This document shows positions 1 through 45,062 of a stretch of DNA of 45,062 bases, piece after piece. The translations under genes and the position numbers were made by a program. Numbering within the stretch: position 1 is the stretch's first letter; each line of letters begins with the position of its first letter. The DNA is from Veterinaerplatzvirus T145P1. The notes under the pieces were generated by a model. That model searched no databases. It was given only the letters and a program-made list of their open reading frames with translations, and was not told the origin of the DNA. The stretch is from sequence record OZ035765.1. One strand, written 5' to 3'.

Positions 1-29
1 ATAATCTGACCCAAACAAAGGAGGATTAA

Positions 30-536
30 ATGAGCAAAGCAGCATTAAAGATGGGTGAGGGAAATTTCAAGGCGCTCTACAACAAGAAGTATGGCGATAT
101 TGCTATGGTGGCAATTAACCGCAAGTACACGCCTGAGGAAGTTTTCGATTTCGCCGTTAGGTACTTCTCATGGGCTGAAAGTACGGCAATCAAGGCCGCT
201 GAGACAGCATCATTTCAGGGCATGGTCACTGAACACCTCATACATAAACCTCGAGTATTCACATTAACCGGGCTGGCGCTCTTCATGGGTGTTAATATCA
301 ATAGGTTCGCTCGCTGGCGTACTGAGGCTGGATACTCTGACGTGATGGAATTCATTGATAACGTAATCTACGAGCAGAAATACCAGCTTGGCGTCGCAGG
401 CATCATCAACTCCACCATCGTTGGTAAAGAGCTTGGCATTGATAAGCCGCAGGAGATTACCATTAGCAACAACTCCACAGCTAACGACGTTGACAGCATG
501 AAGGAAGCGCTGGAATCTGTTATTGGTAAACTATAA
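30..536 (+). CDS. terminase small subunit (putative)
   Basis: 168-aa ORF directly upstream of the large terminase; RBS AAGGAGG before the ATG; position-based call. Confidence 0.55.
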   Translation: MSKAALKMGEGNFKALYNKKYGDIAMVAINRKYTPEEVFDFAVRYFSWAESTAIKAAETASFQGMVTEHLIHKPRVFTLTGLALFMGVNINRFARWRTEAGYSDVMEFIDNVIYEQKYQLGVAGIINSTIVGKELGIDKPQEITISNNSTANDVDSMKEALESVIGKL

Positions 537-553
537 CAATAAGAGGGTATAAC

Positions 554-2119
554 ATGTCTTTAGTATGGGAAGAAATGACCATTCAGGAAAAGATGGCGGT
601 TAAGGCGATATCAGAACACAGCTTCGAGGGGTTTCTTCGCTGCTGGTTTTCAATAACGCAAGGCGAGCGATATATCCCTAACTGGCATCACAAATATCTA
701 TGCCGAATTATCGACGAGATTATTGCAGGTGAGCGCAAGGACACTATAATTAACATAGCGCCTGGTAGCGGGAAGACAGAGATCGCATCAATCCACTTCC
801 CGGCCTACTCGATGGTTAAGCTGAAGAAGGTGAGGAACCTTAACATCTCATTTGCTGACTCCCTGGTTAAGCGCAACTCTAAGCGCGTACGTGACCTTAT
901 CAAGTCTCAAGAATTTCAATCACTATGGCCTTGCAAGTTTGGCACATGCAAAGACGATGAACTTCAGGTTCTTGATGAGAGTGGCAGGGTTAGATTTGAG
1001 TCAATATCAAAGGCGGCTGGGGGTCAGATTACTGGTGCTCGAGGTGGTTATATAACAGAAACATATAGCGGAGCCGTTCTATTGGATGATTTTGACAAAC
1101 CCGCAGATATGCTTTCTCCGGTTTATCGAGCTAACAACCACGTAATGCTTAAGAACACAATTCGATCACGTCGCGCTAGCTCTGTAAAGGGAAAGGCAAC
1201 ACCAATTATCTCTATACAGCAGCGCCTGCACGTCAATGACTCAACCTGGTTCATGATGGAAGGCGGTATGGGCATCGAATTCGATTTAATTAAGATACCA
1301 GCGCTAGTTACCGATGATTACATCGATTCACTTCCTGACTGGATTAAAGATCAGTTTGCTGAGGACGTACTAAGCAGTGAATATATTGAGCGAGATGGAG
1401 TAAAGTACTACAGCTACTTTCCTAAAAAGGAATCCGTAAACGACCTGGTGGCAATGTGGGATAGTGACCCGTACACTTTCCTTAGCCAATATCAACAATG
1501 CCCAGTGGCTCTTGGCGGTAACCTGATTAACGTGGATTGGTTCCAGCGTCTTAGTGATACATTCAGGCCTCCAGCTAAGTACGATTACAGATTCATCACA
1601 TGCGATACTGCGATGACTACAAAGAGTTATAGTGACTTCTCCGTGCTTCAGTTATGGGGCTATAAGGATGCTAAGATTTACCTGATAGACCAGCGCAGGG
1701 GAAAATGGGAAGCACCAGAGTTGGAGGCTGAACTGCTGGACTTCGAGAAGAAATCAAGGGCAACCAGTCAGTCAGATGGTATCCTCAGAAGGATTATTAT
1801 CGAGAAGAAAGCGTCTGGTATCGGCCTGATTCAATCAGCTGGCAGGGTTATGCGAACACCGATAGAGCCATACGTACCGGATAACGACAAGCTGACTCGC
1901 GTAATGAGCGCATTGCCACAGATTAAGGCTGGTAATGTCGTTCTTCCAGAGTCTGCGCCGTGGCTAAACGGATTGCTTACTGAGGTTGCTGCTTTTACGG
2001 CAGATGATAGCCACAAACACGACGACCAGATTGACTGTCTAACTATGGCAATCAACCTGGTACTTAACATTGCGGACGACCCCAAAGCGCGACTAATGCG
2101 CATAGCGGGAATTAAATAG
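554..2119 (+). CDS. terminase large subunit
   Basis: 521 aa; Walker A-like NIAPGSGKTE near N-terminus, C-terminal nuclease-like acidic residues; sits before portal. Confidence 0.85.
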   Translation: MSLVWEEMTIQEKMAVKAISEHSFEGFLRCWFSITQGERYIPNWHHKYLCRIIDEIIAGERKDTIINIAPGSGKTEIASIHFPAYSMVKLKKVRNLNISFADSLVKRNSKRVRDLIKSQEFQSLWPCKFGTCKDDELQVLDESGRVRFESISKAAGGQITGARGGYITETYSGAVLLDDFDKPADMLSPVYRANNHVMLKNTIRSRRASSVKGKATPIISIQQRLHVNDSTWFMMEGGMGIEFDLIKIPALVTDDYIDSLPDWIKDQFAEDVLSSEYIERDGVKYYSYFPKKESVNDLVAMWDSDPYTFLSQYQQCPVALGGNLINVDWFQRLSDTFRPPAKYDYRFITCDTAMTTKSYSDFSVLQLWGYKDAKIYLIDQRRGKWEAPELEAELLDFEKKSRATSQSDGILRRIIIEKKASGIGLIQSAGRVMRTPIEPYVPDNDKLTRVMSALPQIKAGNVVLPESAPWLNGLLTEVAAFTADDSHKHDDQIDCLTMAINLVLNIADDPKARLMRIAGIK

Positions 2120-2159
2120 CACGAATTGCTAAACGCTAGAGCCACGGATGGCGTATAGT
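2117..2159 (+). promoter_or_regulatory. conserved promoter/operator module
   Basis: TAGCACGAATTGCTA, 22-bp spacer, TATAGT; stop codon of terminase gene is the TAG of the palindrome. Confidence 0.5.
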
Positions 2160-2190
2160 TACTTCACACCAACAAGAGGAGAAAAGGCAA

Positions 2191-2565
2191 ATGAAAAACA
2201 AATCAAAGGCTTTATATCTTGGAAACACTTATGACGAGTGTTGTGAATTCACGCCGGGAAGAGAGTACGATTGTTACGATCTTGGTGATGGATTTATTGG
2301 TCTTTGCGATGATAATGATACTGAACGTTGCATTAAAAACGGAACGTTCTACAAGTTTAAACTAATCAATGAGGAACATTTTGTAACTGAAACTGAGTGC
2401 GCATCCATGCAGCCTAGCGCCGATAAAAAACCCGAGTTTAGATATTACATCAATGGCGAAGTGGTTACTAAGGTAAAGTTCGACGATACGCTATTGTGCG
2501 TCAAGGACTTTGAATCTAGTGGGGTTGATACATCATCAATCAAGTTCGAAGTAAAATTCGAGTAA
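2191..2565 (+). CDS. hypothetical Cys-rich protein (moron-like)
   Basis: 124 aa, N-terminal cysteine cluster; own promoter module upstream (2117-2159) and terminator downstream (2586-2609). Confidence 0.5.
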   Translation: MKNKSKALYLGNTYDECCEFTPGREYDCYDLGDGFIGLCDDNDTERCIKNGTFYKFKLINEEHFVTETECASMQPSADKKPEFRYYINGEVVTKVKFDDTLLCVKDFESSGVDTSSIKFEVKFE

Positions 2566-2585
2566 TCAAAAACCGTGTGATAAAC

Positions 2586-2609
2586 TAGCCCCCACATGGG
2601 GCTTTTTTT
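2586..2609 (+). terminator. rho-independent terminator
   Basis: AGCCCC-CACAT-GGGGCT followed by T7. Confidence 0.6.
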
Positions 2610-2623
2610 ATTGGAGAAATGCA

Positions 2624-3874
2624 ATGGTAAAGACAGACAGCTACGCCAATATCTTTCTCGGCGGCAGTGATGGTAGTGAGATTTACGGGAGCTTACAGAA
2701 TCAGGAGCCTACAATCCTGGCTTCTCTTTATGCGAATAATGCGCTGGTACGTAGAATTATCGACACAATCCCTGAGACAGCATTAGCGGCAGGATTCCAC
2801 ATTGATGGTATTGATGATGAGCCAGCATTTTGGTCGCGATGGGATGACCTGGAAATGACGCAGAATATTAACGACGCCTGGGCGTGGGCGAGATTATTCG
2901 GTGGCGCCGCTATTGTGGCTATCGTTAAGGACAATAGGGCACTAACAAGTGCGGTCAGAGAAGGTGCTGAGCTTGAAACAGTTCGCGTTTACGACCGCAC
3001 GCAAGTAAAAGTACAAACTCGCGAGGAGAATCCCCGTAACGCACGTTTTGGTAAGCCACTAACCTATCGCATCACCACAAATGAGAGCGATATGTTCTAT
3101 GATGTGCACTACAGCCGAATTCACATCATTGACGGAGAGCGAATTCCTAACGTAATGCGTCGGCAAAATGATGGCTGGGGCCGTAGCGTTCTATCCAGTG
3201 ACATTCTTGACTCAATTAAGGATTACACCAACTGTGAACGACTTGCTACGCAGTTACTGAAGCGCAAGCAGCAGGCGGTGTGGAAGGCGAAAGGTCTGGC
3301 TGAGTTATGTGATGATAGCGAAGGATTTGGTGCAGCTCGATTGAGACTTGCACAGGTTGACAACAATAGCGGCGTAGGCCAGGCGATTGGTATCGATGCG
3401 GAATCTGAAGAATACAGCATTCTCAACTCCGATATTGGCGGGATCGATGCGTTCCTGGATAAGAAGTTCGATAGAATCGTTGCCCTGAGCGGTATCCATG
3501 AAATCATCCTGAAAAACAAGAACGTTGGTGGTGTGTCATCAAGCCAGAATACAGCCCTTGAGACATTCCATAAGCTAGTTGACCGCAAACGTAACTCTGA
3601 GTTGCTTCCTATTCTTGGGTTCTTAATCCCGTTCATCGTAAATGTAGAAGAGTGGTCAGTTGAGTTTTATCCTTTAGCTCAGGAATCAAGCAAGGATAAG
3701 GCTGAGATTCTGGAGAAGAACGTAAACAGCATTGCATCACTAATTGCATCTGGCGCTATGAATGCTAACGAGGCGCGTGATACACTACGAGCCATCGCAC
3801 CAGAGATTAAGATTGGTGATGGTGATATTGAAGCTCAACAACAAGAAAAATCAGAGGAGGTTGTGATTGCTTAA
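2624..3874 (+). CDS. portal protein
   Basis: 416 aa, immediately after terminase, acidic C-terminus; typical gene order. Confidence 0.75.
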   Translation: MVKTDSYANIFLGGSDGSEIYGSLQNQEPTILASLYANNALVRRIIDTIPETALAAGFHIDGIDDEPAFWSRWDDLEMTQNINDAWAWARLFGGAAIVAIVKDNRALTSAVREGAELETVRVYDRTQVKVQTREENPRNARFGKPLTYRITTNESDMFYDVHYSRIHIIDGERIPNVMRRQNDGWGRSVLSSDILDSIKDYTNCERLATQLLKRKQQAVWKAKGLAELCDDSEGFGAARLRLAQVDNNSGVGQAIGIDAESEEYSILNSDIGGIDAFLDKKFDRIVALSGIHEIILKNKNVGGVSSSQNTALETFHKLVDRKRNSELLPILGFLIPFIVNVEEWSVEFYPLAQESSKDKAEILEKNVNSIASLIASGAMNANEARDTLRAIAPEIKIGDGDIEAQQQEKSEEVVIA

Positions 3875-3939
3875 ATTAATTGGTTACGGTGGGGGTTAAT
3901 GAATGATGAATTTGATGGCTTTTAGTGAGGAGAATTGGG

Positions 3940-5028
3940 ATGTCTAAAATCCGATATGACAACGCAAAGTTTAAGGCAACAATCGACGAGAATGGATTCT
4001 TAGTAGATACGCCAGTTGTCGCACGTCTCGGCGTGCAAGTCTACTACATGGAGGACGGCCGCACTGTTCGGGAGTTTCGCCCAGCCGAGGAGGTTTTCAA
4101 AGATGAATCTCTAGCGAGCTACCAGGGCAAGCCAATGACCATGGACCATGTTTTCGTTAACTCAGAGAATGCTAAAGAGGTGGTGGTAGGATCGGTTGCT
4201 GGAAAGGCGGAGCCATTAGGCAGCTCTGTAGTTGCTCCAATTGTTATTTACGATAGTGCCGCCATCAAGGAAGCCATGGCAGGTAATGCAAAGGAGTTAT
4301 CCGTTGGATACTCATCAGTTATTGATTACACCCCCGGCTGGGGCGACCCTGTTACTGGCGAGTACTTCCTCAAGTCTGAAAGTGAGCTATTCGACGTACC
4401 AGAAGGATGGCAGGAGTTCGACGCAATTCAGCGTGACATTAAAGTGAACCATCTGGCAATGGTGTATCGCGGTCGCGCAGGCATTGCCAAATTGAATATG
4501 GACGGTGAGCAGGAAAACCCGTATACTACTGACGTTGATATCAATAAAGAGGATAAACAGGAAATGACAGTTAAAATTAAACTCGACGGCGCGCAGGAAT
4601 TTGAGGTCGCCCCGGAAATCGCCTCTCACATCGAAGCACTGAACGCAAAGGCTGACACCGCAATCGCAGAGCGCGATTCTCTGAAAGCTAAAGTAGATGC
4701 AATGCCAGCTGAAATCGAAGCTGCCGTTGCTAAAGCGAAAGCTGATGCTGATGCCCTAGCCGCTCTGGTTGCTGTTGCTGCTGAGGCTGGTGTTAAGGCT
4801 GACGGTCTGGATGCTAAAGGCATTAAAGTTGCTTACGTTAAAGAAGTCTCCGGTCTTGATGTTAGTGAGAAGTCTGACGCATACATCGACGCGGCATTCG
4901 ACATTGCCAAAGAATCTGATAAAATGGCTGAAGTACGTAAAGCAACTACTGCTTCCGACAAATCTGACAGCGCCGATGAGCCTAAGAAATTAGACCCACG
5001 TGCTCGTTTAGCTAAAATTAAGAAATAA
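3940..5028 (+). CDS. head morphogenesis / scaffolding protein
   Basis: Start moved to ATG at 3940 (RBS GAGGAG at 3927-3932); C-terminal Ala/Lys-rich coiled-coil region typical of scaffolds. Confidence 0.5.
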   Translation: MSKIRYDNAKFKATIDENGFLVDTPVVARLGVQVYYMEDGRTVREFRPAEEVFKDESLASYQGKPMTMDHVFVNSENAKEVVVGSVAGKAEPLGSSVVAPIVIYDSAAIKEAMAGNAKELSVGYSSVIDYTPGWGDPVTGEYFLKSESELFDVPEGWQEFDAIQRDIKVNHLAMVYRGRAGIAKLNMDGEQENPYTTDVDINKEDKQEMTVKIKLDGAQEFEVAPEIASHIEALNAKADTAIAERDSLKAKVDAMPAEIEAAVAKAKADADALAALVAVAAEAGVKADGLDAKGIKVAYVKEVSGLDVSEKSDAYIDAAFDIAKESDKMAEVRKATTASDKSDSADEPKKLDPRARLAKIKK

Positions 5029-5040
5029 GGAGTTATAAAC

Positions 5041-5562
5041 ATGGCAATTCGTTCCGTAGCACTGGCTGGTATGGTTTCTGATACTTCTCTGTACAACATC
5101 GACGGCGCTTGCGTAGTTGGCGGCGCAGCAGCCATTCCGGTTGGCACTTTTGTTGGCGTTACATCAGCTCAGCCTGTAGATGGTCACAAAGTTGTTGGGC
5201 TTCCTGCTGTGACTGGCACACCAGTTAAACCTTACGGTGTTGTTGTTAAATCTCATTATGAGACTCCAGATGGCACCGCTCGCGTAAATGAAGCGGTTAA
5301 CGTGATGACACACGGTCGAATCTGGGTTCGTACAACTCTAGCGGCTGCGCCAGTTTTTGGTAGTAAGGTTTACGTAAACGCGAGTGGCGTTGTTGCTGCT
5401 AAGGCTGCTACCACTACCTGGGAAACTGGTTTTACATTTGCTGGTGGCTATGTGTCGGCTTACGCTGGCGGCGCTGACCCAATTAAGCAAGGTGAAAGCG
5501 TTGATGGTGCAATGGTTGAGGTTCAGTTGATTCAATCAGCAGACTCAACTGTCGCCGCTTAA
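5041..5562 (+). CDS. head structural protein (decoration-like, putative)
   Basis: 173 aa Gly/Ala/Val-rich; between scaffold and major capsid; strong terminator follows. Confidence 0.4.
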   Translation: MAIRSVALAGMVSDTSLYNIDGACVVGGAAAIPVGTFVGVTSAQPVDGHKVVGLPAVTGTPVKPYGVVVKSHYETPDGTARVNEAVNVMTHGRIWVRTTLAAAPVFGSKVYVNASGVVAAKAATTTWETGFTFAGGYVSAYAGGADPIKQGESVDGAMVEVQLIQSADSTVAA

Positions 5563-5577
5563 TAATTAAGATATATA

Positions 5578-5602
5578 AAGCCTCCTTCGGGAGGTTTTTT
5601 TA
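5578..5602 (+). terminator. rho-independent terminator
   Basis: GCCTCC-TTCG-GGAGG followed by T7. Confidence 0.7.
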
Positions 5603-5607
5603 TACCA

Positions 5608-5635
5608 TTGCGTGGGCTAAAAACTCGTGTATAAT
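5608..5635 (+). promoter_or_regulatory. sigma70-like promoter for major capsid gene
   Basis: TTGCGT, 16-bp spacer, TATAAT; between terminator and capsid RBS. Confidence 0.55.
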
Positions 5636-5673
5636 GAACCCGTAGACACCTAACTGAAAAGGAACAATAAAGA

Positions 5674-6618
5674 ATGGCCATTAAATTTGATGCAGAACAA
5701 GCAAAAATCACCGCTCACCTCGAGCAAATGGGCGTAGAGAAAGCAGATGCCGCTGGTATCTGGACTGTTAAGCAACTGACCGCCAATCTGGCACGAGCTT
5801 ACGAAAAAGAATATGCAGACAACTCCGTTGTTAATATCTTCCCTGTGACCAATGAAATCCCTGGTCATGCGAAATATTTCGAATATCCAGAATTTGACGG
5901 CGTTGGCATTGCTCAGATTATCGCCGATTACTCTGACGACTTGCCGCTGGTTGATGCGTTTATGACCGAGAAACAGGGTAAAGTGTTCCGCTTTGGTAAC
6001 GCGTTCCTGATCTCCACTGACGAAATCAAAGCAGGTGCGGCAACTGGTCAGCCACTGTCGGCTCGCAAACAGGCTCTGGCATTCGAAGCGCATGATAACC
6101 TGCTGGATAAACTGGTATGGTCAGGCTCTACACCACACGGAATTCCTAGCGTGTTCAATCATCCGAACATCAACAACGTTGTTTCTGGTGGTGCGTGGAG
6201 CTCTGCATCTGCCGCCATGACTGATATTACCGCACTTATTGATGCAATCGAGACTGCGACTAATGGCACTCACACCGCAACTGATATCTTGCTGCCTGCC
6301 TCCGCTCGCCGCCTGATGCAAGAACTGGTGCCGAATACATCTATCAGCTACGCCCAGCTGTTCGCTACCAATAACTCTGGTATCACTCTGCGTTATCTTC
6401 AGTTCCTGGATAACTACGACGGAGCAGGCGGTAAAGCAGCATTGGCGTTTGAAAAGAATCCTCTCAACCTTTCGATTGAGATCCCGGAAGCGACCAATGT
6501 ACTTCCAGGACAGCCTAAGGATTTGCACATCCGCTACCCTGTTACCTCCAAAGCAACAGGATTGATTTTATATCGCCCTCTGACGGTGGCCGTAATGAAA
6601 GGTATCACCTTCGCGTGA
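5674..6618 (+). CDS. major capsid protein
   Basis: 314 aa; own sigma70-like promoter (TTGCGT-16-TATAAT), strong RBS and flanking terminators indicate very high expression. Confidence 0.65.
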   Translation: MAIKFDAEQAKITAHLEQMGVEKADAAGIWTVKQLTANLARAYEKEYADNSVVNIFPVTNEIPGHAKYFEYPEFDGVGIAQIIADYSDDLPLVDAFMTEKQGKVFRFGNAFLISTDEIKAGAATGQPLSARKQALAFEAHDNLLDKLVWSGSTPHGIPSVFNHPNINNVVSGGAWSSASAAMTDITALIDAIETATNGTHTATDILLPASARRLMQELVPNTSISYAQLFATNNSGITLRYLQFLDNYDGAGGKAALAFEKNPLNLSIEIPEATNVLPGQPKDLHIRYPVTSKATGLILYRPLTVAVMKGITFA

Positions 6619-6624
6619 TAAATC

Positions 6625-6647
6625 GCCCTCTTCGGAGGGCTTTTTTT
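6625..6647 (+). terminator. rho-independent terminator (after major capsid gene)
   Basis: GCCCTC-TTCG-GAGGGC followed by T7. Confidence 0.7.
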
Positions 6648-6710
6648 ACGTCTGTACCAAATGGATTTGTTGGGTTATAATCACTCAATCAGATAACAAA
6701 GGAGACAAAA

Positions 6711-6956
6711 ATGATTCGTTTAGAACACACTGGCGCTTGCCTTATCGTTTACAGGGGTGAGAAATATTTGCCTGGTGACACTTTCGAGGTTGATGCAATT
6801 TGCGACGGACTCAAGCGTTTAATCGCAGAGGGTAAACTCACCATTGAGGGTGACGCCAAAGCAACCAAACAAATCGCGCAAGAAGTTGTTAGCAAGAAAA
6901 AGCGCAGAGAACCGAAAACCATCTCCGAGGCTGAGACTGGTAACGAGTACAAATAA
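6711..6956 (+). CDS. hypothetical protein
   Basis: 81 aa, RBS AAAGGAG, terminator downstream. Confidence 0.45.
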   Translation: MIRLEHTGACLIVYRGEKYLPGDTFEVDAICDGLKRLIAEGKLTIEGDAKATKQIAQEVVSKKKRREPKTISEAETGNEYK

Positions 6957-6961
6957 TAAAC

Positions 6962-6984
6962 AGGGCGCTTCGGCGTCCTTTATT
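6962..6984 (+). terminator. terminator-like hairpin
   Basis: GGGCGC-TTCG-GCGTCC followed by TTTATT. Confidence 0.45.
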
Positions 6985-6997
6985 GTATGGAGCTAAT

Positions 6998-7399
6998 ATG
7001 AATGATGCAATTTTGGCGTTTATGCGCTCGCTTGTACCTGCTCTCAAAGCGGCGGATGACGAATCAATTAATGTATGGATTGATTTGGCACGTCTATACG
7101 TATGCGAAAGCAAGTTTGGAGCAGACAAAGACAAGGCTGTCGGCCTTTATGCATTGCACCTGATGCTTGCTGATGGCGCGTTTAAAGGCGAGAACGAAGG
7201 TCTGGAAACATACAGTCGTAGAATGGCAAGTTACGCACTGAGCGGTGAATTCTCTATCACATATGATACCCAATCAGCAGCATCTGGTGATTTATCATCT
7301 TCTCAATTCGGTAGGATGTATAAGGCGCTTCTTCGCAAGAAAGGCGGTGGATTTGGATTAATTACTTCCGCTACTGGCGGTGGGTGCGGTTGCCGATGA
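6998..7399 (+). CDS. head-tail connector/adaptor protein (putative)
   Basis: Start moved to ATG 6998 (GGAG 5 nt upstream); position between capsid and tail genes. Confidence 0.35.
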   Translation: MNDAILAFMRSLVPALKAADDESINVWIDLARLYVCESKFGADKDKAVGLYALHLMLADGAFKGENEGLETYSRRMASYALSGEFSITYDTQSAASGDLSSSQFGRMYKALLRKKGGGFGLITSATGGGCGCR

Positions 7400-7767
7400 A
7401 CTACAGCGAAATAGAATCAATCACTCGCGAAGGAATTAACTTCTTTAGTGATGCCAATGGCGTTTACGAGATGAGTACTGGCGCTGGATATGTTGAAATC
7501 GTTAACGGCGTTGAGGTTGAGTTTCCTTCGCAAACATTCCAGCTAAAGGGTTTGGTTCGAGAAATCAAGACTCGCGATATAGATGGTGAGTTTATCCATT
7601 TTGGCGATAAGCGCGGAATCTTCACAGCTCAGGTGGAAATTAAGCAGGGTTATCAGATTAAAGTTGATGGTGAGACTTTTGTTGTTGTTGATCCGCGACC
7701 AGTTAAACCAACTGGTACAGTGGTTGGTTACAGACCGATTCTTCGTAGGGTGGCTACTTATGGCTAG
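7396..7767 (+). CDS. head closure protein (putative)
   Basis: ATGA overlap with the upstream stop; position-based. Confidence 0.35.
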   Translation: MNYSEIESITREGINFFSDANGVYEMSTGAGYVEIVNGVEVEFPSQTFQLKGLVREIKTRDIDGEFIHFGDKRGIFTAQVEIKQGYQIKVDGETFVVVDPRPVKPTGTVVGYRPILRRVATYG

Positions 7768-8197
7768 AAATATTGGAAGCGTCGCTACGTTTGAGAAATC
7801 TATTACTGACTGGATTGACAGAGCAGATAAGGGATTTGAAATTGTGGTCGCTAATACGGTCACTAAAACAGCCAACGCAATTGTGGACCTTTCCCCTGTC
7901 GACACTGGTAGATTCAAGGCTAACTGGCAAATTACCGCAAACTCACCAGCCCAGCAGTCTCTGAATGAGTACGATCAGACTGGCGGGCAGACAAAAACAT
8001 ATCTCGCCAGACAAGCCAGAGCAGTAGCCAATTCAAAAGCCACTAGTGTTATTTATATTACTAACCGACTTGATTACGCAGCCGACCTTGAGTATGGAGC
8101 TTCAAATCAGGCTCCGTCTGGTGTTTTGGGCGTGGTGCAAGCGAGGCTTGGCAGGTATTTTCAAGAAGCAGTGGAGGAGGCTCGTCGTGCAATATGA
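7760..8197 (+). CDS. neck / tail completion protein (putative)
   Basis: Start moved to ATG 7760 (track ORF has a long in-frame N-terminal extension overlapping the previous gene); DTGRFKANW motif region. Confidence 0.4.
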   Translation: MARNIGSVATFEKSITDWIDRADKGFEIVVANTVTKTANAIVDLSPVDTGRFKANWQITANSPAQQSLNEYDQTGGQTKTYLARQARAVANSKATSVIYITNRLDYAADLEYGASNQAPSGVLGVVQARLGRYFQEAVEEARRAI

Positions 8198-8588
8198 ATT
8201 ATCATTAGCAGCAAGGAAATTCGTCAACGATTTGTTGGTAAATGAATTTCCGGTCAGATATCCAGTTGCGTGGGAGAATGCTGCATTCACCCCTCCTGCG
8301 GATGGATCAATCTGGCTTAAGTACGACTACACGGAAGTTGATACTGTAACCTACGGATTAAGCAGGAAGTGCAAATACTACGTAGGCATGGTGCAGATTT
8401 CTGTTTTCTTCAGCCCTGGCACTGGAATTGATAGACCCAGACAAATCGCTAATCAATTGGCAGAATCTATCGTTGATGGTACAATGCTTGACAGCGGGAC
8501 CATTTATGAGTCTGGAGTTGTTAACCCGGTTATCAAATCCAAATCTGGGTGGTTTATCCCGGTTCGTTTTTATGTTCGTCTAGACTAA
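8187..8588 (+). CDS. tail terminator-like protein (putative)
   Basis: Probable GTG start at 8187 after GGAGGAGG; directly precedes major tail gene. Confidence 0.35.
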   Translation: MQYELSLAARKFVNDLLVNEFPVRYPVAWENAAFTPPADGSIWLKYDYTEVDTVTYGLSRKCKYYVGMVQISVFFSPGTGIDRPRQIANQLAESIVDGTMLDSGTIYESGVVNPVIKSKSGWFIPVRFYVRLD

Positions 8589-8603
8589 CAAAAGGAAAAA
8601 TAA

Positions 8604-9260
8604 ATGGCTCATCTCAGCAATGGCACGCAGGTCTTCGTAGAAGGCTCTCGCGGAGCTGCAATTGACGTAACTGCAATTTCTAACGCAGTTACCCCTGTTT
8701 TAACTGTATCTGACGCCTCTGGCTTGGTCGTTGGTGATTACTTGCTTTTCACCTCTTCTGCCTCAACTCTTCTGGCTGACAAGCAGGTTCGCGTAACTGC
8801 AATCACTGATACGTCAGTAACCGTTGAAGGTATTGATACCTCCAGCACCACTAAGTTCCCTGCTGGTCTAACTGGTGAAGTTGTTAAAATTACTTCATGG
8901 TTCGAGGTTCCTTGTGTTCAGGACGTATCTACTGACGGCGGCGAACAGCAGTTCGTTAACTTCCAGTGCTTGTCAGATGACCGCGAACAGCAGATTCCGA
9001 CTTATAAATCTGCCGTAACAAACACCTTCACCTTTGCTCACGAGTACACTAACCCGGTTTATCCGGTTCTGCGTAACTACGACGAGTCTGGCCAGGTTGT
9101 TGCGATTCGTCTGTTCGTACCTCGCGCTCAGGAAATGCGTTTACAGTCCGGCACTATCGCTTTCAACGACACCCCTACCATTGGTGTTAACGAAATCGAA
9201 ACGGTATCCATCGCAGTATCCATTCGTGGGCGCCTATCCTCTGTGGCAGCAGAAGTTTAA
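8604..9260 (+). CDS. major tail protein
   Basis: 218 aa, Ser/Thr/Val-rich; sits before chaperone pair and tape measure; terminator follows. Confidence 0.6.
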   Translation: MAHLSNGTQVFVEGSRGAAIDVTAISNAVTPVLTVSDASGLVVGDYLLFTSSASTLLADKQVRVTAITDTSVTVEGIDTSSTTKFPAGLTGEVVKITSWFEVPCVQDVSTDGGEQQFVNFQCLSDDREQQIPTYKSAVTNTFTFAHEYTNPVYPVLRNYDESGQVVAIRLFVPRAQEMRLQSGTIAFNDTPTIGVNEIETVSIAVSIRGRLSSVAAEV

Positions 9261-9266
9261 AGCACA

Positions 9267-9289
9267 AACCCTCTTAGGAGGGTTTTTTA
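9267..9289 (+). terminator. rho-independent terminator (after major tail gene)
   Basis: AACCCTC-TTAG-GAGGGTT followed by T5. Confidence 0.65.
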
Positions 9290-9294
9290 TTGCA

Positions 9295-9337
9295 TAGCAC
9301 TTTTTGCTAAAGCGGTTATTCAACTTTGCTGTATAGT
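9295..9337 (+). promoter_or_regulatory. conserved promoter/operator module
   Basis: TAGCACTTTTTGCTA, 22 bp, TATAGT, leader TACCTCATCGAAACGA. Confidence 0.5.
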
Positions 9338-9370
9338 TACCTCATCGAAACGAAATGAGAGATTAAAGAA

Positions 9371-9619
9371 ATGAATAACGTTAAAAACATCATCAAGCTC
9401 GCTGCGGTTCTGTTTGCTTTTTATGCGGTAGTTCAGATTGTAGACCCAACAGGTGAGGCTGATGCCAATATCAAGGCAAACAAATATACTGTTGAATTTG
9501 CTAAGGCTGAGCGAGCATGTCAGGAGCTTGTAGGTGGCAAAGTTGACCAAATCATGAAATACGGCAAAGAGGTTTGTAAGGACTCGGCTGCTAAGATTGC
9601 AAAAGAAAACACTAAGTAA
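9371..9619 (+). CDS. hypothetical small membrane/secreted protein (moron-like)
   Basis: 82 aa with N-terminal hydrophobic segment; own promoter module at 9295-9337. Confidence 0.5.
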   Translation: MNNVKNIIKLAAVLFAFYAVVQIVDPTGEADANIKANKYTVEFAKAERACQELVGGKVDQIMKYGKEVCKDSAAKIAKENTK

Positions 9620-9657
9620 TAGAATACATACTCACAAACAATAAGAGGATTAACAAA

Positions 9658-9972
9658 ATGGCAAAGTTCAAACTTTCACTGGCAGCACTCCCAGACTTTA
9701 AGCTACCAGTAAAATTTAAGCTGGCTAACGACCAGGATGTAGAGGTTATCTTTACAGTCAAGCATAAGAAAACATCTGAGTTGCAGGAGCTGCTTAGCAA
9801 GGAAGACTTGAGCACAAAAGAGCTTATTATGGCAATTGCTTCTGATTGGGATCTGGAAGAAGAATACAACGAAGATAACGTTAATGAGTTCTCAGACCTT
9901 TTCCCGGCCTCAACTGTTGCACTGACAACTGCTTACATGCAAGCGCTTGCTGGTCAGCGAGTAAAAAACTAA
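9658..9972 (+). CDS. tail assembly chaperone (G-like)
   Basis: 104 aa acidic protein directly upstream of tape measure; ends at slippery AAAAAAC. Confidence 0.6.
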   Translation: MAKFKLSLAALPDFKLPVKFKLANDQDVEVIFTVKHKKTSELQELLSKEDLSTKELIMAIASDWDLEEEYNEDNVNEFSDLFPASTVALTTAYMQALAGQRVKN

Positions 9973-10292
9973 AACGAGCGGTGTATCTACAGTACCAGTC
10001 AGAGCCAACTGATGCCGAACTGGAAGCTATTGGGATGCGCCGCTCTGATTACGAAGATGAAGAGCCTGAGGTTTTACACTTCGACGACAACATGATGAAG
10101 GCGTGGGACATTTATTGTTCAATGGCTACGCAGTGGAGAGTAGGAGCCAATGGAGCTACAGGGTTAGATTACAACGTGCTAAATTTCCTCTTTAGAGTGT
10201 ATAATGTTTCTGAAGAAGAATTGGTACTCAGCGATTTACGCATCCTTGAAGCTAAGGCTCTTGAGATGATGGATAACCTGAGAAAAAAATAA
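9658..10292 (+). CDS. tail assembly chaperone frameshift fusion (G-T-like, -1 shift at 9963-9969)
   Basis: Heptamer A_AAA_AAC sits in the 0 frame at the 3' end of the upstream ORF; the -1 frame continues into the 9981-10292 ORF. Confidence 0.55.
9963..9969 (+). other. -1 programmed ribosomal frameshift slippery heptamer (A_AAA_AAC)
   Basis: Heptamer in the 0 frame immediately before the chaperone stop; -1 frame open through 10292. Confidence 0.6.
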
Positions 10293-10314
10293 CCCGCTTC
10301 GGCGGGTTTTCTAT
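10292..10314 (+). terminator. terminator-like hairpin before tape measure gene
   Basis: ACCCGC-TTCG-GCGGGT followed by TTTC. Confidence 0.45.
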
Positions 10315-10327
10315 TATGGAGGCTTAG

Positions 10328-13309
10328 ATGGCAACAAATGAATTAGCCGGAATCACACTAGCCGTAGATGTCTCGCAAGTAGACAGGGGAACGCAATCCC
10401 TGCAAAAGTTCAGACAGGCAAACCAGCAAGCCGCTTCCGGTATTAGTGAATTCGTCAACGCTGAGCAGGTTGCTAAAAAACAGGCGAGAGATACGGCTCG
10501 TGCACTTTCTGAGCAGCAAGCGTCACTAGCTAAATTGCAAACAGCTATCGACCCAACTGCTGCAAAGTTCCGCAAGCTGCAAGAGGCAGCGGTGGGTCTT
10601 GATAAGGCATTCGCTGCTGGCGTAGTTCCTGACGAGGAATTTTTCCGCTTAGGTGAGGCGCTAGAAACTCAAAACGCAAAACTTGCTCGTTCACGTGCGG
10701 CGCTAACTGAAGAGGGTAGGGCGGCAGCGCAGGCTGCAAAGGATAAGGCAAAAGCAAAGGCTGAAGCGGATAGATTCATTGCATCACTTGAGCGTCAGGC
10801 TCAAGCGGCAACATTGACGCGTGAGGAGTACTTAAAGTTACAAGCGGCCCAGCTTGGCGTTAGTTCTCAGGCAGCACCCATCATTGACAGAATCGCCGAC
10901 GCATCACAGAAGGCAAACACCCAGTTAATTGCTCAGAGTAATGCTTTTCAGAAATCAGGATTAAGCGCCGGGCAATACAAGAATGCCATATCTCAACTAC
11001 CAGCGCAGATTACTGATATTGGCACGTCGCTTGCTGGTGGCATTCCGATTTGGCTTATTGCAATTCAGCAAGGTGGGCAGATCAAGGATGCATTTGGCGG
11101 CATTGGTAACACCTTTAGATTCGCACTTGCAGCCTTAAACCCATTCAATGTAGCTGTTGGTGTTTTGGGTGGGGTACTTGTAGCTCTTGGTGTTGGTGCG
11201 GCTCAGGCTGAAAGTGAATTCAGAGCATTAAACTCTGCCATTGCATTTTCCAACAACTCTACAATCGCATCAATCTCGCAGGTTAGAGAGTTGGTTAGCT
11301 CTGTTTCTGATGCAACAGGTGCCACCAGAGGGCTTGTGACTAGCATCGCAACAAGCCTTATTGAGCAAGGGAACCTTACGCTGACGCAGATTGACAAGAT
11401 TACTAAATCGACCGCAAGATGGGCACAGTTGACAGGCAAGGATGCGAAGGAAATTACTGGTTACTATAACCAGATTGCGAGCGACCCAATACAGGGATTG
11501 GTTGATTTGGATAAGCGCTTTAACTTCCTCACTCAGGGGCAGTTGACGACAATCGAAAACCTGAGCAAGACAAAGGGAGAGGTCGAGGCCGTTACCGCCG
11601 CAATTGACATTTTCAGCAAGTCGCAGGAAGCAAACCTTAACGACATAGCAGCGCAGTTAACTCCACTTGAGTTAGCCTGGAATGACTTTAGAAAGTACAT
11701 CTCTGACATTTGGGATGCAATTAGCCGCAGAACGGTTGGGGCGCTAAACCTGTTTGTTGACGTAATTGCCGGAACAATTGAGCAGATCAGGGTCTTCATT
11801 AACCAGGGTGACGTACTGATTGGTGAATTCGTAATTAGCGCAACGCAAGCGCTGCAAAACATTCCTGGTCTTGATGGTGTTGGTGATGATGTCATAAAGA
11901 GCCAGCAGAAGATTATCGATGCAGCCAAGAAGCAAAACCTTGAGCTAGAAAAGTCTATCAAGGAGCGCGATGCCAGAATAAGAGAAGGAGAACTTGGTTA
12001 CGTTACTCGCAGAGAAAATCAGAATACCAATGAGCAGTCAGGCACGGATGAGGAGTTTGCAAAAAGGAAGAAGGCGCTTCAGGATGAACTTGATGCGATC
12101 AAGAAGAACAGGAAAGAAGAAAATGGCAGGGTTAAAGAGCAAAGAGACCTTACAATTGGTTACGAATCTGGCGTACTGGCACTTCAGGCTCAACTCAAGG
12201 TTCTTCAGGAAAATAGGGATATTGGCGCAGTAATAAGTAATGAGCGCAAGCAGTATCTTCAGGATGAAGCCAAATTCAGGATTCTTGAGCAGAGGCAGCT
12301 TGATGGTTCAATCACCAAAGAGCAGTCAAGACTTCTTCTTGAGAAGGATAAAGTCCTCGAATTGGCAAGGCAGAAGGCTGAACTTGGAGATCAGATTGTT
12401 TTGCAGGAGCGAGCCAATAAGTTAGCTGAAGATAACCGCAAGAAGATTCTTCAGATTAACAACGAAGCAAAAAACATTGATTTGGGGGCTGGTCTATCTT
12501 CTCGTGAACAACAGAGAGCCAAAGAGATTCAGGCTCTTCAGTCCAATCAGGTTAATGCTGGTGGCGCAATTGATGACGTGGATTTTCAGCAGCTTCTCGA
12601 GGCAAGACGTAACTTTTATGCTCAGGAAGATGCGCTACGTGAAAACTGGCTTGCTGGTGTGAACCAATCCTTTGCTAATTGGGCTGAGAGCGCGAAGGAT
12701 GCATTCTCAATTGCTGGAAGTTTAACCACCACAGTATTTGAAGGCATTACTGACCAGATTACTGACCTTGTAACAACTGGTGAAACTAACTTCAGAGAGT
12801 TCACTGTTAACATCCTTAAACAGATTGCTAAGATTGCGGCTCAGCTTCTTATTGTTAAGGCTATCGAGTCTAGTTTAAGTAGCTTTGGTGGTACTGGTGG
12901 CGCGATTGGCTCTATCGCATCTGCGATTGGTGGTGGATTCGCTAACGGTGGTTATACTGGTAATGGAGGGAAATACCAACCAGCAGGAACCGTACACCGT
13001 GGTGAGTTTGTATTCACAAAAGAAGCAACTAGTCGAATCGGTGTTAAGAACCTTTACGCTCTAATGAAAGGTTACGCAAACGGTGGTGTCGTTGGTGGTC
13101 CCTCTGGCTATGCAAATGGTGGCTTGGTTTCTGGAGGCACAGATGTTAATGTTAGTGGAATTACGGTTAACGTTAATAGTGGAATTGGAAGTGACCCAGA
13201 GCAGGCCAAGGCGCTGCAAAATGGCGTTAAGGCAATTGTAGCTGAAGAGATTTCTCAGTCTTTCCAGCAGGGTGGCAGAGCTTATCAGTACCTGCGCGGA
13301 TTTAACTAA
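10328..13309 (+). CDS. tail tape measure protein
   Basis: 993 aa, long coiled-coil, Gly-rich C-terminus; canonical position. Confidence 0.9.
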   Translation: MATNELAGITLAVDVSQVDRGTQSLQKFRQANQQAASGISEFVNAEQVAKKQARDTARALSEQQASLAKLQTAIDPTAAKFRKLQEAAVGLDKAFAAGVVPDEEFFRLGEALETQNAKLARSRAALTEEGRAAAQAAKDKAKAKAEADRFIASLERQAQAATLTREEYLKLQAAQLGVSSQAAPIIDRIADASQKANTQLIAQSNAFQKSGLSAGQYKNAISQLPAQITDIGTSLAGGIPIWLIAIQQGGQIKDAFGGIGNTFRFALAALNPFNVAVGVLGGVLVALGVGAAQAESEFRALNSAIAFSNNSTIASISQVRELVSSVSDATGATRGLVTSIATSLIEQGNLTLTQIDKITKSTARWAQLTGKDAKEITGYYNQIASDPIQGLVDLDKRFNFLTQGQLTTIENLSKTKGEVEAVTAAIDIFSKSQEANLNDIAAQLTPLELAWNDFRKYISDIWDAISRRTVGALNLFVDVIAGTIEQIRVFINQGDVLIGEFVISATQALQNIPGLDGVGDDVIKSQQKIIDAAKKQNLELEKSIKERDARIREGELGYVTRRENQNTNEQSGTDEEFAKRKKALQDELDAIKKNRKEENGRVKEQRDLTIGYESGVLALQAQLKVLQENRDIGAVISNERKQYLQDEAKFRILEQRQLDGSITKEQSRLLLEKDKVLELARQKAELGDQIVLQERANKLAEDNRKKILQINNEAKNIDLGAGLSSREQQRAKEIQALQSNQVNAGGAIDDVDFQQLLEARRNFYAQEDALRENWLAGVNQSFANWAESAKDAFSIAGSLTTTVFEGITDQITDLVTTGETNFREFTVNILKQIAKIAAQLLIVKAIESSLSSFGGTGGAIGSIASAIGGGFANGGYTGNGGKYQPAGTVHRGEFVFTKEATSRIGVKNLYALMKGYANGGVVGGPSGYANGGLVSGGTDVNVSGITVNVNSGIGSDPEQAKALQNGVKAIVAEEISQSFQQGGRAYQYLRGFN

Positions 13310-13339
13310 TTAACGGGGCTTCGGCCCCTAAGGATTTTT

Positions 13340-13690
13340 ATGGCAATAGATAATTTTACATGGTGTACACAAATCCAGAATGGTGGAGCTGCATTTTCCA
13401 ATACAAACAATGTTCGTATTGTTAGCTTTGGCAATGGTTTTGAGCAAAGAGGAACAGGGGGCTACCGCAGTAATAAGCGCAGCTACCAGATGACCTATAC
13501 AAACAAGGACTGGCGTGAGGTTATGGATTTCTGCTTCAATCACATCATCACACCATTCTTCTGGAAAACACCGCAAGGTGATACTTCTATGTTTGTTATT
13601 CAGCAGGATAGCATTTCAGTTACACCAATTAGTAGCGAAGTTCAGACTGTAAACATGCAATTCGTAGAAGTTTTTAGCTCAATGCGTTAA
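13340..13690 (+). CDS. minor tail protein (lambda M-like)
   Basis: 116 aa immediately after tape measure; canonical order. Confidence 0.8.
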   Translation: MAIDNFTWCTQIQNGGAAFSNTNNVRIVSFGNGFEQRGTGGYRSNKRSYQMTYTNKDWREVMDFCFNHIITPFFWKTPQGDTSMFVIQQDSISVTPISSEVQTVNMQFVEVFSSMR

Positions 13691-13693
13691 ACT

Positions 13694-13715
13694 AAGCCCC
13701 TATATGGGGCTTTTT
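13694..13715 (+). terminator. terminator-like hairpin
   Basis: AGCCCC-TATAT-GGGGCT followed by TTTTGTT. Confidence 0.5.
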
Positions 13716-13728
13716 GTTGGAGAAATAT

Positions 13729-14484
13729 ATGTTAAGTCCAAAGTTTGAAAATCAGTTGCAAAGCCTTTTCCCTGGTGAGATTGTGACACTAATCCAGGTT
13801 GACGGCACGTCCTTCGGGGGTCTCGTTTATTCGTTCCACAATGAGAACATCTCATACACTCCAGAAGAAATCATGCTGGCTCAAATGAATGGCGAGCCAC
13901 TACCAGAGAAAACCATCACATTTCGTGGTGAAGAGTACGGGCCTAGACCATTTGGAATCTCTGGCATAAATATGACTTCTGACGGAAAGGCCAATAAGGT
14001 TACATTAACGGTATCAAACGTTGACCAGCGTATTAGTGCGTTAATCCGAACATACAACGGACTTGTTAAAGCTAAGGTTACAATCTGGATTACTACGCGC
14101 GATAACATCAATGAGGATGGAAGCATTGCTGACGGGGACTATCGCAGATTCGTTTACTTTATTGAGCGACCGAAGCAGGTTGACTACAAGACCGCATCGT
14201 TTGAGCTAAGCAGCCCGATGGATATGGATGGTATTTATATCCCCGCAAGACTTGTTCAGTCTGTTTGCTATTGGGCTTCTAGGGGTTGGTATCGCAGCGG
14301 TAATGGATGCGACTACGCTGGCAATCGTTATTTTGACAAAGACGACAACCCGGTAAGTGATCCGTCTCTAGATTTCTGCGCCGGAACAGTTAATAGCTGT
14401 AAGATTAGATTTGGAGAGAATAACCAGCTTTCATTTGGTGGATGCGCAGCAGCAAGCCTTCAAGCTAAAGCGAATCAGAGCTAA
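13729..14484 (+). CDS. minor tail protein (lambda L-like)
   Basis: Start moved to ATG 13729 (GGAG upstream); canonical order. Confidence 0.8.
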   Translation: MLSPKFENQLQSLFPGEIVTLIQVDGTSFGGLVYSFHNENISYTPEEIMLAQMNGEPLPEKTITFRGEEYGPRPFGISGINMTSDGKANKVTLTVSNVDQRISALIRTYNGLVKAKVTIWITTRDNINEDGSIADGDYRRFVYFIERPKQVDYKTASFELSSPMDMDGIYIPARLVQSVCYWASRGWYRSGNGCDYAGNRYFDKDDNPVSDPSLDFCAGTVNSCKIRFGENNQLSFGGCAAASLQAKANQS

Positions 14485-14493
14485 GGGGGAACA

Positions 14494-15252
14494 ATGTTAA
14501 CACCAAAAGTTAAACTGGAAATCTTCCAGCACGCAAAGGAAGTTTACCCGCATGAGTGCTGTGGAGTTGTTACGCAGAAGGGTCGCGCTCAGAGGTATCA
14601 CAGAATCACCAATGTCAGCAAGGACCCGGAGAATGAGTTTATCCTTGATTCGAATGAGTATGCAGATGTTCTCTTTGAGTTGGCTCACAATGAATCTATT
14701 GTTTACGTAGTTCACTCTCATACGGGTGATGGCGCAACAACAAGGCCTAGCCCAGCGGATATTTGCAGCTGTAATGAATGCGAGGTTCCTTACGTTATTG
14801 TAAGCATCCCAGAGTTGGACATGAGAATCCTTGAGCCATCAACCATGCCTCTGATTGGTCGACCTTGGGGGCTTGGTAGCTTTGATTGCTGGGAGTTGGT
14901 AATGGCGTTCCACAAGAAATACGGCGTCAAACTGAATGACTACCGAGTTAATTACCCGTGGTGGGAGAAGCGGTACAATGAAAATATCTATGACGACAAC
15001 TGGATTAAGGAAGGATTTGAGTTGGTGAAAACTTCAGATATTACTGTTGGCTCAATGATTATGATGCAGGTCCAGAGTGAAGTAACAAACCACGCCGGAA
15101 TCTACATTGGCAACAACAGATTCATTCACCATCTTTATGGTAAAATGAGTTCCATTGATATCTATTCCGATTACTGGCGAGAGCGCACAGTGAGAATCGT
15201 TCGCCATAAGGATTTACCAGAGGATGTAATCTATGACCCAGAAACTGATTGA
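14494..15252 (+). CDS. tail assembly protein (lambda K-like, MPN/JAMM plus NlpC/P60)
   Basis: JAMM-like HSHTGDG...SPAD motif and C-terminal Cys/His NlpC-like residues. Confidence 0.85.
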   Translation: MLTPKVKLEIFQHAKEVYPHECCGVVTQKGRAQRYHRITNVSKDPENEFILDSNEYADVLFELAHNESIVYVVHSHTGDGATTRPSPADICSCNECEVPYVIVSIPELDMRILEPSTMPLIGRPWGLGSFDCWELVMAFHKKYGVKLNDYRVNYPWWEKRYNENIYDDNWIKEGFELVKTSDITVGSMIMMQVQSEVTNHAGIYIGNNRFIHHLYGKMSSIDIYSDYWRERTVRIVRHKDLPEDVIYDPETD

Positions 15253-15805
15253 TATTAAGTTAGGTCTGTCTCTAGGCCGCAAGTTTGGAAAGATTCACCA
15301 GATGGCAGTGAATAGCGTGCCGGAGGCAATGAGAGCACTTTGCTCACAGATTCCTGCATTCAAGGAGTTCATGAATAGCCACGTTGGTCAAAATACAAGG
15401 TACGCCGTGTTCGTTGATGGTAAAAATGTGAACGAGCATCGAATTTCTGATTTTAGTGCCGTTCAGGAGATACGAATCTTGCCAATTCCGCAGGGTCGCA
15501 AGTCAGGCGGCTTGTTTCAGACAATTTTAGGTGCAGCCCTTATCGTTGTTGGTATCTACACTGGCCAGGCTTATCTTGTTGGTGCAGGTATCTCTCTTGC
15601 TGCTGGCGGTGTTGCTCAGTTGCTTTCACCTCAAGCTACTGGGTTGAAAGACCAAAGTAACCAGACAAGTAACAGGGCATCTTACGCATTCGGCTCGGCT
15701 GTAAACACGGTAGCCGCTGGCTACCCGGTTTGCCTACCGTATGGCTATCGAACGGTTGGAGGTTCGGTGTTTAGCGCCGGCTCGTATAGTGAAGACATTG
15801 CTTAA
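15233..15805 (+). CDS. tail assembly protein (lambda I-like)
   Basis: 190 aa, hydrophobic Gly-rich segment; overlaps K-like gene. Confidence 0.75.
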   Translation: MTQKLIDIKLGLSLGRKFGKIHQMAVNSVPEAMRALCSQIPAFKEFMNSHVGQNTRYAVFVDGKNVNEHRISDFSAVQEIRILPIPQGRKSGGLFQTILGAALIVVGIYTGQAYLVGAGISLAAGGVAQLLSPQATGLKDQSNQTSNRASYAFGSAVNTVAAGYPVCLPYGYRTVGGSVFSAGSYSEDIA

Positions 15806-15812
15806 ATACCAT

Positions 15813-15836
15813 ACCCGCCTAGTGCGGGTTTTTTAT
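15813..15836 (+). terminator. rho-independent terminator between I-like and J-like genes
   Basis: ACCCGC-CTAGT-GCGGGT followed by T6. Confidence 0.6.
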
Positions 15837-15885
15837 TTAGTGTAGAATGGCACAAATGATCAAAACAAACATGAGGCTTTGTGAT

Positions 15886-18800
15886 ATGGCTGAAGATATT
15901 AAGATTTATGGTGCTAAGGGTGGTAGCCAGAAGCAGCACCAACCAGTGGAACAAGAAGACAACCTGATTTCATTAAACAAGGTCAAGGTATTACTTGCGG
16001 TTGCTGACGGCGAGGTTGACCCTAACTTCTCAATGAAAGATTTATACCTTGCTGACGTTCCGGTGCAAAACCAGGATGGTAGCTACAACTATGATGGTGT
16101 TCGCGCTGAGTTCCGTGCTGGCACGCAGTATCAGGACTATATCGCCGGGCTTGACGGTGCTAACTCAGAGATTCAGGCATCCAGAGAAATCAAGAACGAT
16201 ACCCCGTACATCATTGCGGTTAACAATACTCAGCTTTCAGCAATTCGAGTTAAGCTATTTTGGCCTCGACTGGTTAAGCAAGAAAACAACGGAGACCTGA
16301 ACGGAACAACTTGCGAGTACGCAATTGACCTTTCTGTTAATGGTGGTGCTTACCAGGAATACACTCGCGGAGTTGCTAACGGCAAGACAACTACAGGTTA
16401 CGACCGAAGCATTCGCGTAAACCTTCCGGCAGAGTTTGATAGTGCGCTTGTTCGCATCCGTAAGATTACAGCTGACTCAACGAGCAGCACACTGGTTAAC
16501 GGAATGCAGATTACAACCTATCAGGAAGTAATCGACGCCAAATTCCGCTACCCGCTTACGGCTCTGGTCTATGTTGAGTTTGGTTCTGACTTGTTCCCTA
16601 ACGGCATCCCGACAATCTCAATAAAGAAGCGTTGGAAGCTAATTCAGGTACCGACAAACTACGACCCGGAGACAAGGACTTACAGCGGGACATGGAATGG
16701 CTTATTCAAGATGGCATGGTCGAATAACCCGGCATGGGTTCTCTATGACCTGGTGACAAACCGACGCTATGGGCTTGACCAGCGAGAGTTGGGTGTAGAG
16801 ATTGATAAATGGGGCTTGTATGAAGCCGCGCAATTCTGTGACCAGATGGTTCCAGATGGTAAGGGTGGTTTAGAGCCGCGTTACCTTTGCGATATGGTTG
16901 TGCAAAACAAGGTTGAGGCCTACACGCTAATTCGTGATATCTGCTCAATCTTCCGTGGTCTGACTTTCTATGACGGTGAAAAGATTGGTATCGTGGTTGA
17001 TAAGCCTCGCAACCCATCTTACATCTTCACCAATGATAACGTTGTAAACGGATTGTTCAGTCGAACCTTTGCCAGTGATAAAAGCCTTTACACCACGGCA
17101 AACGTCCAGTTTGATGATGTAGAGAACAACTATCAACAGGATGTTGAGCCGGTATTTGAATTAGAGGCAACTCGTCGTTTTGGATTTAACCCTGTAGATT
17201 TAACTGCGATTGGATGCACTCGCAGAAGTGAAGCAAACAGACGTGGCAGATGGCTCCTGAAAACAAACCTGAGAAGCGAAACTATCAGCTTCACTACTGG
17301 GTTGGAAGGTATGATTCCGATGATTGGCGAGGTAATTGCGGTCAATGACGCTGCATGGTCTAGCAACTATCAGTTAAACCTTTCCGGTCGTATTGAGTCA
17401 GTTCAGGGGTTGCAGGTTTTTACCCCTTTTAAAGTTGACGCAGCGCCTGGTGACAGAATTCTTCTGAACAAGCCAGACGGAAGTCCAGAGGCAAGAACTA
17501 TTGCCAGCGTTTCGGAGGATGGAAGAACAATCAACCTTAACACTGCTTTTAGTTTTGTAGCTCAACCTGACACTGTTTTCGCAATCGATAAGGATAATCT
17601 CGCGCTTCAACAGTATGTTGTGACCGGGATTCAAAAAGCAGATTCTGATGGCTCTGATTCATTCCAGTATACGATTACCGCAGTAGAGTATGACCCGAAC
17701 AAGTATGATGAGATTGATTATGGTGTAAACATTGTTGACCGCCCAACATCAATTGTTGAGCCTGATAGATTGTCGCCACCTGAGAACTTAACAGTATCAA
17801 GCTACAGTAAGGTTGTTCAAGGGTTGTCAGTTGAGACGATGGTTATCGGATGGGATAAAGCTCCATACGCTAAAACATACAATGTTCAGTGGAGGAAAGA
17901 AAATGGCAACTGGATTAACGTACCCAGAACGGCAAGTACAGAGGTTGATATCGAAGGTATTTACGCAGGAATCTATGACGTTAGGGTTCGCAGCGTATCA
18001 GATACTGAAAACGTGTCTTCCTGGTCTGGCATTGTAACCGTATCGCTAACTGGCAAGATTGGTCGCCCATCGGCACCTACTGTTATCACGGCATCAACAG
18101 ATGAGGTATTTGGCATCCGTGTTAAGTGGGGTTTCCCTGAGGGTTCTGGTGACACTGCTTACACTGAACTTCAGCAGGTCCCTGATAATGGTGACGGCAC
18201 TTACAATCCTGATAACGCAAGTTTGCTGACGTTACTGCCTTATCCAGCCTATGAATACTGGCACACGCCAATTCAGCCGGGTAAGGTCATCTGGTATCGC
18301 GCAAGATTGATTGACAGAATCGGCAATACCTCTGATTGGTCTTATTTCGCTAGAGGTATGAGTACTGACGACGCCAACATCATCAACGATTATATCAAGG
18401 TTGATATTGAAGGCTCGGAGGGTTTTAAATACCTAGAGCAGAATGCGATTCAAAAGAACCAGGACATTCAGAATCAAGCCGAGGCAATCATCGAGAACGC
18501 GCTGGCTAATGATGGCGATGTTCGTCGCATGACTAAGGAGAACGGCAAGCGTAAGGCTGAATATGTTCAGGCTGTGAATCTCATAGCTGATGAAACTCAG
18601 GCGCGTGTAGAGGCTCTTACGCAGCTTAAAGCGCAGATTGATGATGAGGTTGTTTCATCGATTACAGAAGTTCAGACTGCATTAGCAACAGAGACAGAAG
18701 CAAGAACTACTGCGGATACGGCTCTATCAGCAAGACTTGGTGAAAACGAGGCTGCACTAAACCAGAAGCTGGACGCTTTTTCTAACGCCACATCGACTGG

Positions 18801-19272
18801 TGTACAGTATGGGATTAGTCTTGGCCTGAAATACAACGGACAGACTTATTCATCCGGCATGAGTATGGAGCTTGTTGGCACTGGTGGGAATGTTCGCAGT
18901 CAGTTCATCTTTGACGCAAACAGATTCGCAATCAGTAACGGCATTGGTTCTGGTTCCGGTCAGTGGCAACTCCCATTCGTTGTAGAGAATGGAAACGTAA
19001 TAATCCAAAGCGCAGTAATCGGCGATGGCTCAATTACTAACGCTAAGATTGGTAATATAATTTCATCAAATGATTATGTGGCAGGCTCTCAGGGATGGGC
19101 GATACTGAAAAGTGGTGCGTCAGAGTTCAATAACACAACTGTAAGGGGCAATCTTTACGCTAACAATGGTAACTTTGCTTTTAACGGAACCAATAACACG
19201 GTTCAGATTAACAATAACGGAATCACTGTAAACTTACCGAACGGAGGAAGAGTGGTAGTTGGAGTGTGGTAA
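15886..19272 (+). CDS. tail tip / host specificity protein (lambda J-like)
   Basis: Start moved to ATG 15886 (GAGG RBS; the track extension overlaps the terminator); 1128 aa. Confidence 0.85.
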   Translation: MAEDIKIYGAKGGSQKQHQPVEQEDNLISLNKVKVLLAVADGEVDPNFSMKDLYLADVPVQNQDGSYNYDGVRAEFRAGTQYQDYIAGLDGANSEIQASREIKNDTPYIIAVNNTQLSAIRVKLFWPRLVKQENNGDLNGTTCEYAIDLSVNGGAYQEYTRGVANGKTTTGYDRSIRVNLPAEFDSALVRIRKITADSTSSTLVNGMQITTYQEVIDAKFRYPLTALVYVEFGSDLFPNGIPTISIKKRWKLIQVPTNYDPETRTYSGTWNGLFKMAWSNNPAWVLYDLVTNRRYGLDQRELGVEIDKWGLYEAAQFCDQMVPDGKGGLEPRYLCDMVVQNKVEAYTLIRDICSIFRGLTFYDGEKIGIVVDKPRNPSYIFTNDNVVNGLFSRTFASDKSLYTTANVQFDDVENNYQQDVEPVFELEATRRFGFNPVDLTAIGCTRRSEANRRGRWLLKTNLRSETISFTTGLEGMIPMIGEVIAVNDAAWSSNYQLNLSGRIESVQGLQVFTPFKVDAAPGDRILLNKPDGSPEARTIASVSEDGRTINLNTAFSFVAQPDTVFAIDKDNLALQQYVVTGIQKADSDGSDSFQYTITAVEYDPNKYDEIDYGVNIVDRPTSIVEPDRLSPPENLTVSSYSKVVQGLSVETMVIGWDKAPYAKTYNVQWRKENGNWINVPRTASTEVDIEGIYAGIYDVRVRSVSDTENVSSWSGIVTVSLTGKIGRPSAPTVITASTDEVFGIRVKWGFPEGSGDTAYTELQQVPDNGDGTYNPDNASLLTLLPYPAYEYWHTPIQPGKVIWYRARLIDRIGNTSDWSYFARGMSTDDANIINDYIKVDIEGSEGFKYLEQNAIQKNQDIQNQAEAIIENALANDGDVRRMTKENGKRKAEYVQAVNLIADETQARVEALTQLKAQIDDEVVSSITEVQTALATETEARTTADTALSARLGENEAALNQKLDAFSNATSTGVQYGISLGLKYNGQTYSSGMSMELVGTGGNVRSQFIFDANRFAISNGIGSGSGQWQLPFVVENGNVIIQSAVIGDGSITNAKIGNIISSNDYVAGSQGWAILKSGASEFNNTTVRGNLYANNGNFAFNGTNNTVQINNNGITVNLPNGGRVVVGVW

Positions 19273-19277
19273 TAAAT

Positions 19278-19305
19278 AAAGCCCCTTAATTGGGGCTTTT
19301 CTTTT
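19278..19305. terminator. bidirectional terminator (J gene and convergent minus-strand operon)
   Basis: A-run, AGCCCC-TTAAT-TGGGGCT, T-run. Confidence 0.65.
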
Positions 19306-20275
19306 AGTAGAAGTTTGGGATAAATGGAAGTGCCATTGATATGTTCGTGTCGAAAGGAAACTGAGCGCCTGTCTGAGTTGAGTAGTTACCTATTACAGAT
19401 CCAGGAACAGCCCTAACGGAGCCTCCAGACATGCAAACACCCTTGTATCGTAAGTTGTTATACCCTCCGGTAACTCTAGTTGTAGCGCCGCACCTAAGCA
19501 GCGGGAAGAAACCACCATTTATTGACTGATATCCATTGCTTATTTGTATAAATCCACCAAGAACGAATGGGCGGCGAACACTTGAAAAAACAATCTGACC
19601 AGAACTATTTGACATTGTGAGTCCAGGCCCGGCCGGTGGTGGTTCATTCCTGAATATCACCAGCTGAACATGGGTACTTGCCGCAACATCATCTGTACCT
19701 CCGTAGGTTATATCCCTACACCATATTGTTGATCCATCTGATTCAAGTGATACGTTTGGATTATCCCACTTGCCGAATGGTATTCCGCTAACTGGTAGCG
19801 ATGCTGCACCGTTAACCTGTATGCCCCCAACCCAGGCCGCAGACATTAGCCGCGAGTTGCTTGATATAGCAAGGAAATCAGTTGAGTTCTCAACAAGTAT
19901 TCCAGGACTTGATGAGGATGAAGCCGGTAGTATCTCAAAGCAATTACCAGCAAAGTCAATTATTCGACCATTAGCACCATTGAAGTTGCTGATAGTTATC
20001 CTGCCAGTTCCGTCATTTACCTTTTGAAACCCGTTCATGTAATAAACTTCGGGTATAACATCGTAAGCGTCAACGTGGACTGCCTTCGTTGGTAGGCAGA
20101 AAGCCGTAGAGCCAGGAAACATTGTCAATCCAAAATCCCACGAGATTGCCGGGGTTGAAAGTCCATTGGTATTTATTGATCCAGTCACAGCAGGTGCCCT
20201 TAATCCTGCCGTGATTTCCATCGCTGGTCTTCCGTCATTGAGGTCAATCAATATACCCTGCGGCATTATTTCCAC
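19304..20275 (-). CDS. hypothetical beta-rich protein coupled to cor-like gene
   Basis: 323 aa, Gly/Asn/Ser-rich; start overlaps the stop of the upstream lipoprotein gene. Confidence 0.5.
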
Positions 20276-20511
20276 TCCTTACTGCCGTGATCTGCAACAG
20301 AACCGCCGTAACCGCCGCCAGATTTGCTTTCAATGCCAGCGTAGCGAATATCAACCTCACCAGCCGGAACAACTACACCGCCTTTCCACTTAGCTACGCA
20401 CACGCCGTTTGCTTGTGTTGCACACCACCCATCAGGTCGAGGACCAGAAGAACAACCTACTGTCATGATTACTGCCGCCGAGATGATTGCTGATTTGATG
20501 AAGTTAGTCAT
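20266..20511 (-). CDS. cor: Cor-like outer-membrane lipoprotein (superinfection exclusion, putative)
   Basis: Start moved to ATG at 20511 (AAGGAA RBS); signal peptide plus lipobox-like TVGC; located beside the J gene as cor is in FhuA-using phages. Confidence 0.5.
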
Positions 20512-20550
20512 TTTGTATTCCTTATTAAGTTGTTTCGTTTTGATGTAGTA

Positions 20551-20594
20551 ATAATACAACCGTCAGTGCGGAATGTCTTTAGCTATTCGTGCTA
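20551..20594 (-). promoter_or_regulatory. conserved promoter/operator module (cor operon)
   Basis: Minus strand TAGCACGAATAGCTA, 23 bp, TATTAT, leader TACTACATCAAAACGA. Confidence 0.45.
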
Positions 20595-20652
20595 TTGCAT
20601 ACACGTAACCGATGTAACTCGATGTATACAATCTCATCCGCGGAAAATGATA

Positions 20653-20678
20653 TACGCACTGTTACGCAAATTTACGCA
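20653..20678. repeat. three TACGCA motifs at exact 10-bp phasing
   Basis: TACGCA at 20653, 20663 and 20673. Confidence 0.6.
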
Positions 20679-20694
20679 TTGGTTACATTAAAAT

Positions 20695-20751
20695 ATCTAT
20701 ATATATCAACCTTTTACTCTTATTATTATTATATATATATTACTGTGTATA
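20695..20751. repeat. AT-rich block, copy 1 (divergent control region)
   Basis: ATCTATATATATCAACCTTTTACT-(ATT)n-ATATATAT-TACTGTGTATA; near-identical to 39509-39574. Confidence 0.7.
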
Positions 20752-20852
20752 TCATGTAACTACTTCTATAGAGTGTTCCGGTTATAATTTTAATATCATG
20801 TGGATTTATACAGTATTGCGCTGCAGCTATACCAATGCACCCTCAGCAATAA

Positions 20853-21251
20853 ATGATATACACGATATACACGATGGTTACATTGAGCTATAGCTGGGCC
20901 GAGATGCCAAAAAACGTAACTAGTGCCAATGCCTACACGGAATTACAAGGATTCACGCGTAAACTTAAATCAACGATTGGCAAAACCAATTGGACTGGTT
21001 ACGGTGCCGAATATATAGTTAACTCATCGAAAGCAAACAACCAGAGAGATACAGAAATGACCTACTACATTATCAAAGAGAAAAACAACGCACTGTTCGG
21101 TGATTGCTACTTTGGCGGCCCTGCTGGATATACCACAGATAAGAAAGAGGCTGACAGATTCGAGACTAAAGAAGAAGCCCGAGATGTGCTGACTGGTTAC
21201 TTCACTGAAGAAGATTTGAAGTCTGTTAAAGTGGTTAAGGTTAAGGAATAA
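20853..21251 (+). CDS. hypothetical protein (start uncertain)
   Basis: First ATGs lie inside the GATATACAC tandem repeat; alternative starts at about 20874 or further downstream. Confidence 0.35.
   Translation: MIYTIYTMVTLSYSWAEMPKNVTSANAYTELQGFTRKLKSTIGKTNWTGYGAEYIVNSSKANNQRDTEMTYYIIKEKNNALFGDCYFGGPAGYTTDKKEADRFETKEEARDVLTGYFTEEDLKSVKVVKVKE
20855..20872. repeat. tandem GATATACAC x2 (related copy at 39480-39502)
   Basis: GATATACACGATATACAC; related CGATATATACACACGATATACAA in the second control region. Confidence 0.6.
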
Positions 21252-21254
21252 AAT

Positions 21255-21452
21255 ATGAAGGCTTTTATAGACATAAATAAGTCACCATACAACGACGAGA
21301 AAGATCCTGAGGTAAGATTAAGGGTAAAATTTAGCACAGGAAGGGAGATAAATATAACAACTACATGTTCTGATTTAGCGAAAGCACTTATGGGTTGTAG
21401 TGAAGTTCCTGTTACTGTTTCAACGAGAAATGTTGAGGTGAAAATAAAATGA
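21255..21452 (+). CDS. hypothetical protein
   Basis: 65 aa, RBS AAGGAA. Confidence 0.4.
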   Translation: MKAFIDINKSPYNDEKDPEVRLRVKFSTGREINITTTCSDLAKALMGCSEVPVTVSTRNVEVKIK

Positions 21453-22414
21453 CTTTCAGGGTTTACACACGAGAGGAGCTAAGCAACGAGGATTACCACT
21501 CAGAGCAAGATCATATCTCCGGCAGCTCACTTGTCGAGATTATCCAAGGATCACCAGCTAAGTGGAAGTTCAAGCAACGCAATAGAGATAGCAAGGCGCT
21601 TAAGTTTGGTACCTTATCTCACTGCATGATTCTCGAACAAGATGTATTCGACAAGGAGTATTTGCGAGCAGTAGACCTTGACGCGATTGAAGGCTTAATT
21701 ACAAGCCAGGCAGGATTAGCAGCAGCACTTAAAAAAGTCGGTGTGGCTGGAACATCAGGGAAGGGCTATAGCGAGCTTGTAGAGATGATGTATCGTTCTG
21801 GCGAGGACTGGCCCATTAAGTGGCTAATTGATCAGCTGGAAAGCGCTCAAGCGCTTGTGGAGGGTAAGGAGCTAGTTAGCGCAGCAGACTATGACAAAGT
21901 TGTGGCTATGCGTGAGGTTCTTTGCAATATTCCGGCATACAATGCAATCGTGAATAGTGAGACGGCGCAGAAAGAGTTATCAATCTTCGGTGAGATTCTC
22001 GGCGTCGGCGTTAAGATTCGAATTGACCATGTTGATGTTGTTGATGGCGTCGTTCGGATCACGGATTATAAAACGACAGCCGACGCAAGCCCTGAAGGAT
22101 TTGGTAAGTCTGCATTTAATCACGGATACCTTGCAAAAATGGCGCTTCAGCGCGATCTGTTTGTGAAAGCATTTAACGAGAAGCGCAAGGTTGTTGTAGG
22201 ATTGCTGGCGCAGGAGAAGGTGGAGCCATACCTACCAATGCTGTACACACTAACCGACGAACAGCTGCGAATTGGTCGCCTTCAGTATCTTGAGGCACTT
22301 GCAACTTACAAGAAGTGCAAGGAGCTTGATATTTGGCCTGGATATTCTAACGGCATTACAGAGCAAGAGCTATTGGTTCCTGATTGGGCCATTAAACAAT
22401 ATAGAGAGATATAA
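21449..22414 (+). CDS. PD-(D/E)XK recombination exonuclease (putative)
   Basis: IDHVD...ITDYKT motif (D...D/E-x-K); located with Erf and SSB. Confidence 0.65.
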   Translation: MTFRVYTREELSNEDYHSEQDHISGSSLVEIIQGSPAKWKFKQRNRDSKALKFGTLSHCMILEQDVFDKEYLRAVDLDAIEGLITSQAGLAAALKKVGVAGTSGKGYSELVEMMYRSGEDWPIKWLIDQLESAQALVEGKELVSAADYDKVVAMREVLCNIPAYNAIVNSETAQKELSIFGEILGVGVKIRIDHVDVVDGVVRITDYKTTADASPEGFGKSAFNHGYLAKMALQRDLFVKAFNEKRKVVVGLLAQEKVEPYLPMLYTLTDEQLRIGRLQYLEALATYKKCKELDIWPGYSNGITEQELLVPDWAIKQYREI

Positions 22415-22415
22415 A

Positions 22416-22880
22416 ATGAACAAAGATTGCTGGCAGACTCCTTTAGACTTATTCAAACCGATAGATGATAAATACAAATTCAAGGTTGACGTGTGCGCAA
22501 GCCAAGAAAACGCGCTTTGTAAATATTACTGGACTGTAGATGATGACTGCTTGCAACAGGATTGGGGAGATGATGGTGGTTTCGTTTGGTGCAATCCACC
22601 ATATAGCAATCCATTACCATTTGTTGAAAAGTGCCAGCAATACGGCTATGCGGTCATGCTATTGAATCAGGATACGTCAACAAAATGGGCTAAGATAGTC
22701 TTTGAAAAAGCATCAAAGGTTATACTTTTATCAGACAGGGTTAGGTTTATAAATCCAGTAACAATGGAGGTTGGTAAGTCAAATCCTAAATGCCAGATGA
22801 TTGTAGTTTTCGACAGGCGTAGCAATTCTGGAGTTGATATACGTTGGTGTTCAATAAAAGAAATTCATAAGCAAATTTAA
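22416..22880 (+). CDS. dam: DNA N6-adenine methyltransferase (phage Dam family)
   Basis: Start moved to ATG 22416; catalytic NPPY motif (WCNPPYSN); about 154 aa. Confidence 0.8.
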   Translation: MNKDCWQTPLDLFKPIDDKYKFKVDVCASQENALCKYYWTVDDDCLQQDWGDDGGFVWCNPPYSNPLPFVEKCQQYGYAVMLLNQDTSTKWAKIVFEKASKVILLSDRVRFINPVTMEVGKSNPKCQMIVVFDRRSNSGVDIRWCSIKEIHKQI

Positions 22881-22881
22881 A

Positions 22882-22925
22882 TAGCATGAATTGCTAAAGA
22901 CAAAACTAAAGGGTGTGGGTATGAT
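22882..22925 (+). promoter_or_regulatory. conserved promoter/operator module (erf)
   Basis: TAGCATGAATTGCTA followed by a TGGGTA/TACCCA hairpin; -10 weak. Confidence 0.4.
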
Positions 22926-22954
22926 TACCCAATCAACAACGAACGAGGTTAAAG

Positions 22955-23605
22955 ATGAAAATTTCAGAATCATGCAAGTCAATTTTAAACGCTCTACACA
23001 CCGCCAAATCGCTATTTGCGAAGGCTGAAAAATCAAAACAGAACTCACACCTCAAGAACAGATACAGCACCCTTGATGATGTTCTTGCCGCTGTAGAACC
23101 AGGCCTTGAAGAATGTGGTCTTGTAATGTTTCAGAGCGTAATTGATAGCGAAGCTACTGGACTGCTGAAGGTTGAAACGAAGTTGTTCCATGCAGAGTCA
23201 GGCGAGTGGGTTAGCTTCTTAATGATTGTCCCTATCAGCAAGAATGATGCTCAAGGTTACGGATCTGCGCTTACATATGCTCGACGCTACGGAATTACAG
23301 CAGCTTTAGGTCTTAGTCAGGCAGATGACGATGGTAATCTCGCAGCTAAAGGCGTTAAAGACTTTAAACGTGAGCTTGAGAAGTGTAATAGTCTTGATGA
23401 GCTACGTAACGTATGGAAAGAGGCTAAGCAATCACTAGACGCTGCGGGATGGAAGGTTTTTGAACCTCACATTATCGAGCGCAAGGCAGAGATTGAAGCA
23501 AATGCAGCAACTGGCTTTAACCCTGCAACACCAAAGAAAGTTGCAGAAAAAAGTAGTACTGAAGAAAAGACTGAAGTAGAATCACAACAAATCGACACAT
23601 TCTAA
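22955..23605 (+). CDS. erf: Erf-family single-strand annealing protein
   Basis: NRYSTLDDVLAAV and GSALTYARRYG motifs. Confidence 0.85.
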   Translation: MKISESCKSILNALHTAKSLFAKAEKSKQNSHLKNRYSTLDDVLAAVEPGLEECGLVMFQSVIDSEATGLLKVETKLFHAESGEWVSFLMIVPISKNDAQGYGSALTYARRYGITAALGLSQADDDGNLAAKGVKDFKRELEKCNSLDELRNVWKEAKQSLDAAGWKVFEPHIIERKAEIEANAATGFNPATPKKVAEKSSTEEKTEVESQQIDTF

Positions 23606-23646
23606 ATTTAACGGGGCTGCGGCCCCAACCAATAGAGAGATAAAAC

Positions 23647-24072
23647 ATGCACGTAATTACTGGTCAGATTCGACGCGCTCCATTCACTAAAGAAGGTCAT
23701 AATGCTAATGGTACCTGGAAAATGTTTGCGGTTGATTTGAGTGAGCGATACAAAGATAAAGATGGTCAGACTCAGTATAGTAACTATCGCGCAGTCTTCT
23801 TCGCGAAAGAGTCAATGTTAGATTGGTATAATGAAGCTTTTCAAGAGGGTAAAGTTGTTAGCGTTAGCGCAGAGACTCTTTCTGTTGATGTTAGAGATAA
23901 AGATGGCAAGACTTACGTTACTGTCAACATGAACAATCCTAGACTTGAGTTTAGTCAGCGCGGTGAAGGTGGCGTGCAGCAGCAACCTAGACAACAGCAA
24001 CAAGCACAACAGCAACAACAGAATCAACAGCCAAAACAGCAAAAGCAATTCGAAGATGATATTCCTTTCTAA
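23647..24072 (+). CDS. ssb: single-stranded DNA-binding protein
   Basis: OB-fold-like N-terminus, Gln-rich linker, C-terminal acidic tail ...FEDDIPF. Confidence 0.85.
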   Translation: MHVITGQIRRAPFTKEGHNANGTWKMFAVDLSERYKDKDGQTQYSNYRAVFFAKESMLDWYNEAFQEGKVVSVSAETLSVDVRDKDGKTYVTVNMNNPRLEFSQRGEGGVQQQPRQQQQAQQQQQNQQPKQQKQFEDDIPF

Positions 24073-24076
24073 AGAT

Positions 24077-24101
24077 AAGGCCCCTTTTGGGGCCTTTTTT
24101 A
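24077..24101. terminator. bidirectional terminator (ssb and convergent tail fibre gene)
   Basis: AAGGCCCC-TTTT-GGGGCCTT followed by T-run. Confidence 0.65.
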
Positions 24102-26684
24102 TTAACCTATTTTAGTGTAAGTCCATTGGTATGTTGCAGCTCCCTTGGCAGTTATCCCGACAGTTCTTCCACTTACATCCATTGAAGTGAAAGCGCCAGT
24201 TTTTGTAATTGTTATTGATGATGTGGAACCATCAAAAAGTACGTCAGCAATTACACTATAGTTAGGTCCAGCACCAGTAACCCAGGTCGAAACCTTGTAT
24301 AAACCAGCGTTGTTTGGCAACTCAAAAAGACCAGTTGAAACATTCGCCTGAACAGCCATCGCGCCCTTTCCGGTGTACACACCGTCAGTTTTAAGACCTA
24401 ATGATGAATATGTTTGCTTATAGCCACCAATGATGGCACCACCCATAGGTTCAGTAAACCAGTTCACATTACCCTGACTAACAACAGATATCGCTGGAGA
24501 CCCCCCTTTAGCTGACTGAAACCTACCGCTTAAAATGTCAATTCTAGATGCTGAGTCCTGGGCGTAGATAGTTACAGGATACCCACCAGAACCAGTGTAA
24601 ACCAAGCCGTTATCATTAATGTCATCTTCAGACGAGTCAATGATTACATGGGAAGTTCCAGACGCCTTGATGAACGAAACAACACCGCTAGAACCAGCAC
24701 CTGTTGTTCTAACTTCATTCTTCCATGATGTTAGGCCTGAAATTCTGCCATTTGAGTTATTAAACCTAATCAGGCAACAATCTTGCGATCCGTTGGTGTC
24801 AATAATGTTACCTTCAACGTCCATCCCTAGTATGTTTACGCTATGGCTGTTGATGAAGTTAATCCCAGCACCACCGTAAGAACCAGATGTTGATGATATA
24901 TTACTGGCATCCATTGCGCAGTTAATCATTGTAACGCTCATTACCGAACCAAATTCATAAGGTGAAATGCAATCTGATGCGTAACAAGTCTCAAGCAATA
25001 TTGTCGTTCCTGTCGCCTTTATGAATCCAGTCCTGCAATTCCTGGCCCAAACATTCTGTAGCTTAGTCTGGTATGTTCCAGTGGTGTCCGTGTAGCAACC
25101 CCATGCTCCATGGACTGTGCAATCTTTGATACATGAATTTTCTAGCCCTGTTGCAGAACCAACATTAGAAACGAAGTTAAATGCTATCTTTTGATCATTC
25201 CCTGATGCTGAGGTAGGTGTAGTGCCTGGGTTATAAAAAATGTAAAGTCCCTCAATAAACACTTGATACATTCTTATGTTTTGCGCATCACCCTGAACCA
25301 GGGCGAATAGGTTTATGTTCCCATCAACTGAGATAAATGTTTGCGCCCTGTTAATTTGGTTTGTTCCCTCGCCAATAATTCTTGTACTGTTGCCAATCCT
25401 CACCGTCCTGTTAATGAACATAAAACCTTTTGGTATGTATACAGTTTTACCGGTATTAACTGCCGCCTGAAGCGCAACTGCGTCAAGTGACTCGTTAAGG
25501 TTTGATGCAAATGGATAAACAAACCGCGCATCCTCAATTGTCGAGAATTTAGATGAAAGAGGAACTAAAGTACCATTGTTTGTAGCACCAAAATCCATGA
25601 CGTTAACAAAGTCACCAAGTTTACTATCCTTACTCCTTTCTACAAATGAGGCCAATGTAGATTTGTAATTCATCGAACTGAATTGTGATTGAGCCTCTGT
25701 CTTTGAATAAACATCTGATCTTGGGTAAACCTCTGATTTTGAATAAACATCAAGCAAACCCCTAGCTCTTTCAGCAGTAGCGCCGCCAACCGACTCCCCG
25801 CCTTCAACCATAATGTATTCGCGTAAGTAGAAGTTTCTTGATCCTTTAGCGCCCGTCATCCTGAGGTGAGTAGCCCTATATGATGAATCAGAATTCAATG
25901 CCGGATATATATCAATCTCATAAGAGCCTTGAGCTCCACTTGTGCCCCTAACACATATAAAAAGCGTAGCGTTGGCTGTAGTGTATGTCGCAGCTAGTGA
26001 TGCTGGAACGTTTGTCATGTTAGATACTACAACTCGATAATTACCACCACTTTTAAATTCAACTTGCTGCCAATCCAATGATGGCATAGCTATTGTCGAT
26101 GTGCTTGCGATACCCTCATTGGCTAGAGTAACCAAAGTTGCAGCATCACCAGCGTTGGCAATGACATTAACTGTGTTGTTGTATGCCTCCTGCGCACTAC
26201 TTGCGCTTGATTCAGCCTGAGCCTTGCTTGTAGCGGCAGCTTGCTGGCTGGCAGATGCAGCCGATTCGCTTGAAGCCGCATTTGTTTCGCTTGCCTTCGC
26301 CTCATCAACTAATCGTTGTAACTTATCGAAATCAAAATCACCAGATTCAGCCAACTCAACAAGTGACGCAACCTCAGTTTCACGTGACTGATAGTAACGA
26401 AGAGTTTCCGCAACATCCTGAGCTAGCCCCTGAACGGTAATTCCATCATGCGCAAGGATAGCGTAACCAGTTCCAGCAGGAACAGTTTCGGAGTTAGGGT
26501 TGTAAACATTAATCTGCGTATCGCTGATAATTTCTGAGATGGTGTAAATCTGTACTGGTTCAGTTTTAAATACAATGGTTGCACCTACACGAATCAGTGT
26601 AAGAGGTGCTTTCCATGTTGTCCCGACGCCAGTCACCTCACCACTTGCTGCTAGAGAAGCTGTTCCTGAGTCATAAATTGCCAT
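24102..26684 (-). CDS. tail fibre / tailspike with beta-helix-like domain
   Basis: Probable ATG start at 26684; N-terminal anchor-like region, Ala/Ser-rich coiled coil, then repetitive G/N/S/T-rich region resembling a parallel beta-helix. Confidence 0.75.
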   Translation of the reverse strand: MAIYDSGTASLAASGEVTGVGTTWKAPLTLIRVGATIVFKTEPVQIYTISEIISDTQINVYNPNSETVPAGTGYAILAHDGITVQGLAQDVAETLRYYQSRETEVASLVELAESGDFDFDKLQRLVDEAKASETNAASSESAASASQQAAATSKAQAESSASSAQEAYNNTVNVIANAGDAATLVTLANEGIASTSTIAMPSLDWQQVEFKSGGNYRVVVSNMTNVPASLAATYTTANATLFICVRGTSGAQGSYEIDIYPALNSDSSYRATHLRMTGAKGSRNFYLREYIMVEGGESVGGATAERARGLLDVYSKSEVYPRSDVYSKTEAQSQFSSMNYKSTLASFVERSKDSKLGDFVNVMDFGATNNGTLVPLSSKFSTIEDARFVYPFASNLNESLDAVALQAAVNTGKTVYIPKGFMFINRTVRIGNSTRIIGEGTNQINRAQTFISVDGNINLFALVQGDAQNIRMYQVFIEGLYIFYNPGTTPTSASGNDQKIAFNFVSNVGSATGLENSCIKDCTVHGAWGCYTDTTGTYQTKLQNVWARNCRTGFIKATGTTILLETCYASDCISPYEFGSVMSVTMINCAMDASNISSTSGSYGGAGINFINSHSVNILGMDVEGNIIDTNGSQDCCLIRFNNSNGRISGLTSWKNEVRTTGAGSSGVVSFIKASGTSHVIIDSSEDDINDNGLVYTGSGGYPVTIYAQDSASRIDILSGRFQSAKGGSPAISVVSQGNVNWFTEPMGGAIIGGYKQTYSSLGLKTDGVYTGKGAMAVQANVSTGLFELPNNAGLYKVSTWVTGAGPNYSVIADVLFDGSTSSITITKTGAFTSMDVSGRTVGITAKGAATYQWTYTKIG

Positions 26685-26705
26685 TGTGTAGAGTCTCCAT
26701 TTGTA

Positions 26706-26745
26706 AAATAGCACGAATTGCTAAAGTGGATTGTAGCATCTTTGA
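26706..26745 (-). promoter_or_regulatory. palindromic operator copy at tail fibre 5' end
   Basis: TAGCACGAATTGCTA lies between a TACAAT-like box and the fibre start; operator rather than promoter geometry. Confidence 0.35.
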
Positions 26746-26768
26746 GTCATAAAAAAACCTCCCGTAGG
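26742..26768 (-). terminator. rho-independent terminator after primase gene
   Basis: Minus strand CCTCC-TACG-GGAGG followed by T7. Confidence 0.6.
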
Positions 26769-26771
26769 AGG

Positions 26772-27698
26772 TTAGTCTAGCAATTCGCTTGCCTTGTATA
26801 TTCGCTTTCTTATGCCTGACTTGAAAAAATTATCATCATTTGGCATTACCACATCAAGATCGCGATCGTCAGCAACGGCGAGTAAATCAAAATCGTTGCG
26901 AGTACAAGCGATGCGTAACTTGTATTTTCTAAGCGAGTAAGCAACCATTTCCATGTTGTAGCTGGAGTAGCAAACAAGCACGCAGCGGTTGCCAGTAGCA
27001 ATGTGAACACGATAGCCGTCAATGAGATTATCGACCAGATAAGCGTACTCATCATCCTTAAAGGAACCAATAACAGCAACAGACTGGCGAGTATAATCTT
27101 TTGCAGCATAACTAACATCTCCCTCTTCATTGATAAACATTACATTACACATTTCTTCTGATATACCGTCATTATAAGCCATAAAACACGGTACTGCGTG
27201 TATCAGTTCGCCTGATTTTGTCCTGCCAACATCAAAACCAAACTCGCTATAGATGCCCTCGTATGTGCTGAGCGGAGTTGATTCCACTCTTTCCGTCCTT
27301 TCCATTATCTCTAAGCATCTTTCGTGGTCAATCTGAGCGCCCATTTTGTATGGTGATGTTCTTGAAGCTCTTTTGTTTGCTTTTGATATAACCTCTACTG
27401 GAACGAGATTCAGCCAATCACCAAGCGTATCTATTGTTTCACTATAACTCATTCCAGAACACTTCATTACCCAACCAACACCAGAATCATTTCCACACTG
27501 GTTGCATATTGCTGCGCCATTTCCCTTTTCTTGACCTAACTCATCAGTGAAGCGAAACCTATCCTTGCCAAAGCAGTAAGGGCACGGACCATGTTTCTTG
27601 CTGAGATTCTCCTTTGTCCATCCAAGATGCGATGAGTAGAACTCACTCCACATCCCTTTCATCTTGGCTATCACTTCGTTCTTATCATGTTGACTCAT
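26772..27698 (-). CDS. DNA primase (zinc-finger type, putative)
   Basis: Start moved to ATG 27698 (GGAGGT RBS); CPYC...CNQC zinc ribbon; acidic DxD-type motifs. Confidence 0.6.
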   Translation of the reverse strand: MSQHDKNEVIAKMKGMWSEFYSSHLGWTKENLSKKHGPCPYCFGKDRFRFTDELGQEKGNGAAICNQCGNDSGVGWVMKCSGMSYSETIDTLGDWLNLVPVEVISKANKRASRTSPYKMGAQIDHERCLEIMERTERVESTPLSTYEGIYSEFGFDVGRTKSGELIHAVPCFMAYNDGISEEMCNVMFINEEGDVSYAAKDYTRQSVAVIGSFKDDEYAYLVDNLIDGYRVHIATGNRCVLVCYSSYNMEMVAYSLRKYKLRIACTRNDFDLLAVADDRDLDVVMPNDDNFFKSGIRKRIYKASELLD

Positions 27699-27753
27699 AA
27701 TTACCTCCATAAACAATAAAGGCACTATACATAATGCAAAGCGCCATTGTTTA

Positions 27754-28233
27754 TCAAATCGTGCTGTTTTGCTCTTTCTTCTTTTGGTTCTCTAATTTTA
27801 TCTTGCGCCATGAACGACACTCTGGCTTAGTGGCTAATTCAGCCTCAGTGACGACTCGCAGCATATGGCGCTTTTTGCACCGAAGTGTCAGCGGTTTCCC
27901 GTTGCCGTCGAATTGCAGGTCTGGTCGGCAGAATGTAGCGCGAAAACCTTCTCCATTTCGCTTATAGTAGTTGTGAGAAAGTTGAGCCCCACGCGCAGAA
28001 ATCATACCGCGCTTAAACCATTCTTCTACAGCCTGTGGTGTTACCTTTAACTGCTTTGCGATATTCGCCTTTGTGCCGAAGAAATCAAGAACTATCTCTA
28101 GCCGCGCGCGTAGCCCGGCTCTTACTTCATCTTTTAAAACATAGTAGCCTGAAGGTCGTTTACGTTGCTTTTTGTCTTCGGTGCGGATGGTTCCGTTATT
28201 GCCGTTAATTGTTCGCTTGTCGACTGTATTCAT
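27754..28233 (-). CDS. HTH DNA-binding protein (Cro/YdaS-like), candidate early regulator
   Basis: FGTKANIAKQLKVTPQAVEEWFKRG helix-turn-helix; own canonical sigma70 promoter; palindromic operator abuts its RBS. Confidence 0.55.
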   Translation of the reverse strand: MNTVDKRTINGNNGTIRTEDKKQRKRPSGYYVLKDEVRAGLRARLEIVLDFFGTKANIAKQLKVTPQAVEEWFKRGMISARGAQLSHNYYKRNGEGFRATFCRPDLQFDGNGKPLTLRCKKRHMLRVVTEAELATKPECRSWRKIKLENQKKKEQNSTI

Positions 28234-28246
28234 TTCATTACCTCAA

Positions 28247-28289
28247 TAGCATTTTTTGTTAAAAGTCATCCTGATTTGATGGTATTATT
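28247..28289 (+). promoter_or_regulatory. conserved promoter/operator module (helicase) overlapping HTH gene 5'UTR
   Basis: TAGCATTTTTTGTTA, 22 bp, TATTAT-like; same palindrome abuts the RBS of the divergent HTH gene. Confidence 0.45.
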
Positions 28290-28315
28290 GTACTCAATTA
28301 AACGCTACAAGACAA
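28287..28315 (-). promoter_or_regulatory. sigma70-like promoter for HTH regulator gene
   Basis: Minus strand TTGTCT, 17-bp spacer, TACAAT upstream of the 27754-28233 gene. Confidence 0.5.
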
Positions 28316-28334
28316 TTTTTATAGGAATTTAGAT

Positions 28335-30329
28335 ATGTTGCCTATCGAGAAGCTGGTTGCAAATTTCGATAAAGAAAGAATCAAACAGATTCAGAGAGAT
28401 TATCAGTTTGGCGAGATAACCCCTTACGAATTCCAGTGCGTAACATTTGATGCAATCGGGAAGGCTATTGGTAAGTATGAAGCGCCATTTATCGCTGACC
28501 TTTCAGTATCTGCGGGTAAGACAATCATTCTTGCCATGATTGGTAAGCGCATGGAGCAGCTTGGGCTTCCATATATGGTTCTCTCTCGCCAGTCAGAGAT
28601 TATCAGCCAGAACTCAGAAGAGCTTCGTAATTTCGGCATCCGTAATAGCGTCTATTGCGCTGGCCTTAACGTCAAATCAGTTTACTACCCAACTATAGTG
28701 GCCAGTGAGGGTACGGCAGCCAACGGCTTGTTTAAGGGGCTTGGTGACTATGTTCCGGCAGTTATCGCTATAGATGAGTGTCACATGGTCGATCACATGG
28801 ATATCGTGGAGGCTGAAGAGAATGAAGAAACATTTGAGCAAATGAGCACAAAGAAAGGCGATATGGTTTTTAAGGATGGCGTAAACACAGGATTGCTTGG
28901 TACTGGTCGTGCTCAGTACACGCTAATTATCACCGAGATGAAACGTCGTTGTCGTGAGAAGTACGGGCGTGAGCTTCGTATATTCGGTCTTACTGGCAGC
29001 CCGTATCGTAACAACGATCATATCGTCGTTAGCAACCCAAACATCCGTGGATTCTGGCGCAAAACAGTGATTCAGGTGCCAACAAATTATCTGGTTGATT
29101 TGGGCTTCGTGGTTCCTACTGTTTATGGTGAAGTTGGTGACCTGGGTTATGACCTTAGTGAGTTTGCGCCAGACGGAAGCGATGGCGTTAAAGACTTCAG
29201 CAAGAAAGAAATGGATGCAATGGCTGCAAAGATTCACGACAACCAATCAATGACCCAAAAGATAATGGGTTTTGTTGTGAAAATACTCGAGACTCGTAAC
29301 GCTGCATTGGTAACATGCGCTGGCAAACTCCATTGTGATGAGGCTGCTGCGGCACTACCAGATGGATACCCTTACGCCATCATCACAGACTCTACGGGAG
29401 AGAGGAAGCGCAGGGAGATTCTGGCTGATTGCCAGACAGGTAAGTACAAAATAATATTCCAGATTGGTTGTCTTACTACGGGCGTAAACCAGCCGCTGTG
29501 GGATACTAGCGTCATACTACGCAAGATTGGCAGCCTAACGCTTATGATTCAGCTTCTTGGTAGGGGGATGCGCAAACTTAAGAGATCTCATATTGATGCT
29601 GGTTTTCATAAAGAAGATCACCTTGTGCTGGATTTTGCTGGCGCACTTGATGATATGGCTGAGCTTTACTTTGACCCAATTATTGAAGAGATTCAGGCTG
29701 AGAAGTTTAAATCCTCAAGAAAAGGTGGCGATGAGGTTCGTCAGTGTCCGCAATGTGGATATGAAAATTCCCCATTCGCTCGTCGCTGTAGCAATAAGAT
29801 TGATGGCGTTAGATGCGATCACTTCTTTCAGTTCACAATTTGCGAAGACATTACCGACGCGCAAACTAAATCGGTAATTAAAAAGGGTTGTGGCGCTCGC
29901 AATGACATAGCAGCAAAGGTTTGCAGGGAATGCGGCGAGATGCTTAAAGACCCAAATGCTAACCTGACTGGCAAAATGTATCGTCGTGGTGATTACCTTC
30001 GTGTTTATGATTTTCAAGTTGGGTTAAGTAAGAATCAGACAGGCATTGTAGTTAAGTACAATATAATGGCTCATAACGGAGAGAGATTTAACGCTTGGGA
30101 GTTCTTTAATCCAGAATCAGACCATCGAGTTTGCAGTGTGCTCTGGAAGAACTTTTGCTTAGCTCATATTGATAATCGCACGGAAGCGGCACGAATTGGC
30201 AGGCTTAAAAATGCCAGAATGATTATGACTAACGTAGATAAGTTCCGTGCGCCAGTTCAGGTTACGCATCGCCGGAATGCAAAAGGAAAGGACGTGATAG
30301 CGTTTAAGAATTTTGGAGAATTATTATGA
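28335..30329 (+). CDS. SF2 DEAD/DEAH-box helicase
   Basis: Walker A VSAGKT, DECH box (AIDECHMV), C-terminal Cys-rich zinc-ribbon-like region. Confidence 0.8.
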   Translation: MLPIEKLVANFDKERIKQIQRDYQFGEITPYEFQCVTFDAIGKAIGKYEAPFIADLSVSAGKTIILAMIGKRMEQLGLPYMVLSRQSEIISQNSEELRNFGIRNSVYCAGLNVKSVYYPTIVASEGTAANGLFKGLGDYVPAVIAIDECHMVDHMDIVEAEENEETFEQMSTKKGDMVFKDGVNTGLLGTGRAQYTLIITEMKRRCREKYGRELRIFGLTGSPYRNNDHIVVSNPNIRGFWRKTVIQVPTNYLVDLGFVVPTVYGEVGDLGYDLSEFAPDGSDGVKDFSKKEMDAMAAKIHDNQSMTQKIMGFVVKILETRNAALVTCAGKLHCDEAAAALPDGYPYAIITDSTGERKRREILADCQTGKYKIIFQIGCLTTGVNQPLWDTSVILRKIGSLTLMIQLLGRGMRKLKRSHIDAGFHKEDHLVLDFAGALDDMAELYFDPIIEEIQAEKFKSSRKGGDEVRQCPQCGYENSPFARRCSNKIDGVRCDHFFQFTICEDITDAQTKSVIKKGCGARNDIAAKVCRECGEMLKDPNANLTGKMYRRGDYLRVYDFQVGLSKNQTGIVVKYNIMAHNGERFNAWEFFNPESDHRVCSVLWKNFCLAHIDNRTEAARIGRLKNARMIMTNVDKFRAPVQVTHRRNAKGKDVIAFKNFGELL

Positions 30330-30745
30330 AGATTACAGATAAAGAAGATTACATTGAGTTTTACCAGGGTCCGGTTAAGTCATGCCCTAAAGAGGATGAC
30401 GAACAAATCTTTTGCTCTGATTGGGTTAAGTATAACTACCCAGATATGGTATTTTTCCATTGCGTGAATGAGGGAAAGAAAACCATTGGTCAAGCAAGAA
30501 AAGACCAGGCTAAGGGGCTTCTAAAAGGCGTATCAGACTGTATGTTTCTTATTCCTGAATCACTTCGAGGTAAGTATCCTTTCGGAGCTATAGAGCTAAA
30601 GAGGGCTGGCAAAACTCAAGCAAGTCCAGTCAGCGAAGAACAGAAAGCATTCCTGAAAAGTGTAATGGAATCAGGCGGTTTCTCGGCAGTCGCCTACGGA
30701 CGTGAGGGTTTTCTTGCAGCATTCAAAGAAATGATTTCAAAATAG
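30326..30745 (+). CDS. VRR-NUC-like nuclease (putative)
   Basis: 139 aa; D...E-L-K type motif (DCMFLIP...AIELKR); ATGA overlap with helicase. Confidence 0.5.
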   Translation: MKITDKEDYIEFYQGPVKSCPKEDDEQIFCSDWVKYNYPDMVFFHCVNEGKKTIGQARKDQAKGLLKGVSDCMFLIPESLRGKYPFGAIELKRAGKTQASPVSEEQKAFLKSVMESGGFSAVAYGREGFLAAFKEMISK

Positions 30746-30785
30746 CACGAATTGCTAAAGACGATTTTAAAAGATGGGGTATAGT
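30743..30785 (+). promoter_or_regulatory. conserved promoter/operator module
   Basis: TAGCACGAATTGCTA, 22 bp, TATAGT, leader TACTCCATCGAAACGA. Confidence 0.5.
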
Positions 30786-30821
30786 TACTCCATCGAAACG
30801 AAACACAAAGAGAGTAATAAA

Positions 30822-31022
30822 ATGGCTACTATCTACACTGGAAAATTCTACGAATCACGCAAAACTGGTTACGAATATGAGTTGGTCATCACAGAAGATG
30901 GTTACATCCTCATTGATGTAATGGATGGAGATTACTCTTTCGAAGTTAGCCCAACCTACAAGGATGATTTAGAGACTGTTAAAAACGCATTCGGCGAAAA
31001 ATTTGATGAGGTACCAGAATGA
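30822..31022 (+). CDS. hypothetical protein
   Basis: Start moved to ATG 30822 after the conserved leader; promoter module at 30743-30785. Confidence 0.4.
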   Translation: MATIYTGKFYESRKTGYEYELVITEDGYILIDVMDGDYSFEVSPTYKDDLETVKNAFGEKFDEVPE

Positions 31023-31177
31023 GAGTGGTAGTTGTAAACTGGAAAACTGGAGAGGATTCAGAATTCTTCTTCAATACATTCCTGCAATACATTGATAAGT
31101 ATGTTTTCGTTATTGATGGTGAGTGTGAGGTTGTTGTTCCTATTAAGCTAATTGATGGATTGGGAGTATCAGGATAA
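31019..31177 (+). CDS. hypothetical protein (52 aa)
   Basis: Short ORF bridged by overlapping stop/start codons on both sides. Confidence 0.3.
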   Translation: MRVVVVNWKTGEDSEFFFNTFLQYIDKYVFVIDGECEVVVPIKLIDGLGVSG

Positions 31178-31398
31178 TGGCAATTTTTACATTTGAGAAT
31201 CAATGGGAAGTGTTTAAGTTAATGGTGTTACAGGAGCTAAATAAAGCAGGATATCAACCAAACCCATATGACCTAGCTGAGTCATTAGACTATAGTTTCG
31301 AGGAAGAATACCTAAACACTGATGTTGAAACATGGCGCGACCGTATGGTCGTTGATATAGAAGAAATGAAAAAAGATTGCCCGGAGGATTTCTTATGA
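31177..31398 (+). CDS. hypothetical protein
   Basis: 73 aa acidic; TAATG overlap. Confidence 0.4.
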   Translation: MAIFTFENQWEVFKLMVLQELNKAGYQPNPYDLAESLDYSFEEEYLNTDVETWRDRMVVDIEEMKKDCPEDFL

Positions 31399-31583
31399 TT
31401 GGCTTCTGCGTAAAAACAAATGGGCGATTTACACTATTTGATGATTACGAAATCAACTTTGATTCAGGCGGCGCAATAACAGTAAAAGGGGACGATGAAT
31501 TACATTGGTTCCTTAGTTATCAAGGTGATGGCTACTACGGATGCATTGATGCAAACGCAAAAGAAGTTAGTTTCTTAGTCTAA
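31395..31583 (+). CDS. hypothetical protein
   Basis: Start moved to ATG 31395 (GGAGG RBS). Confidence 0.4.
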   Translation: MIGFCVKTNGRFTLFDDYEINFDSGGAITVKGDDELHWFLSYQGDGYYGCIDANAKEVSFLV

Positions 31584-31626
31584 TAGCACTTTTTGTTAAA
31601 ACTAAAATCCACGGATGGATTATATT
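31584..31626 (+). promoter_or_regulatory. conserved promoter/operator module
   Basis: TAGCACTTTTTGTTA, 22 bp, TATATT; ATCCACGGATGGAT hairpin in spacer. Confidence 0.45.
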
Positions 31627-31657
31627 AAGCACATCAACAACACAGGGGGTTAAAAAA

Positions 31658-31858
31658 ATGAAGGCAGTTGTTGTTTACAACAAGAAAGGTCGTAATTACT
31701 TTACTGTTGGGAATATTTACGATGTTTCACCAGCTTACCCTAAAGATGAAGAACAGTTATTATTTGATGTTACTGACGATGAAGGCGATCGTGTCTCAAT
31801 AATAATTAGCGAATCTGCTGATTGCGCTCATGGTTTCGTTTGGGAGCTTTTAGAATGA
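31658..31858 (+). CDS. hypothetical protein
   Basis: 66 aa; promoter module at 31584-31626. Confidence 0.4.
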   Translation: MKAVVVYNKKGRNYFTVGNIYDVSPAYPKDEEQLLFDVTDDEGDRVSIIISESADCAHGFVWELLE

Positions 31859-31980
31859 AAATCGTAGACAAAGAAATGTTTGAAATTGCACAGACTTATG
31901 CAAATGAAGCAGTTAAAACCGGCTCATATTTCTACTGGATGTGCGCTAAAGAATACCTGAAAATGGCTTACGGGTTATGA
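31855..31980 (+). CDS. hypothetical protein (41 aa)
   Basis: Short ORF with ATGA overlaps on both sides. Confidence 0.25.
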   Translation: MKIVDKEMFEIAQTYANEAVKTGSYFYWMCAKEYLKMAYGL

Positions 31981-32225
31981 TAATTGAAACTGGGCGCGAA
32001 GCTGTATGGGCGCATTGCGGGGAGGCTGGATTGCAAGATGACATTAAGCAGATATCCCGCTTCTTTGAAATAAAAGATATCAGCGTTGTCTTTAATGGTA
32101 AATTCTCATACATGGATGAGAGACCAAGAAAATACGTAAGAGTTAAGCCAGGTGTCAGGATTGATGTTAATGAATTCCTTAAATCTGAGGGATTCAAGTT
32201 TAAGATAACGAAGTCTAAGGATTAA
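31977..32225 (+). CDS. hypothetical protein
   Basis: 82 aa. Confidence 0.4.
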   Translation: MIIETGREAVWAHCGEAGLQDDIKQISRFFEIKDISVVFNGKFSYMDERPRKYVRVKPGVRIDVNEFLKSEGFKFKITKSKD

Positions 32226-32227
32226 GT

Positions 32228-32479
32228 ATGTTGGGTTTAGATTTTCAGCCAGAGCATTATGATTTAGTGTATGGGCAAAGTGGATCGAAGTTTAGAGCGA
32301 TACCTATTGCTGACTGGTTCCCTCCTGACTATGTTGATGTGAACGCAAAAACTAAAGAAGGAAAGTGGGTACAGATTTACTACTCCCCGGCATGCGGAAA
32401 CCTTTGCATGACTGACCTTGATCAGAAATTAGCAATTAGTGCGGAAGTGATAGACTACTGGTTGAAAGAAGTTGAATGA
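32228..32479 (+). CDS. hypothetical protein
   Basis: 83 aa. Confidence 0.4.
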   Translation: MLGLDFQPEHYDLVYGQSGSKFRAIPIADWFPPDYVDVNAKTKEGKWVQIYYSPACGNLCMTDLDQKLAISAEVIDYWLKEVE

Positions 32480-32562
32480 CGAGCCTAATACTAGTAGCAT
32501 CGTTACCACTGTTTAGCTTTACTATCTTATACTTTATCGTAATGAATTAAGGAACTTTTATA

Positions 32563-33693
32563 ATGGCAACCGCAAAAATCACCAACGAACAATTGCGCGA
32601 AGAGTTAGCAAATGGCATGACCAACAAGGCAATCGCAGAGAAGTACGGAATGAACATTCGCAACGTTGAATTGCGTCGCAGTAAATTAGCTAAACAAGGC
32701 GAAGGGCATGGTCGCGATGTAAGCAACTTAATCCCTCAGGGCTATGCAGTTAAAGGCGTCTCCAGCTTAATTGGTGCTGATGGCGAGATTAAGCAACAGT
32801 GGGTTAAATCAGATATCGACAAGGAGAAGCAAGAAGAGATGATGCTTCAGGCAATTCAGGCCCTAACTGATGAGTTGCCGCGTGAGAAAGCTAAAGCTTT
32901 AAGGGTTGGTTTATGGGAAGATACTTTAAGCCTTTACCCCGTGTTCGACCTCCACATTGGAGCAATGGCTCATCATGCTGAGTGTGGTGAGAACTATAGT
33001 ACTGAAATCGCTGAGAGAGTTCTTAATGATTACTTTGATTACGCGGTTGCAAAGGCCCCCAACTCCAAGAAAGCTGTATTGCTGATTGGGGGTGACTTCC
33101 TTCACTCTGACGGAATGGAAGCGGTAACACCAACCAGTCGTCATGTTCTTGATCAAGATAGCCGTTATCACAAACTTGTTTACGTAGCAGTGCGATCGAC
33201 ACGTCGAGCAATTAGCCGCATGCTTGATAAGCACGCCGAGGTTGAGGTTCAGATTATTCCAGGTAACCACGATCTCTCAGGTATGATTTGGCTTCGTGCT
33301 GCAATGGCAGCTTTCTATATGGATGAGCCTCGAGTTAATGTTGATGCGTCCCCCGCTGCGCTTCACGTAACGCAATTTGGGAAGACGCTGCTTGGTTACT
33401 GCCATGGGCACGAACTCAAAAAGCCTGATACCCGACTATCAGCACTGGCTCGTGACCATCGCAAAGCATTTGGTGAATCAGAGTATGTTTACACCCATTC
33501 AGGCCACTATCACCATCAAACTATTACGGAAGGAAATCTGGGTATTGATGAATCACACGGCCAGCTTGGAGCGAAAGATGCGTACAGTGCTAACGGAGGT
33601 TATCGCTCTTACCGACAGGCTTCGGTGATAATTTATAGTCCTGAGTTTGGTGAGATTGGACGATTTACTTGCCGCCCGGAAATGTTTAGTTAA
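32563..33693 (+). CDS. calcineurin-like metallophosphoesterase with N-terminal HTH
   Basis: Motifs D-L-H, GGDFLHSDG, GNHD, GHxH (SGHYHH); N-terminal MTNKAIAEKYGMNIRNV HTH-like segment. Confidence 0.6.
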   Translation: MATAKITNEQLREELANGMTNKAIAEKYGMNIRNVELRRSKLAKQGEGHGRDVSNLIPQGYAVKGVSSLIGADGEIKQQWVKSDIDKEKQEEMMLQAIQALTDELPREKAKALRVGLWEDTLSLYPVFDLHIGAMAHHAECGENYSTEIAERVLNDYFDYAVAKAPNSKKAVLLIGGDFLHSDGMEAVTPTSRHVLDQDSRYHKLVYVAVRSTRRAISRMLDKHAEVEVQIIPGNHDLSGMIWLRAAMAAFYMDEPRVNVDASPAALHVTQFGKTLLGYCHGHELKKPDTRLSALARDHRKAFGESEYVYTHSGHYHHQTITEGNLGIDESHGQLGAKDAYSANGGYRSYRQASVIIYSPEFGEIGRFTCRPEMFS

Positions 33694-33737
33694 TAGCACT
33701 TTTTGCCTAACGCATGCCGTAGAAATGAGGCATAATT
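33694..33737 (+). promoter_or_regulatory. conserved promoter/operator module
   Basis: TAGCACTTTTTGCCTA, CATAAT, leader TACCACATCGAAACGAG. Confidence 0.45.
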
Positions 33738-33777
33738 ACCACATCGAAACGAGATGAACTAAACGAGGAAACACAAA

Positions 33778-33954
33778 ATGACTAAAATGATTTATTGCAC
33801 CAAAAACAACTCCAAAACGCTGCCATTTACAGTTAACCAGCCGTACAATGCAGAGTACCAGGGTGATGGATATTACAAGATTTACGGTGACGATATGACG
33901 TGGATTTTAGCGCCGATTGAAGGTTCACTGGTTGAATTTATTATCGCTGACTAG
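33778..33954 (+). CDS. hypothetical protein (58 aa)
   Basis: Follows promoter module 33694-33737; terminator after the stop. Confidence 0.35.
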   Translation: MTKMIYCTKNNSKTLPFTVNQPYNAEYQGDGYYKIYGDDMTWILAPIEGSLVEFIIAD

Positions 33955-33980
33955 CACAGAAAAAACATAGCGTTACGCAC

Positions 33981-34006
33981 GGGGGGCCTTTTGGCTCCCC
34001 TTTTTT
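33981..34006 (+). terminator. rho-independent terminator before lysis cassette
   Basis: GGGGGCC-TTTT-GGCTCCCC followed by T6. Confidence 0.6.
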
Positions 34007-34085
34007 ATGCTTCTTTTCCGAGCATGGCTCCTGTATCATGTTTACACTAACTTAAACATTGACAAATAAATAAATGGAGGATCAC

Positions 34086-34301
34086 ATGAGGGAAGTAATC
34101 AACGCCGCTACAGCGTCAACCGGCGGGGCTGCGGTAACTGGCGCAGCAACTGGTCAAATGACTATAGCAATAATCAGCCTTATCGCTTTAATCATTTTTG
34201 GCGCATGGGGTGCTTACTGGAAGTTTAAAGATAGCCAGGCGATTCGGCGTGCCATTGAATCTGGCGACCTAAAGACAGCAATCAAGATAAGGAGCAAGTA
34301 A
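34086..34301 (+). CDS. holin (single TMD, pinholin-like; possible dual start at 34074/34086)
   Basis: 71 aa with one hydrophobic TMD and a charged C-terminus; directly upstream of endolysin; two in-frame ATGs 4 codons apart. Confidence 0.6.
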   Translation: MREVINAATASTGGAAVTGAATGQMTIAIISLIALIIFGAWGAYWKFKDSQAIRRAIESGDLKTAIKIRSK

Positions 34302-34787
34302 ATGAAGCAGAAGCTGCTAATTAGCGCCGCTACGGCTGCGGCAATATACATCGCAGCACCGCTTATTGAGCTCGTAGAGGGTGTGGAGAACAAGCCTTAC
34401 ATGGACATTGCCGGGGTGAAAACCGTATGCGCAGGTATTACTGGCTCTGACGTTGTTTGGGGTAAGACTTACAGTAATAGGGAGTGCCGGAACCTGCTGG
34501 AGAAGCACATCCAGATTCATGGTAAGTATGTTCAGGATGCAGTTACCTACCCAATTGCACCACAGACAAGAGCTGCATTAATCAGCTTTAGCTATAACGT
34601 TGGCGGCAATGCAATGAGGAAGTCTACCGCTGTAAGGCTAATCAACCAGGGTAAAGTTGAGAAGGGTTGCAACGCTCTCGGGATGTGGAACAAAGCAAGA
34701 GTTAACGGAAAGCTGAAGGTAGTTAAAGGCTTGGTGAATCGCAGGAATGAGGAGATTAAGTTATGTTTAAGTGGATTGCAGCGTTAG
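34302..34787 (+). CDS. SAR endolysin (T4-type lysozyme fold, putative)
   Basis: N-terminal hydrophobic signal-anchor segment followed by E...D...T lysozyme-like catalytic region. Confidence 0.8.
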   Translation: MKQKLLISAATAAAIYIAAPLIELVEGVENKPYMDIAGVKTVCAGITGSDVVWGKTYSNRECRNLLEKHIQIHGKYVQDAVTYPIAPQTRAALISFSYNVGGNAMRKSTAVRLINQGKVEKGCNALGMWNKARVNGKLKVVKGLVNRRNEEIKLCLSGLQR

Positions 34788-35152
34788 TAGTGTGCGTAGC
34801 TTTATCTGGATGTTCGGCAACTGATGCACTGACTGGATTGATTGGAAGCAAGCCGGAAGTTACAGCTCAGGTCGGGGCTGAGAACAACAAGGTTGGCGTT
34901 GGGTTAACGAATAAGGTCGATTCCAGCAGCTCCAGTGAAGCCACGGTTAAAGATTCTAAAGTTGGGTCACTTGATAGCTCAAGCGGGAAAAAGACTGCTG
35001 ACAACTCGATTAAGGCATCTACAATCACTGCCGAAAAGATTGAGATTACCAACAACGACTCATCCGCGCCTCCATGGATTGTAATGGGAGCTATGGGGTT
35101 GCTGTTTTTTGTTCCACTTACCGCAATCTTAAGACGCAAAAAAGCCTCCTAA
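34763..35152 (+). CDS. unimolecular spanin (T1 gp11-like)
   Basis: N-terminal lipoprotein signal (LSGC) and C-terminal transmembrane helix followed by RRKKAS; overlaps endolysin 3' end. Confidence 0.7.
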   Translation: MFKWIAALVVCVALSGCSATDALTGLIGSKPEVTAQVGAENNKVGVGLTNKVDSSSSSEATVKDSKVGSLDSSSGKKTADNSIKASTITAEKIEITNNDSSAPPWIVMGAMGLLFFVPLTAILRRKKAS

Positions 35153-35168
35153 TGGAGGCTATATTTTT
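35137..35168. terminator. bidirectional terminator (spanin stop codon in loop)
   Basis: A6-GCCTCC-TAAT-GGAGGC followed by T-run. Confidence 0.65.
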
Positions 35169-35502
35169 AGCTAAATAACTCGTCGTCAGTCATTGTTCCT
35201 ATATTCATCATCTCTTTTATGTACTTGCTTTGATACCCGTTAAGCGCCTCGAAGTTAAACTCAAATGGCCTCTTCAAGCTACCATTGCTAGCAAACTCAC
35301 CGCACTTACCATCAATGTATCCCATGCTAAGCATCTTCGCGCAGAACTCCTTTGAAGCCGCGCTGCAAAACTCCCTATGCGATAATCCTGCCGCCTTACT
35401 GAATCTCTGAGAGTCCTTATGCTGGTAGATGAATCGCGCCAAATGCTGTCGCGTGAAAAAGCTGTAAGATTCGCAGAACCGGTACAAGTCAAGGATGAAC
35501 AT
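35167..35502 (-). CDS. hypothetical protein
   Basis: 111 aa, last gene of the minus-strand NTPase operon; bidirectional terminator after it. Confidence 0.45.
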   Translation of the reverse strand: MFILDLYRFCESYSFFTRQHLARFIYQHKDSQRFSKAAGLSHREFCSAASKEFCAKMLSMGYIDGKCGEFASNGSLKRPFEFNFEALNGYQSKYIKEMMNIGTMTDDELFS

Positions 35503-35504
35503 AA

Positions 35505-35591
35505 TTAACTCCTGAGCACTGCCAAAACAAATAGAAGCATCGAAATTGTTACAACAAAACCAAGTATTATCAGTAGTATCGATTCAATCAT
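35505..35591 (-). CDS. hypothetical 28-aa hydrophobic peptide
   Basis: ATG 4 nt after the NTPase stop; MIESILLIILGFVVTISMLLFVLAVLRS; stop abuts the next start. Confidence 0.3.
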   Translation of the reverse strand: MIESILLIILGFVVTISMLLFVLAVLRS

Positions 35592-35594
35592 AAA

Positions 35595-37178
35595 TCACCC
35601 CAGCAATCTCGGATTAATGTAAACTTTATCACCAATCAGGCACGTATAGTTTTTCTCATCAAGCATTGGCAGTAAGTGATCTTTAATCTTCGTCATCACT
35701 CCAGCCTGAGCCTCGAACGGCTTAACCTTTCGCGCCGCTTCATACAATGAGCGAATGCCAACAACACCCTTACCGTTTTTACCCTGCTTGATCAGGATAT
35801 CAATCAGCTTATTCATCTCGGCATTGTCGCCAGCGTGACCAGCCGCGTTGGCAGATGACAAATAAGTCTTGCTAAGCTCCTGGAACATGATTACAGCTTC
35901 TTGCATGGTATCAAGCTCAATCTCTCTGGATTTCTGTGGACTCCCACCGCTAGGGTTGAACCAGTTGCGCACTGTGTGAAGAACAGCAGCAATCCTGATA
36001 GCCTGCTTATCGAATTTACCCAGCGCGCCGCGCAACATTGTGTGGGAATACTTACCGCCGTCCGCAAGGTGCGGCTCCATTTCCTGACGTGCCCGGTTTA
36101 GATATTTCATCGCTGAGTTGCTAACCGTCAACTTTACTTCTTGCTCATTCATGATTTCGTGAACCAGGCGGAAGTAGTTAGCCTTAAGCTCACCATCAAT
36201 TGGCTCGTAAGTTGAGTTGCCATTCTCATCGACGAATACACGCTCGCCAAGGAATGATTTTTCACGCACAAGTAGAAAACGTTCCGACACACCAATACCA
36301 CGAGCACCAGCATTCATGATTGCGTTTATTGTCTCATCTTGCGCAATTACAGAGATGCATCCCATAGCGACGAAGCTCATGTTGTTTTCTGCGTTCGCAC
36401 GCGCAATGGACACGTTACCAGCATCCCACGCCTTGAGTACGAGCTCGCTGTTCGTTTTCTTTGAGCCATCACCATAGGTCATACCTAGCAGAGAGTTCAC
36501 GCTCGTTGCTTCATCAGAGATAACCGCGAAGTTGCCCTGGCGGTTGTTTATTCGCGCAAGACCTTCAGGTGTCGTATCTGATACTGGAAATACGATATCG
36601 CACATCTTTTCCAGCTTCTCCTCTAAATCCTCTTTCTCCTCAAAGAGAGACGCCATCTCTGATGGTGACTTTTCCTGCTTCATCTCTTTGGATAATGCAG
36701 ACAGCTTTGCCATAATCTTTTTACGCTCACGCTTTCGCACTTCATTAAGCCGCTCAGTCTCAGCAATCATTGGCGCAATAGAAAGCGAGTTAATTGCTGA
36801 TTTACCTGTGGATGGTGGCTGACTGGTTACTACGTATAGAGAGGTCGGTTGCTGGGTTCCGTGATACTCTACTGTAAAACGTCCCAGCATGGCGGCAGAA
36901 ATACACCCCAGAAAGTGCATATAAGCTGAAGACTCTGGAAATTGAACAGAACGGGCAATATTGGCTGACAGCTTACCAACAACATCAATGTCATTACCGA
37001 GTGAGATTACGGGATACTTGTCATTAGCCGCATCAATCTCAACTGGCGCTTTCCAGAATGATTGAGACTGACGATATCCATTGGCATTAATAGCGACGCG
37101 CAGGGGTGGGAGGTTGTCTGCGGCAGCAATTGCCATAACCTGTTCAACAGATAGCTTATCTTCGTTGAAATCAAACAT
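35595..37178 (-). CDS. P-loop NTPase of unknown function
   Basis: Walker A-like SQPPSTGKS and Walker B-like FAVISDEA separated by a charged coiled-coil insertion; own promoter module upstream. Confidence 0.6.
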   Translation of the reverse strand: MFDFNEDKLSVEQVMAIAAADNLPPLRVAINANGYRQSQSFWKAPVEIDAANDKYPVISLGNDIDVVGKLSANIARSVQFPESSAYMHFLGCISAAMLGRFTVEYHGTQQPTSLYVVTSQPPSTGKSAINSLSIAPMIAETERLNEVRKRERKKIMAKLSALSKEMKQEKSPSEMASLFEEKEDLEEKLEKMCDIVFPVSDTTPEGLARINNRQGNFAVISDEATSVNSLLGMTYGDGSKKTNSELVLKAWDAGNVSIARANAENNMSFVAMGCISVIAQDETINAIMNAGARGIGVSERFLLVREKSFLGERVFVDENGNSTYEPIDGELKANYFRLVHEIMNEQEVKLTVSNSAMKYLNRARQEMEPHLADGGKYSHTMLRGALGKFDKQAIRIAAVLHTVRNWFNPSGGSPQKSREIELDTMQEAVIMFQELSKTYLSSANAAGHAGDNAEMNKLIDILIKQGKNGKGVVGIRSLYEAARKVKPFEAQAGVMTKIKDHLLPMLDEKNYTCLIGDKVYINPRLLG

Positions 37179-37208
37179 TACTTCTCTCCGTGTTGTTTCT
37201 GAGCGGCC

Positions 37209-37251
37209 ATTATAACAACGACCGCTTATAAAGCATTATCAATTTGTGCTA
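37209..37251 (-). promoter_or_regulatory. conserved promoter/operator module (NTPase operon)
   Basis: Minus strand TAGCACAAATTGATA, 22 bp, TATAAT. Confidence 0.5.
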
Positions 37252-37418
37252 TTAATTGTTCTTAATCCACTTTAGACACATCCACAATCCAGCCCCATAG
37301 AATGCAATCTTGAGAACTTCAGCTAAGACAAGGATAATAAAGTATCCACCACCAAGTAAATCAATCATTTTTTAATCTCCATTTCCACAATTTCATAACT
37401 TATGTAATTATTTATCAT

Positions 37419-37604
37419 TCAAATAAGTGATTTTGGGTATGTCTTCATATGATTCTTGGCGGAATCTTCATCAAGATGTGCTGATATGTTGTGAAAATTG
37501 TATTCATAATCCATGCCAATTAGTATGTATATCTTATCGTGAGCATTAATGAAGTTATTTGATTTTATTTCCCCAAGCGACCAGCCCTTTCCTTTTCTAA
37601 TCAT
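37419..37604 (-). CDS. hypothetical protein
   Basis: 61 aa; ATGA overlap with the upstream gene. Confidence 0.4.
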   Translation of the reverse strand: MIRKGKGWSLGEIKSNNFINAHDKIYILIGMDYEYNFHNISAHLDEDSAKNHMKTYPKSLI

Positions 37605-37954
37605 TTGTATTGAGCCTCAAATCTGTAGTCGCCGCAGATTGTAATAAATCCAACCTCATCATCCCTTAAAAGCTGCCAAGCATTACCCTCTTTATCGTAA
37701 ATGCATCCAGCGCGCTGCCCAAGTCCAGCATGGAGATCTACTTGATATCGCTTACCTTCAGTAAAGTATTTTCGAATAGATGAGCGATGATTGACCTTTG
37801 TGCAATAAATTGTCTTTGTCTTAATATACTTTCCGCGCTCTTCCAGGTTAATCCATTTGCCATCTTTCTTGATTTGCTCTACACCATCTTTAACGCGAGA
37901 TTTGTAGAGTACGTTTTCGTTGCTGATCCAGTTTTTGGTAATCGTAGTAGTCAT
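37601..37954 (-). CDS. hypothetical protein
   Basis: 117 aa; promoter module on minus strand at 37996-38038. Confidence 0.45.
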   Translation of the reverse strand: MTTTITKNWISNENVLYKSRVKDGVEQIKKDGKWINLEERGKYIKTKTIYCTKVNHRSSIRKYFTEGKRYQVDLHAGLGQRAGCIYDKEGNAWQLLRDDEVGFITICGDYRFEAQYK

Positions 37955-37995
37955 TTCTTTTACCCTTCGTTGTTTCGTTTCGTTTCGATTGGATA

Positions 37996-38038
37996 ACTAT
38001 ACATTGAAAGCCCCGAAGGGCTTTAGCAATTAGTGCTG
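37996..38038 (-). promoter_or_regulatory. conserved promoter/operator module
   Basis: Minus strand TAGCACTAATTGCTA, 22 bp, TATAGT, leader TATCCAATCGAAACGAAACG. Confidence 0.5.
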
Positions 38039-38187
38039 TTTCGTGCTTTCTCTATCGCCTTGAGCATGATTTCGTGACTCTCAAGCAAATCCTCATTGAA
38101 CCAATCTCCGCAAGGCCAGCCCTTTCCGCTATACGCACTTATGACTTCCAGATCGAAATAATTTATCTCAGATGGCAGGAGCATCAT
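38023..38187 (-). CDS. hypothetical protein (54 aa)
   Basis: Translationally coupled; stop codon lies inside the operator palindrome. Confidence 0.3.
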   Translation of the reverse strand: MMLLPSEINYFDLEVISAYSGKGWPCGDWFNEDLLESHEIMLKAIEKARNSTNC

Positions 38188-38426
38188 TTCACCTCATCAA
38201 AAGTTGCAATCCCAGGAATAAACATCCCAACCTTCCAGCCTGCAATGGCAATCCATCCAGAATCGTGCTTGTGCGGTCGCTCAGCGCCATTAATCACCCA
38301 TTCGTTCGGGATTGTCTTGCCGTTAATGATTAGAGGCTCAGCGTCGTATACAGAGCCTTTAACGAATGGTGTTAAGGCTTTCTTGTCAGTGCTATTGATA
38401 ACGTTAGTGCAGATTATTTTAGTCAT
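38184..38426 (-). CDS. hypothetical protein
   Basis: 80 aa, GAGG RBS. Confidence 0.45.
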   Translation of the reverse strand: MTKIICTNVINSTDKKALTPFVKGSVYDAEPLIINGKTIPNEWVINGAERPHKHDSGWIAIAGWKVGMFIPGIATFDEVK

Positions 38427-38610
38427 TTACAACCTCGTACTCACCTTTATAAACAGCGACCTCTTCATTCACATTGTTTACAATCACTGCTAAACAAAGA
38501 GCACCCAAATATTTTACCACTTCGTACTCGCAGCCAAGCGTCAGACCATAGTCCTCACATGAACGTCCACTGCAATCTAAATCTTCGAATTTAACTAACT
38601 TAATTTTCAT
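38419..38610 (-). CDS. hypothetical protein
   Basis: 63 aa, GAGGA RBS. Confidence 0.45.
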   Translation of the reverse strand: MKIKLVKFEDLDCSGRSCEDYGLTLGCEYEVVKYLGALCLAVIVNNVNEEVAVYKGEYEVVND

Positions 38611-38620
38611 ATCTCAATCC

Positions 38621-38800
38621 TCAAATAAATGGCAAGCATTCGACGCAGCCAAGCCCATCACAGCACATGAATTCATCTTCTGACTGGAATTGCTTTGCTA
38701 AATCAATGTCTAGCCTTCCGCGCACCACAAGGTCGGTGTAATCTTCATTAAGCCCAATCAGTGCGCACTCGTTACGTAACTCATCTTTATTCTTTTTCAT
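38621..38800 (-). CDS. hypothetical Cys-rich protein (59 aa)
   Basis: C-terminal CCDGLGCVEC cluster; ATGA coupling with the upstream gene. Confidence 0.35.
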   Translation of the reverse strand: MKKNKDELRNECALIGLNEDYTDLVVRGRLDIDLAKQFQSEDEFMCCDGLGCVECLPFI

Positions 38801-38964
38801 TTATCCTGGCCTTTTAAATTATAACGCTCTCTCAGAACTTCAACCCATTCTTGCGCGTCATTCTCTCTCATGAAGAAACTTAAATTTGGGTACTTGTGAA
38901 ACCCTTTAAGTTCAACTATCCAATGACCACCTTCGTAACTATAACTAACTTTCTTCTCTGTCAT
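38797..38964 (-). CDS. hypothetical protein (55 aa)
   Basis: First gene of the minus-strand operon after a long structured leader. Confidence 0.35.
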   Translation of the reverse strand: MTEKKVSYSYEGGHWIVELKGFHKYPNLSFFMRENDAQEWVEVLRERYNLKGQDK

Positions 38965-39175
38965 TTTGTTACCTTTTGAGTTTTTTTATTATCGACATCT
39001 CTTCAACGTACTCGCTACAACTCGGGATTTTACTCCCGGCCCGGCATCCTAACAAAAGGACCCGATCGGCGCTTTGGTGGGTGAGGTAACGCTTCCTCAC
39101 ATTGCGCGGTAGTATTTACTCCTTTTGGTCTCTTTCGAGAGTGACTCAGAGTCTGCTACCGTGTCGATGAGATTA

Positions 39176-39219
39176 AGTATACGCATAGTTAGCCACACTG
39201 TCTTTAGCAAAAAGTGCTA
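39176..39219 (-). promoter_or_regulatory. conserved promoter/operator module (minus-strand small-gene operon)
   Basis: Minus strand TAGCACTTTTTGCTA, 23 bp, TATACT; followed by about 200 nt leader. Confidence 0.45.
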
Positions 39220-39232
39220 TTCGTTAGATTTA

Positions 39233-39321
39233 TGTATTGTTGCAGATATTGCAATGATTCACTTGATTATTGCACATACAGCAATATTGCTTCCGATGCA
39301 ATGATGTTTTTGATTGTTGCG
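39233..39321. repeat. iteron-like array of ATTG(N)TGCA / ATTGCAAT motifs
   Basis: At least six related motifs spaced 14-18 bp apart. Confidence 0.5.
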
Positions 39322-39508
39322 AAAAGTGAAATTAAGTGGTGAGTGAGTGAATGAAAGATGGATGGACTACCATACAAGTTGATTTTTACCAATCTATGGG
39401 AGCCTCACGGATATACGCGTATCCTCCGTATACTCAGTGTCGTCACAAAAGTTAGTGACCACTAACCTACGTTTTTACGCGATATATACACACGATATAC
39501 AATATAAT

Positions 39509-39574
39509 ATCTATATATATCAACCTTTTACTTTATTATTATTATTATTATTATATATATGTATACTGTGTATA
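39509..39574. repeat. AT-rich block, copy 2 with longer (ATT)n tract
   Basis: Same core as 20695-20751 with two to three extra ATT units. Confidence 0.7.
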
Positions 39575-39614
39575 CCGGTAATTGGTGAGATTATTGATAT
39601 GTTCCGCGCAGATA

Positions 39615-39632
39615 TTCTGACACCTGTCAGAA
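39615..39632. promoter_or_regulatory. perfect 8-bp-arm inverted repeat TTCTGACA-CC-TGTCAGAA
   Basis: Directly readable palindrome downstream of the AT-rich block and upstream of the 39850 gene. Confidence 0.45.
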
Positions 39633-39849
39633 ATGGATGGCATTGTAGGAATAAAAGGCACATATATAGGGAATGGCTTCAAAAATCTGTACACATCGGA
39701 TACGGCACATTTACAACCAGCAATGGAGGGGCCTCTGGAGGCAAGAAGCGTATCCATGATAAAATAGACGAAAATATACATTGACCGACACGTAAATAGA
39801 TGGCAATATAGCAGTCACTGAAACGAAGTAAAACAAACGAGGTATCAAC

Positions 39850-40398
39850 ATGCAGAAAGTAACACTAGGTGAAGTTATCCGTGAGATGGTGCGCAACGCG
39901 ATGGTGTCCGAGAGTGGTGAGTTTAAAGTTCCGGTTAGCCAGATATTCAAACTGGTTCGAGGCAAGGAATACCCTGAAATGGTGTATGACGAAGATACTA
40001 GTGAGATCCTCAACCTGGCAGATAGGGCGATGCCGGAACTAAAGAACTCATACATCTATAACACAGTGTCGAGAATGACAGAGCTTCGCGATGCTAATAA
40101 GCGAGCGAGATATAAGTTCATCTGGATTGATGATGACGGAGAGCAAACAAGGCCCGGTAGCTTCGACGGTGATGGCGCTGATAAATACCTGGTCATATAC
40201 ATTGAGAACGGCGCGCACTGGACTGGGAGTCGCGAAAAGAAAAAGCAGGAAGCGGAGAAAGAGGCGGCTATCATTGAAAAGTTCAAGTCTAGACTGCTCA
40301 AGCTGTCACCAAGTGTTGCTGGCTTGGAAGGTGAAGAACTTAAGGGCGCTGTTACAATGATTAATGCTTATCAGGAAATGATTAAGGAGACTAAGTAG
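39850..40398 (+). CDS. hypothetical protein
   Basis: 182 aa; first plus-strand gene after the divergent control region. Confidence 0.5.
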   Translation: MQKVTLGEVIREMVRNAMVSESGEFKVPVSQIFKLVRGKEYPEMVYDEDTSEILNLADRAMPELKNSYIYNTVSRMTELRDANKRARYKFIWIDDDGEQTRPGSFDGDGADKYLVIYIENGAHWTGSREKKKQEAEKEAAIIEKFKSRLLKLSPSVAGLEGEELKGAVTMINAYQEMIKETK

Positions 40399-40489
40399 TA
40401 GACTACCATACCACTTGCGGTACAGCGAGGAAGAGGTTGAGGTGGCCATTGAGTTCTATCGGAAAGCTAAATCACTACTGAATGGTAAA

Positions 40490-40533
40490 TAGCACTTTTT
40501 GCCTAACGCGGTAATGCCATGGATGGCATAATA
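40490..40533 (+). promoter_or_regulatory. conserved promoter/operator module
   Basis: TAGCACTTTTTGCCTA, CATAAT, leader GCCTCATCGAAACGAG. Confidence 0.45.
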
Positions 40534-40570
40534 GCCTCATCGAAACGAGATACGTAAATGAGGATTTAAA

Positions 40571-40789
40571 ATGAGCAAGACAATCACGCTGCAATGCCTT
40601 AAGACAAATAACCCAGAGTTCTTAAAAGGTCACAAATATGTGGCAACCCTGGTGGATGGGAAAACATGGGCGGTTAAGGGTGGATTCCAGGATTACAAAT
40701 TCCCACTTGAGCACATACCTGGCGGAAACCTTGGTTTTGTTAGTGACTGCCGCTCAGTTAAGTTTGTTTTTGAGGTTGTAATGAAATAG
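40571..40789 (+). CDS. hypothetical protein
   Basis: 72 aa; promoter module at 40490-40533. Confidence 0.45.
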   Translation: MSKTITLQCLKTNNPEFLKGHKYVATLVDGKTWAVKGGFQDYKFPLEHIPGGNLGFVSDCRSVKFVFEVVMK

Positions 40790-40829
40790 CAATAATTGCT
40801 AAATCTTCCGCAAGGCCATTTGATATAGT
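40787..40829 (+). promoter_or_regulatory. conserved promoter/operator module
   Basis: TAGCAATAATTGCTA, 22 bp, TATAGT. Confidence 0.45.
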
Positions 40830-40870
40830 GGCCTTGTTGAAGCAAAACAACCAATCACGAGGTATAAATT

Positions 40871-41098
40871 ATGGCTATCAATAGTGTTCGAATCTCTGAC
40901 GACTACAACGAGCAGGCTGAGGTTCTTGTTTACAAAGTCTTCAATATCGATCGGGATACAATGAAGGTTAAGCTCGACCTCAATCCTGATAACGAATCAT
41001 ATCCGTCAACATACATGCTGTACACGCCAGACCAGGCTCGCCAGTTAGCAGCGTATCTGATGGAAGCGGCCCACCGAGCTGATAAGGGGGTTTTATGA
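40871..41098 (+). CDS. hypothetical protein
   Basis: 75 aa; promoter module at 40787-40829. Confidence 0.45.
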   Translation: MAINSVRISDDYNEQAEVLVYKVFNIDRDTMKVKLDLNPDNESYPSTYMLYTPDQARQLAAYLMEAAHRADKGVL

Positions 41099-41310
41099 TT
41101 ACCGATCGCAAGCTCTTTAAAGACATGGAAGGCGATGACTGCTGGATTGACACGATGACAAATTTCGGAGATGTCACTGTCGAGATTGTAATTGACGATG
41201 AATCTGGAACCTTTCCCGTGCAAGATGCGGATACCGTACGCGCAATGGGTGAGCACTTAATCAAGATGGCTGACTACATGGAGAGCCAGGGGAAATTAGC
41301 TGTAAATTAA
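41095..41310 (+). CDS. hypothetical protein
   Basis: 71 aa; ATGA overlap. Confidence 0.4.
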   Translation: MITDRKLFKDMEGDDCWIDTMTNFGDVTVEIVIDDESGTFPVQDADTVRAMGEHLIKMADYMESQGKLAVN

Positions 41311-41342
41311 TCAAGATTCGCATTATCAATAACAACGAGGAA

Positions 41343-41552
41343 ATGAAGATGGAAAATATTCGTATTGAAGATGTTCACTTTGACCAAGCTGAGGTCGGAA
41401 TCACAAAAAGCGCTCGCGGAGACGTTGTATATCTGGACTTTAATCCGGATGACTACGGGGACGGCCAGATGCTGATGCACTACAGTCCTGATAAGGCGCG
41501 CAAATTGGCGGCAGCATTAATCCTGGCGGCGGAGGAGGTGGAGAAGCAATGA
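41343..41552 (+). CDS. hypothetical protein
   Basis: 69 aa; its Y/DxDxxM/xYxPDxARxLAAxLxxAA pattern resembles the 40871-41098 product, suggesting paralogues. Confidence 0.4.
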   Translation: MKMENIRIEDVHFDQAEVGITKSARGDVVYLDFNPDDYGDGQMLMHYSPDKARKLAAALILAAEEVEKQ

Positions 41553-41809
41553 AACGTTTAATGAAATGCATGACTATTATTGCGGCAATGATTGCTCTTA
41601 CTGGTTGCGAGAAGGCACCTGAGGTTCAGATTCAGTCAGGTGAATTCAATGTGGAGCGCCTATTCACAGTGGATGGATGTACCGCCTACCGATTCCGAGA
41701 TAGCTATAGAGCCATCTACTACACAAATTGCAATGGCAGTACGCAGAGTGAGTACAGGCACGGCAGGGCCATGAGACAAGAAACAGTTCAGACAGATCGC
41801 ACTAATTGA
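41549..41809 (+). CDS. hypothetical lipoprotein
   Basis: Signal peptide with lipobox LTGC; stop codon lies inside a promoter module. Confidence 0.45.
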   Translation: MKRLMKCMTIIAAMIALTGCEKAPEVQIQSGEFNVERLFTVDGCTAYRFRDSYRAIYYTNCNGSTQSEYRHGRAMRQETVQTDRTN

Positions 41810-41839
41810 TAAAAGGGGATCCATCCTGACTGGTATAAT
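41798..41839 (+). promoter_or_regulatory. conserved promoter/operator module (variant)
   Basis: CGCACTAATTGATA, 22 bp, TATAAT, with GGGGAT/ATCCCC hairpin enclosing the -10. Confidence 0.4.
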
Positions 41840-41992
41840 CCCCAGCATCAACCACATGAATGGAAGTTAAGTGACGATATACGAACATAAATTCAGTAGC
41901 AGGGGTATTGATATGCTCCTGCGCTATGTAGACGAAAAATACGCAAATCTCATGCTTAAGACGCATGGCGGCACAATAACGAGGATTGAGAT

Positions 41993-42322
41993 ATGAGTAA
42001 ATACGATCGCAAGATTATTGGCATTGATGGCACAGTAACAACAGTAGATGTTTATCGTGTTCTTGATGCGTTTGGCGTATCTGACCCAGCCACTCAGCAT
42101 GCGGTAAAGAAGATGCTTTGCACTGGCCTGCGTGGACACAAGGATTACTTAACTGACCTTAATGACTCCATTGAGTCACTACAGAAGGCTAAAGAGATTT
42201 ACTGGCAGAAGATGATTCATGAATCCGATAAAATCACTGATTCAATTTTAAATCCACCAAAAGAAGCGAGATTTAGTACTGCTAATGGTTCAGAATTCAC
42301 TTTCGGAAAGGTTAGAGTCTAA
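41993..42322 (+). CDS. hypothetical protein
   Basis: 109 aa. Confidence 0.45.
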   Translation: MSKYDRKIIGIDGTVTTVDVYRVLDAFGVSDPATQHAVKKMLCTGLRGHKDYLTDLNDSIESLQKAKEIYWQKMIHESDKITDSILNPPKEARFSTANGSEFTFGKVRV

Positions 42323-42323
42323 A

Positions 42324-42366
42324 TAGCACGAATTGCTAAACCCGCTCCTGCGGGTTTTGTTATAGT
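42324..42366 (+). promoter_or_regulatory. conserved promoter/operator module
   Basis: TAGCACGAATTGCTA, 22-bp spacer that is itself a terminator-like hairpin, TATAGT. Confidence 0.5.
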
Positions 42367-42394
42367 TAGTTCACACCAATCGAGAGGTAAGAAA

Positions 42395-42487
42395 ATGAAG
42401 CAATACACATCAAGCAATCACCATAACGGTCACATCATGCAGTTCTATCGCCACAATCTGAAGACTAAGGTAGTGTTTGGAAAATGA
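42395..42487 (+). CDS. hypothetical peptide (30 aa)
   Basis: Follows module 42324-42366; ATGA-coupled to next gene. Confidence 0.25.
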
Positions 42488-42702
42488 TTACAATTAACCT
42501 GTCAGAAAAGCAAGCAGCAGAACTCAAGTGCATGCTGTCAATCTTTGAGAAGACAAGTGACCGAGCAATTGCAAAAGAGGTCACGACTCAAATCAACAAC
42601 CAGCAGTTCGACGTCAGTGACTTCGAGTCGTCACGGCAGTACGAAGCATTAAGCGTCAACGCTGCATACCTGGCTAACTGGGATAAGGCAACGAAGAAAT
42701 GA
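42484..42702 (+). CDS. hypothetical protein
   Basis: 72 aa. Confidence 0.4.
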
Positions 42703-42836
42703 TTTACATCCACACGTACTACACTGGTAAGTTTAATAGCGTCAAACATGTCCGTGTTCACGATAACTACGAGAGCGCAAAAGCTCAATGGTTGGTTCTT
42801 GGTGGTGACATTAATTCATACAGAGTTGCTGAGTAG
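42699..42836 (+). CDS. hypothetical protein (45 aa)
   Basis: ATGA-coupled; stop TAG is the first triplet of the next module. Confidence 0.3.
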   Translation: MIYIHTYYTGKFNSVKHVRVHDNYESAKAQWLVLGGDINSYRVAE

Positions 42837-42876
42837 CACTAATTGCTAAAACAGTATTGGGGTAATTTGTTATAGT
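42834..42876 (+). promoter_or_regulatory. conserved promoter/operator module
   Basis: TAGCACTAATTGCTA, 22 bp, TATAGT, leader TACCCCATCGAAACGAGAGAGG. Confidence 0.5.
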
Positions 42877-42906
42877 TACCCCATCGAAACGAGAGAGGAA
42901 TAAGAA

Positions 42907-43086
42907 ATGACATTTCAACAAAGTGAGCCAAAGCTCCAGGCTAATCACTTCGATGGTTATTCGACCTTTATCATTGCCCAGGCCTGCGGGATGCGTGACG
43001 AACCACAGGTTCACACAATTCACTTAACCGAAGAGCAGGCTCGAGAGATTGCTTACGAAATTCTTGAGCAATTGAACCGAATTTAA
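42907..43086 (+). CDS. hypothetical protein (59 aa)
   Basis: Follows module 42834-42876. Confidence 0.35.
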   Translation: MTFQQSEPKLQANHFDGYSTFIIAQACGMRDEPQVHTIHLTEEQAREIAYEILEQLNRI

Positions 43087-43135
43087 CGCGACTAAAGCGC
43101 ATTCTAACTAACGATAATTTAAGTAAGGTAATTCT

Positions 43136-43297
43136 ATGATTAAGATTGTTTATGTTGGCGAGAGTGATTATGTGGCGCTCATTCAGCGTGGTGATGTGTT
43201 CTTCGCTGAGCTAAGTGAGGATGGAAAATATTACATTGTAAAGAATAAGAATGGCGAGGATATTTACCTATCAAAAGATGAGGTCATAGTTCACTGA
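43136..43297 (+). CDS. hypothetical protein (53 aa)
   Basis: Short ORF in the early-gene string. Confidence 0.3.
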   Translation: MIKIVYVGESDYVALIQRGDVFFAELSEDGKYYIVKNKNGEDIYLSKDEVIVH

Positions 43298-43428
43298 TGG
43301 ATAACTACGAATCACCAAGCCAGTGGGCCAAACGAATGCAGGACGAAGCCAAGACTGGTGAAGAGGCGATGGCTTACTACGAGATAGCGCAAATTTGGAT
43401 GAAGCGGGAGGGCAAGAGCAATGATTAA
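43297..43428 (+). CDS. hypothetical protein (43 aa)
   Basis: Overlapping stop/start. Confidence 0.25.
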   Translation: MDNYESPSQWAKRMQDEAKTGEEAMAYYEIAQIWMKREGKSND

Positions 43429-43573
43429 CACTTGCATTTATTTTTATGGCCATGAATTTATTGATGACTTAATGTACTTTCACGAAAAGTATGGCGACAC
43501 ATTCGAATGCGATGGTGACAATCTTGAGGTTCTAGCGACATTCAACAGGGGTGGCAAAAATGAGTTTCACTGA
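43421..43573 (+). CDS. hypothetical protein (50 aa)
   Basis: Overlaps neighbours; Cys/His-containing. Confidence 0.25.
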   Translation: MINTCIYFYGHEFIDDLMYFHEKYGDTFECDGDNLEVLATFNRGGKNEFH

Positions 43574-43703
43574 ATATGTTATCGCATGTGAACGACTGGT
43601 CTTTGATATGAAGACTTTTCACTGGTTCATAATTAAGGATTTAGTTAAGCCTTATAAGAAAGGTGTTATGCCAGAGCAGTTTGTTAAGTCGTTCTACAAA
43701 TAG
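43560..43703 (+). CDS. hypothetical protein (47 aa)
   Basis: Stop TAG embedded in module 43701-43743. Confidence 0.25.
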   Translation: MSFTEYVIACERLVFDMKTFHWFIIKDLVKPYKKGVMPEQFVKSFYK

Positions 43704-43743
43704 CACGAATTGATAAACCAGATCGCCACGGATGGCATATAAT
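43701..43743 (+). promoter_or_regulatory. conserved promoter/operator module
   Basis: TAGCACGAATTGATA, 22 bp, TATAAT. Confidence 0.5.
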
Positions 43744-43776
43744 CACCATATCAATACAACGAGAGAGATAAAGCAA

Positions 43777-43974
43777 ATGAACAACAAATCAAATGAAGTG
43801 ACAAAGGTTAAATCACATATCGCAGAAAATAATTATGATGAGTCTTTGGATTTAGGTTTCAATTCAAGAAAAGTAGTTGTTAACGGAATCATGGGTTTTC
43901 ATTCTCGCTGCGTTATGGCTAAACCAGTTATTGGCTTTGAGTCTCGATGCGTCTTTGTTGGTGGAGTCTTATAA
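43777..43974 (+). CDS. hypothetical protein
   Basis: Start moved to ATG 43777 (purine-rich RBS). Confidence 0.4.
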   Translation: MNNKSNEVTKVKSHIAENNYDESLDLGFNSRKVVVNGIMGFHSRCVMAKPVIGFESRCVFVGGVL

Positions 43975-44213
43975 TGTTCGGATTATCAGAAGCACACTTC
44001 AACGCAGTTAAACGTCAGGCCGCAAAGTTGAACGAAGAGTACAGCAAGCTATCGCCAAAGCAGCGTAAGGACGATAGGCATGTTGCGACGTTGATTTCTA
44101 AGATGTGGGAGCCAGTTTTTACAATCATTAGTCGAGATCGCTTTGTTTGGACCAGTGGTTATCTTAAGGGTCGCGTCGGTCATGATGAGAATGGGAACAG
44201 CCTTTATGAGTGA
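43974..44213 (+). CDS. hypothetical protein
   Basis: Start moved to ATG 43974 (TAATG overlap). Confidence 0.4.
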   Translation: MFGLSEAHFNAVKRQAAKLNEEYSKLSPKQRKDDRHVATLISKMWEPVFTIISRDRFVWTSGYLKGRVGHDENGNSLYE

Positions 44214-44270
44214 GTTAACAATCTGGTTTATCGCGGGACTGATTACTTGGGCTTACTTTATGGTGGCGGC

Positions 44271-44495
44271 ATGAGAACATTGAGGCAGATTTTATTCGGT
44301 TGCAAGAAGCATCACTACGTTTACTATCGTGATATTAAATGGTTCGAGGAGGCTCATTGCAAGGGTGGTTACAAGACGAAGTTGATATGTAAGAAATGCA
44401 GGCACGTGACCAACAGCAAGGTTGATATGATGATTTGCCGTAGCACTCTTGATTATATGCGTTACGGGCTCATAAAACCGCCAGTTAAGCCTTAA
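44271..44495 (+). CDS. hypothetical Cys/His-rich protein
   Basis: CKKHH...CKKCRH suggests a small zinc-binding protein; start uncertain (44247 or 44271). Confidence 0.35.
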   Translation: MRTLRQILFGCKKHHYVYYRDIKWFEEAHCKGGYKTKLICKKCRHVTNSKVDMMICRSTLDYMRYGLIKPPVKP

Positions 44496-44509
44496 TTGTT
44501 AAAAATAGC

Positions 44510-44538
44510 TTGCATCACTGACCGGAATTATCTAATAT
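44510..44538 (+). promoter_or_regulatory. sigma70-like promoter upstream of tRNA-Arg
   Basis: TTGCAT, 17-bp spacer, TAATAT. Confidence 0.5.
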
Positions 44539-44704
44539 TAACCACGTAGACAAACGAGCCATCCAAGATGGAACGGCGCACGGAGCGCAACTACTAAGTC
44601 CGTTGCTCATTAAGTAGCGTATGCGGCATTAAGACCTAGCGCAAATAGGCAGATTAATCGGCTGTATCAGGCAGCCCCGGAGCCGTAACCGTGACTAATT
44701 CAAG

Positions 44705-44781
44705 GCTCGAGTGGCGAAAGTGGATATCGCAAGAGACTTCTAATCTCTAGATTGCTGGTTCGAATCCAGCCTCGAGCGCCA
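44705..44781 (+). tRNA. tRNA-Arg (anticodon UCU)
   Basis: Hand-folded cloverleaf: 7-bp acceptor GCTCGAG/CTCGAGC, D-arm GCGA/TCGC with GG loop, anticodon stem AGAGA/TCTCT with loop CTTCTAA, T-arm GCTGG-TTCGAAT-CCAGC, discriminator G, encoded CCA. Confidence 0.85.
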
Positions 44782-44796
44782 ATCAAGGAGTTCATT

Positions 44797-44979
44797 ATGT
44801 GGGATGTGAAGTTGTCCATTCGCTTAATGGGCCGCTCGTGCAATAGCTGCACCCAAGATTATGTCGCGTCAGTTGCCGCAATCAGCGCTGAGGATGCGGT
44901 AGCGAAAGTAAAGGAGATGTCAGGCGCTGACCCTGACACTCACAAATTCCTGGTAGCTTACGTTCGTGAGCGAAAGTAA
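44797..44979 (+). CDS. hypothetical protein (60 aa)
   Basis: Start moved to ATG 44797 (AAGGAG RBS) because the track ORF's 5' part is the tRNA. Confidence 0.4.
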   Translation: MWDVKLSIRLMGRSCNSCTQDYVASVAAISAEDAVAKVKEMSGADPDTHKFLVAYVRERK

Positions 44980-45023
44980 AAAGTGTTATACCCTCGTTAA
45001 GTTTCGTTTCTCTCGTTGTTTTT

Positions 45024-45047
45024 AGCCCTCTCTTGAGGGCTTTTTTT
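45024..45047 (+). terminator. rho-independent terminator
   Basis: AGCCCTC-TCTT-GAGGGCT followed by T7. Confidence 0.65.
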
Positions 45048-45062
45048 CGTCTGCAATATGGT

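Follow-up and report, generated by a model that had tools for sequence, protein, structure and literature searches.

We found that nearly every transcription unit of a T1-like coliphage is preceded by a promoter module of about 65 bp. The window, i.e. the whole stretch of 45,062 nucleotides that was analysed, is a near-complete genome of such a phage (Drexlerviridae); it has 18 complete modules plus a single orphan site. In the window the module reads aAATAGCACnwwTTGnTAAAA, a gap of 22±1 bp, TATAgT, C-1/A+1 and an A-rich leader. On sequence grounds, its match in base order, orientation and spacing to E. coli promoters of the regulon of MarA, SoxS and Rob, which are drug-resistance regulators, suggests that the phage may run its genes through these host proteins. 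We give even chances to the fuller reading, in which these would be sigma70 promoters with a MarA-type activator, the best candidates being Rob, MarA and SoxS of the host.

A recurring module of fixed geometry had been claimed in a preliminary description of this DNA, and counting bore this out. TAGCA-N4-TTGNTA with at most one mismatch was matched 29 times against 4.4 expected (both strands counted), and TAGCA-N4-TTGNTA followed by a 22-bp gap and TATANT was matched 13 times against 0.4 expected. Seventeen of the 18 copies listed in that description are complete modules, at 2117, 9295, 22882, 28247, 30743, 31584, 33694, 40490, 40787, 41797, 42324, 42834 and 43701 on the plus strand and at 39219, 38038, 37251 and 20594 on the minus strand. 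The remaining one, 26706-26745, is the motif without a -10 at the module distance; it had been assigned to the minus strand, but the asymmetry of the motif makes it plus-oriented. One complete module was absent from the list (minus strand, 27724-27767, ahead of the primase gene). All 18 complete modules are directed toward a downstream ORF, and 15 are followed, 19-40 nt past the predicted +1, by a Shine-Dalgarno sequence and start codon (ORFs of at least 35 aa). The spacer, given before as exactly 22 bp with 23 bp in two copies, measures 22 bp in 14 of the 18 modules; three others (22882, 39219, 20594) have 23 bp, and the module at 28247 has 21 bp. As had been noted, the stop codon of the upstream ORF is often built into the motif, being inside it or no more than 4 nt away in 11 of 18 cases. 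The modules, described earlier as recurring before most early and middle genes, are not limited to these: head and tail genes are served by the copies at 2117 and 9295. The modules and their neighbouring features are as follows.

2116..2159, plus strand: module with the 20-bp marbox ATAGCACGAATTGCTAAACG, a 22-bp gap and TATAGT; predicted +1 at 2166; serves ORF 2191 and the portal and head genes; the large terminase gene ends, at its TAG stop, within the marbox.
9294..9337, plus strand: module for ORF 9371 and the tail genes, with a predicted +1 at 9344.
20551..20595, minus strand: module with a 23-bp gap and TATTAT; predicted +1 at 20544; serves the ORF starting at 20511.
22881..22925, plus strand: module with a 23-bp gap, the GCAT variant and TATGAT; predicted +1 at 22932; serves the Erf-like gene at 22955.
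26708..26727, plus strand: orphan marbox without a -10 at module distance, between the minus-strand tail-fibre and primase genes; kept in JeanPiccard and Rtp.
27724..27767, minus strand: module; predicted +1 at 27717; serves the primase gene; its marbox runs into the 3' end of the regulator gene, TGA stop included.
27754..28233, minus strand: gene for a Cro-like single-HTH regulator (T1 gp23 / Rtp52 / TLS gp57 family).
28246..28288, plus strand: module with a 21-bp gap, the GCAT variant and TATTAT; predicted +1 at 28295; serves the helicase gene; sits within the 5' leader of the divergent regulator gene.
28287..28315, minus strand: canonical sigma70-like promoter (TTGTCT-17-TACAAT) directed at the regulator gene; its -10 and that of the helicase module overlap.
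30742..30785, plus strand: module; predicted +1 at 30792.
31583..31626, plus strand: module with TATATT; predicted +1 at 31633.
33693..33736, plus strand: module with the weaker marbox TTGCCTAA and CATAAT; predicted +1 at 33743; upstream of the lysis cassette.
37209..37252, minus strand: module with TATAAT; predicted +1 at 37202; serves the gene for a 527-aa helicase.
37996..38039, minus strand: module with a terminator-like hairpin within the gap; predicted +1 at 37989.
39176..39220, minus strand: module with a 23-bp gap and TATACT; predicted +1 at 39169; serves the first leftward early unit.
40489..40532, plus strand: module with TTGCCTAA and CATAAT; predicted +1 at 40539.
40786..40829, plus strand: module whose -10 is bracketed by an 11-bp hairpin; predicted +1 at 40836.
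41796..41839, plus strand: module with the TCGCAC variant and TATAAT; predicted +1 at 41846.
42323..42366, plus strand: module with a true terminator hairpin (42338-42357) within the gap; predicted +1 at 42373; serves a Stp-like small ORF.
42833..42876, plus strand: module whose -10 is bracketed by the hairpin GGGGTAA..TTACCCC; predicted +1 at 42883.
43700..43743, plus strand: module with TATAAT; predicted +1 at 43750.

The downstream half has the features of a sigma70 core promoter. TATAGT was rightly taken for the -10: A-11 and T-7 are invariant, the mean match to TATAAT is 4.95/6, and C-1/A+1 are found 7 nt downstream. The earlier view that there is no usable sigma70 -35 also holds, as the best match at 16-18 bp spacing, chosen as the best of three spacings, averages 2.45/6; the literature value for class II promoters is 1.9. 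The conserved leader proposed earlier is real but graded, with C-3, C-1 (74/111) and A+1 (92/111) followed by tcgAAAc.AAa across 111 modules of seven genomes. The reported hairpin tendency was recovered as well, the region from -32 to +2 folding at a mean z of -2.2 over 141 modules. Compensatory changes in the hairpin are supported too, with complementarity above that of partner-swapped controls, and the covarying hairpin brackets the -10 hexamer.

With a -10 so near consensus and an extended -10 TG at -15/-14 in 48 of the 111 modules (~43%), the modules might be factor-independent extended -10 promoters that need no activator. The repeat would then have another role, for instance as a UP-like enhancer, a stoperator-type silencer or a PeSL-like recombination junction for mosaic exchange; stoperator, enhancer and UP-element roles were indeed proposed by the TLS authors (PMC11447400), and a Keio screen was negative (PMC7229145). 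Homology between the window and four relatives also tends to end near modules: 17 of 138 ends were no more than 40 bp from a module centre against 4.8±2.2 for random positions, an enrichment that is partly trivial because the control included coding DNA and was not restricted to intergenic DNA. Recombination alone, however, would not keep the 22-bp spacing across variable spacers, and the TG is missing from over half of the modules. UP elements are A/T-rich from -59 to -38, carry no invariant G/C and are T-rich where the modules have GCAC; this candidate was ruled out by the invariant G-47, C-46, C-44 and G-38. An A/T-rich element would leave G-47, C-46, G-38 and the distance to the -10 unexplained, whereas these bases and the base-exact distance point to a sequence-specific major-groove reader positioned relative to RNA polymerase. 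We consider an activator-free promoter very improbable.

The place of the missing -35 hexamer is occupied by a 20-bp asymmetric element at -50 to -31, with GCAC at -47 to -44, TG at -39/-38 and TAAA at -36 to -33. It had been described as a symmetric palindrome for an HTH dimer, and the base composition contradicts this: G-47 is invariant, its dyad partner -37 is C in only 55% of modules, and the conserved pairs -44 C/-40 T, -50 A/-34 A and -51 A/-33 A are non-complementary. A dyad-symmetric operator of the Cro/cI type was accordingly rejected (1.93 bits at G-47 against 0.50 bits at -37). Sigma54 promoters have the consensus TGGCAC-N5-TTGCW, with GG and GC exactly 10 bp apart and the start about 12 nt past the GC. 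The module motif, TAGCAC-N3-TTGC, is 2 bp too short and has AG for GG, and its -10 and start lie at least 22 bp further downstream, so this candidate was rejected too. The consensus of the 111 modules, aAATAGCACtwwTTGcTAAAAc, fits the marbox, a non-palindromic and oriented site (5'-gcannwwntgnnaaa-3'; PMC12052159), at every specified position. Exact marbox matches numbered 15 in the window, against 1.2 expected and a simulation maximum of 4, and 12-20 in six relatives. The 5-N5-5 palindrome is simply the look of a consensus marbox whose free position 3 is A.

The upstream element had also been placed at the class II activator position, correctly so. Class II marbox promoters have a forward-oriented site that overlaps the -35 region and is centred near -41. 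Read from MG1655, the G of GCAC is 35 bp from the first base of the -10 in micF and nfo and ~34 bp in fumC; in seven phage genomes (window, T1, TLS, Rtp, JeanPiccard, Vc1, Motto) this distance is 35 bp in 109 modules, 34 bp in 18 and 36 bp in 10. Rob contacts -47G and -45A in the Rob-RNAP-micF structure, and these positions coincide with the invariant G and A of the modules. With micF, nfo and fumC, which are class II promoters of MarA, SoxS and Rob, the modules share an asymmetric 15-20-bp element in which GCAC, TG and AAA are spaced alike, its forward orientation, its overlap of the -35 region 35 bp from the -10, the lack of a recognisable -35 hexamer, and an ordinary sigma70 -10 with a start site that in the phage is predicted. 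They thus agree with class II marbox promoters in sequence, orientation, -35 overlap at the micF distance and absence of a -35 next to a canonical -10. The layout is therefore that of a known promoter type, and not of an undescribed class as first supposed; the repeat, moreover, has been published for TLS. Unlike the E. coli promoters, the phage sites lie on a virulent genome at ~18 per 45 kb and serve nearly all units. They are at or near full consensus, whereas chromosomal marbox sites usually have mismatches, and the modules add the conserved A-rich leader and the covarying hairpin around the -10.

A monomeric activator with two HTH motifs, of the MarA/SoxS/Rob kind, would bind the element in forward orientation, take sigma70 region 4 off the DNA, touch region 4 and the alpha C-terminal domain, and recruit RNA polymerase. 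Displacement of region 4, the contacts with region 4 and the alpha C-terminal domain, and recruitment of the polymerase have been seen in Rob and SoxS complexes on micF. AAA at -52 to -50 could seat the alpha C-terminal domain, and the good -10 with its frequent TG would permit basal activity without activator. The ~18 promoters would drive early, replication, lysis and structural units. We searched the window for an AraC-like protein and found none (MarA tblastn best E 0.18, phmmer E > 1). As the phage has no AraC-family gene of its own, a host regulator is the likeliest reader, presumably Rob (constitutive and ligand-activated), MarA or SoxS, with RamA as a candidate in Klebsiella. Rob is expressed constitutively and at high level (PMC9178005).

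Several observations count against a host reader. Rob is largely sequestered and inactive in uninduced cells. In a Keio single-gene screen with the T1-like phage LL5 (>90% identical to TLS), the hits were confined to LPS genes, tolC, secB and ppiB; rob, marA and soxS were not among them (PMC7229145), though a need for these regulators could be masked by their redundancy and by basal activity of the promoters. Motto is reported to form plaques on 32 of 50 P. aeruginosa isolates and on none of the enteric strains tested (PMC10978715). Vc1 is labelled a Vibrio cholerae phage, and the host labels of both are uncertain because the Motto and Vc1 genomes are 45% GC and the collection holds obvious label errors (Campylobacter, Streptococcus). 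Pseudomonas and Vibrio cholerae hosts are not known to have MarA, SoxS or Rob.

The only evident regulator in the window is the single-HTH Cro-like protein (27754-28233), whose family was found in 824 phage records, essentially all Drexlerviridae, with a truncated form in DIBBI. This protein, if made early from its canonical sigma70 promoter, might bind TAGCA-N5-TGCTA near -42 for class II activation of the ~18 promoters, in the manner of lambda cI at PRM, or for their later shut-off, the marbox likeness being convergence or coincidence. All nine module-bearing genomes examined have both the protein and the motif, which also counts against a host reader, and the module in the 5' leader of its gene is an arrangement typical of autoregulation. 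The gene is also among very few with a canonical sigma70 promoter (28287-28315, with TLS P57 as its counterpart), which fits an early phage activator and speaks against a host reader. A phage-encoded reader would likewise explain why Motto grows on Pseudomonas and why the Keio screen was negative. However, dimers of single Cro-type HTH proteins bind dyad-symmetric sites, whereas several strongly conserved positions of the element break the symmetry. Residues 66-75, the presumed recognition helix, vary widely among homologues and have a one-residue insertion in the Vc1/Motto clade, yet T1, Motto, DIBBI and the phages between them share an identical DNA motif; a cognate Cro-type regulator co-conserved with its site was rejected for this reason. 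The DIBBI homologue is without the otherwise invariant N-terminal arm, yet DIBBI keeps the motif. Finally, it is very unlikely that chance would produce a match to the 11-position marbox and also its orientation and base-exact class II placement. We regard the Cro-like protein as an unlikely sole reader, though one to be kept in view.

It is also conceivable, if rather improbable, that both proteins read the element, with host MarA, SoxS and Rob activating and the phage regulator competing or modulating, giving temporal control. The extra constraints at A of marbox position 3 and T of position 11 would then serve the phage protein, and the sites are indeed tighter than the marbox definition demands (1.55 bits at A-48, 1.39 bits at T-40). 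The overlap of the helicase and regulator promoters at the marbox and the orphan marbox without a -10 at 26708-26727 would fit such an arrangement. Nevertheless, these constraints may reflect optimal MarA-type binding, as micF also has A at position 3, and the objection from the variable recognition helix applies equally.

Returning to activation by host regulators, the modules may be compared with other phage systems. T4 middle promoters depend on sigma appropriation by MotA, bound to a box near -30, and AsiA, both of them phage-encoded. They, too, form a phage-wide set with a good -10 and, in place of a -35, an activator box; region 4 of sigma70 is removed from the DNA, as we propose here. 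The MotA box differs in sequence, and no MotA/AsiA homologue was seen in the window phage. At lambda PRM, cI bound at OR2 is centred at -42; its operators are dyad-symmetric and read by dimers, and PRM has a -35. An activator site near -42 contacting sigma70 region 4 (here proposed) and a Cro/cI-type regulator gene are common to both, but the window element is asymmetric and without a usable -35. PeSL promoter-stem-loop cassettes of T4-type phages, reportedly described by Arbiol et al. in 2010, contain ordinary early sigma70 promoters. There, as here, repeated promoter and hairpin cassettes flank small early ORFs, and mosaic junctions may tend to fall at the modules as they do at PeSLs; in contrast, the window hairpin often encloses the -10 itself, and a role in recombination is suggested at most. 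Somewhat tentatively, at less than even chances, we extend the argument to the T1 family: these phages may express most genes without any promoter-recognition system of their own and run nearly the whole transcription programme via host MarA/SoxS/Rob (RamA), with ~18 full-consensus class II marboxes per genome. If so, infection would be wired to the antibiotic, bile or oxidative-stress state of the host, and replicating phage DNA would be a sink for regulators of efflux and porins.

The same module with the same spacing was found in T1, TLS, Rtp, JeanPiccard, Vc1, Motto (16 modules) and DIBBI, a phage of an unrelated family. DIBBI was scanned separately and gave ~10 modules at 35 bp; a scan of the lambdoid control phiEt88 gave no modules. 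In DIBBI and Pantoea phages, ~10 such modules go together with a gene for an AraC-family protein the size of MarA. This speaks for a MarA-type reader, although the base-contacting residues W42, Q45 and R46 of MarA are not conserved in DIBBI gp47. The repeat itself is already known: a 2024 report on TLS described 21-nt direct repeats DR1-DR18, aaATAGCACnnnTTGnTAAAA, mentioned T1, Rtp and Rogue1, and counted only three sigma70 promoters in TLS (PMC11447400). That paper tied the repeat neither to a -10 at a fixed 22 bp nor to the marbox, and it did not settle on one of the functions that it proposed. Our module consensus is identical to the TLS repeat aaATAGCACnnnTTGnTAAAA, and both are oriented with transcription. 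The TLS repeat lies ~76 nt before start codons, and the window marbox, counted from -50, lies 70-90 nt before them.

The window represents a near-complete, 45-kb genome of a T1-like siphophage (Drexlerviridae). It was 98-99.9% identical to the Veterinaerplatzvirus T145P1 records and for the most part shared ~86-93% identity with a group of coliphages that includes ACG-M12, SU57 and JeanPiccard, with the gene order as in Rtp and JeanPiccard:

30-19,272: terminase, head and tail genes
~20.8-24 kb: recombination genes
24.1-28.2 kb, minus strand: tail fibre, primase and "transcriptional regulator" genes
28.3-35 kb: helicase and small genes
35.2-39.2 kb: leftward early block
39.8-45 kb: rightward early block

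We searched both strands of the window for TAGCA-N4-TTGNTA with at most one mismatch and found 29 matches (4.4 expected). When the same motif had to be followed by a 22-bp gap and TATANT, 13 matches were found against 0.4 expected. With 5 nt instead of the correct 4 nt separating TAGCA from TTGNTA, matches did not exceed chance. A relaxed scan combined with a gene-context table yielded 18 complete modules in the window. The preliminary description, made from the sequence alone, had claimed at least 18 copies; this number stood, the motif was enriched genome-wide, and 17 of its 18 positions were confirmed. The remaining one (26706-26745) contains only the upstream element, in plus orientation and with no -10 at the module distance, and one module had been missed:

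27724-27767, minus strand: complete module before the primase gene, absent from the preliminary list
26708-26727, plus orientation: orphan full-consensus element resembling a marbox (the MarA/SoxS/Rob site of E. coli), no -10 at the module distance

The orphan element lies between two minus-strand genes, adjoins the primase terminator (26756-26773) and is kept in JeanPiccard and Rtp.

Spacing between the motif and the -10 was somewhat looser than the 22 bp (23 in two copies) originally described: 14 modules have 22 bp, three have 23 bp and one has 21 bp. By orientation, every module (18/18) has the downstream gene as its target, and 15 of the 18 are followed, 19-40 nt past the predicted start, by a Shine-Dalgarno sequence and start codon. 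The stop codon of the upstream ORF is inside the element or at most 4 nt away in 11/18, in agreement with the earlier remark that it is often built into the motif. Early genes are served by modules, as proposed, but so are the head and tail operons (modules 2117 and 9295) and the lysis cassette (33694).

A consensus was derived from 111 modules, numbered with the -10 hexamer at -12 to -7; the relatives read were T1, TLS, Rtp, JeanPiccard, Vc1 and Motto. Positions -52 to -31 read aAATAGCACtwwTTGcTAAAAc and are followed by a variable stretch. T-17 is conserved, G-14 is present in 82/111 and TG at -15/-14 in 48/111. The -10 consensus is TATAaT, with A-11 and T-7 invariant. The conserved leader noted previously was also recovered: C-3, C-1 and A+1 (92/111), then tcgAAAc.AAa. 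At 16-18 bp spacing, the best match to TTGACA averaged only 2.45 of 6 positions, so the modules have no sigma70 -35, as had been proposed. The suggested palindromic HTH-dimer site did not survive this comparison. Opposite the invariant G-47, dyad position -37 holds C in just 55% of modules, and at three further pairs of positions the conserved bases do not complement each other (-44 C/-40 T, -50 A/-34 A and -51 A/-33 A), i.e. the element is not dyad-symmetric.

The repeat itself is not new, because it had already been reported in the 2024 reannotation of TLS as a 21-nt direct repeat, aaATAGCACnnnTTGnTAAAA, present at 21 places, oriented with transcription and ~76 nt 5' of start codons (PMC11447400). 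Its authors noted similar repeats in T1, Rtp and Rogue1, suggested a role as stoperator, enhancer or UP element, and found only three sigma70 promoters in TLS; they drew no connection between the repeat and a -10 at fixed distance (PMC11447400).

The phage element was compared with the E. coli marbox. Martin et al. reportedly gave this site in 1999 as AYnGCACnnWnnRYYAAAYn. The Grainger laboratory describes a non-palindromic, oriented 5'-gcannwwntgnnaaa-3', which at class II sites lies in forward orientation and overlaps the -35 (PMC12052159). Phage sites such as GCACGAATTGCTAAA and GCACTTTTTGCTAAA fit the latter at every specified position, and TTTTGCTAAA is common to phage sites and the marbox of the mar promoter itself. 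Exact matches numbered 15 in the window, against 1.2 expected (simulation maximum 4), and 12-20 in six relatives. The pseudo-dyad GCA-N5-TG(Y) is already within the marbox consensus, to which the phage sites add only an A at free position 3. The element is a marbox look-alike and not a dimer palindrome.

The distance to the -10 also agreed. At micF, the textbook class II promoter, the site is centred at -41.5 (PMC9638938). We measured 35 bp from the G of GCAC to the first -10 base at micF, 35 at nfo and ~34 at fumC (MG1655 sequence). In the phages, 109 sites had a distance of 35 bp, 18 had 34 and 10 had 36; 35 bp is the same spacing as the 22-bp gap. The structure of Rob with RNA polymerase on micF shows Rob recognising GCAC and CAAA, touching -47G and -45A, and keeping sigma70 region 4 away from the -35 (PMC9178005). 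Forward sites in Salmonella cluster near -41, with class II promoters lacking a recognisable -35 (PMC10268841). With the patterns used here, a clear forward marbox was not found upstream of sodA or inaA. We consider it highly probable that the module has the architecture of a class II marbox promoter. The earlier interpretation thus holds for activator-type promoters without a -35, but not for a dimer palindrome or an undescribed promoter class, as the repeat is published and the whole module has the class II MarA/SoxS/Rob layout. It is this equation of the whole module with a class II promoter that is new here: our literature search found no earlier publication connecting T1-like repeats with the marbox, and none mapping T1-like transcription starts.

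Other promoter classes were tried and rejected. As a sigma54 promoter (TGGCAC-N5-TTGC) the element is 2 bp short in spacing, has AG for GG and is followed by a conserved -10 far downstream. MerR-type promoters have long spacers of 19-20 bp; for a promoter of this type (TTGCTA, 22 bp, TATAGT) 22 bp is too long, and the spacer contains no conserved operator. An UP element is excluded by the invariant G/C positions. A phage RNA polymerase or sigma factor was set aside, as none is reported for TLS (PMC11447400) and none was matched among the 18 distinct window ORFs scanned. Canonical sigma70 sites were not enriched in 26-45 kb (44 against 39.6 expected).

We next considered which protein reads the element. 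No AraC/MarA-like protein was detected in the window by tblastn or phmmer. The only evident phage regulator is the ORF at 27754-28233 (minus strand), of the T1 gp23 family, which is present in 824 phage records. Its confident AlphaFold model (pLDDT 89.5) contains a single HTH of the Cro type (best matches: Xfaso1 and N15 Cro), together with an N-terminal arm, which is conserved, and a C-terminal part. An alternative that we keep alive is that this Cro-like protein, as an early factor, reads the element: its gene is among the few with a canonical promoter (P57 in TLS; TTGTCT-17-TACAAT at 28287-28315 in the window), and a module sits in its leader. However, the model has one HTH and not the two-HTH fold, and what is presumed to be its recognition helix differs widely from homologue to homologue, in contrast to a DNA motif that stays identical from T1 to Motto. 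In addition, phage DIBBI (a Dibbivirus, of another family and with T1-like replication genes) keeps ~10 modules at the same distance (e.g. 36789, 43933, 45705), although the invariant N-terminal arm is missing from its homologue of the regulator.

The -10 of the plus-strand helicase module overlaps that of the leftward sigma70-like promoter into the regulator gene (28283-28315), and the two are possibly mutually exclusive. At 39236-39332, immediately 5' of leftward module 39219, there are three repeats of ~20 nt (ATTGTTGCAGATATTGCAAT and variants) with TTGCA..TGCAA inverted symmetry; judged by sequence, they look more like a dyad operator of the Cro-like regulator than the marbox-like element does. 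Besides the regulator, the only protein of unknown function common to all module-bearing phages, DIBBI included, is an 82-aa protein (31977-32225; phrog_2817, a PHROG of unknown function). It was tried as an alternative reader and set aside, having no Pfam match and an AF2 model with pLDDT 45.

A protein of the AraC family, similar in size to MarA (136 aa; HTH_18, E 3e-14), is encoded at 36382-36792 of DIBBI (L009); it shares 28% identity with MarA but not the MarA base-contact residues. Its gene has 95% identical counterparts in two Pantoea phages, PSKM and AAM37, and a GC content of 52% for the DIBBI genome fits Pantoea, so the Xanthomonas host label of DIBBI is doubtful; this weakens the idea that its host lacks MarA and the phage therefore brings its own. 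No modules were found in the lambdoid control phiEt88.

The asymmetry of the element, the lack of an AraC/MarA-like match in the window, the single HTH and variable recognition helix of the regulator, and the DIBBI data point towards a monomeric reader of the MarA type. For Drexlerviridae the simplest candidate would be the host's Rob (made constitutively in large amounts and activated by ligand; PMC9178005), or else MarA or SoxS. From sequence, we give reading by these host activators an even chance at best. When LL5 (>90% identical to TLS) was used in a Keio screen, there were no hits other than LPS core genes, tolC, secB and ppiB (PMC7229145). This counts against a host reader, though redundancy of the three activators together with basal activity could mask the need; basal activity is expected because of the good -10 and the frequent TG. 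To our knowledge, Pseudomonas and Vibrio hosts lack MarA, SoxS and Rob. Motto carries 16 modules and is reported to plaque on 32/50 P. aeruginosa isolates but on none of the enteric strains tested (PMC10978715), and the Vc1 record is labelled as a Vibrio phage. This objection is real but uncertain, since both genomes have 45% GC and T1-like records contain host-label errors. Several labels are implausible (Campylobacter jejuni, Streptococcus agalactiae); host fields in this family, including those of Vc1 (Vibrio) and Motto (Pseudomonas), are to be read with care.

We know of no full account of transcription in T1, a classical phage; once the TLS repeat is taken for the upstream part of a promoter of the class II marbox kind, the puzzle becomes experimentally addressable. 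If host activators read the modules, T1-like gene expression would be tied to multidrug-resistance regulators. Siphophages of Klebsiella and E. coli that are frequent components of therapy cocktails belong to this group, and phage yield could then shift with marR, soxR and ramR mutants, bile, salicylate or redox drugs, while high-copy phage marboxes could draw these regulators off host promoters. Should a phage protein be the reader instead, this would be a clear viral convergence on a host operator code.

The stretch from element to start folded better than shuffled sequence (mean z -2.2 over 141 modules; individual values down to -5.2, dinucleotide shuffles). The hairpin encloses the -10 hexamer in 85/141 modules, and about 40-60% of modules in eight genomes have a covarying inverted repeat bracketing the -10, in which spacer pairs with discriminator (e.g. 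GGGGTA..TATAGT..TACCCC, AAGGCCA..TGGCCTT). Window examples are 42858-42883, 40810-40838, 37201-37226 (minus) and 30773-30794. The longest stem averaged 5.01 within modules against 4.01±0.09 with partners swapped, and stems of at least 6 bp made up 39% against 10%, upholding the compensatory changes described earlier. The 3' arm (discriminator) is upstream of the predicted start; therefore the hairpin would be absent from the module's own transcript. True terminators occur in some gaps (e.g. 42338-42357).

Homology between the window and four relatives (L001-L004) ended within 40 bp of modules in 17/138 cases, against 4.8 expected at random, a lenient control (e.g. window 20578, 22909, 38022, 39200). 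This hints at a secondary role of modules as mosaic junctions.

A small ORF (MKQYTSSNH..) from ~42396, 3' of module 42324, is the counterpart of Rtp gene 6, annotated as a Stp-like activator of the host PrrC anticodon nuclease. Finally, two large AT-rich divergent intergenic regions (20690-20760 and 39505-39575) carry nearly the same block of ~75 nt (AATATCTATATATATCAACCTTTTACT, followed by (TTA)n, TATATATAT and TACTGTGTATA; 80% identity over 150 nt), possibly serving as an origin, as early promoters or in packaging.

Follow-up and report, generated by a model that had tools for sequence, protein, structure and literature searches.

Two moron-like genes behind a repeated marbox-like module in the late operon of a T1-like coliphage

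The moron concept, said to come from Hendrix and Juhala, was reportedly developed on lambdoid and other tailed phages, and the PeSLs (promoter-early stem-loops) of T4-type phages were reportedly described by Arbiol et al. in 2010 as mobile regulatory cassettes. In T1-like phages, a 21-nt direct repeat, aaATAGCACnnnTTGnTAAAA, was found in phage TLS and noted too in T1, Rtp, and Rogue1, and its function was left open between a stoperator, an enhancer, and a UP element (PMC11447400). The host promoters that matter for comparison are those activated through the 20-bp marbox/soxbox, whose consensus has been printed as AYNGCACNNWNNRYYAAAYN (PMC2064960). In their class II form, a forward marbox centered near -41 overlaps the -35 position, and the -35 itself is unrecognizable (PMC10268841, PMC12052159, PMC9638938).

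The window, by which we mean the whole stretch of 45,062 nucleotides (OZ035765.1), comes from a T1-like coliphage (Drexlerviridae, Braunvirinae) with 99.9% identity to Veterinaerplatzvirus T145P1; a tRNA was the sole match in an Rfam scan. The initial annotation had singled out two moron-like genes with promoter modules inside the late structural region. Both ORFs were borne out in position and length, that of gene 1 between terminase and portal and that of gene 2, with its N-terminal hydrophobic helix, between the major tail gene and the chaperones (Table 1). Both modules are also real and occur far above chance, whereas the bracketing of each gene by two terminators was not recovered. Our verdict is that both genes are accessory, moron-like cassettes and not core structural genes.

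Table 1. Features of the window; positions of module copies are those of the first marbox base, on the copy's own strand.
Feature	Position	Strand	Remarks
TerL	554-2119		
Cassette 1 marbox-like 20-mer	2116..2135	+	ATAGCACGAATTGCTAAACG; 0 mismatches to AYNGCACNNWNNRYYAAAYN
Spacer hairpin	2143..2154	+	GCCACGGATGGC; recurring sub-class feature of the module
Cassette 1 -10	2154..2159	+	TATAGT; 18 bp past marbox; predicted start ~2166
Gene 1	2191..2565	+	124 aa, 7 Cys, acidic, pI 4.65; between TerL and portal
Terminator after gene 1	2587..2610 (2587-2603)	+	Rho-independent, common to TerL
Portal	2624-3874		
Major tail gene	8604-9260		Phage_tail_3
Major tail gene terminator	9266..9291 (9266-9285)	+	Upstream of cassette 2
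Cassette 2 marbox-like 20-mer	9294..9313	+	ATAGCACTTTTTGCTAAAGC; 1 mismatch, position 19
Cassette 2 -10	9332..9337	+	TATAGT; 18 bp past marbox; predicted start ~9344
Gene 2	9371..9619	+	82 aa; between major tail gene and chaperones; phrog_22925
Tail assembly chaperone genes and next terminator (10291-10308)	9658..10308	+	9658-9972 (Phage_TAC_4), 9981-10292 (DUF1799); same predicted transcript as gene 2
Cro-like HTH protein	27754-28233	-	Homologue of T1 ST23
Other module copies	30742, 31583, 33693, 40489, 40786, 42323, 43700	+	0-1 marbox mismatch
Other module copies	20595, 27767, 38039, 39220	-	0-1 marbox mismatch
Weaker module copies	~22881, 41796, 42833	+	2 marbox mismatches; TTGCTAAA/-10 scan
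Module copy without -10	26708	+	Orphan

The repeated module and its resemblance to class II promoters

The same module, ATAGCAC-N3-TTGCTAAA-N20-TATAGT, precedes both genes, as the initial annotation had proposed, and the exact pattern TTGCTA-N22-TATAGT was found 7 times versus 0.13 expected. Apart from those of the two cassettes, all copies lie at 20-45 kb (20577..43718), among the non-structural genes. The description of the module as early-type was loose, since copies also stand before recombination, primase, and lysis-proximal genes. Copies with a correctly spaced -10 face the next ORF on their own strand, the exceptions to the rule on orientation and -10 being two reverse copies within the late region of T1 and the orphan at 26708 of the window. 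The distance from -10 to start codon is 31 nt for gene 1 and 33 nt for gene 2, and mostly 29-41 nt in the other copies. The start predicted for cassette 2 falls in a conserved leader, TCATCGAAACGA. The spacer hairpin of cassette 1 recurs at the modules with marbox starts 31583, 40489, and 43700 and in the cassettes that occupy the same slot in Jk06, Sd1, and AugustePiccard. In some module copies the -10 is extended (TGn), and these might be active without an activator, a point against the marbox reading.

The upstream half of the module, which is the 21-nt repeat known from TLS, T1, and Rtp, matches the 20-bp marbox/soxbox consensus at 14 of 14 specified positions. Allowing at most one mismatch, this consensus gave 15 hits in the window (1.05 expected) and 21 in T1 (0.77 expected), and its combination with TAnnnT at 18-19 bp was found 11 times in the window, 13 times in T1, and 8 times in a Klebsiella phage, with 0 in shuffled sequences. 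The geometry is that of class II: the marbox is forward and overlaps the -35 position, no -35 hexamer is present, and the marbox center lies at about -40.5 to -41.5, assuming the predicted start 7-8 nt past the -10. The spacing from marbox to -10 equals that of Escherichia coli micF (ACAGCACTGAATGTCAAAAC-18 bp-TAGAAT). Because of the complete marbox match, the forward orientation, the lack of a -35, and the 18 bp to the -10 shared with micF, we read the module as a putative class II MarA/SoxS/Rob-type sigma-70 promoter. A scan for canonical sigma-70 promoters missed every module, and the 18 canonical sites that it placed in the late region are below chance (29.2 expected). The literature searched had nothing that connects phage promoters with the marbox or with Rob, MarA, or SoxS. 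Positions left free in the marbox consensus (A3, T11, T12, and the upstream AA) are conserved as well, an observation that counts against the marbox reading. Marbox copies lacking a usable -10 occur at 26708 in the window, at 8362 and 25021 in T1, and at 2096 in the Klebsiella phage.

Other assignments were considered and dropped. The string (T)AGCAC-N3-TTGC recalls a sigma-54 promoter, but its spacing falls 2 nt short of that in TGGCAC-N5-TTGC, with a -10 behind it. For a symmetric class II site of the CRP/FNR type, the dyad spans just 5+5 bp and the conservation is asymmetric. A MarA-like activator encoded by the phage itself was searched for by tblastn and phmmer in the window and in T1, which gave no MarA homologue; the annotated regulator is Cro-like.

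That Cro-like protein, annotated also in T1, the Klebsiella phage, and JulesPiccard, raises the alternative that the repeated element is the site of a phage regulator (an operator, a stoperator, or an activator site), that its resemblance to a marbox is coincidental, and that both genes belong to the regulon of this protein. A partial dyad, TAGCA-N5-TGCTA, could accommodate a Cro-like dimer, copies of the element without a -10 exist, and stoperator or enhancer roles were proposed by the TLS authors (PMC11447400). Nevertheless, we regard this alternative as unlikely: the conservation is asymmetric (ATAGCAC ... TAAA[A/C]), the element does not vary in its orientation with respect to the -10, the marbox match covers all 14 positions with the micF spacing, and the element also stands on genes needed before any phage protein exists.

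Distribution and predicted products of the two genes

Gene 1 is present in some relatives and missing from others at a precise junction, as expected of an insertion. Together with its module, it forms a precise indel of ~453 bp (~2121-2573) relative to DTL and vB_EcoS-12210I, the latter being the type species of the same genus as the phage of the window. Among the genomes examined, the slot between TerL and portal lacks the gene in this type species, DTL, OzMSK, Rogue1, AHP42, and T1. The gene was found in only 33 phage records; elsewhere the slot holds alleles with 41-56% identity or HNH endonucleases. The protein is 46% identical where the flanks are 91-95% identical, and the GC content of the gene is 38.4% versus 46-47% for the flanks. 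A paralogue, bas03_0023 (33% identity, E = 8e-10), occupies a different slot of the late operon of JulesPiccard, behind a marbox module of its own; the ORF at 30822-31022 of the window was also considered as a paralogue of gene 1, but the comparison gave no support. The protein combines an SH3-like variable N-terminal domain with a conserved C-terminal part of ~45 aa. Its description as Cys-rich holds for this allele and not for the family, since the cysteines vary among homologues. Our best guess is that it is a cytoplasmic protein interacting with the host or its defenses, under diversifying pressure.

Gene 2 presents a different distribution. Its homologues form 39 clusters, every one from T1-like contigs. 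Throughout Braunvirinae the gene is fixed (81 records), whereas T1, Jk06, and the Klebsiella relatives lack it, as do most Drexlerviridae, and in Phagiculus a DNA methyltransferase occupies its slot. Gene 2 is thus also present in some relatives and missing from others, although within Braunvirinae it is invariably there. Relative to EC3a, 17 of 19 differences fall at third codon positions, a bias indicating that the gene is coding and under purifying selection. For these two reasons, its fixation and the selection on it, gene 2 is not a sporadic moron. The homologue in ACG-M12 has 51% identity, versus 96-97% for the flanks. Its GC content (41.4%) deviates only weakly from the 49% of the major tail gene and the 42.5% of the chaperone. 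The protein is predicted to be helical, with an N-terminal signal or anchor helix and a possible A-D-A/N cleavage site; its two cysteines, C50 and C69, are invariant in the alignment, and the AF2 model has a pLDDT of 63. As a best guess, it is a small envelope protein, secreted or membrane anchored, with one disulfide. A role in superinfection exclusion at the receptor level was considered and set aside, a lipoprotein of the Rtp45 type already filling that role in Rtp-like phages.

These data also bear on a reading of both genes as conserved virion or assembly components, each located where its product is required. Gene 1 would be a minor capsid protein or an accessory to packaging, gene 2 would be a factor in tail assembly, and the modules would be ordinary internal promoters tuning late-gene dosage. 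Gene 1 matches the profile phrog_14592, "virion structural protein, head and packaging" (E = 1.7e-32), and its Jk06 homologue JK_35P is annotated as "hypothetical minor outer capsid protein." However, we found no proteomic source for the phrog_14592 label, which traces to that "hypothetical" annotation. The proteomics of PMC4070988 lists seven proteins, with the gene 1 family not among them, and AHS24 and AHP42 (the latter examined here) are without gene 1. Moreover, an A-run in the ACG-M12 copy of the gene carries a frameshift, the phiEB49 copy is split, and the slot is empty in the six genomes named above. For gene 2, fixation in Braunvirinae, purifying selection, and predicted cotranscription with the chaperones would suit such a role, whereas its predicted export signal would be unexpected in a cytoplasmic tail-assembly factor and most Drexlerviridae do without it. 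We consider this reading very improbable and retain that of accessory cassettes.

Terminators and predicted transcription units

Contrary to the initial annotation, a terminator flanks each gene on just one side. Upstream of gene 1 there is no terminator: the TerL stop codon, TAG (2117-2119), falls within the marbox of cassette 1, a junction shared by EC3a, ACG-M12, Jk06, Sd1, and AugustePiccard. Gene 1 is not insulated from TerL read-through. The terminator downstream of it directly follows TerL in genomes with an empty slot. For gene 2 the situation is reversed, with the major tail gene terminator upstream, which has equivalents in T1, Jk06, and the Klebsiella phage, and none between the gene and the chaperones. 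The next one lies at 10291-10308, which places gene 2 and the chaperones in one predicted transcript. The promoter before gene 2 would feed the chaperone genes too. Neither gene has the terminator of its own that a moron carries, gene 1 borrowing that of TerL. In sum, the insertion reading is supported by the precise indel and the paralogue of gene 1 and by the absence of either gene in relatives. A clean independent regulation is not supported, given TerL read-through, the promoter shared with the chaperones, and the fixation of gene 2 in Braunvirinae. Jk06, which lacks gene 2, has an extended -10, TGTTATAAT, after the major tail terminator, and T1 and the Klebsiella phage have a -10-like TAAAAT hexamer there. 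These elements suggest that the promoter of the second slot may be a resident of the tail operon and not borne by the cargo.

Recurrent insertion slots and comparison with known systems

The slots are used by other cargo as well: HNH and methyltransferase genes also stand behind modules between TerL and portal and between the major tail gene and the chaperones, and the third slot of the late operon, occupied in JulesPiccard, is empty in the window (13691-13713). In six independent genomes and three slots, the junctions fall exactly at the ATAGCAC boundary. This regularity weighs against a further alternative, in which the module acts as a constitutive sigma-70 promoter of unusual type, made up of a -10 and a UP-like or alpha-CTD element. 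Such a promoter would require no activator and take no part in cassette exchange, and the polymorphic slots would result from ordinary illegitimate recombination at intergenic sites. Several copies do have an extended -10 (TGnTATAGT), and a UP element was among the suggestions of the TLS authors (PMC11447400), but the element is not the A-tract UP consensus, and we find such a promoter quite unlikely.

The explanation that we favor, and consider reasonably probable as a whole, is that of accessory cassettes in recurrent late-operon slots, headed by an expression unit of the class II marbox type. Motif statistics, geometry, synteny, and the paralogue are observed; promoter activity, activator, recombination role, and protein functions are inferred. 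Cassettes would lodge in recurrent slots of the Drexlerviridae late operon, namely TerL-portal, major tail-chaperones, and the third one of JulesPiccard. The standard expression unit of the family would form the head of each, starting at or on the preceding gene's stop codon. In order, this unit comprises a 20-bp marbox-like element, an 18-bp spacer, the -10 TATAGT, ~25 nt of leader, a ribosome-binding site, and the start codon. The host activators MarA, SoxS, or Rob, with their two helix-turn-helix motifs, would bind in place of the -35 contact (sigma-70 class II), and the cargo would be transcribed alongside the non-structural genes without need of late read-through. Carrying no terminator, the cassettes would rely on that of TerL for gene 1 and on transcription through the chaperones to 10291-10308 for gene 2. 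The repeated module of ~60 bp is probably also a homology patch for gain, loss, and swap of cargo.

A wider version of this proposal would have T1-like phages wire nearly all their non-structural units, along with the late-operon cassettes, to class II marbox promoters, with host MarA/SoxS/Rob driving or gating early expression and the ~60-bp unit doubling as stop codon, promoter, and recombination joint. We advance it tentatively, as a possibility we would not bet on. Weighing against the favored reading as well, cells that are not under stress contain little MarA or SoxS and keep most of their Rob sequestered. It is not obviously sensible for a virulent phage to place its whole early program on these activators. 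If true, this wiring would explain why recognizable sigma-70 promoters are nearly absent from T1-like genomes and would account for the "unknown" 21-nt repeat of TLS and T1. Antibiotics, oxidants, and bile are the signals to which MarA, SoxS, and Rob respond. If the marbox reading is right, early transcription of T1-like phages would be coupled to the host regulators of antibiotic, oxidative, and bile stress, which would matter for phage therapy given together with antibiotics and for the behavior of phages in the gut.

Moron-like insertions in structural operons are already familiar, and the finding as first written was modest. What is added is that the late operon of Drexlerviridae has at least three slots where insertions recur, with the 21-nt repeat of the family at the leading edge of every cassette. 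Their cargo comprises a fast-evolving SH3-like family, a predicted secreted disulfide protein, HNH endonucleases, and a DNA methyltransferase, making the slots natural places to search for host-interaction or anti-defense genes. The class II marbox match offers a concrete, testable identity for a repeat whose function the literature states to be unknown.

The module shares with the TLS repeat its sequence and its orientation with transcription, the equivalents in the window being AAATAGCACGAATTGCTAAAC at 75 nt and GCATAGCACTTTTTGCTAAAG at 77 nt before the start codons, versus ~76 nt in TLS. The description of that repeat (PMC11447400) mentions neither the marbox consensus nor a constant 18 bp up to the -10, nor does it give the repeat a role as leading edge of variable cassettes. 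With the class II MarA/SoxS/Rob/RamA promoters of Enterobacteriaceae, such as micF, the module has in common a forward, asymmetric 20-bp marbox (GCAC ... YAAA) overlapping the position of an unrecognizable -35, and a canonical -10 at 18 bp from the marbox. It differs in belonging to a virulent phage, with 12-20 copies in each genome, and in that these copies are more uniform than host marboxes. Like morons, the cassettes are extra genes present or absent among relatives, with a precise junction in the late operon, a predicted promoter of their own, and, for gene 1, a deviant GC content. Unlike morons, they have no terminator of their own and their promoter is the repeated unit of the genome itself and not a foreign one; the phage being virulent, there is no expression from a prophage state. 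The PeSLs of T4-type phages are similar in being repeated early-promoter units, often with a stem-loop, that flank small variable ORFs and are thought to drive modular shuffling. The T1-like units belong to another promoter type and another phage family, and their cassettes also enter the late structural operon.

Accessory slots in the late region

Over its first 12 kb, the window is 99.9% identical to Veterinaerplatzvirus T145P1, whose genus belongs to the Drexlerviridae (subfamily Braunvirinae), and 85 to 92% identical to many Rtp-like coliphages. The initial annotation had described two small genes in the late structural module, gene 1 (slot 1, between TerL and portal) and gene 2 (slot 2, between the major tail and chaperone genes), as independently regulated, moron-like insertions. 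Both ORFs are present as described, and the core of the claim holds: they are accessory insertions, each led by a predicted promoter.

Features of the window and of related phages (T1; L013, a Klebsiella phage)
Feature	Position	Remark
TerS	30-536	
TerL	554-2119	
Module of gene 1	2116-2159	ATAGCACGAATTGCTAAACG-N18-TATAGT
Gene 1	2191-2565	124 aa
Portal	2624-3874	then head genes
Major tail protein	8604-9260	
Module of gene 2	9294-9337	ATAGCACTTTTTGCTAAAGC-N18-TATAGT
Gene 2	9371-9619	82 aa
Chaperones	9658-9972, 9981-10292	
Tape measure	10328-13309	
tRNA gene	44705-44778	Rfam
Repeats flanking -10, window	40786-40836, 42833-42885	
Repeats flanking -10, T1	1450-4900, 47633	
Repeats flanking -10, L013	44005-47160	

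Synteny with relatives bore out the accessory status of gene 1. In vB_EcoS-12210I (the type species of the genus) and DTL, portal follows TerL after 48 nt, and comparison of this empty junction (AAATAGC/CGTGATAAAC-terminator) with the filled one of the window (AAATAGC/ACGAATTGCTAAA...gene...AAAAAC/CGTGTGATAAAC-terminator) indicates that promoter and gene 1 constitute a single indel of ~453 bp. The slot is likewise empty in T1. BLAST across it gave spans of ~1245 nt (empty) in FP, OzMSK, DTL, TR1/2, the 12210I group, Rogue1, AHS24, and AHP42 and of ~1700 nt (filled) in 2725-N35, BEK2, IME253, SU57, EC3a, ACG-M12, IMM-001, Jk06, and Sd1. Homologs of gene 1 were found in only 33 phage records, mostly at 41 to 56% identity, while the flanking TerL and portal show 91 to 96%; its GC content is 38%, against 46 to 47% in its neighbors. 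The homolog is always accompanied by the promoter module at the same junction (EC3a, ACG-M12, Jk06, Sd1). In AugustePiccard and e4/1c, the slot contains HNH endonuclease genes, and AugustePiccard stacks two module-led cassettes there, HNH followed by a gene 1 homolog. The Klebsiella phage (L013, 2096-2168) has no gene in the slot, yet the stop codon of its TerL gene overlaps with ATAGCACGAATTGCTAAACG, the same 20-mer as in the window. A TATAAT at an incorrect spacing and a terminator come next, and the whole resembles a cassette head that is empty or decayed.

Gene 2 is an addition that is fixed in its lineage. It is present in 81 records at 79 to 96% identity, and 17 of its 19 differences from EC3a fall at third codon positions, indicating purifying selection. 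Synteny again agreed with the proposed insertion: the gene is absent from T1, Jk06, the Klebsiella Webervirus-like phage, and most other Drexlerviridae, and the span from major tail to chaperones is ~290 to 335 nt shorter in phages lacking it. The ACG-M12 allele is only 51% identical between flanks at 96 to 97%, and in this slot Phagiculus carries a DNA methyltransferase behind a module, with the major-tail terminator inside the module spacer. T1 also has two reverse-oriented marbox and -10 units in its late region (minus strand, 18831-18850 and 15067-15086) pointing antisense into structural genes, one of them at the very position, between major tail gene and chaperones, that gene 2 takes in the window.

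Further slots are suggested by JulesPiccard. Its bas03_0023, a second member of the gene 1 family (33% identity, E = 8e-10), lies behind its own marbox module, which begins immediately past the stop codon of a minor tail gene; the corresponding site of the window (13691-13713) holds no gene. More small ORFs of JulesPiccard (5643-6185, 14371-14745, and 15629-16111) occupy late-operon intergenic sites that are empty in the window.

Relatives of the window have a tRNA-Arg (TCT) annotated just 5' of the terminase genes. Near-identical T1-like genomes also appear in the phage database as Campylobacter phages (e.g., A110b), Pseudomonas phage PsgS01F, and Vibrio phage Vc1, and protein cluster P0051 bears a Nitratidesulfovibrio name; these are probably contaminating coliphages or records with mislabelled hosts.

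Products of the two genes

The gene 1 protein matches phrog_14592 only. Its label as a virion structural protein derives at best from the Jk06 annotation "hypothetical minor outer capsid protein", and the proteins named in one proteomic study of relatives are others. A set of 5.8 billion proteins yields just 15 clusters of this family, each from T1-like contigs; its members have a variable N-terminal half and 45 conserved C-terminal residues. The Cys-rich character ascribed to the 124-aa product does not extend to the family, in which cysteines are not conserved. Residues 1-60 are confidently predicted by AF2 to form a small beta-barrel similar to SH3-like folds, among them those of small proteins from T1-like phages. 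The homolog is split in ACG-M12 (2491-2820) and phiEB49 (2307-2635), where an A-run lacks one base relative to EC3a and shifts the conserved 45 codons into another frame; pseudogene formation, an error in homopolymer sequencing, or slippage could account for this.

The gene 2 protein (phrog_22925) has a basic N terminus, a 15-residue hydrophobic stretch, a possible A-D-A/N cleavage site, and a helical C-terminal part with two invariant cysteines, a profile consistent with an envelope protein, secreted or anchored, that has a disulfide.

The predicted promoter module and neighboring terminators

Near-identical modules precede both genes. The exact string TTGCTA-N22-TATAGT occurs 7 times in the window (0.13 expected) with constant spacing, and relaxed scans gave ~14 copies, undetected by a canonical -35/-10 scan. 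Apart from the pair at genes 1 and 2, all lie within 20-45 kb. The module had been called early-type; it is indeed shared with the early region, but it also precedes recombination, primase, and lysis-proximal genes besides small early ORFs. Judged from sequence, it is the putative general non-structural promoter of the phage family, and it stands at the front of interchangeable cassettes. Copies with a correctly spaced -10 are oriented toward the next same-strand ORF, mostly 29 to 41 nt from -10 to start codon, commonly with the leader TCATCGAAACGA.

Perfect inverted repeats of at least 5 bp flank the -10 hexamer in 13 of 40 copies (e.g., GGGGTAatttgtTATAGTTACCCC; shuffle control, mean 1.6 and maximum 6). 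Their stems vary between copies in what looks like compensatory change; the predicted start comes only after the 3' arm, and the hairpin would therefore be absent from the promoter's own RNA. Within 26708-26800, between the minus-strand lateral tail fibre and primase genes, an orphan marbox on the plus strand lacks a -10 and adjoins a bidirectional terminator, with an inverted partial copy (CGAATTGCTAG, minus strand) ~60 nt away; JulesPiccard (27296) and T1 (34902) keep this arrangement.

Both genes had been considered bracketed by terminators, which proved half right: gene 1 has one only downstream and gene 2 only upstream, and neither is insulated by its own pair. With the TerL stop codon TAG forming part of the module, no terminator stands ahead of gene 1, and the downstream one (2587-2603) is that found directly behind TerL where the gene is missing. 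Gene 2 follows the major-tail terminator (9266-9285), and none precedes the chaperone genes, which the predicted slot-2 promoter feeds too. A -10-like sequence stands past this terminator in Jk06 (an extended -10, TGTTATAAT) and in T1 and the Klebsiella phage (the hexamer TAAAAT), so that re-initiation ahead of the chaperones may be a general feature.

The TAG within ATAGCAC serves as stop codon of the preceding gene for TerL (2117-2119) and for the AugustePiccard HNH gene (1427-1429), and in JulesPiccard and Phagiculus the module begins immediately past the stop codon, so that any ORF upstream of its landing site may be terminated by the module head. Canonical sigma-70 promoter-like sites are scarce in the late region (window 1-20000; 18 versus 29.2 ± 5.5 expected) and terminator-like sites in excess (29 versus 17.4 ± 4.2), many genes being followed by a terminator with the next ribosome-binding site directly behind.

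Resemblance to class II marbox promoters

The upstream block of the module equals a 21-nt direct repeat of phage TLS (aaATAGCACnnnTTGnTAAAA), which has 18 intergenic copies along the direction of transcription, ~76 nt ahead of start codons, and occurs also in T1, Rtp, and Rogue1; its role was left open by the authors (PMC11447400). The block fits the marbox/soxbox consensus AYNGCACNNWNNRYYAAAYN (as printed in PMC2064960) at 14 of 14 specified positions. Allowing up to one mismatch, this consensus matches 15 times in the window (1.05 expected), 21 times in T1 (0.77 expected), and 16 times in the Klebsiella phage, and TAnnnT lies 18 to 19 bp downstream in 11, 13, and 8 cases, respectively (0 in shuffles).

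Motif and spacing point to a class II marbox promoter as the likeliest identity of the module. Two other readings are kept, a site for a phage regulator and an activator-independent promoter, and for these speak the partial dyad symmetry of the element, the conservation of positions outside the marbox consensus, and the copies without a -10. The phage regulator is Cro-like, and neither the window nor T1 encodes a MarA homolog. Our literature search found no paper tying marboxes to phage promoters. In the class II promoters described for MarA, SoxS, Rob, and RamA, a forward marbox covers the -35 region, centered near -41, with no recognizable -35 and a normal -10. Escherichia coli micF, an example with a solved structure, measures ACAGCACTGAATGTCAAAAC, 18 bp, and TAGAAT, with +1 eight nt past the hexamer, a geometry identical to that of the phage module.

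Follow-up and report, generated by a model that had tools for sequence, protein, structure and literature searches.

In T7, a partial terminator, T-phi, lies just past capsid gene 10 and raises capsid message over that of the downstream tail genes, while downstream promoters top up the later genes. The late operon of lambda is one unit, antiterminated by Q, with ratios set at translation, and to our knowledge it has no internal terminators. Lambdoid genomes also carry morons, cassettes of promoter, gene and terminator inserted between structural genes. The late region of T1 has been described as a series of 'transcriptons' (Roberts, Martin and Kropinski 2004, as relayed in PMC11447400), and terminators at head-tail junctions are annotated in the GenBank records of T1, AKS96 and MM01; T1-type terminator features were taken here from NC_005833, KF771239 and MK373793.

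The stretch of DNA that we analysed (the window; OZ035765.1, 45,062 nucleotides) belongs to a T1-like siphovirus (Drexlerviridae, Veterinaerplatzvirus) and is 99.9% identical to OZ035767. It shares with T1 its gene order, a 21-nt ATAGCAC...TTGnTAAA repeat and nine terminator junctions (terL, the cement-region gene, capsid, the small post-capsid gene, tail tube, T, M, I and J), although capsid protein identity is only ~50% and the stem sequences are unrelated. The two differ in that the overlapping promoter at the M/L junction of T1 is lost in the window lineage, in that a repeat module comes after the tail-tube terminator in the window, where T1 has a promoter directly overlapping it, and in that the window has an extra structural gene, orf124, before the portal terminator. 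The late-gene signals of hairpin plus T-run are real and conserved family-wide; since their pattern matches the one already described and annotated for T1, the finding is sound but ordinary. What is added here is four promoter-less junctions with obligatory read-through, a hairpin-to-stop distance in the range of ribosome suppression and, in relatives, -10 hexamers past the T-runs of the tail-tube, M and I terminators.

As in T7, a terminator stands directly past the major capsid gene, but T7 has its own single-subunit polymerase and one such late terminator, whereas the window phage uses host polymerase and has nine. With lambda the window shares, by Pfam, homologous genes for the tail tube, the G/GT frameshift chaperone, the tape measure, M, L, K, I and J; unlike lambda, the window phage showed neither a Q-like gene nor a qut-like arrangement. 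The end of G (Phage_TAC_4) carries the slippery heptamer A AAA AAC (9963..9969, + strand, read from the sequence), from which the T frame (9981-10292; DUF1799) is entered by a -1 shift, and a joined G-T product is annotated in TLS.

Every late-region hairpin listed in an earlier, sequence-only reading was found, on the + strand and in an intergenic spacer (features below are on this strand unless stated otherwise). Before the portal gene, AGCCCCCACATGGGGCT and a run of seven T (2587..2603) are followed by GGAG and an ATG at 2624. The hairpin at 5578..5597 (AAGCCTCCttcgGGAGGTTT with a T-run of 8, one G.U pair, dG -10.0 kcal/mol) is present as proposed, but the gene that it follows (5041-5562), previously placed in a scaffold region, encodes a Phage_cement (decoration) protein by Pfam match, and the scaffold assignment is rejected. 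The terminator after the major capsid gene (6625..6640; GCCCTCttcgGAGGGC with seven T, dG -9.9 kcal/mol) has the top score in the region; the weakest is that after orf81 (DUF7444) at 6962..6979, which contains a G.U pair, has a weak U-tract (TTTATTGTA) and adjoins the ribosome-binding site of the first connector gene. Further terminators follow the major tail-tube gene (9266..9285; AAACCCTCttagGAGGGTTT with a T-run, dG -10.0 kcal/mol) and separate T from the tape measure (10291..10308; U-tract TTTTCTATT, dG -10.4 kcal/mol), the stem of the latter beginning within the TAA stop of T, with GGAGG and the tape-measure ATG at 10328 beyond it. The terminator between the M-like and L-like genes (13694..13712; AAGCCCCtatatGGGGCTT with U-tract TTTTTGTTG, TTTGTTGG) runs directly into GGAG and the L-like start. 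The hairpins before the tape measure and L-like genes had been read as the weaker ones; both are there, but at -12.2 kcal/mol the M/L hairpin is not weak. The I-like and J-like genes are separated by a terminator at 15813..15835 (hairpin 15813-15829; ACCCGCctagtGCGGGT with six T, dG -9.2 kcal/mol), and a bidirectional terminator (19278..19299) lies between the J-like gene (+) and a convergent membrane-protein gene (19304-20275, - strand). One further hairpin, after the tape-measure gene (13314..13329; GGGGCTTCGGCCCC), was rejected as a terminator because it has no T-run, and only 1/12 orthologous junctions carries a terminator; this junction is a homing endonuclease insertion site in JeanPiccard and ACG-M12. 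The hairpins at 2587-2603, 6962-6979, 19278-19299 and 13314-13329 were absent from the earlier reading.

A strict scan of positions 1-19400 (a perfect stem of 6 bp or longer with no fewer than 4 G:C pairs, followed by 6 or more T in the 9 nt past the last G:C pair) returned seven sense-strand terminators, all intergenic, against a mean of 0.07 +/- 0.25 and a maximum of 1 in 300 dinucleotide shuffles. Under permissive settings the excess is smaller (29 observed, 17.4 +/- 4.2 in shuffles). All sites carry their T-run on the sense side; on the other strand only 3/7 score.

Orthologous junctions were then compared among the window and 15 relatives from ~10 genera. Strong terminators recur after cement (13/13), capsid (15/16), orf81 (12/12), tail tube (16/16), T (16/16), M (14/16), I (14/15) and J (10/12), and the terL/portal terminator is present in 12/16 genomes, and in 3/3 of those with orf124. 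JeanPiccard (Bas02) shares its junctions identically with the window. Annotated terminators of T1, AKS96 and MM01 fall at these sites, the terL/portal one in all three records and the I one in T1 and AKS96. Control junctions had none after portal, protease, conn1, conn2, conn4, G and L (0/16 each), K (0/15) and orf82 (0/5), and few after terS (2/14), conn3 (2/16) and TMP (1/12), though this contrast partly restates where spacers exist, since many control junctions are overlapping genes without a spacer. Terminator position is thus conserved across Drexlerviridae while sequence turns over: there are 7-11 versions of the stem per site (capsid 11, tail tube 10, M 11), and U-tracts average 6.2-8 T per 9 nt. 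At the T/tape-measure junction the stem begins in the stop codon in 14/16 genomes, 94.8% of cells are paired compared with 80.4% after shuffling (0/500 shuffles reach 94.8%), and 4/7 pairs show compensatory changes, with slid controls at 36-66%. The late-region hairpins are very probably functional rho-independent terminators.

We consider it likely that these terminators, acting on host RNA polymerase, cut the head-tail block into short transcription units. Anatomy, enrichment, positional conservation and covariation are observed; from them we infer termination, its efficiency, ribosome gating and promoter activity. In the literature searched we found neither mapped transcript ends (3' or 5') nor RNA coverage for T1-like phages.

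Four junctions - before the portal, after orf81, T/tape measure and M/L - have a T-run that adjoins the next ribosome-binding site and start, with 5-15 nt between terminator and ribosome-binding site. This leaves no room for a promoter, so that read-through would be obligatory and partial termination at the portal, orf81, T/tape-measure and M/L junctions would be required. Because the T-run abuts the next ribosome-binding site, these four would behave as leaky attenuators, with downstream genes reached via read-through alone. Ribosomes are a likely source of the leak: the hairpins begin -2 to 7 nt past the stop, where a terminating ribosome is known to block folding. The gap from stop to hairpin has a median of 5 nt, with 76% of gaps at most 10 nt and 2% at least 30 nt. 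For lambda tR2, bringing the upstream stop codon from 28 bp to 5 bp away lowers efficiency from ~0.9 to <0.1 (PMC4824070). That reporter, like the window, has a hairpin a few nt past a translated stop codon, but it is synthetic and concerns one terminator, whereas the window sites are known from sequence. The gating argument depends on this one model terminator. Most U-tracts look strong, and alone would predict efficient termination.

Promoter-like elements stand beside several of the remaining terminators. The capsid gene has its own between two terminators (TTGCGT-16-TATAAT, 5608..5635, a consensus match only), identical in JeanPiccard, ACG-M12 and 26174I. Upstream of orf81 lies TGTACC-17-TATAAT (6653..6681), an element that Braunvirinae and Rogunavirinae relatives keep and that Tunavirinae and Tempevirinae lack. 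A candidate with an upstream TG (TTGGCA-17-TACAAT, 8457..8485) lies inside the tail-terminator gene, ~120 nt before the tail-tube start; comparable TG-extended matches at -132 to -143 occur in 11/16 genomes (Vc1, ESP2949 and tiwna among them), over a background of ~0.2-0.4 matches per 280 nt. The tail-tube terminator is followed by a candidate repeat-module promoter (9294..9337; ATAGCACtttTTGCTA, 22 bp, TATAGT) preceding orf82, G and T, which is conserved in Braunvirinae relatives and whose repeat has been described for TLS and T1 (PMC11447400). At I/J, the terminator overlaps a family-conserved -10 hexamer (TAGAAT, 15843..15848, 14 nt past the stem), and a -10-like hexamer is found at this distance in 15/15 genomes; the -35 position, TAGTGC (15820-15825), falls within the hairpin loop and 3' arm and matches 2/6. 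The MTP, M and I junctions together have a -10-like hexamer in 25/38 distinct tails (2.7 expected), and in relatives the hairpin loop often has TTGCGC, 17 bp upstream of the hexamer, whereas the four promoter-less junctions have one in 2/35 tails (1.9 expected by chance). The proposed promoters have poor -35 elements, and the authors of the TLS study, using stricter criteria, could not confirm transcriptons (PMC11447400).

The sequence-only reading had partial termination setting the ratio of abundant to minor virion proteins. The leak that this calls for would be required at four junctions, but stoichiometry by attenuation alone is not supported by the arrangement of promoter-like elements: the gene for the abundant tail-tube protein comes after four minor connector genes that have no terminator among them, and is preceded by the conserved internal site at 8457-8485. 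With such elements beside terminators, the late region would consist of promoters and leaky terminators, as in the 'transcripton' picture of T1, and not of a single operon stepping down. The capsid gene would be bracketed by the element at 5608-5635 and the strong terminator at 6625, and the tail-tube gene by 8457-8485 and the strong terminator at 9266, so that their messages would end in a stable 3' hairpin and downstream minor genes would not be raised equally. At I/J, where terminator and weak promoter overlap, J would be supplied via read-through and re-initiation.

The hairpins could instead serve chiefly to stabilise 3' ends or to bar processing, long read-through RNAs being cut in AU-rich spacers and trimmed back to them; protein ratios would then follow from segmental mRNA stability and not from termination. 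Their position behind cement, capsid and tail tube, the most abundant of the products, and the obligatory read-through at four junctions fit this, and stop-codon proximity predicts poor termination during translation of the upstream gene. A stabiliser, however, has no need of a T-run, yet 6-8 T per 9 nt are conserved at every site, on the sense side only, and the sole hairpin without one (13314) is not conserved. We therefore regard this account as unlikely. The two functions are compatible with each other.

Somewhat less probable still is that all terminators are efficient and each downstream block has its own promoter, with no need for read-through. T1 is described so, in the account relayed by PMC11447400, and promoter-like elements do lie past or overlap the cement, capsid, tail-tube and I terminators, with another inside the gene upstream of the tail tube. 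Against this, the four terminators with a ribosome-binding site within 5-15 nt lack a -10-like hexamer, and the genes preceding them have no promoter-like sites scoring at least 10/12, except 4898 and 8457.

The terminators might also be strong barriers overridden late in infection by a phage antiterminator, giving a timing switch of the lambda Q or N kind: free energies between -9 and -13 kcal/mol, along with long T-runs, resemble efficient terminators, and eight in series would otherwise abolish distal expression. No antiterminator is annotated in JeanPiccard (a curated relative), T1 or TLS, the Rfam families found are tRNA only, and a scan of ten window proteins gave only an HTH Cro-like regulator, though many small early proteins are without known function; we think this improbable. 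That the inverted repeats act as DNA, as recombination or module-boundary sites or protein-binding palindromes with an incidental likeness to terminators, is very improbable given their strand asymmetry and the retention of pairing and T-run while stems differ between genera, and the clustering of insertions here in relatives (orf124, homing endonucleases, extra genes in MM01, 2725-N35 and ACG-M12) is expected anyway of morons entering terminator-bounded spacers.

The gene orf124 (2191-2565) is moron-like in having its own repeat-module promoter, at 2116, a downstream terminator and a patchy presence (3/16 genomes). What sets it apart from morons is that its annotated product is a virion structural protein instead of one for host interaction, and that it uses the conserved terL/portal terminator rather than one brought with it.

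In the early region, a module at 42323..42366 had been singled out as a fusion of terminator and promoter. Its hairpin (42338-42357, dG -12.4, TTTTGTT) does fill the 22-bp gap between TTGCTA (42333-42338) and TATAGT (42361-42366), and the module is conserved in AugustePiccard, DTL (with compensatory CCCTC/GAGGG), P817 and Klebsiella phage KLB19. It is not a special case, but one instance of a general design: the 22-bp gap is standard in all ~19 modules, and most have an inverted repeat there.

The sequence belongs to Veterinaerplatzvirus, a genus of T1-like siphoviruses within the Drexlerviridae; a 10.5-kb stretch shares 99.9% identity with Veterinaerplatzvirus T145P1 (OZ035767) and matches many Braunvirinae coliphages, JeanPiccard, ACG-M12 and 2725-N35 among them, at 87-92% identity. 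Packaging, head and tail genes occupy 30-19272 on the + strand, where Pfam identifies the genes for the major capsid protein (5674-6618), the tail tube (8604-9260), the tail chaperone G (9658-9972) with T, its -1 frame extension (9981-10292), the M-like (13340-13690) and I-like (15233-15805) proteins and the J-like tip protein, all on the + strand. The gene at 5041-5562 (+), which the sequence-only reading assigned to a scaffold region, is a cement or decoration protein gene by Pfam.

That reading proposed that terminator hairpins punctuate the structural genes between 5578 and 15836. All the hairpins it named exist, on the sense strand and in intergenic spacers, and we find three further terminators that it missed (2587-2603, 6962-6979 and 19278-19299). 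The nine terminator sites have the G+C-rich stem of some 5-10 bp and the short loop of a rho-independent terminator (here stems of 6-8 bp, loops of 4-6 nt, dG of -9.2 to -13.4 kcal/mol), and every one is intergenic, on the + strand, -2 to 21 nt past a stop codon. Seven carry 6-8 T in the 9 nt past the last G:C pair; the run at 6962 is weaker (TTTATTGTA). The hairpin at 13314-13329 was rejected as a terminator, being without a T-run and not conserved.

As an RNAfold scan was too permissive, yielding many long imperfect intragenic hairpins, we used strict criteria (a perfect stem, 6 bp or longer and with four or more G:C pairs, followed by 6 or more T among the 9 nt past the last such pair) together with dinucleotide-preserving shuffles. 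The + strand from 1 to 19400 contains seven matches, all intergenic, against a mean of 0.07 +/- 0.25 and a maximum of 1 in 300 shuffles, and chance is excluded. When ranked by the d'Aubenton-Carafa formula, used for relative order only, the capsid terminator comes first, that between T and the tape measure gene second weakest, and that after orf81 (the small gene following capsid) last and below threshold. The suggestion that the hairpins preceding the tape measure and L genes are weaker thus holds for the first and not for the second. A role of these inverted repeats at the DNA level is contradicted by their strand asymmetry.

The terminators are strongly conserved. We compared the structural regions of 15 relatives (Braunvirinae, Rogunavirinae, Tunavirinae, Tempevirinae, Webervirus, Jhansiroadvirus, Sauletekiovirus and Kyungwonvirus), among which capsid identity falls to about 50%, locating orthologous gene ends by tblastn and searching 75 nt past each stop codon. 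Strong terminators follow terL at 12 of 16 orthologous junctions (plus 3/3 after the inserted orf124), the cement gene at 13/13, capsid at 15/16, orf81 at 12/12, tail tube and T at 16/16 each, M at 14/16, I at 14/15 and J at 10/12. Control junctions are nearly terminator-free, though many are between overlapping genes, so that the contrast in part restates the presence of a spacer: there are none after portal, protease, the connector genes conn1, conn2 and conn4, G and L (0/16 each), K (0/15) or orf82, the gene after tail tube (0/5), and few after conn3 (2/16), tape measure (1/12) and terS (2/14). Since each conserved site has 7-11 distinct hairpin sequences, it is position and shape that persist while the bases change. 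Only the T/tape measure stem could be aligned well; there 94.8% of cells are paired, as against 80.4% when shuffled (0 of 500 shuffles reach 94.8%) and 36-66% in slid controls, with compensatory changes in four of seven pairs. The tail-tube and I/J stems are not alignable between genera, having been replaced, not mutated. Were the hairpins there solely to stabilise transcripts, the conserved, sense-specific T-runs would be left unexplained. The late-region terminators are a real feature, correctly seen in the sequence-only reading.

The pattern is no discovery, having been annotated for T1-like phages since 2004. In the T1 RefSeq record the very same nine late junctions are annotated with rho-independent terminators, each matched by one in the window; the records of AKS96 and MM01 agree, and in AKS96 an annotated promoter overlaps the tail-tube terminator. 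For SU57, a phage of the same genus, ARNold terminators have been listed, with one noted ahead of the gene for the tail spike, and Niu et al. gave 18-21 terminators per Rogunavirus genome. Our literature searches found no transcript-level data (RNA-seq, Term-seq or start sites) on T1-like phages; the one Drexlerviridae-related RNA-seq paper retrieved concerned a T5-like phage. What the present analysis contributes is comparative confirmation and testable refinements, namely the ribosome-proximal placement, terminator-embedded promoters and possible recycling coupling that we infer below.

The junctions sort into three classes by what follows the terminator. In class A a long spacer holds a promoter-like element 3' of the terminator, recognised by consensus match only: TTGCGT-16-TATAAT between cement and capsid (5608-5635, +), TGTACC-17-TATAAT between capsid and orf81 (6653-6681, +), and between tail tube and orf82 a repeat module, ATAGCAC..TTGCTA, 22 bp and TATAGT (9294-9337, +). 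Of the late-region sites, TTGGCA-17-TACAAT with an upstream TG (8457-8485, +) is the most sigma-70-like; it falls inside the gene for the tail terminator, some 120 nt ahead of where the tail-tube gene starts, and 11 of 16 genomes, distant ones included, have comparable sites in this position. With promoter-like elements before them and strong terminators after them, the genes for the two most abundant proteins, capsid and tail tube, are each bracketed.

Class B is the I/J junction, with its terminator at 15813-15836, where a consensus match to a -10 hexamer, TAGAAT (15843), lies 14 nt past the stem; all 15 genomes have a -10-like hexamer at this distance. The probable start of the J-like gene is ATG 15886, preceded by a GAGG ribosome-binding site and in agreement with the starts annotated some 80 nt past the I stop in T1, AKS96, 2725-N35, MM01 and others; the first ATG of the reading frame (15847), preferred earlier, was rejected. 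This start leaves an 80-nt spacer containing both terminator and -10-like hexamer. In T1, pSf-2, tiwna, BubbaBully and TLS, a TTGCGC in the I/J hairpin loop precedes TATAAT or TACAAT by exactly 17 bp, and the genera of these phages have the same composite at the M and tail-tube junctions. A -10 hexamer is present in 25 of the 38 distinct tails from the tail-tube, M and I junctions (2.7 +/- 1.5 expected), while other junctions are at chance level (2/35 and 1/36).

At the four class C junctions (before portal, after orf81, between T and tape measure and, in this lineage, between M and L) the T-run leads straight into GGAG and a start codon, and no promoter-like element is present. These spacers cannot fit a promoter, so the downstream genes need read-through. 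It is here that a pure transcripton model, in which every unit of the late region runs from its own promoter to an efficient terminator, would fail. The proposal that partial termination sets virion protein stoichiometry is upheld in part: attenuation is needed at class C sites, and promoters take a share in the work.

How might strong-looking terminators be read through? Under a lambda-type scheme, polymerase would be made resistant to termination across one late operon, but the Q- or N-like gene and site of such a system were found neither in the curated relatives, where no candidate gene is annotated, nor among the ten window proteins scanned, and an Rfam scan of the window matched a tRNA as its only RNA family. 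Antitermination keeps a small probability, since many small early proteins have no known function and the scan covered part of them. Placement of the hairpins suggests a role for the ribosome. Over 127 sites the gap from stop codon to hairpin has a median of 5 nt, and is at most 10 nt in 76%, at most 20 nt in 94% and at least 30 nt in 2%, in keeping with the 10-15 nt or so from a translated stop expected of a ribosome-gated attenuator. T/tape measure takes this furthest: in 14 of 16 genomes its stem begins within the TAA stop codon. Lambda tR2 in E. coli terminates with an efficiency of about 0.9 when at least 30 bp separate it from the stop, but of less than 0.1 when the distance is 5 bp; the ribosome, as it terminates, prevents the hairpin from folding, and termination returns once translation is removed (PMC4824070). 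Given this precedent, strong-looking terminators close to a stop codon can leak, and we infer that the phage terminators may be gated by translation of the upstream gene.

At the end of G, the sequence contains a slippery heptamer, A AAA AAC (9963-9969), at which ribosomes would shift -1 into the T frame. T is reached only through this shift, and its stop codon overlaps the next terminator stem. Going further, the late hairpins might be composite relay elements, a reading to which we attach little probability. Throughout the Drexlerviridae, the terminator after tail tube, M or I would be built into a promoter, with a -35-like TTGCGC in the hairpin loop, the U-tract as spacer and the -10 hexamer 13-14 nt past the stem. 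A polymerase releasing its RNA at the U-tract would then be positioned at the following promoter already and could start anew through post-termination recycling, as shown for polymerase elsewhere (PMC6978380, PMC10372574), which would separate transcripts without loss of polymerase flux. At T/tape measure, a stem that starts in the T stop could be masked only by a ribosome that had made the -1 shift from G to T, and the output of tape-measure mRNA would scale with that of the GT chaperone.

If the terminators work as proposed, T1-like phages would set virion protein ratios very differently from lambda despite homologous tail genes, using many short host-polymerase units with leaky ends where lambda has one antiterminated operon tuned by translation. 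The map should serve annotation and engineering of the Drexlerviridae, common among therapy phages and in the BASEL collection, and some 130 natural terminator variants at defined distances from stop codons form a ready set.

The early region offers a parallel, its module design being mirrored by the late-junction composites. One early module had been described as using a terminator hairpin as its 22-bp spacer; the gap from TTGCTA to TATAGT is indeed taken up by a hairpin, at 42338-42357, which is kept in AugustePiccard, DTL (with one compensatory stem change), P817 and a Klebsiella Vilniusvirus. The 22-bp gap is, however, standard in all of the approximately 19 module copies (25 pattern matches against 4.8 expected) and most spacers hold an inverted repeat, so this fusion is one case of a general design. 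The 40 nt past TTGNTA have a mean dG of -8.9, against -4.8 for random 40-mers, with z below -1.5 in 11 of 19 spacers and a mean z of -2.2 relative to shuffles; the minus-strand module at 38039 also contains a GC hairpin.

The module reads ATAGCACnnnTTGCTAAA, 22 bp, TATAGT or TATAAT, about 6 nt and ATCGAAACGA, and its copies are oriented with transcription (2116, 9294, 20595(-), 22881, 27767(-), 28246, 30742, 31583, 33693, 37252(-), 38039(-), 39220(-), 40489, 40786, 41796, 42323, 42833 and 43700). The repeat has been reported for TLS and T1. TTGCTA is probably not a standard -35, since a gap of 22 bp exceeds that of a normal -35/-10 pair. Many spacers have inverted repeats of differing sequence that put the -10 hexamer in a potential hairpin loop (dG -12 to -19), as at 40786-40840, 42833-42890, 37252-37200(-), 30742-30800 and 41796-41850; since the stems vary from module to module, one operator common to them all is improbable. 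In Tunavirinae and Tempevirinae the repeat stands inverted downstream of the -10 after the tail-tube terminator, and also forward, directly before the J start codon (ATAGCACAAAAAGGTAAAcatcATG), as in T1 (18797-18870 and 24995-25042 of its sequence), tiwna, pSf-2, BubbaBully and TLS. The repeat is thus not tied to one position relative to a promoter, and a protein-binding site would fit better than a core promoter element. A Cro-like HTH transcriptional regulator (27754-28233, -; phrog_2856, E = 2e-82), lying between primase and helicase genes as does T1 gp23, is a candidate binder. The tape-measure/M spacer of the window (13310-13339) has a GC hairpin without a T-run; at this spot JeanPiccard (phage Bas02) and ACG-M12 have a repeat module with a spacer hairpin and a homing endonuclease gene (13232-13302 and 13835-13905 in the relatives' sequences L001 and L008).

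Three further loci deserve mention. The inserted gene before portal, orf124 (2191-2565; virion structural protein family phrog_14592), is confined to 3 of 16 genomes, has a repeat-module promoter of its own at 2116 and lies before the conserved terL/portal terminator, and so resembles a moron-type insertion. Upstream of the early hairpin module, the ORF at 41993-42322 matches only positions 151-228 of 235 of a P-loop NTPase family profile, its C-terminal third; relatives have a full-length gene there, and the ORF looks like a truncated remnant. Finally, a tRNA gene (44705-44778; Rfam, 66 bits) lies upstream of the small terminase gene, at a position where relatives have an annotated tRNA-Arg (AGA).

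What the first reader, a model, noticed from the sequence alone, without database searches (positions are those of the whole stretch)
9963..9985. Programmed -1 frameshift in the tail chaperone pair
The heptamer A_AAA_AAC occupies the 0 frame just before the stop of the 9658-9972 ORF, and the -1 frame stays open into 9981-10292. This is the conserved G/GT arrangement upstream of tape measure genes.
Basis: partly seen in the sequence, partly recalled or inferred. Interest (0 to 1): 0.4.

Follow-up and report, generated by a model that had tools for sequence, protein, structure and literature searches.

The report
Tail chaperone G/GT frameshift site
This is the ordinary, well-known ribosomal -1 frameshift by which a T1-like E. 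coli phage makes a short and a long version of its tail assembly chaperone just upstream of the tape measure gene.

Summary
The heptamer A_AAA_AAC (9963-9969) sits in the 0 frame as the last two sense codons of a 104-aa ORF (9658-9972). The TAA stop follows directly, and the -1 frame is open from 9888 to 10292. The window is a Drexlerviridae (Braunvirinae, Veterinaerplatzvirus) genome. The two ORFs are Pfam Phage_TAC_4 and DUF1799 and lie between the major tail and tape measure genes. In 51 distinct relatives the site codons GTA/AAC/(C)TA are invariant, while neighbouring conserved residues use 2-4 synonymous codons. The -1-frame peptide LKRAVYL, upstream of any conserved start codon, is kept through four different Arg codons. 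Very distant family members (Aeromonas, Dhillonvirus, Ralstonia phages) also end G with A_AAA_AAC or G_GGA_AAC plus a stop. Close relatives (OzMSK, TLS tfmS) already annotate the joined product. One addition: a stable hairpin (9976-10045, -34 kcal/mol) starts 6 nt after the heptamer. It is more stable than synonymous recodings allow but has no covariation support and is clade-specific. Verdict: supported, already known, low interest. No fusion protein was measured here.

The parts
9658..9972 (+). G-like tail assembly (tape measure) chaperone ORF, 104 aa, 0 frame
   Evidence: ORF list. Pfam PF08748 Phage_TAC_4, E 6.1e-33, full-length match. phrog_569/17368. 64 database homologues are nearly all 103-107 aa with the same C-terminus. 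AlphaFold model pLDDT 85; best BFVD matches are 'tape measure chaperone' proteins.
9963..9969 (+). Slippery heptamer A_AAA_AAC in the 0 frame (last two sense codons of G)
   Evidence: Read directly. GTA 45/45, AAA 46/51 and AAC 46/46 across 51 distinct relatives, while flanking conserved residues use 2-4 synonymous codons. The same or G_GGA_AAC is found in distant family members.
9970..9972 (+). 0-frame TAA stop directly 3' of the heptamer (candidate 'shifty stop')
   Evidence: TAA is invariant in 51/51 distinct Drexlerviridae sequences, seen as the -1-frame codon CTA. A stop is also directly adjacent in Aeromonas, Dhillonvirus, Ralstonia and two metagenomic relatives.
9969..10292 (+). T segment: -1 frame read after the shift (107 codons + stop). 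Together with 9658-9969 it gives the 211-aa GT fusion.
   Evidence: Translation. Pfam PF08809 DUF1799, E 5.5e-16. phrog_17368 positions 109-210. The junction ALAGQRVKN|LKRAVYL is gapless and is the best-conserved stretch of the fusion alignment.
9976..10045 (+). Predicted RNA hairpin starting 6 nt after the heptamer (candidate frameshift stimulator). It contains the GTG at 9981.
   Evidence: MFE -34.3 kcal/mol, z -5.2 against dinucleotide shuffles. z -4.0 against synonymous recodings, 0 of 300 as stable. Retained in a 231-nt fold. No compensatory changes and no significant synonymous-site dip relative to the rest of T.
8604..9260 (+). Major tail (tube) protein gene, upstream context
   Evidence: PF08813 Phage_tail_3, E 4.5e-68; phrog_584.
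10328..13309 (+). Tape measure protein gene, downstream context
   Evidence: PF06791 TMP_2, E 1.4e-48, and PF09718 Tape_meas_lam_C, E 3.5e-20.

Best explanation
Programmed -1 ribosomal frameshifting produces two tail assembly chaperones from one message.

Most ribosomes translate 9658-9969 and stop at TAA 9970, giving the 104-aa G-type chaperone. A minority slip back one base on A_AAA_AAC. tRNA-Lys re-pairs from AAA to AAA, and tRNA-Asn from AAC to AAA. These ribosomes then read CTA AAA CGA GCG GTG ... to the stop at 10290. The product is a 211-aa GT protein (...AGQRVKN-LKRAVYLQYQ...).

By analogy with lambda G/GT, the shared G part would bind the tape measure protein. The T part would recruit the major tail protein. 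The low shift frequency would set the G:GT ratio.

The adjacent stop codon and the hairpin 6 nt downstream probably raise the output of a heptamer that is intrinsically weak in E. coli.

Shown here: the anatomy, family membership, and selection on the site and on the -1 frame. Inferred: the fusion product itself, its abundance, the roles of the stop and the hairpin, and the binding partners.
For: - **Anatomy.** Heptamer in register, -1 frame open.
- **Gene context and families**.
- **Selection on the site.** Of 65 distinct junction contexts, 56 have A_AAA_AAC+TAA and 6 have A_AAG_GTC+TAA. There is zero synonymous variation at GTA/AAC/(C)TA, against 2-4 codons per residue at the flanking Ala, Leu, Gly, Gln, Arg and Val.
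- **Selection on the -1 frame.** LKRAVYL follows the site directly and is conserved through Arg codons CGA, AGG, CGC and CGG. The Val codon at 9981 is a start codon (GTG) in only 9 of 51 distinct sequences.
- **ORF calls.** Called stand-alone T ORFs start at inconsistent positions and span 81-123 aa, whereas G ORFs are uniform.
- **Distant relatives.** Members with 22-28% G identity keep A_AAA_AAC or G_GGA_AAC followed by a stop. In two phages the -1 frame opens exactly at the heptamer.
- **Existing annotation.** Joined CDSs in OzMSK and TLS. Genome notes on T1-like phages mention the frameshift.
- **Motif efficiency.** A_AAA_AAC and G_GGA_AAC are low-efficiency but used heptamers in E. coli (PMC4066793). 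This fits the low GT:G ratio known for lambda, 30:1 (PMC5009743).
- **Hairpin.**. A different compact hairpin sits at the same spacing in the TLS-like clade, z -1.8 to -3.6.
Against: - No protein data were obtained here, and I found no direct experimental demonstration of the fusion for any Drexlerviridae phage in the searchable literature.
- A_AAA_AAC is a poor shifter in E. coli, so the yield may be very low.
- The hairpin is absent in several clades that keep the same heptamer: Rogunavirinae-type, IMM-001 and Snitter.
- The hairpin shows no compensatory pair changes.
- Synonymous variation in the hairpin is not significantly lower than in the rest of T: 7/23 against 36/82, p 0.34.
- In the window's own clade a GTG lies 8 nt after the stop, so some free T by reinitiation cannot be excluded.
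Confidence: 0.9

Rival explanations
1. G and T are two separate proteins. T is started independently at GTG 9981, either through its own ribosome binding site or by termination-reinitiation after the TAA 8 nt upstream. No fusion is made.
For: - GTG 9981 exists in the window's clade, and most records annotate two separate ORFs.
- The OzMSK annotators note an 'independent RBS'.
- The stop-to-GTG distance is short.
- Some very distant relatives have an ATG near the equivalent position.
Against: - The codon is GTT, GTA or GTC in 41 of 51 distinct relatives, yet the peptide around and upstream of it (LKRAVYL) is conserved in the -1 frame with synonymous Arg and Ala changes.
- The Shine-Dalgarno pairing is only -2.2 kcal/mol, 2 nt from the start, against -5.8 for G and -9.3 for the tape measure gene.
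- The GTG is buried in a -34 kcal/mol stem.
- This scenario does not explain the absolute nucleotide invariance of A_AAA_AAC.
Confidence: 0.06
2. The shift is made at the RNA level. RNA polymerase slips on the A6 run and deletes or adds an A in a fraction of transcripts, and normal translation of those transcripts gives GT.
For: The site contains six consecutive A (9963-9968). Three public relatives carry a 5-A run at this position, which shows that the run is length-unstable at some level, whether biological or in sequencing.
Against: - Losing one A puts T at +1, not in frame. An insertion of one A would be needed instead.
- From general knowledge, efficient bacterial transcriptional slippage needs runs of about 9 A or T, so six is short.
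- Family members with G_GGA_AAC, and the Rogunavirinae-type A_AAG_GTC, have no homopolymer run yet keep the same -1 arrangement. That points to a tRNA re-pairing mechanism.
Confidence: 0.03
3. Artefact: G and T are one gene broken by a sequencing error, or T is a decaying pseudogene.
For: Homopolymer runs are error-prone. Three records differ by one A.
Against: The same -1 split with a stop directly after the heptamer recurs in 62 of 65 distinct junction contexts. It also recurs in phages of other genera and hosts. Both halves are under purifying selection.
Confidence: 0.01

Closest known systems
Phage lambda G/GT tail assembly chaperones (-1 frameshift at G_GGA_AAG; Levin, Hendrix & Casjens 1993; Xu, Hendrix & Duda 2004, 2013, 2014, as summarised in PMC5009743)
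   Same: Two overlapping ORFs lie between the major tail and tape measure genes. The second is in the -1 frame without its own conserved start. A slippery heptamer sits near the end of G. A minor long product is expected.
   Different: - The protein families differ. These are Phage_TAC_4 and DUF1799, with no Pfam hit to any other chaperone or T family at E <= 0.1.
- The heptamer ends in AAC (tRNA-Asn) rather than AAG.
- The heptamer is the very last pair of sense codons, followed directly by the stop.
- A strong hairpin follows in this clade.
- An extra 82-aa ORF separates the major tail gene from G.
Annotated frameshift products of T1-like phages: TLS tfmS/tfmA (NC_009540) and OzMSK tape measure chaperone (PQ659294)
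   Same: They are orthologous genes: OzMSK is 91% identical in DNA, and TLS G is 54% identical in protein. They have the same GTA AAA AAC TAA site and the same joined CDS.
   Different: There is no difference in kind. The window's closest records (OZ035767, OZ035786, OZ035793) are unannotated, and most clade members annotate two 'hypothetical proteins'. TLS has a compact local hairpin instead of the long one.
IS1 insA-insB' -1 frameshift on A_AAA_AAC
   Same: It uses the identical heptamer, which is of low intrinsic efficiency in E. coli and is used to make a small amount of a fusion protein (PMC4066793).
   Different: It is a transposase, not a structural chaperone. According to that paper IS1 has no established stimulator, whereas here a stop codon is adjacent and a hairpin follows.

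Membership tests
G/GT-type tail assembly chaperone frameshift (lambda paradigm) | Pair of small ORFs located between the major tail protein gene and the tape measure protein gene | tested here: met
   Major tail gene 8604-9260, G 9658-9972, T to 10292, tape measure gene 10328-13309. One extra 82-aa ORF (9371-9619) intervenes before G.
G/GT-type tail assembly chaperone frameshift (lambda paradigm) | Second ORF overlaps the end of the first in the -1 frame and lacks a conserved start codon or ribosome binding site | tested here: met
   The -1 frame is open 9888-10292. GTG 9981 is not conserved: 9 of 51 sequences. The Shine-Dalgarno match is weak. Called T ORFs have inconsistent starts.
G/GT-type tail assembly chaperone frameshift (lambda paradigm) | Slippery X_XXY_YYZ heptamer in the 0 frame inside the overlap | tested here: met
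   A_AAA_AAC at 9963-9969.
G/GT-type tail assembly chaperone frameshift (lambda paradigm) | Site and trans-frame reading conserved among diverged relatives | tested here: met
   56 + 6 of 65 distinct contexts. Site codons are invariant. The junction alignment is gapless. Distant genera keep the arrangement.
G/GT-type tail assembly chaperone frameshift (lambda paradigm) | Both G and GT proteins are made, in a low GT:G ratio; both are needed for tail assembly and are absent from virions | not testable with these tools
   Needs protein detection and genetics. Nothing was found for Drexlerviridae in the paper searches.
Pfam PF08748 Phage_TAC_4 | Score above the curated gathering threshold over the whole domain | tested here: met
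   114.1 bits against a cut-off of 21.1; residues 1-104 on profile 1-124 of 124.
Pfam PF08809 DUF1799 | Score above the curated gathering threshold | tested here: met
   59 bits against a cut-off of 26; residues 21-101 on profile 1-80 of 80.
Lambda gpG / gpT sequence families themselves | Detectable sequence similarity to the lambda G or T Pfam families | tested here: not met
   The Pfam scan at E <= 0.1 returned only Phage_TAC_4 and DUF1799, plus sub-threshold unrelated hits. The relation to lambda is therefore one of arrangement and presumed function, not demonstrated homology.
Solved tail assembly chaperone folds (PDB) | Clear structural match of the G model to a solved chaperone | tested here: inconclusive
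-1 frameshift signals with a 3' stimulatory RNA structure (dnaX / IS3 type) | Stable structure 5-9 nt downstream of the heptamer, supported by conservation or covariation | tested here: inconclusive
   Spacing of 6 nt, -34.3 kcal/mol, z -4.0 against synonymous recoding. However, there are no compensatory changes, the synonymous-site dip is not significant, and the structure is absent in several clades. No Rfam family matched.

The most novel reading that the evidence does not exclude
Across the whole Phage_TAC_4/DUF1799 family the signal may be a distinct composite. It would consist of an intrinsically weak X_XXA_AAC heptamer that is always the last two sense codons, a directly adjacent 0-frame stop codon, and in some clades an independently acquired hairpin 6-7 nt downstream. 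Slippage might then occur mainly with the stop codon in the A site (a 'shifty stop', or E/P-site slippage) rather than by classical A/P tandem slippage. Each lineage would tune the GT dose through the hairpin.
Probability: 0.25. Interest if true: 0.35.

Novelty: already known. Interest (0 to 1): 0.15.

Why it matters
The main value is for annotation. The nearest public records of this phage are unannotated, and most relatives list two 'hypothetical proteins', so the 211-aa GT product should be added as a joined CDS. There is also a small mechanistic point. This chaperone family consistently pairs a weak AAC-ending heptamer with an immediately adjacent stop codon, and in two clades with different downstream hairpins. 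That makes it a convenient natural series for studying how phages tune a low frameshift rate. It does not change what is known about tail assembly.

Full report
**What the window is.** The first 25 kb match Veterinaerplatzvirus T145P1 records at 98.4-99.9% identity (OZ035786, OZ035767, OZ035793; all unannotated). The finding's region matches at 99.6-100%. Veterinaerplatzvirus is a genus of Drexlerviridae, subfamily Braunvirinae, the T1-like siphoviruses. The window is therefore essentially a whole T1-like coliphage genome.

**Checking the observation.** The sequence reads ...CAG CGA GTA AAA AAC TAA AAC GAG CGG TGT... in the frame of the ORF 9658-9972.
- The heptamer A_AAA_AAC occupies 9963-9969 in X_XXY_YYZ register.
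- The TAA stop is at 9970-9972.
- The -1 frame is open from 9888 to the TAA at 10290-10292, and the listed ORF 9981-10292 is in that frame.
- The conceptual shift product is 211 aa, with the junction ...ALAGQRVKN-LKRAVYLQYQ....
- A scan of all ORFs of at least 60 aa on both strands found 41 in-frame heptamers. Only one has a longer -1 extension, at 29706, and it lies in a spurious ORF nested in the real gene 28335-30329. The site under study has 107 open codons after it and lies one codon from the stop.

**What the genes are.**
- The upstream ORF is a full-length member of Pfam Phage_TAC_4 (E 6e-33).
- The downstream reading is DUF1799 (E 5.5e-16).
- They lie between a Phage_tail_3 tube protein gene (8604-9260) and a TMP_2/Tape_meas_lam_C tape measure gene (10328-13309). 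Lambda-like minor tail genes follow.
- PHROG 17368, a 213-position family, is matched by G over positions 1-107 and by T over 109-210, so fused proteins of this type are already in phage databases.
- An AlphaFold model of G (pLDDT 85) matches BFVD models named 'tape measure chaperone'. These include 210-aa and 236-aa long forms alongside 108-aa and 129-aa short forms.
- The T model has no meaningful solved relative.

**Comparative evidence for frameshift decoding.** I collected 88 loci from annotated phages, IMG/VR and metagenome assemblies.
- *Site frequency.* Among 65 distinct junction contexts, 56 carry A_AAA_AAC followed by TAA. Six (Rogunavirinae type) carry GCA AAG GTC TAA. Three have a five-A run.
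- *Codon usage.* In a codon alignment of 51 distinct fusion sequences (G identity 38-100%), the conserved residues just upstream (Ala, Leu, Ala, Gly, Gln, Arg) use 2-4 synonymous codons each. Val102 is GTA in 45/45, Asn104 is AAC in 46/46, and the next -1-frame codon is CTA in 51/51, which means the 0-frame stop is always TAA. Synonymous diversity resumes at once afterwards: Arg107 is CGA, AGG, CGC or CGG, Ala108 uses four codons, and Val109 uses four codons.
- *What this shows.* The nucleotide string A AAA AAC TAA is itself under selection. The peptide LKRAVYL is selected as protein in the -1 frame, in a stretch that precedes any conserved start codon.
- *ORF calls.* Gene callers give the stand-alone T ORF inconsistent starts and lengths of 81-123 aa. 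G homologues are nearly all 103-107 aa and end at the same residue.
- *Alignment.* The fusion alignment is gapless across the junction, which is its best-conserved segment.

**Very distant family members.**
- Aeromonas phage pAEv1818 and Dhillonvirus B2 (G identity 28%) end G with GAA AAA AAC TAA. In both, the -1 frame opens exactly at the heptamer.
- A Ralstonia phage (22%) and two metagenomic contigs end with G_GGA_AAC directly followed by TGA or TAG.
- One contig has A_AAA_AAC three codons before the stop.
- A tblastn search with the fusion finds 1135 phage records. Of these, 894 cover at least 80% of it, and every listed row that covers both halves does so as two pieces.

**What is already known.**
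- Phage OzMSK (91% identical here) carries a joined CDS noted as the 'frameshifted product of tail assembly chaperone'. Phage TLS annotates tfmS (joined), tfmA and tfmB.
- Genome notes on T1-like phages Skenny and Stevie mention the conserved frameshift.
- The lambda paradigm is summarised in PMC5009743. G:GT is 30:1. G binds the tape measure protein, T binds the major tail protein, and neither is present in virions.
- Sharma et al. (PMC4066793) class A_AAA_AAC and G_GGA_AAC as low-efficiency heptamers in E. coli that IS elements such as IS1 nevertheless use. These are exactly the two heptamers seen in this chaperone family, which fits a need for little GT.

- *Support.* A hairpin spanning 9976-10045 starts 6 nt after the heptamer. 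It has an MFE of -34.3 kcal/mol and z -5.2 against dinucleotide shuffles. It persists in a 231-nt fold. It is far more stable than 300 synonymous recodings of the same peptide (z -4.0, none as stable). The TLS-like clade has a different, compact hairpin (GGGCGGTTT...AAACCGCCC) at the same spacing, with z -1.8 to -3.6.
- *Against.* Rogunavirinae-type phages, IMM-001, Snitter and others keep the heptamer without any excess structure. There are no compensatory pair changes in either clade. The apparent dip in synonymous variation over the hairpin is not significant against the rest of T (7/23 versus 36/82, p 0.34).

I therefore rate the hairpin a plausible, clade-specific stimulator (about 50%), not an established one.

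**Rival explanations.**
- *Independent initiation or reinitiation at GTG 9981.* This is physically possible in this clade. But the Shine-Dalgarno match is weak and badly spaced (-2.2 kcal/mol, 2 nt), the codon is inside the stem, and this scenario explains neither the invariant heptamer nor the conserved -1-frame peptide upstream of it.
- *Transcriptional slippage.* It is unlikely on six A. It also cannot apply to relatives with G_GGA_AAC or A_AAG_GTC.
- *Sequencing artefact.* It is excluded by recurrence in dozens of independent genomes.

**Verdict.** This is the ordinary G/GT-type programmed -1 frameshift of T1-like phages, already annotated in relatives. Membership in the lambda protein families themselves is not supported, so the relation to lambda is one of arrangement and presumed mechanism. 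The unmeasured steps are the existence and amount of the fusion protein and the contribution of the adjacent stop and the hairpin.

Noticed in passing
L002 (MN840485, phage 2725-N35) ~1157-1180; L067 ~1497; L068 ~1501: Three public relatives from different clades have GTAAAAACTAAA, with five A instead of six. G therefore reads through, and T lies at +1. In 2725-N35, G is annotated as a 117-aa protein. These are probably homopolymer sequencing errors, but real variants are not excluded.
   Followed up: partly
L013-L018 and duplicates (Rogunavirinae-type relatives), junction GCA AAG GTC TAA: This clade lacks the canonical heptamer and retains only the A_AAG tetramer one codon earlier. The -1 frame and the LKRAVYL peptide are unchanged and the predicted fusion has the same length. 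A_AAG is the most shift-prone tetramer in E. coli according to PMC4066793.
   Followed up: partly
window 10291-10308 and 9266-9285: There are two terminator-like GC hairpins with T tracts. One lies directly after the T stop and before the tape measure gene start (AACCCGCTTCGGCGGGTT TTCTATT). The other lies directly after the major tail gene. Equivalent sites are annotated as terminators in EC3a and MM01.
   Followed up: partly
window 9371-9619: An 82-aa ORF with a hydrophobic N-terminus sits between the major tail gene and G. It matches phrog_22925 (unknown function) and has no Pfam hit. In AugustePiccard, MM01 and RobRod40 the slot holds a longer, 387-nt ORF (noted as an rtp34 homologue in MM01). 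In SU57 the major tail gene ends 83 nt before G with nothing annotated between. The slot looks variable and moron-like.
   Followed up: no
window 10283-10289: A second in-frame slippery run, A_AAA_AAA, sits one codon before the stop of the T reading frame (AGA AAA AAA TAA). The -1 frame is open for only 12 codons after it. There is no evidence that it is used.
   Followed up: no
window 10178-10260: The 3' half of the T segment shows unusually low synonymous variation within the Braunvirinae clade: 1-3 variable third positions per 11 codons, against 9-10 in G. The cause is not known; recent exchange or another constraint are possibilities.
   Followed up: no

Follow-up and report, generated by a model that had tools for sequence, protein, structure and literature searches.

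A probable LptD-type host-recognition cassette, equivalent to rtp45-rtp44 of phage Rtp, beside the gpJ-like gene of Veterinaerplatzvirus T145P1

Two minus-strand genes face the end of the central tail fibre gene of Veterinaerplatzvirus T145P1, and we describe them here in the context of a window of 45,062 nucleotides, the whole stretch of DNA that was analysed (OZ035765.1). By sequence comparison the locus is 100% identical to public Veterinaerplatzvirus T145P1 records and 99.9% identical to OZ035786 over 25 kb; the genus belongs to the Drexlerviridae/Braunvirinae and also holds the LptD-dependent phage JeanPiccard (PMC8594841). The gpJ-like gene (15847..19272, plus strand, 1141 aa), with its stop codon at 19272, converges on the larger of the two genes (19304..20266, minus strand), whose stop lies at 19304; directly upstream of the latter sits a small lipoprotein gene (20266..20511, minus strand), which runs from an ATG at 20511 to a TAA at 20268-20266 and encodes 81 aa. 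Both open reading frames are real genes, with Pfam E-values of 8e-39 for the lipoprotein and 3e-139 for the large protein. At their junction, GGAAATAATGCCG, the TAA of the lipoprotein gene and the ATG of the large gene have one base (20266) in common, forming a TAATG at 20264-20268. Direct reading places the Shine-Dalgarno sequence of the large gene, AAGGAG (20275..20280, minus strand), 8 nt ahead of its ATG and within the 3'-terminal part of the lipoprotein gene, and a Shine-Dalgarno-like AAGGAA (20518..20523, minus strand) 6 nt before the ATG of the lipoprotein gene. The same gene order recurs in all eight other loci inspected, the two genes either overlapping or standing no more than 3 nt apart, and the 1-nt stop/start overlap is also annotated in OzMSK, SU57, Rtp, AKS96, JeanPiccard and vB_Ec-G8. 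An Rfam scan of the whole window returned no RNA family in or near the locus, the sole match being a tRNA at 44705-44778.

The large protein had originally been given 323 aa, from a GTG at 20275. We discarded this start because the GTG falls inside the Shine-Dalgarno sequence and because the homologues, as well as a PDB chain, begin at the ATG; the protein is more probably of 320 aa, a length that agrees with the annotated homologues (963 nt in OzMSK, SU57 and AKS96) and with a solved homologue that aligns from residue 2.

The gpJ-like gene and the large gene share a bidirectional intrinsic terminator (19278..19299) with an 8-bp stem containing five GC pairs, a 6-nt loop and T-runs on both strands; the folding energies of the two strands are -13.9 and -14.4 kcal/mol (z = -2.7 and -2.0), and terminators are annotated in the same place in SU57 and AKS96 (ARNold, WebGeSTer). 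At the other end of the pair, 85 nt before the lipoprotein ATG, stands a copy of a phage-wide repeat, AATAGCACGAAT(T/A)GCTAAA (20578..20596, minus strand), recognised by the recurrence of its 12-nt core and reading here AATAGCACGAAT(A)GCTAAAG from 20596 to 20578. The core is found exactly at six sites in the window (five besides this copy) and near-exactly, with one or two mismatches, at six further sites that have the same downstream geometry. Downstream of the repeat, a consensus scan locates a sigma-70-like promoter candidate, AAGACA-17 nt-TATTAT (20551..20579, minus strand), and relative to its predicted transcription start the repeat lies at about -52 to -34; sigma-70-like sites are no more numerous in this region than in shuffled sequences, so that AAGACA-17-TATTAT is weak evidence alone. 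The repeat itself was considered as a plain -35 element and rejected, given that its TTGCTA is 22 nt from the -10-like hexamer; the module lies upstream and merely overlaps the -35 position. In phage TLS the same element has been described, with no role assigned to it, as a 21-nt direct repeat, aaATAGCACnnnTTGnTAAAA. Here the repeat mostly lies ahead of replication and recombination genes, and early expression of the cassette, as originally predicted, is at most conceivable. The anatomy outlined in the original prediction, namely a lipoprotein stop that overlaps the start of the large gene, an end of the large gene at a bidirectional terminator common with J, and a minus-strand copy of the promoter module before the small gene, is confirmed at all three points.

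It may be observed that the large protein, as a receptor-binding protein (RBP; see below), would be a virion component, yet its gene is read from the strand that the structural genes do not use, and the repeat ahead of the cassette is one that mostly precedes replication genes. The gpJ-like protein, in turn, carries the Pfam domains FNIII-A_GpJ, Phage-tail_3 and Phage_Tail_Tip and matches PHROG 31 ('central tail fiber J'); it is 96.6% identical to Rtp43 overall and 82-85% identical in the last ~140 residues, and the fibre is the presumed docking platform for a separately encoded RBP.

The 81-aa protein displays a lysine in the n-region (K6), a hydrophobic core and Cys20, and PROSITE detects in it the lipoprotein pattern PS51257, whereas the stricter lipobox [LVI][ASTVI][GAS]C does not match, position -3 being T; the signal peptide with a lipobox-like TVGC that had been proposed for it therefore stands by the former definition and falls short of the latter. 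Among six homologues position -3 is variable (T/A/I/M/L) while G-1 (G19) and C+1 (C20) are invariant, and the +2 residue is Ser. The mature lipoprotein is predicted to be acylated at Cys20 and to have 62 aa and a mass of 6.3 kDa, in agreement with the reported ~6 kDa (PMC12685063). As regards its family, residues 1-80 align with positions 1-80 of the PF24052 profile (Phage_lipoprotein) at 132 bits versus a cut-off of 27, phrog_4281 is matched at E=2.8e-36, and a phmmer search of all PDB chains (E<=10) retrieved Rtp45 (9RPS chain D) at E=5e-35 together with chance matches, nothing else lying below E=0.8; FhuA-Llp structures are reported to exist (PMC12685063). The protein is 74% identical to Rtp45, 94% to OzMSK_039 and 95% to AKS96_25. 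Cys30 and Cys38, which form a disulfide in Rtp45, are invariant among the homologues compared, and the residues that pair as a beta-sheet with LptD in 9RPS, 30-35 (PMC12685063), are identical to those of Rtp45 at five of six positions, as are 17 of the 19 residues from 39 to 57. Even a Kuravirus homologue retains R25-P26-D27-G28-W29-C30-A31, G36-V37-C38-V39, W42, P49, G51-E52, D54 and R56-Y57; the C-terminal tail, on the other hand, has a 5-residue Gly-rich insertion relative to Rtp45. Judged by its sequence, then, the 81-aa protein is a superinfection-exclusion lipoprotein of the Rtp45 family, and the earlier view of it as an exclusion-class lipoprotein beside a gpJ-like gene is borne out by PF24052, 9RPS and PS51257.

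The large protein is rich in Gly, Ser and Asn (12.2%, 10.3% and 7.2%, respectively), as had been noted before, and is matched by Pfam DUF6453 at 463.6 bits versus a cut-off of 25 (E=3e-139). A phmmer search of the PDB aligns its residues 2-320 with residues 2-321 of the RBP of phage Oekolampad (9RPT/9RPW/9RQI chain C; E=5.5e-67). With OzMSK_038 it shares 96% identity and, over 100% of its length (320/320 residues for JeanPiccard), 39% with Rtp44 and 40% with JeanPiccard bas02_0024; all three comparisons lie above the >30% identity and >99% coverage to RBPs of demonstrably LptD-dependent phages by which the LptD RBP family has been delimited (bioRxiv 10.64898/2026.04.02.716166). The 320-aa sequence contains no hydrophobic segment of transmembrane strength (maximum Kyte-Doolittle value over 19 residues, 1.1). 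In an alignment of eight RBP sequences of 40-97% identity, 13 of the 53 invariant columns fall within residues 1-23 and the distal loops are the most variable part, in line with the conservation mapping of Black et al., who proposed the conserved base/N-terminus of LptD-type RBPs as the tail attachment site (PMC13035648). Likewise, the placement of the gene downstream of gpJ, with a cognate exclusion gene, fits the 'bona fide RBP loci' described directly downstream of gpJ (PMC8594841). On the strength of these sequence relationships the 320-aa protein is a member of the LptD-specific RBP family. Two roles had been suggested for it in the original prediction: that of an additional receptor-binding protein is supported by DUF6453 and by the 9RPT match, whereas that of a partner in receptor blocking is not, the exclusion lipoprotein acting alone on LptDE in the solved structures (PMC12685063).

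The pair is thus very probably an LptD-type host-recognition cassette of small T1-like siphophages, equivalent to rtp45-rtp44 of Rtp, itself a member of the Drexlerviridae, Braunvirinae. Family membership, gene anatomy and synteny are established here directly. Rtp has the same succession of gpJ, convergent terminator and, on the opposite strand and with a 1-nt overlap, RBP and lipoprotein genes; the 74% identity of the lipoproteins includes Cys20, Cys30, Cys38 and the 30-57 core, in company with the 96.6% identity of gpJ. In contrast, the RBPs (320 aa in the window versus 311 aa for Rtp44) share only the 39% identity given above, and nucleotide identity to Rtp is down to about 45% between roughly 20340 and 19040; a different allele is thus present for the RBP, the tail of the lipoprotein and a patch close to the C-terminus of gpJ. 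In phage OzMSK (vB_ecoS_OzMSK) the genes OzMSK_038 and OzMSK_039 occupy the same positions, with 96% identity for the RBP and 94% for the lipoprotein, and that phage has proved dependent on loop 11 of LptD and on an intact strand region (PMC13035648); it differs in the insertion of a DNA methylase gene upstream of the lipoprotein gene on the same strand, in place of which the window has a 340-bp AT-rich intergenic region with the repeat module. Oekolampad (Bas18, Dhillonvirus) belongs to another phage group, yet its RBP, solved on open LptDE (9RPT, 9RPW, 9RQI), is homologous over the full length and has a near-identical N-terminal motif; the lipoprotein of that phage, SE-Oeko, is of the Dhillonvirus type, a divergent subtype exemplified by the pSf-2 lipoprotein, which is about 38% identical to the window protein. 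In the Dhillonvirus LM40P1, which is related to Oekolampad, the lipoprotein gene also lies immediately upstream of the RBP gene, but the stop and the ATG are adjacent, without overlap. The same logic is seen in the pb5/Llp pair of T5, where the tip of the central fibre bears a separately encoded monomeric RBP and a small periplasm-facing outer-membrane lipoprotein makes the same receptor unfit for binding it; there, however, the receptor is FhuA and Llp works by long-range allostery, whereas Rtp45 physically displaces LptD loops (PMC12685063).

Binding to LptD, exclusion and expression timing are inferred from the homologues, and on that footing the cassette would probably operate as follows. 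The 320-aa protein, a monomer, would dock through its conserved N-terminus on the tip of the gpJ-like central fibre, and its distal loops would enter the extracellular mouth of open LptDE, the outer-membrane LPS translocon, as the Oekolampad RBP does, this contact being the terminal and irreversible step of adsorption. The 81-aa protein would be exported, lipidated at Cys20 and, with Ser at +2, sorted to the inner leaflet of the outer membrane, where, by homology to the Rtp45-LptDE-LptM complex (9RPS), it would bind the periplasmic side of LptD near strands 5-8 and push a beta-hairpin up the LptD lumen, shifting extracellular loop 4 by as much as about 20 Angstrom. Since loop 4 would be displaced, LptD of the infected cell and of lysis debris would then be unable to bind the RBP, and the outcome would be superinfection exclusion together with protection of progeny virions. 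Cloned rtp45 reportedly confers resistance to Rtp, in keeping with the way Dunbar et al. cite the original account of that phage. On the minus strand the two genes make up a single unit, led by the lipoprotein gene, in which they are coupled in translation or closely linked through the TAATG and which ends at the bidirectional terminator, so that synthesis of the RBP would always be accompanied by that of the lipoprotein. Cryo-EM studies of 2025 show both actions in the homologues: the RBP plugs open LptDE from outside, and the lipoprotein, attached to LptDE on the periplasmic side, moves loop 4 out of place and so prevents binding of the RBP (PMC12685063). OzMSK fails on two lptD loop mutants, a result obtained at the level of the phage and not with purified RBP (PMC13035648). 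Details of binding may nonetheless differ from those of Oekolampad, because the solved RBP is only ~40-45% identical and the LptD-contacting distal loops are the most variable part of the protein.

The original prediction had instead taken the small gene for a cor-like gene whose lipoprotein blocks FhuA, with the large protein helping in receptor blocking, a reading we now regard as exceedingly improbable. Cor of T1, phi80 and N15 is indeed likewise a small lipoprotein that mediates exclusion, and its gene lies near J in phages of the same family; T1 cor stands in a place comparable to that of the lipoprotein gene adjoining the J-like gene here, in the vB_Ec-G8 record a homologue with 90% identity bears the name 'Cor superinfection exclusion protein', and T1 Cor gives weak sub-threshold matches to PF24052 (17.7 bits versus a cut-off of 27) and to phrog_4281. 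These cross-matches, however, are limited to the N-terminal 30-50 residues; a BLASTP alignment with T1 Cor covers residues 9-45 with 14 identities in 37 columns, most of them in the signal peptide and lipobox, and an 11-residue gap; globally the identity amounts to 27%, and the 81-aa protein finds no match in PHROG 1119, the Cor family, at E<=0.01, where T1 Cor itself matches at 3e-30. The confinement of the alignment and the miss in PHROG 1119 rule out membership of Cor, and the gene goes to the Rtp45 family (PHROG 4281) instead. A FhuA-type locus is likewise ruled out by comparison with T1, in which FhuA-dependent Cor is encoded by a solitary reverse-strand gene after two unrelated forward genes of the RBP locus, neither of which resembles the 320-aa protein (gp31 yields no significant alignment, E=1.1, and neither gp31 nor gp32 has a DUF6453 match). 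Furthermore, FhuA gives way as the receptor context to LptD, in that both window proteins fall in LptD-specific families whose homologues have been solved in complex with LptDE, not FhuA.

It might also be argued that the family is right and that the 320-aa lineage, of the Rogue1/OzMSK type, has exchanged LptD for another outer-membrane protein as its receptor. Identity to the most directly studied RBPs (the Rtp44/Bas01/Bas02 type and Oekolampad) is only 39-45%, the distal loops are variable, and dual-receptor cases are known in the group, e.g. Bas01, which needs NupG and LptD through a GpJ domain (bioRxiv 10.64898/2026.04.02.716166). We nevertheless hold such a switch very unlikely: two independent mutations in lptD loops each block OzMSK, whose RBP is 96% identical (PMC13035648), the BASEL study found locus type and receptor to match 'without exception' (PMC8594841), the 2026 screens found the locus to correlate systematically with receptor specificity (bioRxiv 10.64898/2026.04.02.716166), and the neighbouring lipoprotein hardly differs from Rtp45 in the reported LptD-contact segments. 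That the large protein should be a non-structural 'membrane protein' or moron, outside the virion, is improbable to the point of being negligible. This is what PHROG 1265 would imply ('membrane protein', filed under 'moron, auxiliary metabolic gene and host takeover'), as would the same label in many records, several of them RefSeq, and the position of the gene on the non-structural strand; the lack of a transmembrane-strength segment in the protein and the existence of a soluble homologue rule out the 'membrane protein' label, however, and gene position and allelic variation follow receptor use (PMC8594841; bioRxiv 10.64898/2026.04.02.716166).

With the LptD-type cassette as the preferred reading, the two genes can be compared across lineages. 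Identity to Rtp amounts to 39% for the RBP and 74% for the lipoprotein; for pSf-2 the figures are 68% and 38%. The lipoprotein tail co-varied with the RBP lineage in 6 of 6 Braunvirinae/Rogunavirinae loci, and we have rejected such co-variation as a rule, since in pSf-2 a lipoprotein of the Dhillonvirus type accompanies an RBP with 68% identity. In Kuravirus podophages both genes have homologues, which are not linked to each other, the lipoprotein again being of the Rtp45 family; SU10 gp19, to which the SU10 structure paper gives no role, is a DUF6453 homologue encoded between the tail-needle gene and the first gene for an ejection protein. Tentatively, and with somewhat more doubt than conviction, one may suppose that RBP and lipoprotein recombine independently, any lipoprotein of the family excluding every lineage of LptD-RBP, and that the pair extends beyond J-tipped siphophages, LptD being perhaps an unrecognised terminal receptor of Kuravirus; if true, cross-exclusion would occur among unrelated LptD phages.

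The mechanism and both protein families were already known (Maffei 2021, Black 2025, Dunbar 2025), and the cassette brings no new biology. Its main value lies rather in correct annotation: the public T145P1 records are unannotated, and relatives are labelled 'membrane protein', 'hypothetical protein' and, once, 'Cor'. The assignment predicts that the terminal receptor would be LptD, an essential and conserved protein, that resistant hosts would carry mutations in LptD loops, and that the lipoprotein would exclude other LptD-dependent phages, three predictions that bear on the design of phage cocktails and on phage-proof production strains.

Judged by homology, the locus at 19304-20596 on the minus strand is a cassette that pairs a putative LptD-type receptor-binding protein (RBP) with a predicted Rtp45-type exclusion lipoprotein; the feature has already been explained and the phage sequence made public. 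Three unannotated public records of Veterinaerplatzvirus T145P1 contain the locus, two with 100% identity and the third with 99.7%, and record OZ035786 shares 99.9% identity with the first 25 kb of the window. Veterinaerplatzvirus is a genus in Drexlerviridae/Braunvirinae whose other members include JeanPiccard (Bas02) and SU57.

Two real genes occupy this interval. The lipoprotein gene (81 aa), on the minus strand, has its ATG at 20511 and its TAA at 20268-20266, and the RBP gene spans 20266..19304 on the same strand (320 aa), with one base common to the lipoprotein stop and the RBP ATG (GGAAATAATGCCG) and an AAGGAG 8 nt before the latter. The ORF lister starts the large protein at a GTG at 20275, giving 323 aa; because this GTG sits within the Shine-Dalgarno sequence, all annotated homologues are 963 nt long and the alignment to the solved homologue begins at residue 2, the large protein is most probably 320 aa (20266..19304). 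In this protein Gly (12.2%), Ser (10.3%) and Asn (7.2%) are abundant, and no stretch is hydrophobic enough for a transmembrane segment. A GC-rich hairpin with T-runs on both strands (19278-19299) lies 5 nt from the end of the RBP gene and also 3' of the gpJ-like gene (1141 aa), whose stop is at 19272. The overlapping genes, the Gly/Asn/Ser-rich product and the common terminator of the original prediction thus stand, its length for the large protein being off by three residues (320, not 323). The order lipoprotein then RBP recurs in all eight other loci inspected, where the genes either overlap by 1 nt or are separated by no more than 3 nt.

The large protein matches Pfam DUF6453 (E=3e-139) and, over its full length, the 'Tail fiber protein' chain of 9RPT/9RPW/9RQI (E=5.5e-67). 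This chain is the RBP of phage Oekolampad, whose structure was determined with the protein inserted into open-state LptDE (PMC12685063). The window's large protein is 96% identical to OzMSK_038, annotated as a putative LptD receptor-binding protein, and two lptD loop mutants are refractory to OzMSK (PMC13035648). The matches to Rtp44 and the JeanPiccard homologue (39-40% identity over the whole length) exceed the threshold by which the LptD-specific RBP family is defined (>30% identity, >99% coverage; bioRxiv 10.64898/2026.04.02.716166). Moreover, the RBP gene is convergent with and directly downstream of gpJ and adjoins an exclusion gene, the same arrangement as in the 'bona fide RBP loci' of Maffei et al., in which the receptor fitted the locus type without exceptions (PMC8594841). 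The DUF6453 and Oekolampad matches and the gpJ-adjacent position all argue for the second of two earlier guesses, namely that the large protein is an additional receptor-binding protein.

The small protein matches the Pfam 'Phage lipoprotein family' PF24052 with 132 bits (cut-off 27) and a single solved chain, 9RPS_D (E=5e-35). That chain is Rtp45, the lipoprotein that phage Rtp uses for superinfection exclusion, and its structure was determined in complex with LptDE-LptM (PMC12685063); both matches favor the functional class first proposed, an exclusion lipoprotein. Identity to Rtp45 is 74% overall and much higher in the core (5/6 over residues 30-35 and 17/19 over residues 39-57), Cys20, Cys30 and Cys38 are kept, and the one real departure from Rtp45 is in the C-terminal tail, where a Gly-rich stretch of 5 residues is inserted.

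The family and receptor named at the outset, Cor and FhuA, did not hold. T1 Cor matches PHROG 1119 (E=3e-30) whereas the window lipoprotein has no match to it at E<=0.01, and the BLASTP alignment of the two proteins, which has an 11-residue gap, contains 14 identities over 37 columns, most of them within the signal peptide and lipobox; the Cor family is therefore ruled out for the small protein. T1 Cor does match PF24052 weakly (17.7 bits), and PHROG 1119 picks up Rtp45 and the pSf-2 lipoprotein, also weakly, but these cross-matches between the families are confined to the N-terminal 30-50 residues, and they arise because the signal peptides of T1 Cor and the pSf-2 lipoprotein are nearly the same (MKKLITIIAAAFILTGC and MKKLITIITAAFILTGC) while the mature parts are unrelated. 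Both of these genes, T1 cor (comparison locus L003:11624-11851) and that of pSf-2 (L010:2486-2716), come from Tunavirus phages, and the pattern suggests that breakpoints of cassette exchange may lie within the signal-peptide coding region. As for FhuA, the T1 FhuA-type locus is laid out differently, with a pair of unrelated forward genes and after them cor as the only reverse-strand gene, and the solved homologues of the window's proteins are LptDE complexes. A vB_Ec-G8 homologue 90% identical to the window lipoprotein is labelled 'Cor'; since the PHROG, alignment and T1 locus comparisons speak against Cor, this is a label of analogy, not of family. Other labels in public records deserve similar mention: the RBP family is commonly called 'membrane protein' (PHROG 1265, category moron), and the entries deposited under the names 'Pseudomonas phage PsgS01F' and 'Campylobacter phage' A134 and A118 are T1-like genomes with RBPs 40-97% identical to that of the window; at 44,679 bp, PsgS01F matches E. 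coli phage UALMA_PCEc3 in length. Some public annotation and host labels look unreliable.

How an LptD-type RBP and an Rtp45-type lipoprotein would act together can be extrapolated, at every step, from the homologues. The RBP would dock on the tip of the gpJ-like fibre via its conserved N-terminal region (residues 1-23 hold 13 of the 53 invariant columns in an eight-sequence alignment at 40-97% identity, and Black et al. likewise placed conserved residues at the base bearing the N-terminus; PMC13035648), and its variable distal loops would enter the extracellular mouth of LptD. The lipoprotein would be exported and then acylated at Cys20, with Ser at +2, bind the periplasmic side of LptD near strands 5-8 and send a hairpin up the lumen, shifting extracellular loop 4 by up to ~20 Angstrom, so that RBP binding would become incompatible. 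Because the lipoprotein gene precedes the RBP gene and is coupled to it, any cell making RBP would also have its receptor blocked. This should prevent superinfection and keep progeny from being lost to debris, which is how Dunbar et al. explain exclusion factors generally (PMC12685063).

The predicted minus-strand copy of a promoter module before the lipoprotein gene was indeed found: a repeat, AATAGCACGAAT(A)GCTAAAG, at 20596-20578, 85 nt before the lipoprotein ATG and followed by AAGACA-17 nt-TATTAT. Its presence is confirmed by this copy together with recurrence at other sites of like layout, the repeat AATAGCAC(G)AATTG(C/A)TAAA having twelve copies in the window (plus strand: 2115, 22880, 26707, 30741, 40785, 42322, 42832 and 43699; minus strand: 38040, 37253, 27768 and 20596). 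The 12-nt core is exact at six sites and near-exact at six more, the latter with the same downstream layout, in which a TATAGT-like hexamer comes ~22 nt behind TTGCTA and a similar leader precedes the ribosome-binding site and ATG. Within the repeat is an imperfect palindrome (TAGCA-N5-TGCTA). The repeat is placed at about -52 to -34 relative to the predicted start and, in most copies, is followed ~22 nt on by a TATAGT-like -10 hexamer and then by a similar leader (catcgaaacgaaaca). In phage TLS the same element was reported as a 21-nt direct repeat, aaATAGCACnnnTTGnTAAAA, for which a stoperator, an enhancer site or an UP element was proposed, none of them settled. The genes behind the sites include an Erf-like recombinase, a primase, a helicase, several small ORFs and one head-region gene, and by association with these early expression of the lipoprotein is plausible.

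A 340-bp AT-rich intergenic region (20512-20852) is all that lies directly upstream of the lipoprotein gene in the window. At this place three relatives compared have one more minus-strand gene, which codes for a DNA methylase in OzMSK (L001:4375-5067), a Dcm-like methyltransferase in JeanPiccard (L009:5963-6652) and an anti-repressor in vB_Ec-G8 (L012:1691-2344). This spot is a second insertion hot spot. The sole Rfam family match in the window is a plus-strand tRNA gene at 44705-44778 (RF00005, 66 bits); related Rogunavirus phages reportedly have one arginyl-tRNA each.

Comparison with Rtp reveals pronounced mosaicism, protein identity being 96.6% for gpJ, 74% for the lipoprotein and only 39% for the RBP. 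At the nucleotide level the two phages are 95-98% identical ahead of the lipoprotein gene and 78-90% over the first two thirds of that gene; identity falls to ~45% from roughly 20340 to 19040 and returns to ~90% further into J. The sharply divergent block thus takes in the lipoprotein tail, the whole RBP gene, the terminator and, close to the C-terminus of gpJ, a patch with a 5-residue indel. The opposite pattern is seen in pSf-2, whose RBP is 68% identical to the window's and whose lipoprotein, of the Dhillonvirus subtype, is only 38% identical. Even within one genus, JeanPiccard has a 311-aa RBP of Rtp type and T145P1 and SU57 have the 320-aa Rogue1/OzMSK type. Given these opposite patterns in Rtp and pSf-2, the RBP and exclusion genes are, as far as sequence comparison tells, exchanged independently, which is consistent with an exclusion protein that targets the receptor itself, whichever RBP is present. 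Both a DUF6453 homologue (~31% identical to the window's) and an Rtp45-family lipoprotein (~60% over residues 3-58) also occur in Drexlerviridae of Klebsiella and Enterobacter, among them Domnhall and F20, and in these two phages the genes are ~10 kb apart and so not adjacent.

Distant homologues of both cassette genes, unlinked, are also present in Kuravirus podophages (~77 kb). The DUF6453 proteins SU10 gp19 (SU10_019; L008:6059-7090) and 172-1 ORF38 (L006:2884-3918) match DUF6453 (E=2e-24) and 9RPT_C (E=6e-9), their gene being flanked on one side by the tail-needle gene (gp18) and on the other by that of the first ejection protein (gp20). The lipoprotein SU10_0104 (L007:1426-1707; PF24052 E=3e-36, 9RPS_D E=1e-15), with small early-type ORFs as neighbours, keeps the RPDGWC...GVCV...W..G..VP.GE.D.RY core. 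Neither the SU10 structure paper nor its supplement mentions gp19 or gives it a role, and no Kuravirus-LptD connection was found in the literature searched. The presence of both homologues suggests that LptD may be an unrecognised terminal receptor of Kuraviruses.
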